Counted from the stretch's first letter, positions 1-33,276 are shown. The stretch: DNA of 33,276 nucleotides from Clostridia bacterium (GCA_030637025.1 DAOVVV010000027.1:1-33276); one strand, 5' to 3'. Numbers and translations are program-made. Notes: generated by a model not told the origin, from the sequence alone.

Positions 1-156
1 ATAGGGGAGTTTTTATTACGAAATAAGACTCAACGGAAAAAGCTTTTAGAAATATTTTTTTCGTTGCCTAAAAAATGGCAAGCAAAAATAATAAGAAATG
101 TAAAGGCTAATTCTCAGCCGATTTTTGATTTTTTGTCAAAAAAAGAAAAGAGATAA
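1..156 (+). CDS. 3' end of a truncated gene convergent on tmRNA (IGEFLLRNKTQRKKLLEIFFSLPKKWQAKIIRNVKANSQPIFDFLSKKEKR*); function unassigned, weak resemblance to C-termini of GSU2403-type nucleotidyltransferases
   Basis: Frame 1 is open from base 1 to TAA at 154-156 and is followed by a terminator-like hairpin. The family resemblance is from memory only. Confidence 0.5.
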   Translation: MGEFLLRNKTQRKKLLEIFFSLPKKWQAKIIRNVKANSQPIFDFLSKKEKR

Positions 157-197
157 AAGAAGTGGAAGATAGAGAAACAAATGAAAAAATAAAATAT

Positions 198-230
198 ACC
201 CATTCCAAAGAAAGTTTGGAATGGGTTTTC
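198..230. terminator. Probable bidirectional intrinsic terminator between the partial ORF and tmRNA
   Basis: Perfect 12-bp stem ACCCATTCCAAA (198-209) / TTTGGAATGGGT (215-226) with a 5-nt loop; T-run on the + side, A-rich flank on the other side. Confidence 0.75.
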
Positions 231-239
231 TTTATTAAA

Positions 240-592
240 TGGTGGAGGTGGCGGGAATCGAACCCGCGTCCAGAAATAAGTAAACAATCCTTCTACAAGT
301 TTAGTCTATGTTTTAGTTCATAGTTTATTACTCCCATAGACACGATTAATAAACTATTAGCCTTTTAGAGTTTCATTTTAGTCTTAAAGGCAAAGACTAA
401 AACTATCCTGCTTCGTTGACACTTGATCCCTCTTTTGCAGGCAAAAAAAGGGTAAGCGTAGCCGCGGTTAAGCGGCTAAAGCTAACTTTTGGTCAGCAAT
501 TATGATTATTAGTCGATTGATTTACGAGCCTTCGACTGACCTCGACTTGCCGGAATTGCTTCCTTTATCCCTGTCGAAACCTATTCACCCCC
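240..592 (-). ncRNA. ssrA: tmRNA (SsrA), one-piece, about 353 nt; tag peptide (A)ADQKLALAA* encoded at 497-468
   Basis: 5' end GGGGGTGAATAGGTTTCGAC; 3' end GGACGCGGGTTCGATTCCCGCCACCTCCACCA with T-arm and CCA; resume context ATAATT GCT GAC CAA AAG TTA GCT TTA GCC GCT TAA; adjacent to smpB. Confidence 0.97.
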
Positions 593-603
593 AATATAAA
601 AAA

Positions 604-822
604 TAAATCCTAAATTCAAAATCCAAAATTCAAAACACAAAAGAAAAACTGATAAATCAGGCAACTACAAACAAAAAATAAAGTCATAAATAGTCATAAA
701 CTATGTTTGACTATTTCTTAATGTTATTTGCAATTTTTTATCCATACACTATCCTTTATCTTTTGTTTAGAATTTAATATTTTGAATTTAGAATTTGTTT
801 AGTATTTAGATATTAGGATTTA
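604..822. repeat. Inverted arms of degenerate AT-rich 7-mer repeats with an inner inverted AGTCATAAAT-type repeat
   Basis: TAAATCCTAA 604-613 vs TTAGGATTTA 813-822; CTAAATTCAAAAT 610-622 vs ATTTTGAATTTAG 779-791 (both perfect inverted); inner AAGTCATAAATAGTCATAAAC...GTTTGACTATTT at about 681-716. Confidence 0.75.
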
Positions 823-854
823 GTGTTTATTCTTTATTTTATCTGTCATCTGCT

Positions 855-895
855 GTCTGTTATCTATGGACTATCGACTGTGGACTATGGACTAT
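855..895 (-). repeat. Heptamer tandem module (ATAGTCC)n followed by GATAACAGA, just downstream of smpB
   Basis: + strand CTATGGA CTATCGA CTGTGGA CTATGGA CTAT; same module at about 19083, 19262, 25810 and 30938. Confidence 0.85.
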
Positions 896-910
896 TCTTT
901 TGATGTTAGC

Positions 911-1375
911 CTATTTAAGCCTGAATTTGGATTCTTTTTCCTCTTCTCTCTGTATCGCTTTTTTTTTCAAACTTTCCCGTTTGTCATAAAGTTTTTTTCC
1001 TTTAGCAACGCCTAAAGAAACCTTCGCCAGGCCTCTTTTATTGAAATATATTTGTAAAGGAACCAGGGTAAAACCACGTTCTGCAACTTTTCCGATTAAT
1101 TTAGTAATTTCTTTTTTATGCAGTAATAATTTTCTTTTTCGGGTAGCATCATATTTTTTTTTATCCGTAGCAAAAGAATAAGGAGAAATATGCATATTAT
1201 ATAGGAATAGTTCTCCTTTGTCAATACGGGCAAAACCTTCTTTTAAATTAGCTTTACCGGTCCGTAAGGATTTTACTTCGTTTCCGGTTAAAACTATGCC
1301 TGCTTCATATTTTTCAATAATAGTAAACATATGAAAAGCAACTTTATTGGTAGCAATATTTTTTACAGATTTCAT
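911..1375 (-). CDS. smpB: SsrA-binding protein SmpB (likely start ATG 1375; ORF track extends to 1420)
   Basis: IATNKVA, YEAGIVLTGNEVKSLR, RKRKLLLHKKEI, GFTLVPL, AKGKKLYDKRE motifs; next to tmRNA. Confidence 0.97.
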   Translation of the reverse strand: MKSVKNIATNKVAFHMFTIIEKYEAGIVLTGNEVKSLRTGKANLKEGFARIDKGELFLYNMHISPYSFATDKKKYDATRKRKLLLHKKEITKLIGKVAERGFTLVPLQIYFNKRGLAKVSLGVAKGKKLYDKRESLKKKAIQREEEKESKFRLK

Positions 1376-1645
1376 TTTTTTACCCCAAATCATTTTATCA
1401 AACTTTACTTTTTTTTGCAATATATCTTTTTGTTAGTACCCTCTTTTTGAAAGTCAGGATAAATCTTGTCCCTTCTAAATTGAAGACAGGGTAAGATCTT
1501 CTTATTTAGTGTTTAAAGAAAGAAATTTGTTAATAGAATAAAACATAAAAAAAGAAAATGTGCCTTTTATTCTGCCTGTAGAAAAGGAGTGTGCTTAAAA
1601 ATAAATGCCAGAATAAATCTTGACACTTCTGTGAGCTGTTATTAG

Positions 1646-1675
1646 TTGACAGATTTTTGTTTTTTATGTTATAAT
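1646..1675 (+). promoter_or_regulatory. Sigma70-type promoter for mgtE
   Basis: TTGACA (1646-1651), 18-nt spacer, TATAAT (1670-1675) with extended -10 TG. Confidence 0.7.
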
Positions 1676-1759
1676 CAAAAAAATAGTCGGAAATTTTTTA
1701 GTATAGAAATCATTTTGTAATGGTATTTTTTAAGTTTGTAAGATAAATTATATGCAAAC

Positions 1760-3166
1760 ATGAGGATAATAATGAAACAAAACAAGTGGAAGTATGGTAT
1801 TTCTTTGTTTTTGCCTGAAATTAAAGAATTACTTGCTAAAAAAGATTATGAAGAATTAAAAAAATTTCAAAAAGAAATTTATCCTATCGATTTTGCTGAA
1901 GATTGGGAAAAATTTTCTTCTTCAGAAAAATATATTCTTTTTCATTTACTTCCTCACGCCCGAATGATTGATTTATTCGAAGAATTGGAATTTGACCAGC
2001 AAAAAGAGCTAATAGATAGTTTGCAGTCTCAGGAATTAAAAGAAGTCTTGGATGAAATGGCTTCAGATGAAAGAGCTGATTTGTTTAGAGAACTATCCGA
2101 AAAGACTAAAAAGAAACTTTTTGCTGTAATGAAAAAAGAGAAGGTAGAGGATGTAAAAAAACTTCTTACTTATGAAGAAAATACTGCCGGCAGTGTAATG
2201 ACAACCGAGTTTCTGGAATTAAAAAGAGAGATAACTGCCCGTGTAGCTTTATTAAGACTACAAGAATTTGCCAGCCGGTATAAAATAGAAGATATATCGA
2301 ATGTTTATATTACTGACGAACAACATCGTTTAATAGGAATTGTTTCCTTACAAAAATTAATTACTGCTCCCAGCACCAATATGTTATTAAAAGATCTTAT
2401 GTCTGCAGTTCAAATGATTAAGATCAATGTTAACCAGGACCAGGAAGAAGTAGCACGTCTCTTTAGTAAATACGATCTTCTTTCTGCACCTGTAGTAGGG
2501 GATGGAAACCAGTTATTAGGAGTTATTTCCATTGATGATGTAGTTGACGTTATAGAAGAAGAAACATCCGAGGATATTTATGGAATGGGTAAAATCAGCA
2601 GTGTGCACGATGCAGTACAAATCAATTATAGTCGTGCTTCTGTTTTTGTTTTAGCGAAAAATCGACTTATATGGTTGTTTATTCTTTTAATGATTGAAAT
2701 TTTTGTTTCCGGAAGATTAATTAAGAATTATTCGCATATGATAGAAACACTGATTATACTTACTTGTTTTATTCCTATGTTAATGGATACCGGGGGCAAT
2801 GCCGGTTCTCAGTCTCTAACAATGGTAGTTAGAGGCCTGGCTACGGGTGAGGTTAAAATTAATCAATTATGGAAAGTACTCCGGAAAGAAATTCTTGCTG
2901 GAATATCAGTAGGAGTATTGATAGGAATCGTGGGAACGATAGCTGTTTATTTGTTGTATGGATTTAATTTTAAACTAGGAATTTTAGTGGGAGTATCATT
3001 ATTAACAGTAATTACAATTTCTACAGTAACGGGGGCTTTATTGCCTTTGTTGTGTCAACGGATTGGCCTTGATCCGGCAATATCCGCAAGTCCTTTTATT
3101 ACTACGGTAGTAGATGCAACTACTATTGTTGTTTATTTTGAAATAGCCCGGTATTTATTTTTTTAG
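1760..3166 (+). CDS. mgtE: Magnesium transporter MgtE
   Basis: MgtE N-domain, CBS pair (TAGSVMTTE, LLGVISIDDVVDV), membrane domain with PMLMDTGGNAGSQS and DPAISASPFITTVVD (Mg-binding Asp). Start may be ATG 1772. Confidence 0.96.
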   Translation: MRIIMKQNKWKYGISLFLPEIKELLAKKDYEELKKFQKEIYPIDFAEDWEKFSSSEKYILFHLLPHARMIDLFEELEFDQQKELIDSLQSQELKEVLDEMASDERADLFRELSEKTKKKLFAVMKKEKVEDVKKLLTYEENTAGSVMTTEFLELKREITARVALLRLQEFASRYKIEDISNVYITDEQHRLIGIVSLQKLITAPSTNMLLKDLMSAVQMIKINVNQDQEEVARLFSKYDLLSAPVVGDGNQLLGVISIDDVVDVIEEETSEDIYGMGKISSVHDAVQINYSRASVFVLAKNRLIWLFILLMIEIFVSGRLIKNYSHMIETLIILTCFIPMLMDTGGNAGSQSLTMVVRGLATGEVKINQLWKVLRKEILAGISVGVLIGIVGTIAVYLLYGFNFKLGILVGVSLLTVITISTVTGALLPLLCQRIGLDPAISASPFITTVVDATTIVVYFEIARYLFF

Positions 3167-3196
3167 TTGACATTTAGATTTAGTATTTTCTATGAT
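3167..3196 (+). promoter_or_regulatory. Putative sigma70 promoter for the HD-GYP regulator
   Basis: TTGACA 3167-3172, 18-nt spacer, TATGAT 3191-3196; AGAGGA RBS before the TTG start. Confidence 0.5.
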
Positions 3197-3261
3197 AAAC
3201 AATAAGATAGTAAATATAGTTATAAAAAATAATTTTTTTAGAGAAAAGAGAGGATTTTATT

Positions 3262-4776
3262 TTGAAACAAGAAACGAATATCTTAGTAATAGATGATGTA
3301 GACGTAATCCGAAATTTACTAATGGATATTTTGACAGATGTAGGATATAAAGTGACTGTTGCTTCTACAGGTAAAGAAGGGATTAATTTTGCGAAAAAAA
3401 ATACTTTTGATTTGGTAATAAGCGATTTGAAAATATCTGATATGGACGGACTTAACGTTATTAAAGAAATTAAAAAAATTAGTCCGGGAATAATGACTAT
3501 TATCATTACGGCTTATGCTACGGTAGAGACGGCACAGGATGCATTAAGGGAGGGGGTATTTGATTATGTTACTAAACCGTTTGATGCAAAATCACTTGTT
3601 TTTATAGTAAATAGAGCAATTAAATCTAAAAAACTAACAATGGCTAATCAGCAATTAATGAAAGACCTTATAGACCAAAAAGTTAAATTAGAAGAAGAAG
3701 TAGAAGACCTTTCAATTTTATATAAAATAAAACAGGAAATTTGTTCAACATTAGAATTAAATAAGATATTAAAAATTATTGTCGGTCGGGCAGCGGATAT
3801 TTTAGATGCCCAGGTATGTGTAATTCTTTTAATGAATCCCAGTTCCAAAGAATTATTTGTTCAGTGGGCACATGGATTAAGTAAGGAATATATAGAAACC
3901 ACTAAAATAAAAATAAATGAAGAAATTTCAGGGTGGGTTGCCGGCCATAATGAAGCAATTATCGTAGAAAACTTAAAAGAGGATTCCCGTTTTAACAAAA
4001 GAAAACAGGAAAAATATTATACTGATTCTTTTATTAGTGTACCTCTGATTCTTAAAGAAGAAGTAATCGGTGTAATTAATGCCAATGGCAAAATATTAAA
4101 AAATATTTTTACCGAGCATGATTTAAGACTTTTGTCCGGGGTAGCCATGGAAGCTGCTATTGCCATAGAACATGCCGCTCGATATAAAGATCTTCAGGAT
4201 AGATATTTAAAAAGCATAGCTGTTTTAGCTAATGCTCTTGATAATAAAATTAAATGTACAGAAGATCACTCAAAAAACGTTGCTAAATATGCAGCTGCTA
4301 TTGCCAAAAAGCTTGGTCTTTCTAAAAAAGAAATTGAAACAATCAAGCAAGCGGGAAAACTCCATGATTTAGGTAAAATAATTGTGTCTGACACTATTCT
4401 CACTAAAAAAGACAAGTTAACCGAGGAAGAGTGGGATAAAATAAAACAGCATTCATTGGTAAGTGCGGAAATAATAAAACCGTTAGATTTTATGGGGGAT
4501 GTTGGTAAAATCATAACGCAGCATCATGAACGTGTTGATGGGAAAGGGTACCCGTACGGCCTCCAAAAAGAGCAAATAAGTATAGGGGCACGAATACTAT
4601 CGGTTGTCGATGCTTTTGATGCAATGACTACGAACAGGCCTTATCGAAGTAAAAAAGCCTCTATTGATGAAGCAATTGCTGAATTAAAAAAATTCAGCGG
4701 AACACAATTTGACTCAAAAATTGTAGAAATATTAATTGAATTAGTAAAAGAAGATCCGGAATTATTTAAAAGATAA
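3262..4776 (+). CDS. Response regulator REC-GAF-HD-GYP, putative cyclic di-GMP phosphodiesterase
   Basis: REC: ILVIDD, FDLVISD (phospho-Asp), IITAY, KPF; central GAF (GEIS-like EEISGWVA, ISVPL, GVIN); HD-GYP: LHDLGK, HHERVDGKGYPYG, DAFDAMTTNRPYR. Confidence 0.92.
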   Translation: MKQETNILVIDDVDVIRNLLMDILTDVGYKVTVASTGKEGINFAKKNTFDLVISDLKISDMDGLNVIKEIKKISPGIMTIIITAYATVETAQDALREGVFDYVTKPFDAKSLVFIVNRAIKSKKLTMANQQLMKDLIDQKVKLEEEVEDLSILYKIKQEICSTLELNKILKIIVGRAADILDAQVCVILLMNPSSKELFVQWAHGLSKEYIETTKIKINEEISGWVAGHNEAIIVENLKEDSRFNKRKQEKYYTDSFISVPLILKEEVIGVINANGKILKNIFTEHDLRLLSGVAMEAAIAIEHAARYKDLQDRYLKSIAVLANALDNKIKCTEDHSKNVAKYAAAIAKKLGLSKKEIETIKQAGKLHDLGKIIVSDTILTKKDKLTEEEWDKIKQHSLVSAEIIKPLDFMGDVGKIITQHHERVDGKGYPYGLQKEQISIGARILSVVDAFDAMTTNRPYRSKKASIDEAIAELKKFSGTQFDSKIVEILIELVKEDPELFKR

Positions 4777-4788
4777 TATTTTAAAATT

Positions 4789-4831
4789 AAAAACAGGAAA
4801 TATTAACCAAATATGATTTTTCCTGTTTTTT
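4789..4831 (+). terminator. Possible terminator after the HD-GYP gene
   Basis: AAAAACAGGAAA ... TTTCCTGTTTTT inverted repeat with a large loop. Confidence 0.4.
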
Positions 4832-4837
4832 GACAAA

Positions 4838-5827
4838 TTGAGATTTCATAAAATGAGTAAACCTTTAATAGCGATACTTGGTCCTACCTCTTCAGGAAAA
4901 ACAAAATTCTCTATATTCCTTGCCCAACAAATCAATGGAGAAATTATTTCTGCTGATTCCATTCAAGTATATAAATATATGAATATAGGAACTTCCAAAC
5001 CGCCCGGAAAATGGTTAACGGTTAAAGGGAAACGTTTTTTTATGGTTAATGGAGTTCCTCACTATATGATTGATGTAATAAAACCCGAACAAAAATTTAG
5101 TGTAGGGAAGTATACCATCGCAGCAACTAAGATTATTGAGGAAATTTATAAAAAGGGTAAAATACCTATTTTAGCAGGGGGAACGGGGTTATATATTAAA
5201 GCAATAATTAAAGGTTTATGTCCGGCACCTTCTGCTAATCAGAAAATAAGGAGAAACTTAAAAAAAGAAGCAACTCAAAACGGTATTGAATATCTTTACA
5301 ACCGTTTAAAAAAAATAGATCCCTGTGCTTCATTGCAAATTCATTGTAATAATTTACAGAGAATTATTCGAGCCTTAGAGGTTTATCAAATTACCGGTAT
5401 ACCTTTTTCCCAAATACAACAAAATACTCCAATTCCTAATTATAAAACAATAATGATTGGGTTAAAATGGAATAGGGAAATGCTTTATAAGAGAATTAAT
5501 CAAAGAGTAGAAAAAATGTTTAAAGATGGGTTGGTCAAAGAAGTTCAAAGCTTATTGGATAGAGGTTACAATCGAAACTTGCCTTCAATGCAAGGTTTAG
5601 GATATAAACAGGTTTTTGATTACCTGGAAAAAAAAATTGATTTAGAAGAAACAATATCTTTAGTAAAACGTGATACTCGAAGATATGCGAAAAGGCAATT
5701 AACCTGGTTTAATAAAGATAAGGATATTCATTGGATAGAGATAAACAAAGATATCGACATAAAAGAGGGCATGAATAAGATGTGTTTACTTGTGAAAAAA
5801 ATATTAACTCGAAAAATAATAATGTGA
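4838..5827 (+). CDS. miaA: tRNA dimethylallyltransferase
   Basis: GPTSSGKT P-loop, EIISADSIQVY, GGTGLY, RIIRALEV, GLGYKQ, TRRYAKRQLTWF. Start probably ATG 4853. Confidence 0.97.
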   Translation: MRFHKMSKPLIAILGPTSSGKTKFSIFLAQQINGEIISADSIQVYKYMNIGTSKPPGKWLTVKGKRFFMVNGVPHYMIDVIKPEQKFSVGKYTIAATKIIEEIYKKGKIPILAGGTGLYIKAIIKGLCPAPSANQKIRRNLKKEATQNGIEYLYNRLKKIDPCASLQIHCNNLQRIIRALEVYQITGIPFSQIQQNTPIPNYKTIMIGLKWNREMLYKRINQRVEKMFKDGLVKEVQSLLDRGYNRNLPSMQGLGYKQVFDYLEKKIDLEETISLVKRDTRRYAKRQLTWFNKDKDIHWIEINKDIDIKEGMNKMCLLVKKILTRKIIM

Positions 5828-7101
5828 CTAATTTACTAATGGGTAAAGAAAAAGTAATACTAATAGGTGTTTTATTACCTTCCAAAAAGAGGATTTTCGT
5901 AGAAGATTGCCTGGAAGAACTATCCAGTTTGTGTAATACTGCCGGGGCAGAGGTAGTAGATTTTTATATACAAAAAAGAAAAAAAATTGATTCTGCCTAT
6001 TTTATAGGTAAAGGGAAAATAGTTCAAATACAAAAAAAACATTTAACTAATGGAAAAATAAATACTATCGTTTTTGATGATGATCTTTCTCCCGCACAAC
6101 AAAGAAATCTGGAAGAAATTACCGGGATAAAAATTGTAGACCGTACCCGCTTGATTTTAGATATTTTTGCTAAAAGAGCTTATAGCAAAGAAGGTAAATT
6201 ACAAGTGGAATTGGCCCAATTAACTTACTTGCTTCCTCGCTTGATGGGAAAGGGTATTGCTTTATCTCAACAAGCAGGGGGGATTGGAACAAAAGGCCCG
6301 GGAGAAAAGAAATTAGAAATAGATAGAAGACGGATAAAAAGCCGCATTTTTGTTTTAAAAAAGGAAATTGAAAAAATAAAAAGTCATAGAGCACTTCAGA
6401 GGGAAAGAAGAAAACAGATTCCCATGCCAATGGTTACCTTAATTGGTTACACTAATGCCGGCAAATCTACCTTGTTTAATACTTTGGCTAAAGCATCAAT
6501 TTTTGTTGAAAATAAACTATTTGCTACTTTAGATCCAACTATCCGGCAAATAATTTTACCTGATGGTCAAAAAGCCCTTTTAGCTGATACAGTGGGATTC
6601 ATTCGTAAACTTCCACATCAATTGATAACCGCTTTTCGAGCTACCCTGGAAGAAGTATCACAAGCAGATATTCTTTTACATATTATAGACTCGACCCATA
6701 AAAACAAGCAGGAACAAATTAAAGCTACATATCAAGTATTAGAAGAATTAGGGATAGAAAACAAACAGATAGTAAATGTATATAACAAAATAGACCTTCT
6801 TCCTACAGAAATAAAGCAGAAAGAATTAAGAGGGGAAAAAGGGATTTTTGTTTCCGCTTTAAAAAGCGAAGGAATTTTGTTGCTTTTAAACACGATATCC
6901 GGTTTGCTGGAGAAGGAATTAGTAAGAGCAACCATTGTTATTCCTTCTTCTGAAAGTAGTATTATTTCTAAGATTTTCGATAAAAGCGTAGTGTTAAAGA
7001 AAAAATACAATAAAGATAAACTTACTTTAGAGGTAAAGTTGGCTAAAAAACATGCCGAAAAGTTCAAAGAATATATAGTAAAGACAGTTGAATTGGTTTA
7101 G
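5782..7101 (+). CDS. hflX: Ribosome-splitting GTPase HflX (likely start ATG 5839)
   Basis: LILDIFAKRA, EGKLQVELAQL, GPGEKKLEIDRR, GYTNAGKSTL, LFATLDPT, DTVGF, NKID. Confidence 0.97.
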   Translation: MFTCEKNINSKNNNVTNLLMGKEKVILIGVLLPSKKRIFVEDCLEELSSLCNTAGAEVVDFYIQKRKKIDSAYFIGKGKIVQIQKKHLTNGKINTIVFDDDLSPAQQRNLEEITGIKIVDRTRLILDIFAKRAYSKEGKLQVELAQLTYLLPRLMGKGIALSQQAGGIGTKGPGEKKLEIDRRRIKSRIFVLKKEIEKIKSHRALQRERRKQIPMPMVTLIGYTNAGKSTLFNTLAKASIFVENKLFATLDPTIRQIILPDGQKALLADTVGFIRKLPHQLITAFRATLEEVSQADILLHIIDSTHKNKQEQIKATYQVLEELGIENKQIVNVYNKIDLLPTEIKQKELRGEKGIFVSALKSEGILLLLNTISGLLEKELVRATIVIPSSESSIISKIFDKSVVLKKKYNKDKLTLEVKLAKKHAEKFKEYIVKTVELV

Positions 7102-7125
7102 ATTGGTTTTATTAGTTACATTGGT
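7080..7125 (+). repeat. 9-mer module (ATTGGTTTA/ATTAGTTAC) overlapping the hflX stop codon
   Basis: AAAGACAGTTGAATTGGTTTAGATTGGTTTTATTAGTTACATTGGT; related to 15133-15190 and 19373-19431. Confidence 0.85.
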
Positions 7126-7209
7126 GTGTGCCAAGATAAGTTTTTTGTAAACTATCCTGATGAAAAGTTCAGGAGACAGTAAATGTCTGTTAGAGGCATC
7201 CTCCTTATT

Positions 7210-7244
7210 CTCAGGCGGAGCGGACTATCGCTTTACTCCAGCAA
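7210..7244 (+). repeat. GC-rich dispersed repeat CTCAGGCGGAGCGGACTATCGCTTTACTCCAGCAA
   Basis: 32/35 identical to the minus-strand copy at 19277-19311 (CTCAGGTGGAGCGGACTGTCGCTTTGCTCCAGCAA). Confidence 0.85.
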
Positions 7245-7382
7245 AAAGAAAAAGACATTTTTTCCCCCTTTAAAAAAGGGAGTAGGGGGATTTAGACAAG
7301 AGGCAAATACTAAATTTTAAACACATTTTGCCTTTATTTACTTTATTAATTTTTAATTAAATAAAAACAGGGGTAATTAAAA

Positions 7383-8714
7383 TTGAAAAAGAAAGAAAAA
7401 AATATGAATTCATTACCTGTTGTAGCCGTAATTGGAAGGCCTAATGTAGGCAAATCAGCCTTATTTAATCGGTTAATAGGACAAAGAAAAGCTTTAACCT
7501 GCGACTATGCCGGTTTTAGCCGGGATAGAAATTATGCTACTTGTTCCTGGGGAGAAAAAGAATTCTCCATCATTGATACCGGAGGATGGGAAATAAATTC
7601 CAAAGAAAAAATATGGGAACTTGTTCGTTATCAGTTGGAATTAGCTATTAATGAAGCGGATTTAATCTTGTTTATGGTTGATGGAAAAGAAGGATTGAAT
7701 CCTAAAGATAAAGATCTTTTTAATTTTGTCCGAAAATGCGAAAAAAAATGCCTTTTGGTGGTAAATAAAATTGATTCGGAAAAAGAAGAAATAAATGCTT
7801 ATCAATTTTATCCACTTAGTAGTGAGTTAATTACAATTTCTTCTATACATGGTTTAAATATAAATACCTTGCTGGATAAAGTTTGTTCTCTCCTGCCTTT
7901 TTTTTCCTCTATTTCTTTGGAAAAATCAGAAGAGTTAAAAATTGCTATTGTAGGAAAACCTAATGTAGGAAAATCATCGTTGGTAAATGCTTTATTAGGA
8001 GAAGACAGAGTAATTGTGCATTCCACTCCGGGAACGACCAGGGATTCCATAGATAGCGTATTTAACAACGAAGGGGATACTTTTCGACTTATTGATACAG
8101 CAGGAATCAGAAGGAGAAAGAAAACCAAAGAGGTTTATGAAAAATTAAGTGTTATTAATGCTCGTAAAAATATTCAAAGGGCAAATATTTGTCTCTTAGT
8201 TTTAGAATCATTTACTTTTTCGGATCAGGATATAAAAATTGCCAATATGATTGAAGATGGGAAATGTGCTTGTGTTGTTATTGTAAATAAAAGTGATTTG
8301 ATAAAGAAGAGAGGAGAAGAAAAAAAGATTATTCTTCAGGAAATTAAAGAAAAATTATATTTCATGGATTATGCCCCTGTTTTGTTTACTTCCGCTAAAA
8401 ACAAGGCGGGCATAAAAAAAATGTTAAGAACAATTAAAAAAGTGCTTATTCAGTATAACAGAAATACAAGTAAAAAAGAAGTAGAAAAGTTAATTCTTTC
8501 TGCTTATTTAAATAATCTACCTGGGCTTACTAACGGAAAACGAACAAAAATATATAGAGCGCAACAGGTTAAAACAGCACCTCCTTTATTTTGCATTTGG
8601 ATAAAAGGATATCTTCCTAATGTAGCTTATAAACGTTATTTAAGAAATAAAATTAGACAAAAATTTGGTTTTATCGGAAGTCCTTTGAATTTAGTTTTTA
8701 GAAGGACAAAATAA
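7383..8714 (+). CDS. der: Ribosome biogenesis GTPase Der/EngA (likely start ATG 7404)
   Basis: Two tandem G domains (GRPNVGKS..DTGG..NKID; GKPNVGKSS..PGTTRD..DTAG..NKSD) and a C-terminal KH-like domain (RYLRNKIR..FGFIGSPL). Confidence 0.96.
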   Translation: MKKKEKNMNSLPVVAVIGRPNVGKSALFNRLIGQRKALTCDYAGFSRDRNYATCSWGEKEFSIIDTGGWEINSKEKIWELVRYQLELAINEADLILFMVDGKEGLNPKDKDLFNFVRKCEKKCLLVVNKIDSEKEEINAYQFYPLSSELITISSIHGLNINTLLDKVCSLLPFFSSISLEKSEELKIAIVGKPNVGKSSLVNALLGEDRVIVHSTPGTTRDSIDSVFNNEGDTFRLIDTAGIRRRKKTKEVYEKLSVINARKNIQRANICLLVLESFTFSDQDIKIANMIEDGKCACVVIVNKSDLIKKRGEEKKIILQEIKEKLYFMDYAPVLFTSAKNKAGIKKMLRTIKKVLIQYNRNTSKKEVEKLILSAYLNNLPGLTNGKRTKIYRAQQVKTAPPLFCIWIKGYLPNVAYKRYLRNKIRQKFGFIGSPLNLVFRRTK

Positions 8715-8765
8715 GTTAATGGCTATTTTATATAGGAGAAAAAATTAATTGTAAATAAAAATTAC

Positions 8766-8793
8766 TTGATTTTTACTGATTTTAGTGTATAAT
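8766..8793 (+). promoter_or_regulatory. Putative promoter for plsY-gpsA
   Basis: TTGATT 8766-8771, 16-nt spacer, TATAAT 8788-8793. Confidence 0.4.
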
Positions 8794-8829
8794 TAGTAAT
8801 GTAGTATGTAAAAAAATTGTCAATAACTT

Positions 8830-9456
8830 ATGGGGGAGAGCAGTATTTTCATTTATTTTATATTAGTTTTATTTTTAAGTTATGTGTTGGGTTCTCTTCC
8901 TAATGCATATTTAATGGGAAAATGGATAAAAGGAATAGATCTTCGCCAATATGGTAGTGGAAATGTAGGATTTACCAATTTGTATCGAGTAACCGGTTTT
9001 AAACCCGCAATAATTGTGCTCTTAGTAGATATATTAAAAGGTTTGATTCCGGTGCTGGTAGGGCTTTATTTATTCGCAATTTATCCTAATGCTCGAATTA
9101 TGGCAATTTTTTTTGGCATGGCTGCTATTATAGGACATAATTGGAGTATTTTTTTAAAAGGGAAAGGTGGAAAAGGGGTAGCTACTTCCACAGGCGTTTT
9201 TTTAGCTTTAATTCCAATACCGACAGTATGTGCATTTATTATTTTTGTAATAATAGTTTTTTTTACTCATTATATATCCTTAGGTTCTATTTTGGGAAGC
9301 ATTTCTTTGCTTTCGGTTGCTTATTTGAGAAAAGAGCCCCAGGAATCGATTATTTTTGCTGTTATAGTGGTTATTTTAATTATCATTAAACATCATCCTA
9401 ATATAAAGAGATTATTAAATAAAAACGAAAATAAATTTAATTTATTTAAAAAGTAA
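8830..9456 (+). CDS. plsY: Glycerol-3-phosphate acyltransferase PlsY
   Basis: YVLGSLP, GSGNVGFTN, DILKG, GHNWS, GGKGVATSTG, KHHPNIKRL. Confidence 0.96.
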   Translation: MGESSIFIYFILVLFLSYVLGSLPNAYLMGKWIKGIDLRQYGSGNVGFTNLYRVTGFKPAIIVLLVDILKGLIPVLVGLYLFAIYPNARIMAIFFGMAAIIGHNWSIFLKGKGGKGVATSTGVFLALIPIPTVCAFIIFVIIVFFTHYISLGSILGSISLLSVAYLRKEPQESIIFAVIVVILIIIKHHPNIKRLLNKNENKFNLFKK

Positions 9457-9460
9457 AAAA

Positions 9461-10492
9461 ATGAAAGAAAAAATATCTATTTTAGGTGCAGGCTCTTGGG
9501 GTATAACTTTAGCTGTTCTTTTATTTAAAAAGGGATTTGATATTACGCTGTGGGAATTTAATAAAACCCAGTCGCAATTACTTGACCAAAAACGGGTTTT
9601 GGATTTTTTACCTCAAGTAATAATCCCAAAGGAAATTTTGATAACTTCTGATTTAGAAATTGCTTGTAAGGAAGCAGAAGTTATTGTTTTTGCTGTTCCT
9701 TCTCAAGTGATGAGAGAAGTGGCTAAAAAAGTATCTAATTTCAAAAAATCCGAAAAATATATTGCAGTTAGTGCCTCAAAGGGTTTTGATTTGGAATCAC
9801 TTAAACGAATGTCTGAGGTGTTAGAAGAAGAATTAAATGCTGATTCACAAGCGGAAATTGCTGTTTTGTCCGGTCCCAGCCATGCAGAAGAAGTAAGCAA
9901 AGGGATTCCTACAGCAATAGTAGTGGCGAGTAAAAATATGACTACGGCCAAATTTTTACAAAAGGTTTTTATGACTTCGTTATTTCGAGTTTATACCAGT
10001 AAAGACCTGATAGGGGTAGAAATAGGAGGAAGCTTAAAAAACGTTGTTGCTCTGGCTTGTGGAATAAGTGACGGGTTGGGATTGGGTGATAATACTAAAG
10101 CAGCTTTAATGACGCGTGGATTGGTAGAAATAAGGCGTTTAGGAGTAAAAATGGGGGCTAACCCTTTTACTTTTTCAGGCCTTTCCGGAATGGGTGACTT
10201 AATAGTTACCTGTATGAGTAAACACAGTCGAAATCGCAATTTAGGTGAAAAAATAGGGCAGGGGAAGTCTTTAAAAACAGCTTTACAAGAGATAGTGATG
10301 GTAGCCGAAGGAGTACCCAGTACCTGTTCTGCTTATAAATTAACTAAAGAGCTTGATATTTCCTTGCCGATAACCAAAGAGGTATATCAAGTTTTATTTG
10401 AAGATAAAAACCCTAAAATAGCAATTAAAAACTTAATGGAAAGAAAACCAAAATCTGAGTTAGAAATAGAAAAAAACATAGAGAGTGAATAA
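9461..10492 (+). CDS. gpsA: NAD(P)H-dependent glycerol-3-phosphate dehydrogenase
   Basis: GAGSWG, LSGPSHAEEV, GSLKNV, GDLIVTC, SRNR, AEGV. Confidence 0.97.
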   Translation: MKEKISILGAGSWGITLAVLLFKKGFDITLWEFNKTQSQLLDQKRVLDFLPQVIIPKEILITSDLEIACKEAEVIVFAVPSQVMREVAKKVSNFKKSEKYIAVSASKGFDLESLKRMSEVLEEELNADSQAEIAVLSGPSHAEEVSKGIPTAIVVASKNMTTAKFLQKVFMTSLFRVYTSKDLIGVEIGGSLKNVVALACGISDGLGLGDNTKAALMTRGLVEIRRLGVKMGANPFTFSGLSGMGDLIVTCMSKHSRNRNLGEKIGQGKSLKTALQEIVMVAEGVPSTCSAYKLTKELDISLPITKEVYQVLFEDKNPKIAIKNLMERKPKSELEIEKNIESE

Positions 10493-10712
10493 AATGTGTG
10501 AAATTTGTAATAAAGAAAGTGAAAAATTAACTTTTTGTCCCTTATTCGGTGGAAAATTAATTTGTTTACGATGTTGTTTTTCCATTTCCACAGGAGACCC
10601 CCGGATGCTTAAAAAGATAAAATCAAAAACAAACCTGCTCAAGCATGTTGTCTTAAAAAAATGCCGAATTTGCATTGAAAAAGCCGGTACTGCAATAGAG
10701 ATTGAGAAATAA
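10485..10712 (+). CDS. Small Cys-rich hypothetical protein, possible zinc-binding
   Basis: GTG start overlapping the gpsA end; CEIC...CPLFGGKLICLRCC...CRIC (8 Cys in 75 aa). Confidence 0.7.
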   Translation: MNKMCEICNKESEKLTFCPLFGGKLICLRCCFSISTGDPRMLKKIKSKTNLLKHVVLKKCRICIEKAGTAIEIEK

Positions 10713-11327
10713 AAGCCAACCCCAAAAACTAATAAAATCAATTTATCGATCCAATTATTAAATAGTTCTGATTCCTTTTAGGGGTATCTTTGGAACCTTC
10801 CTGAGTAATTTTTTCTCCAATTTAAAGCAAAGACAAATATAGTTTATCCTAAATAGTAACAATGTTTAACTTTTTATAGGTTAGATCATTGCATACTTAA
10901 AGTAATTTATTAGATACAATACCAAAAGATATTGTATTATTTAGAATACACTTATTTTTTAATAATTTACTTTAACATGGTTTTTGTTTGAAATTATCTT
11001 GAGAAGTTAACATAAGATATATTATAGGACGTTGTTTAGGGCTTTTTCGTGGTGAAAAAATCAACCATACTTCAATACAAATATTGTAGTTATTGATAGC
11101 CGACGGTTTTAGCCGGGGCGAATTTTTTTTTTGTTGGTTTCTGTTTTTCTGTTTCTTAGCGAACATATTTGAAGTGTATACAAATTGTAGGTGCAGAATT
11201 TACTCTGCTCAAATATTGACCGGTTTAAACTCAAAGGCACAATAAAATAGATGATTATCCAGGTGTAATACCATTCTTCCTTAAAAAAAATGGCTTAAAT
11301 CGAATTGTAATTTCTTATTTCTATAAA

Positions 11328-13541
11328 TTACGCAGACCAATTGGCAATAAAATAATCTTCTTTCGGTTTTATGAAGTGAACAAGATTTCGGTTGGGCCAT
11401 CTTTCTATTTCCAAACTTTCTTTTTCTACCACAATTACAAAAGCAATTTCCTCATCATCCTTTACTCCAATGTCTGTAAAAGAGACGGCTGCTTCAATAA
11501 TTTTGTCTACAGCGACAGACTGAATAGGTTTTATCTCCACAAAAGATTTATTTCCTGAAGATTCGTCCAGTGCCCATAAACCCGCTTTTCCGGGAGTATC
11601 TTTTTCTTGAAAAAGGTTTAAGATTATTTCTTTCTTAGTGTTTAAGAAAACTAATTTAAAGGTTACCTGCCCTATTTTTCCCGAAAGTAGAGGAACAGTA
11701 GTGTCTATTCGTAAATAAAGATTGTTCAAATCAAAGCCGTAATGGAAAGATTTGATAATACTTTTAGTTTGATGCATGGTTCCGCCCAATTTTCCAACAT
11801 CATAAAATCCGGCATTATACCATTCAAAGTAATTATTGACTTTTCCATCGATTTTTGGGCTAAGAAACCCTATGGGTCCAAAAGCAGTCTTAGTTGTCTT
11901 AAATTGGCCTTTAATAGCTACATAAAGCCTGTTAGGAACCTTTTCCCCTATTAATTCGTAAACAGAGATTAAATGTTTTCTAAACAGGTTATCAAAGGCA
12001 TCATCATTTCCTGAACAGTGATCATCTCCGTACCACCAATTCCAGTCACTGCCTTCGGCTATATATATTTCTTTCCATGCTTTTTCTATAATCTCTTTAT
12101 ATTCATCTTGGGGGTGGGTTTTTTCAAATTTTTTCAAATCCTTTCGTGCACAGGATAAAGAATCCCATGCCAGATTATCTTCAGGATGACCGATCCAGAC
12201 CCCAAAATCGTGATTTATCCATGATCCCGGCCATAATTTAGGTAAAGTAGTCTTAAAGGGAAATTGTTCTAAATATTCACTTACGGTTACTGTCTGAAAA
12301 TTATGGTCGGCTGATAAAATTTTATAGATTTTAGTAAGAAAATCCCTTCCGTCATTCTTATAATATTCCCAGCAGTTTTCTCCATCCAGAATGATACTGA
12401 GCAAATGATCTTCACCGCTAAGAGAAACCGTTTCCCATATATTATAAAGGTTTTTCATAAATAAATCAACGGCTGCATCTGTTTCTAAATTGGAACAGGT
12501 AAACCCAATCAAATTAGATATTTTCTTATCACGAAAGACAATACTTAAAGAATGTTCGTCTTTTTTTACTTTATACGGTTTATAAAGAAGCCTTTCTTTA
12601 TGATAACGTTTTTCTTTAGAAGAGAACGAATTCAGCAAAACATCTTCATCTGAAGCAATCCATTGAATACCGGCTTTAGCAATAAGAGGTATTATTTCTT
12701 CCGATACCGAACCTTCTGCCGGCCACATCCCTTTAGGTTTTTTTCCAAAACATTCTTGATGTAGTTGTATGGCTTTTTGTATATGCCATTGAGCATCTTC
12801 CGGATAAAAGAAGCGTTCTTTAGGTAAGATTAGTTTAGATATGGACTCTTTAGCTATATCCGTATCACAAATAAGGGGTAAAATAGGATGATAAAAAGGA
12901 GTAGTAGTTATTTCTATTTGTCCCCTATCCTGTAATTCCTTGTATTTAGGGATGATTTTAGCCATTATTTCTCTTTGTTTACTGATTAAGTTGATTTTGT
13001 CTTTTTCACTAAAATCTTTGCCTTTATTAATTAAATCTCTTATCAAGATATCATTTTTTTGAAAATAAGGATCCATCCATGTCAGATTAAACCATACTTG
13101 CAGGTCCAGAAAATCCCTGGAATTAAAGCGTAAATGAATGTTTTTTAAAGTATCTAAAGTGGCAAATTCCCCTCTTTTATGGAACAATTCAGCATAACGG
13201 GGATAAGGTTCTACCATTGTATTCCAATTGGCCATAAAAAAATTATGTAAAATAAAAATCCGGTCTTTTGGGGTTAATTTTTGAGCTGGTTTTAAGGTAA
13301 GGTCAAGAAATTTATCAGTAGCATTATTAAAAACGTAGTCATTGATTTGTTCAATTAGAGAAGGAACAAGATTAAAAGTTTGATGAATATCGGGAAATTC
13401 ATCCAAAATTGCTACCATATCGTAGTAATCTTTAGTGCAATGTAATCTTACCCACGGCAATACATATTTTCCGCTGCTTAAATCTTTATAATAGGGTTGA
13501 TGATGATGCCATAAAAAAGCAACAGATAATGGTCTGGACAT
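11328..13541 (-). CDS. Glycoside hydrolase family 57 (amylopullulanase/alpha-amylase-like)
   Basis: WHHHQP, PWVRLH, TPFYHPILPL, GMWPAEGSVS (nucleophile Glu), ILDGENCWEYY (acid/base Asp), AEGSDWNWWY. Confidence 0.93.
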   Translation of the reverse strand: MSRPLSVAFLWHHHQPYYKDLSSGKYVLPWVRLHCTKDYYDMVAILDEFPDIHQTFNLVPSLIEQINDYVFNNATDKFLDLTLKPAQKLTPKDRIFILHNFFMANWNTMVEPYPRYAELFHKRGEFATLDTLKNIHLRFNSRDFLDLQVWFNLTWMDPYFQKNDILIRDLINKGKDFSEKDKINLISKQREIMAKIIPKYKELQDRGQIEITTTPFYHPILPLICDTDIAKESISKLILPKERFFYPEDAQWHIQKAIQLHQECFGKKPKGMWPAEGSVSEEIIPLIAKAGIQWIASDEDVLLNSFSSKEKRYHKERLLYKPYKVKKDEHSLSIVFRDKKISNLIGFTCSNLETDAAVDLFMKNLYNIWETVSLSGEDHLLSIILDGENCWEYYKNDGRDFLTKIYKILSADHNFQTVTVSEYLEQFPFKTTLPKLWPGSWINHDFGVWIGHPEDNLAWDSLSCARKDLKKFEKTHPQDEYKEIIEKAWKEIYIAEGSDWNWWYGDDHCSGNDDAFDNLFRKHLISVYELIGEKVPNRLYVAIKGQFKTTKTAFGPIGFLSPKIDGKVNNYFEWYNAGFYDVGKLGGTMHQTKSIIKSFHYGFDLNNLYLRIDTTVPLLSGKIGQVTFKLVFLNTKKEIILNLFQEKDTPGKAGLWALDESSGNKSFVEIKPIQSVAVDKIIEAAVSFTDIGVKDDEEIAFVIVVEKESLEIERWPNRNLVHFIKPKEDYFIANWSA

Positions 13542-13569
13542 ATTTTTTTCTTCCTGAATACTCTTATTT

Positions 13570-13614
13570 TAAAGGCAATCCCCACACCTTTATTCAGGTG
13601 TGGGGATGCCTTTA
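13570..13614. repeat. Strong intergenic hairpin (REP-like or terminator/processing site)
   Basis: TAAAGGC(A)ATCCCCACACCT-TTATTC-AGGTGTGGGGATGCCTTTA: 19-bp stem with one bulge. Confidence 0.75.
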
Positions 13615-13629
13615 TGTCAGTTGTTAAAT

Positions 13630-14127
13630 TTAATAATAGTAATGTACTCCTACTTCTCCATAAGTCGTTCCAAAAAAGGAATTTTCATAAATATCTTCAC
13701 CTAATTGAAGTCCGATTTCTGCCCCAAAACCTAAATTAGGTAATCCACGAAAGAAATATTCTATACCGGTCAGGAATTTCATCCGGTATCCGGTAGTAGA
13801 ATCTCCGTTCCCGGCAAACTCCAAGTCCAATCCCCCACCAATAAAGGCATTTAATTGCTTTTCACTTTTTACAACAGATAATAACTTTATTCCCATAATA
13901 ACATCATGCATATCCTGTCCGCCTCTTTCATAAAAATTAAGGCCGCAAACAAAATTTAAAGCAGTTTTGTTGCTTAACCAGTGTCTAAGGGATAAAGCAC
14001 CTGGTATCGGAGACAGTTGATAAAAACCAATACCCGTTTTTTTCGCCATGTTCTTTCCATAAGCAAAACTTAAAGAAAGAATACTAATACAAATTACTAA
14101 TAATACTACTTTAAAACATTTACTCAT
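13630..14127 (-). CDS. Small outer-membrane beta-barrel-like exported protein (start ATG 14127; ORF track extends to 14175)
   Basis: AAGGAGGT RBS before ATG 14127; signal peptide MSKCFKVVLLVICISILSLSFA; alternating Gly/aromatic strands (GIEYFFRGLPNLGFGAEIG); C-terminal aromatic VGVHYYY. Confidence 0.75.
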   Translation of the reverse strand: MSKCFKVVLLVICISILSLSFAYGKNMAKKTGIGFYQLSPIPGALSLRHWLSNKTALNFVCGLNFYERGGQDMHDVIMGIKLLSVVKSEKQLNAFIGGGLDLEFAGNGDSTTGYRMKFLTGIEYFFRGLPNLGFGAEIGLQLGEDIYENSFFGTTYGEVGVHYYY

Positions 14128-14156
14128 TTTTACTACCTCCTTTTTTTGTTGTTTTA

Positions 14157-14295
14157 AGATTTCTGCAAAATACAATATTCTGTCATTCCGCTCCGCCTAA
14201 GGCACTTGATGCGGAATCTATATGTTTTTAAATATCAATAGATTCCTGCTTTCGCAGGAATGACAAAAAGATAAAAAGCTATTTTGCAGAAGTCT
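14157..14295. mobile_element. MITE/REPIN-like unit: GTCATTCC...GGAATGAC double-hairpin core (14181-14265) inside 16-bp inverted repeats
   Basis: AGATTTCTGCAAAATA 14157-14172 vs TATTTTGCAGAAGTCT 14280-14295 (15/16); related cores at 20498-20596 and 32582-32628. Confidence 0.65.
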
Positions 14296-14346
14296 ATGTT
14301 ATTTTATAGTGTTTTTGAAGACACTATTTTTTACTTTTATAGAATT

Positions 14347-14832
14347 TTATAAATTATCATACATTTCATCTATTTCTTCATCACCTTTTACTACTAATAC
14401 GGGACAGGGTGCTTCTCTAAAAATCCTTTCACTTTCATCGTAAAACGTTTCCCGGCGCGAAGAAGCTTCTTTTAATTCACCCATTACTAATAAGTCTATA
14501 TCCGACTCTTTTATTTTTTTTGTTACTTCTTCATGAACAATACCTTTAATTTCTACAGTCGAAATGGTTACCCCTTTTGCTTTTGCTAATTTCTCAGTAT
14601 GTTTAAGATATCTTTCCCCTTGAGATTCTAAGTCGTGTTCATATTCCTGTTCTTCTATCTGAACAAATAATTTTACCCGCAAGAGATCATTTAATGCTTT
14701 CATATCTACTACGTAGATAGCAATTAATTCCGCATTTAACCACTTGGCCAAACTAATAGCATATTTAGCCGTACCAAGAGAGGCTTCTCCCCCTGCTATA
14801 GCTACTAATATTTTCTGGATGGAATTATTCAT
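14347..14832 (-). CDS. Universal stress protein (UspA family)
   Basis: QKILVAI, AELIAIYVVD, DLLVMG, APCPVLVVK. Confidence 0.92.
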   Translation of the reverse strand: MNNSIQKILVAIAGGEASLGTAKYAISLAKWLNAELIAIYVVDMKALNDLLRVKLFVQIEEQEYEHDLESQGERYLKHTEKLAKAKGVTISTVEIKGIVHEEVTKKIKESDIDLLVMGELKEASSRRETFYDESERIFREAPCPVLVVKGDEEIDEMYDNL

Positions 14833-14859
14833 TTATTATATCCACCTTTCATTTGTCTG

Positions 14860-14888
14860 ATTATACTTAATTTCTTTTTAATTTTCAA
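14860..14888 (-). promoter_or_regulatory. Putative sigma70 promoter for the USP gene
   Basis: TTGAAA (14888-14883), 17-nt spacer, TATAAT (14865-14860); AAGGTGG RBS. Confidence 0.6.
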
Positions 14889-14948
14889 CTAAAATTTTTA
14901 AGTAATATTTAACTTGTAATTTATTGACCACTTGAATACAAACTATTC

Positions 14949-15190
14949 TTTCAAATTCCCAATTTCAAACTTCAAACTTCTTTAACTCATGACTATCTCT
15001 TTGCCATTCTCCATTTGCAATCTTTTGTCTTTTAACTGTCTTTGTTCTTTTAACCTATAACTTTCTGTTATTTAAGAACGATCTGTTATCTTTTCTTTTA
15101 ACTTTGTGCCTTTGTGCCTCTTTTTTTATCCTTTAACCAATTTAACTAATAAAACCAATGTAACCAATGCACCGCCTTTTAACCGTCTTT
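14949..15190 (-). repeat. Mosaic of repeat modules downstream of, and overlapping, the atpD stop
   Basis: In transcript order: AAAGACGGTTAA stop + 9-mers (15190-15133), AGGCACAA 8-mers + GTTAAAAGA (15119-15095), AAAGACAGTTAAAAGA (15043-15028), AAAAGATTGCAA, TTTGAA 7-mers (14980-14949). Confidence 0.8.
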
Positions 15191-15814
15191 AATTCTTTTC
15201 TCTAATCGTTTCTTTATCAGTTTAGCAATAATGAAACTTTCTCTTTCCTGTTCTTCCAATGTTTCCTGTATATAATTTGTTGTTTCTTTATAATCCGGTA
15301 TGGATATTTTTTCCAGAGCATTTACCCTATGAATGGTTTTCTTCACTTCCCGGGCAAGCCGAAGCAGTGAAAGCCGATCCTGGACATGCTGCCCAATTAA
15401 TTGTAATACTTCTTTAAACCGATTGATAACTTCATCCAGGTAAGGGCTGGTTCCTTTTAAACTGTAATAAGGAGGATTATCTTCATATTTGGTTTCTACC
15501 AATGGCAATTCTACCCCCATAATTCCTCGTTTGCGCAGAGTAATGGAAGTAGTTAAATTTACGGCTAAAGAAGCCTGTTCCGCTGATTTTCTCCCCATTT
15601 TAATTATTACCTCTTCCAGGGCAATATAAGCCTCTTTAAGTTCTTCTTCTATCTTTTTCTGAGAACTTATTGTTTTATACATTATTCCCAACAACTCAGC
15701 AATCAATATTTCCCGTTTTTGTTTTAATAATTCGTGCCCTTCCTGAACAAAAGAAAGCTCTCTTTTAAGTTTAAAAAGATTAGTTTTTGTGGGTGCTATT
15801 TTACTTTTAGCCAT
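15179..15814 (-). CDS. atpD: V/A-type ATP synthase subunit D
   Basis: PTKTNL, GHELLKQKREIL, IMGVELP, VKKTIHRVNALEKISIP, LEEQERE. Confidence 0.95.
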   Translation of the reverse strand: MAKSKIAPTKTNLFKLKRELSFVQEGHELLKQKREILIAELLGIMYKTISSQKKIEEELKEAYIALEEVIIKMGRKSAEQASLAVNLTTSITLRKRGIMGVELPLVETKYEDNPPYYSLKGTSPYLDEVINRFKEVLQLIGQHVQDRLSLLRLAREVKKTIHRVNALEKISIPDYKETTNYIQETLEEQERESFIIAKLIKKRLEKRIKDG

Positions 15815-15825
15815 AGATATCTCTT

Positions 15826-17220
15826 TTATTTTCCGTAGTGTTCAGCCAGTTCTTCTTCACTAACACGGTGTAATTCTTCCTGAGGAATAATAGAAAGAAC
15901 TTTCCATCCTAAATCCAGTGTTTCTTCCAGTGACCGTTCTTCATTTCGTGATTGACTTAAGAATTGTTTTTCAAAAGCTTCTCCGAACTCCAAATAAGTA
16001 TGGTCTAAAGGAGCCAATTCTTCTTCTCCGATAACCGAAGCCAAAGCCCGCACAGCTTTAACCTGAGAATAACAAGAAAACAATTGAGAAGAAAGGTGAA
16101 AGTGGTCTCCTCTGGTTAACCCTTCTCCGATATTATCTTTCATTAATCGGGAAAGGGAAGGAAGTCCGGAAACCGGAGGATAAATGCCTTTCTGGTACAA
16201 TTCCCGTTCCAAAACAATCTGCCCTTCAGTAATATATCCGGTAAGATCAGGGATGGGATGAGTTATATCATCGTTAGGCATAGTTAAAATGGGTATTTGA
16301 GTTATTGAGCCGGGAATACCTTTAATCATTCCCGCCCGTTCGTAAATATTGGCTAAATCACTGTATAAATATCCCGGGTACCCTTTGCGGGCAGGAATTT
16401 CTCCTCTCAGTGTAGAAATTTCCCGTAAGGATTCGCAATAATTGCTCATATCAGTAAGAATTACTAATACGTGCATCCCCTGGTTAAAAGCAAGAAATTC
16501 AGCAGCAGTTAAGGCGACCCGGGGAGTAATTAATCTTTTAATTGAAGGAGCATCGGCTAAACTCAAAAATAAAACTATTTTTTCCTGGATTCCCCCTTCT
16601 TTAAAACTGTCTATGAAAAATTGAGCTACATCGTGTTTCACTCCCATAGCCGCAAAAACAACTACAAATTTTTCTTTTTCACCAATAATTTTAGCTTGTT
16701 GGGCAATTTGTGCTGCCAGTAAATTATGAGGAAGTCCGCTGCCGGAAAAAATAGGTAACTTTTGACCTCTAATTAAGGTATTCATTCCATCAATACAGGA
16801 AAGCCCTGTTTGAATAAATTTACAAGGATAATCCCGTGCTGTGGGATTTACCGGCAATCCATTTACATCCATTGTCAAATCAATAATAGGTTTAGGAAGA
16901 TTGTCTATTGGATTTCCCAATCCATCAAAAACTCGTCCCAGCATATCCCGTGAAACACCTATTTGAAACGGTTTCCCTTTAAATTTTACTTTAACTTTAT
17001 CTAACGATAATCCGGCAGTACCTCCAAAAACCTCAACTATTGCCATTTTTTCCGATACTTCCAGCACCACTCCTAATTTTTCTTCCCCGGTTTGACTATT
17101 GGTTATTTCAACCAGCTCGTTATAACCCACATTATCAACATTTTCAATAAAAATTAAAGGGCCTACTGCTTCATTGATTCCAATATATTCCCTATCCATG
17201 TGTTGATTTTTAACTTGCAT
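15826..17220 (-). CDS. atpB: V/A-type ATP synthase subunit B
   Basis: [60 protein letters not shown]. Confidence 0.97.
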
Positions 17221-18988
17221 AAAATGGATCGCCTCCTAATTTATCTAATTGTTTTTCTAATTTATATAGTAATTCATCTAATTTTTCTGTTTCTTCATTA
17301 GGAATAGTTAGTTTCATCCGCATTATTTTGTTATAAATTTTAAGTTTTTTCAATCTAATCAAGGGTACTCCTTTTTTTAAACATTCCAATCCCCAGACAT
17401 AAAACATTACAATAATTTTCAACATTTTAATCTGTTTTCGGGCAACAGAAAACATATCTTCTTTTTCAAATGCATTTTGTTGTAAAAATCCCTCTTTAAA
17501 CAACTTACAGCATTCTAAAACCAGGCGTTGGGTCTCCGGCAAAACATCAGGCCCTACCAGCTTTACCACTTGTTGCAATTTAGTTTCCCGCTGAAGAAGA
17601 TCCATTATTTGATTTCTAAGACTTTTCCATTCAGAATCAATATTTAATTCCCACCAATCACCTATATCATCTATATATTCGGAATAACTATCCAACCAGC
17701 TAACAGCAGGATAATGACGTCCATTAGCTAAATCCCTGTCCAGTACCCAAAAACAACGCACAAATCGTTTGGTATGTTGGGTTACCGGTTCGGAAAAATC
17801 ACCTCCCGGAGGGGATATAGAACCGATAATGGTAATAGAAGCATCCTTTTCTCCCAGAGTACGGACCATTCCCGCCCGTTCGTAAAATTCGGCAAGACGG
17901 CTGGGTAAATAGGCCGGAAAGCCTTCATCTGCAGGCATTTCCTCCATTCTTCCGGAAAGCTCCCGTAATGCTTCCGCCCAACGGGAAGTAGAATCAGCCA
18001 TTACTGCTACATGGTAACCCATATCCCGATAATATTCAGCTAAGGTTATTCCGGTATAGATACTTGCTTCCCGTGCAGCTACCGGCATATTAGAGGTATT
18101 GGCAACAAATATAGTCCGTTTCAGAAGAGGTTTATTTGTGCGTGGATCTATCAACTTAGGGAAATTAATTAATACATCGGTCATTTCATTTCCTCTTTCG
18201 CCACAACCGATATAAATGATTACCTCAGCATCACACCATTTAGCTATTTGATGCTGGAGAGAAGTTTTACCCGTACCAAATCCACCAGGCATAGCAACAG
18301 CGCCGCCTTTAGCTATAGGAAAAAGAGTATCTATAATCCGTTGACCGGTAATCAAAGGAATAGATAGTCTTTTTCTTTGTATATACGGCCTGCCTTTTCT
18401 GACTGGCCAACGATGAAATAGTCTAAGAGGTATAGTTTCTTTATCTGTTTTCAAATGGGCGATAATATCATTAAGTGTATATTCTCCTTCATTAACAATA
18501 TCTTCTATTTTGCCCTTTTTATCCGGTGGAACCATTATTTTATGTTCTATTAAATCGTTTTCCGGAACTATCCCGATTGTACTGCCACCGGAAACAATGT
18601 CTCCTTTCTTTACTGTTGGTTTAAATTTCCACTTCTTTTCTCTATCTAAACTGGGAAGGTGAATTCCTTTTTGAATGTAATATTGATGAGACATGTTTTT
18701 CATCAATTCCAGAGGCCTTTGAATACCATCATAAATAGCACCTATCAAACCAGGTCCTAATTCTACCGAAAGAGGCATTCCCTGGCCATATACAGTTGCC
18801 CCGGGTTTAAGCCCGGTAGTATCTTCGTAGACCTGAACTACTGCTTTTTCCTTATGTAAATGAACGATTTCACCTACTAAATGCTCATCCCCTATTTCCA
18901 CTAATTCCAGCATTTGAGCATCAGATACTTCCTTTAATTCTACTATAGGGCCAATAATCCGGCTCACCTTACCAATAATTTTATCCAA
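17210..18988 (-). CDS. atpA: V/A-type ATP synthase catalytic subunit A
   Basis: TTG start; [18 protein letters not shown]-loop, [33 protein letters not shown]. Confidence 0.97.
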
Positions 18989-19431
18989 AATCTTTTTCCC
19001 CTTCCATTCATAATTTCCCGTCTTGCAGACTAGCGGACAAACGCCATTCCCCTACTCCTCTTGCAATCTTTTATCTGTTGTTTATGGACTATACTTTCAA
19101 ACTCCCAAATTCAAATTTTCCGCCTTATCCACCAGTCTGTAAGGCGGATCTTTCTCTTTTAACTTTGTGCCTCTGTGCCTTGATGCCTTTGTGCCTGTAT
19201 TTTACATAATTAATAACTTATAAATATCTGTTTGTCTTTTGCTTTTTGTCTTTATCCGTAATCTATGGACTATCTGTTGCTGGAGCAAAGCGACAGTCCG
19301 CTCCACCTGAGGCGGATAAAGCGGATTCCTCAGTGCCTGTCTTTTTCTTTTAACTGTCTTTTCTTTTATCTTTTAACCAATCTAACTAATAAAACAAATC
19401 TAAACCAACTAACCGTTTTTTAACCGTCTTT
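18989..19431 (-). repeat. 431-bp repeat mosaic between atpE and atpA, overlapping the atpE stop
   Basis: 9-mer module 19373-19431, AAAGACAGTTAAAAGA 19346-19361, CCGCC palindromes 19297-19327 and 19119-19149, ATAGTCC modules at 19262 and 19083, AGGCACAA 8-mers 19164-19197, TTTGAA 7-mers 19095-19118. Confidence 0.85.
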
Positions 19432-20049
19432 AAAAAGCTTCCGGGCAATAGTTGCTCTGATTGAATTATCTAACCGTTTCATTCGGGCTTGAAAAGTATT
19501 ATCAAAGACAATTCTTTCATTTTGTGACTTAATAATTACCCCTAAATCATCAATCATTTCTTTAGTAGTTAAGTCTATTTTTACTTTAAATGAATATTTT
19601 TTATCCAATTCCGTTTCTACAGCGGAAATAAATTTTTTATCAACTATTTTCTTGTCCGCTTTATTAATTATAATTTTCACTTGATTTTCTTCCAGATTAA
19701 GAATCCCTTCAATAATAAATTGTTTTAACACTTCAGGATATCTTTTTGAGGTACTGAATATTTTCTTTTTTTTGTCTACACATTTTAAGACTTCATTAAT
19801 GATTTCTTCTTTTGCTTCTAACTCAATCTTTTTTATCTGAAAGGTGATTTCAGATAAAATCTTTTTTTCTAATAATTTTGATTCCACCTGAGCTTTACTA
19901 ATTATTTGTTTATAAATTTGTTCCGACTCTTTCTTCCCGTTGTTCAATCTTTGAAGAACTCTCTCTTTGGATTCGGATAAAATAGAATCTATTTCTTTTC
20001 GAGCTTCTTTTTCAATTTCAGAACAAATTAATTCCAAAGATTTATCCAT
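19420..20049 (-). CDS. atpE: V/A-type ATP synthase subunit E
   Basis: N-terminal coiled coil, LGVIIKS..ERIVFDNTFQARM; position in operon. Confidence 0.9.
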   Translation of the reverse strand: MDKSLELICSEIEKEARKEIDSILSESKERVLQRLNNGKKESEQIYKQIISKAQVESKLLEKKILSEITFQIKKIELEAKEEIINEVLKCVDKKKKIFSTSKRYPEVLKQFIIEGILNLEENQVKIIINKADKKIVDKKFISAVETELDKKYSFKVKIDLTTKEMIDDLGVIIKSQNERIVFDNTFQARMKRLDNSIRATIARKLFKDG

Positions 20050-20079
20050 TTTATGTTTTTTCTCCCCTAACTCTGCTTA

Positions 20080-20385
20080 TTATATTTTTATTCCAACCGC
20101 AGATTTTACCAGTTCAGCTATTGATTTTCTTCCGGGAAGAGGACCTTCCCAATCAGGAATTTCAATAACCAACGGTAAATTTATTTCATAAATATATTTT
20201 TCTACCTCGGCTTTAATTTGCCCGGCAATTTTTTCGGTAATGATAATAATTCCTACTTCCGGAGTCGCTGTAGCTATTTTAAAAGCCTCTTTTGATTCCG
20301 AAATAGTCTTTACAATCCTTCCTTCTACCCCTACTAATTTAAATCCCAGGACAGTATCTTCATCACCTATAACAAAAAATTTCAT
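20080..20385 (-). CDS. atpF: V/A-type ATP synthase subunit F
   Basis: VIGDEDTVLGFKLVGV, GIIIITE, PLVIEIPD, VKSAVG. Confidence 0.95.
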   Translation of the reverse strand: MKFFVIGDEDTVLGFKLVGVEGRIVKTISESKEAFKIATATPEVGIIIITEKIAGQIKAEVEKYIYEINLPLVIEIPDWEGPLPGRKSIAELVKSAVGIKI

Positions 20386-20409
20386 CTTTTTCCCCGTTAC
20401 TTATTAACA

Positions 20410-20653
20410 TAATGTCCAAAATGTTTGACATTTAGTTTCTAATTTTTCATTTATATTAAAATAAGTGCTTTTTATTTTGCGTGTCCGTACTTTATTTTGT
20501 CATTCCGCTTTGCCTGATCCGCCTGAGGCGGAGGATGATATGAAATCTATAATGTTCTTAAAATATCAATAGATTCCTGTTTTCACAGGAATGACAACAA
20601 CAGTATTTTAGTATATTTTAATGTAATCTCGTACTTATTCATTTTTGACATTA
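20410..20653. mobile_element. MITE/REPIN-like unit: GTCATTCC...GGAATGAC core (20498-20596) inside 14-bp inverted repeats, between atpK and atpF
   Basis: TAATGTCCAAAATG 20410-20423 vs CATTTTTGACATTA 20640-20653 (13/14); core matches 14181-14265. Confidence 0.6.
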
Positions 20654-20677
20654 CTCTTATTCAATTGCAGTCTCTCT

Positions 20678-21052
20678 TTACAGTTTTCCTAAAATCATAA
20701 TAGAAATAATTAAGCCGTAAATGGCAATTCCCTCTGCTAAACCCACAAAAATCAATGAACGGATAGCCAATTCCGGTTTTTCACTAATAGCGCCCATTGC
20801 GGCTGCTCCTACATAAGCAACAGCTATTCCAGCGCCTAAAGTTCCCATTCCTGTAGATATAGCTGCAGCTAAAAAACCCCAGCACATTACTTTCGGGTCA
20901 GTAGCAGGGGTTAATACTCCTCCACTGGTAGCGGCAGCAAGGACTTTAGTTACCATGAAACCTAAAATTATTACACTCAATCCACCTGTCCAATACAACA
21001 ATTTGTTTACTTTCTTTCTGAATTTGACAATTACTTCTTTTTTTTCCGACAT
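20678..21052 (-). CDS. atpK: V/A-type ATP synthase proteolipid subunit K/c (single hairpin with N-terminal extension)
   Basis: GAGIAVAYVGAAAMGAISEKPE, FVGLAEGIAIYG (ion-carrying Glu); GGAGG RBS. Confidence 0.93.
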   Translation of the reverse strand: MSEKKEVIVKFRKKVNKLLYWTGGLSVIILGFMVTKVLAAATSGGVLTPATDPKVMCWGFLAAAISTGMGTLGAGIAVAYVGAAAMGAISEKPELAIRSLIFVGLAEGIAIYGLIISIMILGKL

Positions 21053-21073
21053 TCTCCACCTCCGATTTTATTT

Positions 21074-23029
21074 TTATTTTCCAATGGGTATATATTTCTT
21101 CCCTTTTCCCTCAAAAAATTTAGAGAAAAACTCGTAATATTCTAGGCGAACACACTGAATGGTAACAACTAATCCTTCTAAAAGAATAATAAAAATATTT
21201 CCTAGAATAAGCACACCTACAGATAAAAAAGCCCCTCCTGTTTTTTCTTTTAAGATGTTTGCTAATGAAAAAACAGCAATAAATAAACCCGCATGAGCTA
21301 AAGCAAAAGCACCGATACGGACAAAAGATATTGTATTGGCTAAATAACCGACGAATATTTCAACAATTTCTACCATTATTTCCATCAGATAATTAGCTAT
21401 ACCTCCCGGGAAAAAATCCATTTCCTTTTTTAAAAATTTTAAAATTGGCCCTCTTAAAAAAAGCAACATCAACGGAATGCCGATTACCCCCATAATCATC
21501 CACGAATTTAAGGCAACTGAAGGCATTATAAGTTTTTTAGAAATGATTCCTATTCCTCCCCAATAAATAATTCCTCCCATTAGTCCTGATTTACCGAATA
21601 AACCTTCCTTAAAATTTTGATGAGATAAGTTATTAATAATATTAATAACAATTCCGCTACTGATTAATATTATACCAAAAATTACGGTTAATTTCAAAAA
21701 ACTCATAATATTATGTATAGGCCGCATCCAGAGCGGATTGATTATTTCAAATCCAAAAAAACTCCCAAACAAAAATCCAAAAAGAATAGATGTTCCCCCT
21801 CCATAAGTAATAAGTGCCGCCGCCTTGGCAATAGATTCTTTTTTACTTTTAAGTAAAAAAATACCGAGCAAAAAAAGCACCAGTCCGTGACCGATATCTC
21901 CGAACATTGCACCGAACATCAGCAAAAAAGTTATAGCTACCAATAATGTGGGATCCAGCGTTCCGTATTCCGGAAGACCGTAATTATTAATAAGCAACTC
22001 AAAGGGTTTAAGCAAGGAAGGACTAAATAATTTAACCGGAACCTGCACCTTTCCTTCTTTTACTGCTTTTATTTTGTTAACCGGGATTTCTTCAATGTAG
22101 CAACGGTCATTGGTTAATTTACGGACAATTTTTATTAATTTATCCTTTTCATCAAAAGGTATCCACCCGGAAACCAAATAAGTATGTTGTGTTTTCTTAA
22201 AATAATTTTTAGCTTTAACCGTTAATTGATTCATTGCTATATTTTTTGATAAATTTATCAACGGAAAAGAGTATTTTTCTTTTAAAGCGTTGATTTTTTT
22301 TTCTGTTTTTTCCAGTGCTGTTTTTTTTTGCTCTAAATCATCTTTTATCTTTTTTTGAATATCACCGGAAATACCGGATATTTCTTCGGGTTTTTCCACT
22401 TTTTCAAAAGGAGTAATTTGAATAATTTTCTCCAGAATCGCTTTGTTGTTTTTAAGAACCGCAATAAAAACTAAAATTTTATTTTTCTCACTACGGAAAG
22501 GAATAATTAAATTAGGTATTGATTCCAGTTCGTTTTTTATTTTGGAAAAATCTTTGTTTTCTACCCATCCGGTAAGAATATTTAAAAAAGAATATTTTCT
22601 TGTCGCAGAAATCCTTAATATATCCAGGGGTAAAGGTATTAATTGTTTATAAATTTCCTGATGTTTTATTGTTTTTAGTTTTTCGTCTTCCTGTTTCACA
22701 AATAGAGGATTTAGTTTTAGTTCTATTTCTTCAATAATTTTTTGTGCTTCCATATCATCAAATGGTTTTATTTCTTCTTCATGGATTTTTGTTTTATCTT
22801 CGTCTATTCCCATTTTTTTTATAATTTCTTTTATTCTTTTAGCCAAAGGATTATGCCGTTCATTAATCACTTCTGTATTTACTGTATTTAAATTCCCTGT
22901 CCAATCCTGCAAAGAATTGATTTTCAACAAATGTAATAGCTTTAGATTAATAATTTCTTTAGTAATTATATCTATATCCTTGTTCATGACAACAATATTT
23001 ATTTGTTCCATTTTGGCTGATTTTAGCAT
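21074..23029 (-). CDS. atpI: V/A-type ATP synthase subunit I/a
   Basis: GWIP, PFELL..YGLP.YGTLDPT, FGAMFGDIGHG, NTISFVRIGAFALAH (essential Arg), RLEYYEFFSKF. Confidence 0.95.
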   Translation of the reverse strand: MLKSAKMEQINIVVMNKDIDIITKEIINLKLLHLLKINSLQDWTGNLNTVNTEVINERHNPLAKRIKEIIKKMGIDEDKTKIHEEEIKPFDDMEAQKIIEEIELKLNPLFVKQEDEKLKTIKHQEIYKQLIPLPLDILRISATRKYSFLNILTGWVENKDFSKIKNELESIPNLIIPFRSEKNKILVFIAVLKNNKAILEKIIQITPFEKVEKPEEISGISGDIQKKIKDDLEQKKTALEKTEKKINALKEKYSFPLINLSKNIAMNQLTVKAKNYFKKTQHTYLVSGWIPFDEKDKLIKIVRKLTNDRCYIEEIPVNKIKAVKEGKVQVPVKLFSPSLLKPFELLINNYGLPEYGTLDPTLLVAITFLLMFGAMFGDIGHGLVLFLLGIFLLKSKKESIAKAAALITYGGGTSILFGFLFGSFFGFEIINPLWMRPIHNIMSFLKLTVIFGIILISSGIVINIINNLSHQNFKEGLFGKSGLMGGIIYWGGIGIISKKLIMPSVALNSWMIMGVIGIPLMLLFLRGPILKFLKKEMDFFPGGIANYLMEIMVEIVEIFVGYLANTISFVRIGAFALAHAGLFIAVFSLANILKEKTGGAFLSVGVLILGNIFIILLEGLVVTIQCVRLEYYEFFSKFFEGKGKKYIPIGK

Positions 23030-24075
23030 TTAAGTTTCCCCTGAATTTCGGTTGGTGTTATTTTGTATATTTTACTGTAAAGCAAAGAAACTATGTTTTT
23101 CAATTCCGCTTGTTTTAAAATCAAATAAGCAAGGATAGTTCCTATACTAAAAGGATATTTTCCCAAAGAATGTTTTGCTTCTTTTATCAATGCTTCCCAT
23201 AAAATTTTTTCCATCAAGAATACAGATGATTTATCTTTCGTCTCTTTTGTAAATACATTTAATTTTTCATACGGTTTTACAGCAAAAAATTGCAACATGC
23301 TTTTTATATCACCGGTAAAAGGTTTTAAAGATTTTAATTGACCGGTTTTGTATCCGTGAGGAATTATATAATCAGTTAATTCTTTTACTGAAGAAGAAAC
23401 AGAATAATAATATTGTTTAAAGCGAACAATTGCAAGAAGATTCTCTATATCTATTTCTATCCCCACTAATTTTAAGGATATACGGCGGTCCGAAGAAGCA
23501 AGTAAATTGATGTTTTTATATAAACGCTGATAATAATCTATATCCAGAGCTGTTTCCAGATAAAAAAGACTTTTTTTCTCTTTAAATTGCTCCAGTGCTT
23601 TTAATAGCACATCCTGATATGGGGTTTTATTCAATAATAAAATTAGTTCTTCTATGCTTTCCGCCTCAAGAATTTTTGTTACCGGAATAGAATAACAAAT
23701 CTTTTCTTTAAAAATGTATTTTTCCTCATCAACTTCTTTTCGATACCAGCACCGGATAACATTTTTAAGATTTTCAATTTCCAGTTTATTAAGCATTAAA
23801 AAAACTAATTGATAAGACGCTCCCCGTAAATTTCGTAGTAATTTAAAATAGGTTTGTATATGATTTTTAAACAATTCAAATTCAATCATTCCCAAATCAG
23901 AAGTGGAACTATACATAGAAAAAATATCAGCATAATTACTTTCTCTTAAAATATCCCAAAATTCATCTACATCTTTGCTATGGATAAGAGTATCTATGGT
24001 TTCGGCCGAAAGCATAGAACCTAACATTGCCCGCACCTTAGCATTAATAAAAGCATATTTTCCTATTGAGTTCAT
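23023..24075 (-). CDS. atpC: V/A-type ATP synthase subunit C/d
   Basis: YAFINAKVRAM, EIENLKNVIR, LETALD..YY, GIEIDIENL, ILAYLILKQAELKN. Confidence 0.92.
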   Translation of the reverse strand: MNSIGKYAFINAKVRAMLGSMLSAETIDTLIHSKDVDEFWDILRESNYADIFSMYSSTSDLGMIEFELFKNHIQTYFKLLRNLRGASYQLVFLMLNKLEIENLKNVIRCWYRKEVDEEKYIFKEKICYSIPVTKILEAESIEELILLLNKTPYQDVLLKALEQFKEKKSLFYLETALDIDYYQRLYKNINLLASSDRRISLKLVGIEIDIENLLAIVRFKQYYYSVSSSVKELTDYIIPHGYKTGQLKSLKPFTGDIKSMLQFFAVKPYEKLNVFTKETKDKSSVFLMEKILWEALIKEAKHSLGKYPFSIGTILAYLILKQAELKNIVSLLYSKIYKITPTEIQGKLKC

Positions 24076-24120
24076 TGTTTAATACTACCCTTTTGTATAT
24101 TTTGTGCCATCTGCGTTCTC

Positions 24121-24444
24121 TTAAGATTCTACTTTAACTATTTTTTCAAAAACCTCACTGGCTGTTTCTTCTGTTTCCTTCATTTTCGCTGTTTTAAATC
24201 CGACAAAATAAGCTGCTGATTTTTTAATTTCTTCGTCTGTTTTTTTCCTGGCCTGTTCTTGTGCGTCTTTGATCATTTCCTTCGCCTTTAAAACAGCTTT
24301 TTCTTTTGTTTCCTTTAATAAAGTCTCATTCTGTCTTTTTGCTTCATATACCATCTTTTCTGCTTGTTCACGTGCATCTTCAATACTTTTTCCGGAATTA
24401 TTCTCTACTTCCAGTATTTTATCAATAACCTCTTTCAATTTCAT
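24121..24444 (-). CDS. V/A-type ATP synthase peripheral stalk subunit G/H
   Basis: 107-aa charged coiled coil (VIDKILEVE...IEDAREQAE) at the head of the operon; AAGGAG RBS. Confidence 0.8.
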   Translation of the reverse strand: MKLKEVIDKILEVENNSGKSIEDAREQAEKMVYEAKRQNETLLKETKEKAVLKAKEMIKDAQEQARKKTDEEIKKSAAYFVGFKTAKMKETEETASEVFEKIVKVES

Positions 24445-24449
24445 CTCCT

Positions 24450-25706
24450 TTATTTTTTATATAAATTTATTTCCTCTTTATTTTTGTAATAAAAATAAAA
24501 AATACTGATATAACTAATAATGGAAATAAATAATAGGGCTATTGAAACGATGATATCAAGCATTTGAAACGATATTGACCAGTTTGATAAACCAATAGTT
24601 CCAAATGTCGAGTAAAAAAATGACGAAATATAAATCGGTATTGCCAAAAACGCGGTGCAAATCATAATCATGGTTAGATATTTTAAAAGAAAAATTTTAA
24701 TAAAAACTATTGTTTTTTTTATTGATTTTAAAAAATCCAATTTTTCTGTAGTAATAATAAACGGCGTCATCAAAATAATAACGCTCAGTAGAGGCATTAA
24801 AAAAGATGAAGATACTTTTTTAATGCTGTCTAATAATTTAAATGATACCGGGGGTATTCCCGTAAGTAAATATTGTATTGTTTGTCCGAATTCTGAAAGA
24901 GAAAAAATGTAAGTAATTAAGACTAATAATACTTTGAAAACAAATAATTTCTTAAAAACCGAAAATGAATCACTTAATACTTCTTTCAAAGAATATATCT
25001 TGTTTTCAAAAATCCCATTCAAACTTAACAGAATTGCTGCTTCTAAGATTGAAAAAAGCAATAAGCCGGAAAAACTTAATACAATCATTATCCCTGTTGT
25101 GGTTAATAAAAGAATAGTATTACTTTTTATCTTAATATTCAGAATGACTAAAACAATAAAAAAAAGAATTGCAAATAAAGAATACTTCATTTGTCTGCTG
25201 AAAGAATCTACATCAATTTTATTTTTAACGTCTACGAATTTGAGTATTTTTTTATGAACAATTTTATATATTAATAAATAACCGATAATACCAAGAAAAA
25301 ACAGAAAATTCCCTGCTATAAAACCTGAAAAACCATAATCTAAATATAATGGTGCTTTAATTAAAGCACCTAATGATTTTACCATGACTGATAGGACATT
25401 TATACTTTGAGAAGTTCTAAATGCAGAATTTAAAACACACGGATATTTAAGATAATAATAAATCCAAACCGTGATTTTATAAAAACAATTTGCCAGAATA
25501 AAAATGAAAGGCAGAACAAACAACCATGTATTATTTTTTAAGATCAACAGGGATTTTTTAAAAATATCAAAGATTTCATTAAAATTCTTAAAACCGGTAA
25601 AGGAAGTGCCGGGAAGCTTTTTAGCCATTTTTTGATGGATAAAATAAGCTATTAGATAGATTAAAAGAGCTATTCCCACTATGTTCATAAATAATACTTC
25701 TTTCAT
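24450..25706 (-). CDS. Hypothetical polytopic membrane protein
   Basis: 418-aa ORF with many hydrophobic segments; no family motif recognised. Confidence 0.8.
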   Translation of the reverse strand: MKEVLFMNIVGIALLIYLIAYFIHQKMAKKLPGTSFTGFKNFNEIFDIFKKSLLILKNNTWLFVLPFIFILANCFYKITVWIYYYLKYPCVLNSAFRTSQSINVLSVMVKSLGALIKAPLYLDYGFSGFIAGNFLFFLGIIGYLLIYKIVHKKILKFVDVKNKIDVDSFSRQMKYSLFAILFFIVLVILNIKIKSNTILLLTTTGIMIVLSFSGLLLFSILEAAILLSLNGIFENKIYSLKEVLSDSFSVFKKLFVFKVLLVLITYIFSLSEFGQTIQYLLTGIPPVSFKLLDSIKKVSSSFLMPLLSVIILMTPFIITTEKLDFLKSIKKTIVFIKIFLLKYLTMIMICTAFLAIPIYISSFFYSTFGTIGLSNWSISFQMLDIIVSIALLFISIISYISIFYFYYKNKEEINLYKK

Positions 25707-25807
25707 TTTCTTTTTTTCCTTTAAATAGTTTGCATTTTTTTTGTCTTTTAGTTTAAGTTTCTATTTCTTGTTTTTTTGAATTCATAATTCCTATGTCTGT
25801 TGTCTTT

Positions 25808-25834
25808 ATTCTGTTATCTATGGACTATGGACTA
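25808..25834 (-). repeat. ATAGTCC heptamer module downstream of mutL
   Basis: Minus strand TAGTCCATAGTCCATAGATAACAGAA, same as the module after smpB. Confidence 0.8.
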
Positions 25835-25854
25835 AATCTGTTTTTGTCTCTTGT

Positions 25855-27681
25855 CTATATCCTCTTAAACTTCCTATCTAATTCTTCTTCGGTGATTTCT
25901 ATTATTATAGGTCGGCCATGTGGACAGGTAAACGGGTTTTTTGTTCTTTTTAAATCTTCCACTAATTTTTCTATTTCCCTGCTTCCTAATGAATCTTTTG
26001 CTCTTATTGCCGTATGGCAGGCGGTTCTTATAATACGGTCGGTTATTTCATCGCTAAGTTCGATTTCTTTTTTAACGGTTCCTAATTCTAATAAGCGATC
26101 TAAAACATCCTGAATAATCTGTTTATTATTTTTATCTCCCAAAAGTGCCGGTATTCCTTTTACTTTAAAATCATTAGCCCCGAATTCTTCGATTTGAAAC
26201 CCTATTTTATTGAGATAAGTAACGTTTTTTTTTACTACTACACTTTGGCTGGGAGAAAGTTCAATAGTAAAAGGAATAAGTAATCCCTGAATAGAAACGG
26301 CCTCTTTGCTAATTTCTTCTTTAAACTGTTCGTAAACTATGCGCTCAGAAGCAGCATGCTGATCAATTACCAGTAAATTTCTTCCTTTTTGTGCCAGAAT
26401 ATATTTATTGCTCATCTGCGCCAGGGGTTGTATCTGAATATCAATAAGTAATCCTTCTTTTTCTTCTTTTGAATTTGAATAAACAAATTTCTTAGGTTGG
26501 GATAAATCCTGTTTTGATAAATTTTGTTTGTTAATATTCGCAAAAAAATTCTTCCGGTCAACTGAAGAACGAAATGTTTTATTCGGTTTAGTCATATAAT
26601 CAGCAATACATTCTTTTATTCCCCTGTCCCGTTGATTAAACTGGTTGGGTAACGGCTGATATTTAACATTGGCGGAGAATTCCCCCCGTTGCAATGATTT
26701 TTTTATTTCTTCGGCTAATAAAGAATGTATCGCCTGCTCATTAATAAAACGGATTTCCGATTTGGCAGGATGAACATTTACATCAATCAGGGATGGTTCT
26801 ATTCGGATAAACAGAAATATCGCCGGATACCTTTTAGGAGGAATTATATTTAAATAAGCACTATAGATAGCATGGCTGAGTAATCTTGACCCGATAAAGC
26901 GATTATTTACAAAAATTAATTGTCGGTTTCGATTAGAAAAAGTACTGGAAGGAGGAGAAATAAAACCTCTGACGGATAAAAAATTATTAGAAAAACTTAA
27001 ACTTTTTAGTCTGCTAAAAAACTGATTTCCGTATAATGCCACCAATCGATCAGCAGGGTTTTTAATTCGAGGAACATTGATTAATTCCTTTCCTTCACTG
27101 ATTAGTTTAAAAGCAACCTCATAAAAAGATAAAGCCATACTTTCTACTATTTTACTGATATGGTCTATTTCGGTAGTATTAGACTTTAAAAACTTTCTTC
27201 TTGCCGGAGTATTAAAAAACAATTCTTCTACATCAATTTGCGTCCCTTCCGGACAACCCGCTTCTTTTATTGCTTCTTCCTTTCCTCCGACGGAAATAAT
27301 TTGATTTCCGGCTAAAGAACCCTTTGTTTTAGTAAATAATTTAATTTTAGAAACAGCGGCAATACTGGGCACAGCTTCACCTCTAAACCCCAGAGAAGTT
27401 ATTTTTTCCAAATCTTCGGCCCGGGTAATTTTACTGGTTGCATAACGATGAAAAACCAGGGGTAAATCCTGCCTGCTTATTCCTTCTCCGTTATCAGTAA
27501 CCCTGATTAAACCTTTACCTCCACCCTTTATTTCTACCAGTATTTGAGTGGCTCCGGCATCCAGGGAATTTTCCATTAATTCTTTAACTACCGAAGCCGG
27601 ACGCGATACTATTTCTCCGGCAGCAATTTTGTTTACAACCTCAGTAGATAAACTTTTTATTTTATTAGGCATTATTTTCAC
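25855..27681 (-). CDS. mutL: DNA mismatch repair endonuclease MutL (likely start ATG 27672)
   Basis: NKIAAGE, VKELMENSLDA, GFRGEA, DVNVHPAKSE; endonuclease motifs DQHAASERIVYE, ACH, CPHGRP. Confidence 0.97.
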   Translation of the reverse strand: MKIMPNKIKSLSTEVVNKIAAGEIVSRPASVVKELMENSLDAGATQILVEIKGGGKGLIRVTDNGEGISRQDLPLVFHRYATSKITRAEDLEKITSLGFRGEAVPSIAAVSKIKLFTKTKGSLAGNQIISVGGKEEAIKEAGCPEGTQIDVEELFFNTPARRKFLKSNTTEIDHISKIVESMALSFYEVAFKLISEGKELINVPRIKNPADRLVALYGNQFFSRLKSLSFSNNFLSVRGFISPPSSTFSNRNRQLIFVNNRFIGSRLLSHAIYSAYLNIIPPKRYPAIFLFIRIEPSLIDVNVHPAKSEIRFINEQAIHSLLAEEIKKSLQRGEFSANVKYQPLPNQFNQRDRGIKECIADYMTKPNKTFRSSVDRKNFFANINKQNLSKQDLSQPKKFVYSNSKEEKEGLLIDIQIQPLAQMSNKYILAQKGRNLLVIDQHAASERIVYEQFKEEISKEAVSIQGLLIPFTIELSPSQSVVVKKNVTYLNKIGFQIEEFGANDFKVKGIPALLGDKNNKQIIQDVLDRLLELGTVKKEIELSDEITDRIIRTACHTAIRAKDSLGSREIEKLVEDLKRTKNPFTCPHGRPIIIEITEEELDRKFKRI

Positions 27682-30346
27682 TTTCTTTTTTAAACTTTAA
27701 TGTTCTTTTCTTTAATTCCTGTAATTTATTTAAAGCTTCCAGGGGAGTCAAGCCATCTATAGGTAATTGCTTAATTTCTTCCATCAGGAGATTTTGTTGT
27801 TGGGTAAAGAGATTTAATTGTTTATTATTTGAATCTTCCGTGTCGGTATTTAGTCGTAAAACATTTCCTTCTTTGTAAACATTCTTTTCCAATTCTACTA
27901 AAATGTCTTTTGCTCTGTTGGTTACCGAAGCAGGTAATCCGGCTAATTTTGCTACATGAATACCATAACTTTTATCGGCACTCCCTTCTATTATTTTACG
28001 CAGGAAAATTATTTCATCGTTCCATTCCCTCACAGCAATATTGTAATTTTTTACTCCTTTTAATATTCGGGCTAATTCAGTTAATTCAAAATAATGCGTA
28101 GCAAAAAGGGTTCTTGGACCTTGATTAGTATCTTTATCCTTTTTACTGTGCAGGTATTCCACACTGGCCCAGGCAATACTCACTCCGTCAAAAGTGGAAG
28201 TCCCTCTCCCTACTTCATCTAAAATTAATAAACTACGGGAAGTAGCATTATTAAGAATATTTGCTGTTTCGTTCATTTCCACCATAAATGTCGATTCTCC
28301 CTCAGCAAGATTATCTGCAGCTCCGATACGGGTGAAAATTCTATCCACTATCCCTATTTCTCCTTCTCTGGCCGGAATAAAACTACCGATTTGAGCCATA
28401 AGGGTAATCAAAGCTACCTGCCTGAGATAAGTTGATTTTCCGGCCATATTAGGTCCGGTTATAATCAAAATCTGGTTCTCGTTGCCGTCTATCTGTATAT
28501 CGTTGGGAATAAAACCCATCCCTACCAGACTTTTTTCTACTACCGGATGTCTTCCGTCCCGTATAACAAACCGGTAATCATTAGTTACTTCCGGCCGGCT
28601 ATAATTATTGATTACCGCAGCTTCGGATAAACTTAAAATAGCGTCCAGAGTCGCAACAGTTAAGGATACTTCCTGAATAGCTGTAGTTTTTCTGATTACT
28701 TTTTCCTTGATTTTTTGAAATACCTCGTATTCTAAGTTAAAAATCTTTTCTTCCGCTCCTAAAATAAAAGATTCCTGTTCTTTCAATTCCGGGGTAATGA
28801 ATCTCTCAGCGTTAGTTAAGGTTTGTTTACGAATGTAGTTTTCAGGTACATTAGCCAGATTTGCCCTGGTTATTTCAATATAATATCCAAAAACACCGGT
28901 ATAGCCTATCTTTAAGGAATTAATTCCGGTACGTTTTTTTTCTTTTTTTTCTAAATTGAGTATCCATCCTTTACTTTCCGAACGAGCCAGGTTAATTTGG
29001 TCTAATTCAGAGTGATATTCCTTTTTAATTAATCCCCCTTCCCTCAGAGATACAGGGGGTTCATCCACTATTGATTTTTCAATCAGTCCATAAACTTCTT
29101 TTAAGTCGGATAATTGTTTTGTCAAATTACGCAGGAAATTACAATGAACTTTATCCATCTTTTCTTTAATCAAAGGAATAACTTTTAACGAATTTTTCAA
29201 GGCTACCAAATCCCGGGCATTGGCTGTTCCACAATTTAGCCGGCTGATTAATCTTTCCAAGTCACTTATTTTTTTTAATTCATCCTGTAGGTTCTTACGC
29301 AAAACAGTATCGAGAAAAAATTCAGCATTTGCTTTTTGTCTTGCCTGGATTTTTTCTATATCCAGCAATGGTTCAAGTATCCATCGCCTGAGAGTTCTTG
29401 TTCCCATTGGGGTTAAGGTATAATCCAGTACTTCAAGCAAGCTGTTTTTTCTGGTTTTAGTGGATAAACCGGTCACCAGTTCCAGATTGTCCTGAGTAGA
29501 TTTATCCAGAACCATAAAATTTTCCGTAGAATACCACTGCAGGTGATTTATATGAGCAAGAAAAGTTTTTTGTGTATCTCCCAGATAAGCAACAATTGCT
29601 CCCGAAGAAAAAATAGCCTCTTCTTTATCTTCTAAGTTAAATCCTTTAAGTGAGGCGACTTTAAACTGATTTGTTAACTTTTGATAAATAGATGCTTTTT
29701 CATATCGCCAGTCCTCAATAAAATTAATGGAAATATTCCACCTTCCTAAAAAATCCAGAAAATCTTTTTTTTCTTTCATAAAACAGGGTAAAATACATTC
29801 GGCCGGTTGAAAACGGGAAATCTCATTGCTTAATTTATCCAGAATATGTTTGCCGCCTATTTGTGTAGTTAAAAATTCCCCGGTAGAAATGTCGGTAAAG
29901 GATAAACCAATTTTACTGTTGGCATTTAAGTCGGAAATTTTGACCCCTTCGAATATTTTGGGATCAATATAAATAGCGGATAAAAAATTATTGTTTTCCT
30001 TAGAAAGAAGATGATCTTCTACAATCGTCCCGGGAGTAATTAAACGAACAACCTCTCTTTTTACAATTCCTTTACCGGCTCCGGGAGATTCCATTTGTTC
30101 ACAAACAGCTACTTTTTGTCCCTGCTTAATCAGCCGGGCAATATAATTGGTAGCAGAATGATGAGGAACACCGCACATAGGAATTTTGTGACGGGAAGTT
30201 AAAGTAATTTCTAAAAGGCGGGAAGCAACCTGAGCATCTTCTCCGAACATTTCATAAAAATCGCCTAAACGAAAAAAAAGGATAGCCCCGGGATAATTTT
30301 TTTTTATTCGTTGATATTGCTGCATCAAAGGAGTAATTTTATTCAT
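27665..30346 (-). CDS. mutS: DNA mismatch repair protein MutS
   Basis: TPLMQQY, FFRLGDFYEMF, TGPNMAGKSTYLRQ, STFMVEM, DEVGRGTST, FATHY, SYGIHVAKLAG. Confidence 0.98.
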   Translation of the reverse strand: MNKITPLMQQYQRIKKNYPGAILFFRLGDFYEMFGEDAQVASRLLEITLTSRHKIPMCGVPHHSATNYIARLIKQGQKVAVCEQMESPGAGKGIVKREVVRLITPGTIVEDHLLSKENNNFLSAIYIDPKIFEGVKISDLNANSKIGLSFTDISTGEFLTTQIGGKHILDKLSNEISRFQPAECILPCFMKEKKDFLDFLGRWNISINFIEDWRYEKASIYQKLTNQFKVASLKGFNLEDKEEAIFSSGAIVAYLGDTQKTFLAHINHLQWYSTENFMVLDKSTQDNLELVTGLSTKTRKNSLLEVLDYTLTPMGTRTLRRWILEPLLDIEKIQARQKANAEFFLDTVLRKNLQDELKKISDLERLISRLNCGTANARDLVALKNSLKVIPLIKEKMDKVHCNFLRNLTKQLSDLKEVYGLIEKSIVDEPPVSLREGGLIKKEYHSELDQINLARSESKGWILNLEKKEKKRTGINSLKIGYTGVFGYYIEITRANLANVPENYIRKQTLTNAERFITPELKEQESFILGAEEKIFNLEYEVFQKIKEKVIRKTTAIQEVSLTVATLDAILSLSEAAVINNYSRPEVTNDYRFVIRDGRHPVVEKSLVGMGFIPNDIQIDGNENQILIITGPNMAGKSTYLRQVALITLMAQIGSFIPAREGEIGIVDRIFTRIGAADNLAEGESTFMVEMNETANILNNATSRSLLILDEVGRGTSTFDGVSIAWASVEYLHSKKDKDTNQGPRTLFATHYFELTELARILKGVKNYNIAVREWNDEIIFLRKIIEGSADKSYGIHVAKLAGLPASVTNRAKDILVELEKNVYKEGNVLRLNTDTEDSNNKQLNLFTQQQNLLMEEIKQLPIDGLTPLEALNKLQELKKRTLKFKKESENNA

Positions 30347-30355
30347 TACTTATCA

Positions 30356-30646
30356 TCACTCCTCCGGTTCTTCATCATCTTTTTTTAATTCAGCAAATCG
30401 AACAGATAAAGCCTCAATTTTCCTGTCTTTTTCTTTGAGTATGCTGATTAATTTCCATTGCTTTAAAAGTCCCAGGATAGTAGCAAAGAGACCTCCAAAT
30501 AAAACCGAAATCAAAATGACCACCATTAAAGAAAGAGGAGGGCTTACCCATCCAAATAATTTAATTTCAACCGGTGAAATATTTTGCATAGTAAAAACAA
30601 CCAAAATTAAAGAAAATAATAAAATAACAATTAATTTTAACTGCAT
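30356..30646 (-). CDS. LapA-domain (lipopolysaccharide assembly protein A / DUF1049) membrane protein
   Basis: TM helix, FTMQN..V.IKLFGW...L, second TM helix, C-terminal coiled coil; AGGAGG RBS. Confidence 0.85.
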   Translation of the reverse strand: MQLKLIVILLFSLILVVFTMQNISPVEIKLFGWVSPPLSLMVVILISVLFGGLFATILGLLKQWKLISILKEKDRKIEALSVRFAELKKDDEEPEE

Positions 30647-30684
30647 CCCTGCCTCCTTTTTTTCCCTTATATTTTCAATAAAGT

Positions 30685-30714
30685 ATTATAATCATATTTC
30701 AACACTTTTTTCAA
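30685..30714 (-). promoter_or_regulatory. Putative sigma70 promoter for the LapA-mutS-mutL unit
   Basis: TTGAAA (30714-30709), 18-nt spacer, TATAAT (30690-30685). Confidence 0.5.
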
Positions 30715-30796
30715 GATATTTTTCTTGCTCTGCCAATCTGTAAGGTGAATAAAACGGGTCATTTTTATATACAGGCTGTATCATGGCCCCCTTTTT

Positions 30797-30847
30797 TGGT
30801 AGCCGCAGGCTTTTAGCCTGCATAAAATTTAAAGGTTGCGGCTACCA
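30797..30847. repeat. GTAG-type REP doublet (REPIN-like)
   Basis: TGGTAGCCGCA 30797-30807 / TGCGGCTACCA 30837-30847 perfect inverted pair; internal hairpin GCAGGCT-TTT-AGCCTGC. Confidence 0.8.
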
Positions 30848-30925
30848 CATAAAAATCTGAATTATGCCACAGGAGGATATTTTTTCTTTTAACTTTATGA
30901 CTCTGTCTTTCTGCCTATATTTTTC

Positions 30926-30970
30926 TTTTATCTGGTATCTGTGGACTATGGACTGTCGACTATGGACTGT
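30926..30970 (-). repeat. ATAGTCC/ACAGTCC heptamer module overlapping the miaB stop
   Basis: Minus strand ACAGTCC ATAGTCG ACAGTCC ATAGTCC ACAGATACCAGATAAAAG; encodes QSIVDSP*. Confidence 0.85.
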
Positions 30971-32373
30971 TTTTTATTTTTTATCTTCCCCATCAACGAA
31001 AAAATATGTGCATCATTAATTTCTACATCAACAAAATCTCCGATTAGTTCTTTCTCCGCTTCAAAAATTACTACTTTATTATTACGCGTTCTTCCTACCA
31101 TTTTATTCGGATTATGTTTATCTTTTCTTTCTATCAATACCTCTTCGGTTTTTCCTATCATTTTTTGATTTTGTTCTTTACATTGTTGTCGGCACAATTC
31201 CATTAATCTTGCTAAACGGCTTTCTTTTTCTTCACGACAAACATTATCTTCTTCGTTATCTGCCTGGGTTCCCGGCCGGGGAGAATATTTAAAAGTATAG
31301 GCAGCATCAAAGGATATTTCTTTTACTAAGCTGAGGATTTCATTAAAGTCTTCTTCTGTTTCCTGAGGATAACCAACCATAATATCAGTACTAATACTTA
31401 CTTGTGGAATTTCCTTGCGTATTTTCTGGGCTAATTTTATATATTCTTCCCTGGTATAACCCCGTTTCATTTTTTGTAATATTTTATTAGAACCATGCTG
31501 TACCGGCAAGTGAATATGCTCACATAATTTAGACAAATTTTTTACCGCGAAAATAATCTCTTTGTTCATATCTTTAGGATGAGAAGTCGTAAATCTAATT
31601 CTCTCGATTCCGTTAATTTCATTTATTCTTTCCAATAATCTGACAAAGTTATAATCTACACCTCCTAATATGGAGCGAGCATCGTAATAAGAATTTACAT
31701 TTTGACCCAACAAAGTGACTTCCTTACATCCCTGGCCGGCTAAATCCTTAATCTCTCCTATAATTCGTTCTAACGGTTTACTTTTTTCTTCCCCCCTCAC
31801 ATAAGGAACAATGCAGTAAGAACAAAAGTTGGAACATCCCCGCATTATAGTCACAAACGATTTTAAAATTTTTTCTTCTTTATTTAATTTAGGAACAATC
31901 GTCGTATTTGAAGAAAAAACGGGTTTGGTAAGTACTGTTTTTTGTTTGGATGAAATAAAATTGGTAACGATAGAAGAGAGATTAGATAAGTTTTGTGTGC
32001 CCAGGATAATATCCACACAGGGAAATTTTGACATCAAAGTTTTTTCCAATCTTTGCGCCATACAGCCAACAACAATTATTATTACCTCGGGATTTTTCTT
32101 CTTAATTTGATTTAATAAACCAAGATAACTAAAAGCTTTATCTTCCGCTGATTTACGCACACTACAGGTGTTTAAGATAAGCAACCATGCTTCTTCTATA
32201 GTTTTAGTCGCTGTATACCCTTTCTGCTCTAATATACGCCCTATCATCGTAGAATCATATTCATTCATCTGACAGCCAAGGGTTTTAATAAAAAACTTTT
32301 TATTATCGATTACCCCGGCTACCGGCAGAATACTGGGACTATTTTGTTTATAATGATTTGTATTTTCTAACAT
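30946..32373 (-). CDS. miaB: tRNA-2-methylthio-N6-dimethylallyladenosine synthase MiaB
   Basis: TLGCQMNEYDS, NTCSVR, GCMAQ, radical-SAM CSNFCSYC, LLGQNVNSY, TTSHP, YSPRPGT, C-terminal TRAM domain. Confidence 0.96.
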   Translation of the reverse strand: MLENTNHYKQNSPSILPVAGVIDNKKFFIKTLGCQMNEYDSTMIGRILEQKGYTATKTIEEAWLLILNTCSVRKSAEDKAFSYLGLLNQIKKKNPEVIIIVVGCMAQRLEKTLMSKFPCVDIILGTQNLSNLSSIVTNFISSKQKTVLTKPVFSSNTTIVPKLNKEEKILKSFVTIMRGCSNFCSYCIVPYVRGEEKSKPLERIIGEIKDLAGQGCKEVTLLGQNVNSYYDARSILGGVDYNFVRLLERINEINGIERIRFTTSHPKDMNKEIIFAVKNLSKLCEHIHLPVQHGSNKILQKMKRGYTREEYIKLAQKIRKEIPQVSISTDIMVGYPQETEEDFNEILSLVKEISFDAAYTFKYSPRPGTQADNEEDNVCREEKESRLARLMELCRQQCKEQNQKMIGKTEEVLIERKDKHNPNKMVGRTRNNKVVIFEAEKELIGDFVDVEINDAHIFSLMGKIKNKKQSIVDSP

Positions 32374-32419
32374 AATATCTTGCGACCTCTAAAGAAATAA
32401 ACCTCTCTTTTAAACCTCT

Positions 32420-32448
32420 ATTTTATCATATAAACATATCTAAGTAAA
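32420..32448 (-). promoter_or_regulatory. Putative promoter for miaB
   Basis: TTTACT, 17-nt spacer, TAAAAT with extended -10 TG. Confidence 0.4.
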
Positions 32449-32516
32449 TATCTTTATTAAATTTTTAGGATTTTGTAAAAAGGAAGTACTTGCCTCTCGA
32501 CGTGTTCGACAATCCT

Positions 32517-32628
32517 TAAGGTGGATCATTTCGCACACATTCTGCCTGCCTGCCCGCTCCGCCTGAGGCGGATAAGGCGGATCATTCCGTACTTGATACG
32601 GAATCTATAATGTATTTAAAATATCAAT
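32517..32628. repeat. Cluster of CCGCC palindromes and a truncated GTCATTCC-family element
   Basis: TCCGCCTGAGGCGGATAAGGCGGA followed by TCATTCCGTACTTGATACGGAATCTATAATGTATTTAAAATATCAAT; 20-bp direct repeat 32517-32536 / 32573-32592 (17/20). Confidence 0.75.
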
Positions 32629-32728
32629 TCGGTAAGTTTAAAAACCCTACTATTTTCTTTTGGTTATGTCCAAGATTTTTAAGGTTTCTTTTAAAAGAAG
32701 GTCTATAATGTAAAGATCAAGGCTTTAA

Positions 32729-33013
32729 TTATACTTTTCTTTTTTTTAAATGAGCAATGAATTTTTTTACAATAATCCCCAATAGAGATATCAACATTAT
32801 GATTAAACCAAACGATTCAATTTTTATTGCTATGGTTTTATGGAAATTAAATTTTTGAATCATTAACGGTGTGGGATCTTGATAGGGTATTCCAGCAAAC
32901 ATTACCTCATACACAAATCCTATTATAATTAGTAATATCCCCCCAATAATTCCCCAAATTAGTATTTTTTTTTTGAATATTGTATTCATTATGTTTTCGT
33001 ATAACATTGGCAT
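32729..33013 (-). CDS. Small two-TM hypothetical membrane protein with FAGIPYQDPT loop (start uncertain: 33013, 33007 or 32989)
   Basis: Two hydrophobic helices flanking GIPYQDPTP; basic C-terminus; AGGAG upstream. Confidence 0.75.
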   Translation of the reverse strand: MPMLYENIMNTIFKKKILIWGIIGGILLIIIGFVYEVMFAGIPYQDPTPLMIQKFNFHKTIAIKIESFGLIIMLISLLGIIVKKFIAHLKKRKV

Positions 33014-33187
33014 TCGCTCCTTTTCCTCCCCCCGACAACTTTCCTGTCTTTACCCCCTGTTTCGTTTAAATGTTTACTCGCCAAATATACTAACACACTT
33101 CTCGTTTCTTTTATCCATACTTTAAAACTTTAAGCAACGTTGTATAATTAATTTGATCGAAAAAGTTAATAATCTTGAAAAAGTAGA

Positions 33188-33249
33188 GCCACCTATGATA
33201 CTGTGATAGAGTAATATTTGTGAGAACAAAACTCTAAACAGGAGGTGGC
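33188..33249 (+). promoter_or_regulatory. Long hairpin sequestering the RBS of a truncated ORF that starts at 33253 (MSTLSKIE...)
   Basis: GCCACCT/AGGTGGC, CTGT/ACAG, TAGAGT/ACTCTA and TTTGT-GAGA-ACAAA (GNRA loop); GGAGG lies in the 3' arm. Confidence 0.65.
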
Positions 33250-33276
33250 CCCATGTCCACTCTATCAAAAATTGAA

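Follow-up and report, generated by a model that had tools for sequence, protein, structure and literature searches.

Introduction

The enterobacterial BIME/REP mosaics and the pneumococcal BOX elements are dispersed, modular spacer elements in which the sub-modules follow a fixed order and the inner module varies in number. They are found chiefly at the 3' ends of genes or between operon genes; palindromes or hairpins form the basis of REP, BIME, and BOX, and a RAYT transposase accompanies REPs. The cyanobacterial STRR class, reportedly described by Mazel in 1990, is grouped here for comparison with the heptamers of Xanthomonas and Nostoc, two genera in which heptameric repeats are G-rich (Rehm et al., 2015, PMC4692102). 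TAACTGA intergenic direct repeats have been described in marine Beggiatoaceae, cyanobacteria, and Bacteroidetes (MacGregor, 2015, PMC4679880). In that account, 13–14 sets extend over the stop of the gene that precedes them and, since the forward orientation offers stops in three frames, this overlap is limited to a few codons.

We have analyzed a window of 33,276 nt (the whole stretch of DNA under study) from the genome of an uncultured cold-seep bacterium (2.36 Mb, 1825 genes; assembly 97.8% complete) in which four genes take their stop codons from repeat modules. The behavior of these repeats at stop codons is real, it has largely been described already for bacterial intergenic repeats, and a new enzyme system behind it is not supported.

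Results

Architecture and Abundance of the Modules

The modules form a composite of ~60 nt, present in 49 copies genome-wide, whose order is fixed: [AAAGACRGTTA]n, then [ATTGGTT 9/10-mers]n. The A unit is an 11-mer (AAAAGACRGTT) in 1–6 copies, the B unit a 9/10-mer (xATTGGTTx) in 2–5 copies, and an A-rich tail comes last; A was located 5' of B in 33 of the 35 spacers containing both. The 5' end of the A run typically blends into A-rich sequence directly past the stop codon. Stop triplets are contained in the A unit (TAA/TGA), in the B unit (TAG/TGA/TAA), and in a heptamer (TAG) of another family, the periods being 11, 9–10, and 7 nt, respectively. Since 11, 10, and 7 nt are not divisible by three, successive copies of units of these lengths place stops in all three frames. 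The sense strand of the modules is rich in G and poor in C and the units lack G-tracts. The predicted RNA folding of the four modules of the window was not more stable than that of shuffled sequences (z = +0.89, -0.19, -0.25, and -0.63); with self-pairing not above shuffles, no paired ends (terminal inverted repeats) are evident.

TRF detected 1223 intergenic arrays, including heptamer (CCATAGT), 11-mer (AAAAGACRGTT), 9/10-mer (AAACCAAT-type), and GGCAC-type arrays; array totals were 112 for A, 86 for B, and 53 for the heptamer. Per base, 9-mers of these families were 20–120 times commoner in spacers than in genes. The sequence AAAGACRGTTRA appeared 72 times (both strands, 2.36 Mb genome): 63 copies were intergenic (58 in spacers 3' of a same-strand gene and 5 in other spacers), seven were inside genes in sense and none in antisense, and two, those of atpD and atpE, spanned a stop codon. 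A profile built from three copies of the window gave 68 matches in the genome at E ≤ 10. Judged by eye, most copies are roughly 10–30% different from each other and vary by whole units, and the atpE copy is ~90% alike to one on contig C14.

Four Gene Ends Supplied by Repeats

The Pfam profiles of HflX, AtpD, AtpE, and MiaB stop 3–11 residues short of the repeat-derived tails (coordinates in Table 1). The atpD gene ends in ...ATT AAA GAC GGT TAA (15190-15179) and atpE in ...TTT AAA GAC GGT TAA (19431-19420), with ATT(G/T)GTTTTATTAGTTA(A/G)ATTGG behind both ends; the first-pass annotation had reported this common end followed by a 9-mer array, and both were confirmed at these positions. The two copies are homologous from 9–10 nt 5' of the stop, so the repeat includes the stop as well as the three codons that precede it. 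In relative G003, KDG* is kept in both genes and heptamers, not B units, are found behind atpE; in contigs of a related strain, the atpD spacer is extended by insertions of 7 and 14 bases.

The 3' end of hflX is AAAGACAGTTGAATTGGTTTAG at 7080-7101, followed by ATTGGTTTTATTAGTTACATTGG, and translation passes the A unit and ends in the B array, giving the tail KTVELV*. In four species of the lineage, the HflX tails after the kept ...YIV/YII are KTVELV*, NS*, KKDS*, and KKNG*. An A-unit variant terminates hflX in all four, and the arrays behind it are B units in two species and heptamers in the other two. The HflX proteins of these species are just 78–80% identical, and the A unit has been retained while the remaining spacer was replaced; such maintenance at one stop in four diverged species is not predicted for simple neutral junk.

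The end of miaB, CAG TCC ATA GTC GAC AGT CCA TAG (QSIVDSP*), is placed within a heptamer array. MiaB homologs lack these residues, an 87%-identical one ending in KEKDPPY and a 68%-identical one in PRVKS. The hflX and miaB ends have the sequences attributed to them by the first-pass annotation, and the variable HflX tails and the 87%-identical MiaB without QSIVDSP agree with its claim that the C-termini and stop codons of the four genes come from repeats. Unrelated genes share such tails (QSIVDSP* twice, QSIVHSQ* once, KTVELV* twice, and KDG* twice), and the observed overlap between gene and repeat covers 3–8 codons. Genome-wide, a repeat provides the stop codon of about 12 of the 1825 genes. 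Four of these ~12 stops lie on a single 33-kb contig, which the explanation that we favor does not account for; the window was also chosen for its four repeat-supplied stops.

Table 1. Genes and repeat modules of the window.
Feature	Position	Strand	Remark
HflX gene	5782-7101	+	Identity by Pfam
V-type ATPase subunit D gene (atpD)	15179-15814	-	Identity by Pfam
V-type ATPase subunit E gene (atpE)	19420-20049	-	Identity by Pfam
MiaB gene	30946-32373	-	Identity by Pfam
Heptamer array of the miaB-array family	867-895	-	Begins 15 nt past smpB stop
A unit AAAGACAGTTGA	7080-7091	+	In final hflX codons; own TGA out of stop frame
B array, ATTGGTT-type 9/10-mers	7092-7125	+	First TAG (7099-7101) is the hflX stop
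A unit AAAGACGGTTAA	15179-15190	-	Gives K-D-G-stop of V-ATPase subunit D
Second A unit, degenerate (AAGGCGGTGC), and four 9-mers (B array)	15135-15178	-	3' of atpD stop
Remaining atpD spacer mosaic	14950-15134	-	A-rich tail included
GGCACAAAG, two copies	15102-15118	-	atpD spacer
Additional A unit	15033-15043	-	atpD spacer
AAAGACAAAAGA	within 14950-15134	-	atpD spacer mosaic
GTTTGAA-type units	14950-14977	-	atpD spacer
Two A units	19410-19431	-	First, AAAGACGGTTAA, gives K-D-G-stop of V-ATPase subunit E
B array	19375-19399	-	3' of atpE stop
AAAGATAAAAGA	within 19351-19409	-	3' of atpE stop
Additional A unit	19351-19361	-	3' of atpE stop
Remaining atpE-atpA spacer, hairpin-type repeats, TAGTCCATAG	19096-19350	-	
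GGCAYMRAG, four copies	19163-19195	-	atpE-atpA spacer
TTTGAA-type units	19096-19116	-	atpE-atpA spacer
Heptamer array CAGTCC ATAGTCG ACAGTCC ATAGTCC A	30942-30970	-	Encodes miaB QSIVDSP and TAG

Position and Orientation Relative to Stop Codons

Composites 3' of a same-strand gene began between -21 and +13 nt from the stop in 28 out of 44 cases, in spacers of 130–760 nt. When only the first composite of each spacer was considered (our own count), 28/37 were in this zone and 18/37 began ≤4 nt past the stop. A arrays located 3' of a sense gene began ≤15 nt past the stop in 28/64 cases, whereas 2000 random placements gave 4.6 such cases on average and 12 at most; heptamer arrays did so in 8/36 cases vs. 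2.1 expected. In co-directional spacers, 59 A arrays were in sense vs. 5 in antisense (binomial P = 4.5e-13). This bore out the co-orientation with transcription and the non-random position relative to stops put forward in the first-pass annotation. Its further proposal, a process that deposits modules at or just before stop codons, is not supported: 36/64 A arrays were away from stops, and five arrays were in divergent spacers, with no stop upstream. In 14 genes the stop was followed by 1–5 A and then by GACRGTK, the junction stop being TAA in 10, TAG in two, and TGA in two.

Co-directional spacers without repeats had a median length of 76 nt (n = 833) and repeat-bearing ones of 319 nt (n = 303), the unshared sequence of the latter having medians of 26 nt toward the stop and 49 nt toward the start. 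Much of the adjacency to stops appears to follow from insertion into short spacers: ancestral spacers in which only the stop-proximal part was free of ribosome-binding or promoter signals may explain part of it. However, the 18/37 composites found ≤4 nt past the stop exceed a model of insertion into ~40 free nt (binomial P ~9e-8 at p = 0.125), and some true attraction to the stop or to the A-run, or selection for position, remains beyond the compact-spacer effect.

Comparison With Relatives

Orthologous sites were compared for 15 loci from relatives; 14 were matched in genome G000 and one at 44% identity, likely a paralog, was excluded. In nine orthologous pairs the relative had an A unit ≤20 nt from the stop; four kept it in G000 and five had no clear A unit there, one of them possibly holding a decayed copy. 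In four of these five filled/empty pairs the stop was unchanged or shifted within about one codon, the module beginning after it. The 5' junction of such pairs was visible, and at the 3' side the arrays grade into other repeats, where a junction is not placeable. Change also occurred by whole units, one orthologous junction having two A units in one species and six in another. A-unit matches in three sister genomes numbered 33, 34, and 48 vs. 8, 6, and 5 for the reversed control; a unit consensus common to all the species requires continuing copying or selection. Among the genomes of 185,579 species, the 17-mer of the A–B junction was found in 101 stretches, with multiple matches in only one unclassified MAG (five loci, six matches) and the others at about the level of chance by our own arithmetic.

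The module junctions at stops are old and inherited. For atpD, atpE, and hflX, the three relatives offered no ancestral allele free of modules, so that the junction indels considered below are deduced from reading frames and A/T runs. Empty alleles, which the first-pass annotation had proposed to look for in close relatives, were seen at other loci, but for these three genes not in the three relatives.

Search for an Associated Enzyme

RVT_1 (PF00078), the reverse transcriptase profile, matched nothing in the assembly (97.8% complete) but did match in control genomes; a gene may still lie outside the assembled part. Three Y1-transposase genes (PF01797) showed no A/B or heptamer units in their 160-nt flanks, the nearest composite being 2.5 kb away. 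GIY-YIG (PF01541) gave five matches, and no A/B modules flanked the four with readable flanks; the fifth, which overlaps no called gene, was left out of the flank reading. Three of the small GIY-YIG genes have a different type of hairpin repeat in their flanks (GGAATGACA/TTCGCAGGAATG-type for two genes and CATTGCGAG-type for the third) and neither A/B nor heptamer units. As regards a MITE or transposon-derived element, no target-site duplication was seen at the modules, but one may be present, as only the 5' junction could be placed. Three candidate origins were not supported on these grounds: REP/BIME with RAYT, as the modules fold no better than shuffles and the Y1 genes are not flanked by them; retroelement-made repeats, as PF00078 had no match in the assembly; and an Ssn-type GIY-YIG nuclease with hairpin repeats, as the readable flanks hold no A/B modules. 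A nuclease, transposase, or reverse transcriptase gene flanked by the modules, for which the first-pass annotation had suggested a search, was not encountered among these families.

Discussion

The reading that we favor, and regard as fairly probable, is that the modules are lineage-specific, dispersed, non-palindromic repeats of the STRR/intergenic-heptamer kind, sense-oriented in the 3' flanks of genes, whose overlaps with coding sequences arose through junction changes. They display the features of that kind: a head-to-tail unit of 6–11 nt at many loci, an excess in spacers, copy-number change by whole units, and three-frame stops in the forward orientation. STRR-like repeats with stops in every frame would insert into short spacers. 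Most modules begin just past the stop codon that belongs to the gene. A minor change at the junction, likely an indel of +/-1 in a run of A or T or a shifted unit boundary, would have displaced or eliminated this original stop in about a dozen genes; the ribosome would read 2–8 codons into the module and terminate there. Such reading would explain why KDG*, KTVELV*, and QSIVDSP* recur on unrelated proteins. On sequence grounds, junction indels may have created the overlaps between genes and modules, and the copies presumably spread by recombination or template switching at the A-rich tracts past stops rather than through a dedicated enzyme. The data give no support to a system of targeted deposition: the inherited junctions, the small share of genes concerned, and the four filled/empty pairs in which the stop keeps its place speak against an active system that writes stops.

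Alternatively, the composite could be a selected, putative RNA (or DNA) signal required directly behind the stop codon, a possibility that we consider rather doubtful. About six units containing GGUU, repeated every 9–11 nt, would form an unstructured platform for an RNA-binding protein of multi-domain or ring-shaped type (candidates being ribosomal protein S1, a cold-shock protein, a CsrA-like protein, Hfq, or Rho), with a putative role of the signal in transcript ending, processing, stabilization, or ribosome handling after termination; the C-terminal overlaps would be tolerated side effects of the selected position. Binding by S1, Csp, or CsrA was proposed for the TAACTGA repeats by MacGregor (PMC4679880). 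The 59:5 sense orientation, the 18/37 first copies ≤4 nt from the stop, the A unit maintained at the hflX stop during downstream turnover, the unit consensus common to four species, and the lack of structure above shuffles all agree with such a signal. So do the scarcity of hairpin-plus-T-run terminators (1013 co-directional spacers contained 44 in sense and 16 in antisense orientation, just 3/40 convergent spacers had one, and there was none on the gene strand 3' of atpD or atpE) and the presence of a Rho gene in the genome. However, the composite accompanies only ~50 of 1825 genes, a clear A unit is missing in G000 at 5/9 orthologous sites, unit number varies freely (two vs. six at one junction), 36/64 A arrays are away from stops, and five arrays lie in divergent spacers. 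The G-rich, C-poor sense strand is the opposite in composition of Rho loading sites.

Insertion at or just before stops, along the direction of transcription, by an undescribed enzyme whose gene lies elsewhere (nuclease, transposase, or reverse transcriptase) seems quite improbable. It would fit the filled and empty orthologous sites with the module right behind an unchanged stop, the stop adjacency above the compact-spacer expectation, the use of every stop codon type as junction, and the ~90% likeness, by eye, of the atpE and C14 copies, which suggests fairly recent copying. Against it, the modules have neither evident paired ends nor a visible target duplication, the assembly gave no RVT_1 match, and the Y1 genes and the GIY-YIG genes with readable flanks have other repeats, or none, beside them. 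In addition, junctions are common to species at ~80% protein identity, most copies are, by eye, ~10–30% divergent with whole-unit variation, and modules also occur off stops and in divergent spacers.

An orientation linked to replication, through strand-polar DNA motifs or strand-specific slippage where nearly all genes point with the fork, is very improbable. In its favor, 1489/1549 genes are co-oriented with their 30-kb neighborhood, and all sense arrays follow the local majority direction and all antisense arrays oppose it, so that gene and fork direction are inseparable in this assembly; GC skew changes sign ~11 kb into the window, where genes converge. Against it, units nearly restricted to spacers and beginning at stops are not what a polar motif predicts, and the polar motifs KOPS and Chi sit mostly inside genes.

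Among known systems, the BIME/REP and BOX elements resemble the modules in being dispersed, modular, and ordered, with an inner module variable in number; unlike them, the A/B and heptamer modules have no hairpin and no link to Y1 genes. The heptamers of Xanthomonas and Nostoc (PMC4692102) are similarly in excess in non-coding DNA between co-directional genes, vary in copy number, and were not found with mobile elements. However, they form G-quadruplexes, with four units preferred, whereas the modules described here have no G-tracts and no structure and make up an ordered composite of two units.

A close likeness is also seen to the TAACTGA repeats (PMC4679880). These are likewise tandem direct repeats of one short unit, present in many spacers with a strong orientation to neighboring genes, with no predicted fold and with stops in three frames in forward orientation; they overlap upstream stop codons, show unit-size indels and filled vs. 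empty spacers between sister strains, and have no known mobilizing enzyme. In the Beggiatoaceae genome they are mainly placed one to a few nt before the next start; the modules here, in contrast, are anchored at the upstream stop with a median of 49 nt unshared before the next start, combine 11-mers and 9/10-mers in fixed order with several other families alongside, and are unrelated in sequence. The phenomenon, in which the first-pass annotation saw a candidate for an undescribed system, is largely in print already as tandem repeats with three-frame stops overlapping upstream stop codons (PMC4679880), and cases similar to the stop-anchored modules are found in both published accounts (PMC4679880, PMC4692102).

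Repeat-derived gene ends

Four genes of the window, which forms one entire contig (C72) of the assembly (2.36 Mb, 77 contigs, 33.5% G+C), presented 3' ends made of repeated sequence. The genes atpD and atpE, coding for V-type ATPase subunits D and E, shared the end AAA GAC GGT TAA, followed in each case by ATT(G/T)GTTTTATTAGTTA(A/G)ATTGG; hflX ended in AAAGACAGTTGAATTGGTTTAG and then entered the core common to the atpD and atpE arrays, and the end of miaB, CAG TCC ATA GTC GAC AGT CCA TAG, lay within an array of heptamers. Similarity between the atpD and atpE copies started 9-10 nt upstream of the stop, and thus their last three codons plus the stop are repeat sequence. The description of these four ends in the first-pass annotation was therefore borne out, and it extends to the whole genome.

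Every gene end of the assembly was compared by BLAST with all spacers (intergenic stretches) and the resulting listing was read by eye. A stop within sequence common to at least three spacers was found for 154 of the 1826 genes listed, mostly through A-rich low-complexity matches. Cases involving specific repeat families, chosen by eye among the matches listed, amounted to about 12 of 1825 genes, an approximate count that includes the four of the window. Seven of them owed their stop to the A unit (an 11-mer) or the B unit (an ATTGGTT-type 9/10-mer) and five to heptamers, and the tails of hflX and miaB recurred in other genes. Hairpin-type repeats overlapped a few further gene ends; one such repeat gave the tail FNET* to two unrelated genes. 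Another dispersed repeat, strictly in sense orientation (26-40 sense and 0-1 antisense occurrences of its 9-mers), was located behind some stops, several copies following members of a multi-copy gene family ending FNGTVVVAK*.

Location of genes ending in or near dispersed repeats and of other features
Feature	Contig	Positions	Strand	Repeat and protein end	Identified by
HflX	window	5782-7101	+	A/B units, KTVELV*	Pfam
V-type ATPase subunit D	window	15179-15814	-	A/B units, KDG*	Pfam
V-type ATPase subunit E	window	19420-20049	-	A/B units, KDG*	Pfam
MiaB	window	30946-32373	-	heptamers, QSIVDSP*	Pfam
Gene	C8	63430-64245		A/B units	
Gene	C67	8762-9700		A/B units, KTVELV*	
Gene	C35	54117-55382		A/B units	
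Gene	C47	19348-20988		A/B units	
Gene	C31	2441-2968		heptamers, QSIVDSP*	
Gene	C26	43311-43949		heptamers, QSIVHSQ*	
Gene	C7	4125-4967		heptamers	
Gene	C42	3515-4327		heptamers	
Gene	C65	48063-49298		hairpin-type ..AGAGTTTTTGTCAGC..GCTGACAAAAACTCTGTAGTCGAATTGATCC, beginning at or just before the stop	
Gene	C39	56144-58219		same hairpin-type repeat	
Gene	C7	53029-53961		same hairpin-type repeat	
Gene	C31	80574-82376		same hairpin-type repeat	
Gene	C11	3-1208		sense repeat AAAATATGTTTCTCTCTGGACGCATAATTTTACCCT..CGGGCACGCAAAAACAAGCTAAAAATAAGC, behind the stop	
Gene	C35	68627-69214		same sense repeat	
Gene	C30	154-1443		same sense repeat	
Gene	C8	64778-66223		same sense repeat	
Gene	C73	~11726		same sense repeat	
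tmRNA	window	240-592	-		Rfam (220 bits)
smpB	window	911-1420	-	TAGTCCATAG-type heptamer array from 15 nt past the stop	
Hairpin module CCCCC..GGGGGATTT	window	7262-7300			
Convergent spacer (835 nt)	window	10493-11327			
Second V-ATPase D gene (L016)	C53	50992-51659		ATTGGTT-type B array within ~30 nt downstream	

Architecture of the modules

A profile built from three window copies gave 68 matches in the genome at E ≤ 10. Their common architecture consisted of one to six A units (AAAAGACRGTT), two to five B units (xATTGGTTx) and an A-rich tail (AAAGGATAAAAGA), the latter often succeeded by more A units. Defining a composite as an A unit with at least two B units in the 60 nt downstream, we counted 49 composites, and A preceded B in 33 of the 35 spacers containing both units. 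Other repeat families of the spacers (TAGTCCATAG heptamers, GGCACAAAG, TTTGAA-type and GTTAAAAGA) displayed no wider fixed order. A larger fixed A-B-C-F cassette common to the atpD and atpE spacers was ruled out at the genome level, where only A before B was consistent and other pair orders were mixed (6:6 for A and heptamers, 10:7 for A and C).

The 72 exact copies of AAAGACRGTTRA were distributed among spacers behind a same-strand gene (58), other spacers (5), genes in sense (7) and antisense (0) orientation, and positions across a stop (2). The RNA fold of the four window modules was no more stable than that of shuffled sequences (z = +0.89, -0.19, -0.25, and -0.63), and a search of the window against Rfam yielded only the tmRNA, with no family at the modules. 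This tmRNA adjoins smpB. A distant second V-ATPase D gene (30% identical) is located outside the window.

Position and orientation relative to stop codons

Genes were called with a crude custom caller (1875 genes, 87% coding). In co-directional spacers, 59 arrays of A units were in sense orientation vs. 5 in antisense, and a further 5 were found in divergent spacers. Among the A arrays behind a sense gene, 28 of 64 began within 15 nt past the stop, whereas random placement in the same spacers gave 4.6 on average and never more than 12 (2000 trials). This uniform null exaggerates the effect because present-day spacers are largely made of repeats themselves, and it was replaced by a comparison with compact spacers. 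Over the same distance, 8 of 36 heptamer arrays (2.1 expected) and 2 of 27 GGCACAAAG arrays (1.6 expected) were found. Composites behind a sense gene began between -21 and +13 nt of the stop in 28 of 44 cases, in spacers 130-760 nt long, and in 14 genes the stop (TAA in 10, TAG in 2, TGA in 2) was separated from GACRGTK solely by one to five A.

Co-directional spacers free of repeats (n = 833) had a median length of 76 nt, and those bearing repeats (n = 303) one of 319 nt, with unshared stretches of 26 nt at the stop end and 49 nt at the start end (medians). The sum of these two values (75 nt) approaches the size of a repeat-free spacer, which indicated that the repeats were inserted into short spacers. 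The start-side stretch is needed for the ribosome-binding site or promoter of the next gene, and this alone pushes repeats towards the stop. Insertion into short spacers is not, however, the full explanation of stop adjacency: by our own reading of the table of positions, 18 of the 37 composites standing first in their spacer began at most 4 nt past the stop (binomial P ~ 9e-8 with about 40 free nt).

Gene orientation agreed with that of the gene's own 30-kb neighborhood in 1489 of 1549 cases (96%), and no array adjoined any of the 60 minority-strand genes; consequently, transcription and replication are inseparable here as determinants of module direction. Among 1539 spacers, the flanking genes were convergent in just 46 cases and divergent in 54. 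One convergent spacer lies in the window, where plus-strand genes (1760-10492) meet minus-strand genes (11328 onward) and the GC skew flips sign, the arrangement that a replication terminus would be expected to show; this spacer contained no member of the repeat families.

Comparison with relatives

The phylum-level group comprised four species' genomes in the collection, all of one genus, the next relatives sharing only the domain. The A unit was enriched in the three other genomes (33, 34, and 48 matches; the reversed control gave 8, 6, and 5). The hflX orthologues of the four species (78-80% protein identity) agreed through ...YIV/YII and then ended KTVELV*, NS*, KKDS* or KKNG*, the stop lying within an A-unit variant in all four (AAAGACAGTTGA..., AAACAGTTAG, AAGGACAGTTGA or AAAACGGTTAA). 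B units followed this stop in two species and heptamers in the other two. Among the relatives, the V-ATPase operon appeared in G003 alone, which kept KDG* in both atpD and atpE; heptamers instead of B units stood behind its atpE stop, and its atpD spacer was ~170 nt shorter than that of the window.

Orthologous sites were compared for 15 loci of the relatives, 14 of which had a match in the genome under study; one, at 44% identity, was set aside as a likely paralogue. In nine pairs the relative carried an A unit at most 20 nt from the stop. It was kept in four, one of them with 2 vs. 6 A units between species, and a clear A unit was absent from five, one perhaps holding a decayed copy. At four of these five sites the stop was in the same place or within about one codon, and some had a short ordinary spacer with a ribosome-binding site.

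No close orthologue of miaB was found in the three relatives (best match 31-36% identical). In a large protein collection, MiaB homologues at 87 and 68% identity ended ...GGKIKEKDPPY and ...GEVPRVKS, respectively, and the window protein ...GKIKNKKQSIVDSP; judged by these sequences, the conserved part ends ...SL.G and the tail beyond it is lineage-specific. Outside the lineage, the 17-mer at the A-B junction was present in 101 stretches among 185,579 species' genomes. Only one unclassified MAG had several (five loci, six matches), the remaining matches being single and, by our own arithmetic, at the level expected by chance. No empty alleles of atpD, atpE or miaB were seen in contigs from four DNA runs, which break at the arrays; most joints in these contigs were cross-repeat artefacts, and usable evidence was limited to unit-size insertions in one run.

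Origin and possible role of the overlaps

As the most likely reading, we consider that the modules are probably dispersed intergenic tandem repeats of a known class, and that they overlap gene ends as a by-product of having stop-rich units beside slippery A-runs. Every unit contains a stop and, with periods of 11, 10, and 7 nt, the reading frame changes from copy to copy, so that any frame entering an array closes within a few codons. The junctions of the modules are A or T runs, and small indels in these runs would shift the stop into the module, as suggested by the frames themselves. In both atpD and atpE an out-of-frame TAA occupies exactly the position of the stop at most other loci (TAA-AGACGG), miaB has two out-of-frame TAAs in GATAAAAAATAAAAAACAG, immediately ahead of its array, and the end of hflX in G001, AAA AAG GAC AGT TGA, is one frame apart from GTA AAG ACA GTT GAA TTG GTT TAG in the window.

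The most interesting alternative, a selected role at the RNA level at the stop codon, seems unlikely to us. It is favored by the conservation of the hflX stop junction across species, by the unstructured nature of the modules and by the scarcity of hairpin terminators: a simple hairpin-plus-T-run rule, applied to 1013 co-directional spacers, found 44 terminators in sense and 16 in antisense orientation, and 3 of 40 convergent spacers contained one. In one specific and quite improbable form of this alternative, the composite would act as a new kind of signal anchored at the stop: an unstructured platform ~60 nt long, made up of about six GGUU units with a period of 9-11 nt. Its reader would be an RNA-binding protein, hexameric or with several domains, whose task would be transcript termination or processing, or the handover of ribosomes, in a candidate phylum of four species that has very few hairpin terminators. 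The repeat-encoded protein tails would then be the price visibly paid for a signal that directly adjoins the stop. A gene for Rho is present on contig C40. A terminator-like hairpin module with the A unit often directly after it recurs in the window and in loci L038, L049, and L062 of the relatives.

The first-pass annotation had proposed that an undescribed system deposits modules at or just before stop codons. Its account of modules that are co-oriented with genes, anchored at stops and coding for protein tails stood, and the depositing system received no support: Pfam scans of all window ORFs (four without a match) revealed no nuclease, transposase or reverse transcriptase, RVT_1 had no match in the genome, none of its three Y1-transposase genes had modules in the flanks, and three of the small GIY-YIG genes were flanked by hairpin repeats of a different kind, flanks having been read for all GIY-YIG matches except one that overlaps no called gene.

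These numbers show that non-palindromic tandem repeats can lie flush with stops and sometimes rewrite the last residues of essential proteins (V-ATPase D/E, HflX, MiaB) without harm, because the repeats carry stops in every frame. For annotation, the shared odd tails KDG*, KTVELV*, and QSIVDSP* are repeat-derived and not functional motifs. Across species, the leading unit keeps its place at the stop while all the sequence behind it turns over; if this reflects function, it would suggest a signal that resembles a terminator or is linked to the ribosome, in a scarcely known lineage.

Comparison with known repeats

MacGregor (PMC4679880) describes repeats strongly oriented relative to neighboring genes, with no predicted structure and, in forward orientation, with stops in three frames; 13-14 repeat sets overlap the stop of the upstream gene, sister strains differ by 7-nt indels, and a mobilizing mechanism is said there not to be evident. 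In the study by Rehm et al. (PMC4692102), heptameric repeats were not found with mobile elements. In contrast with such known tandem repeats, the modules described here form an ordered composite of 11-mers and 9-mers, are tightly anchored at the stop and not at the next start, and are kept at the hflX stop in four species while the downstream arrays have been exchanged.
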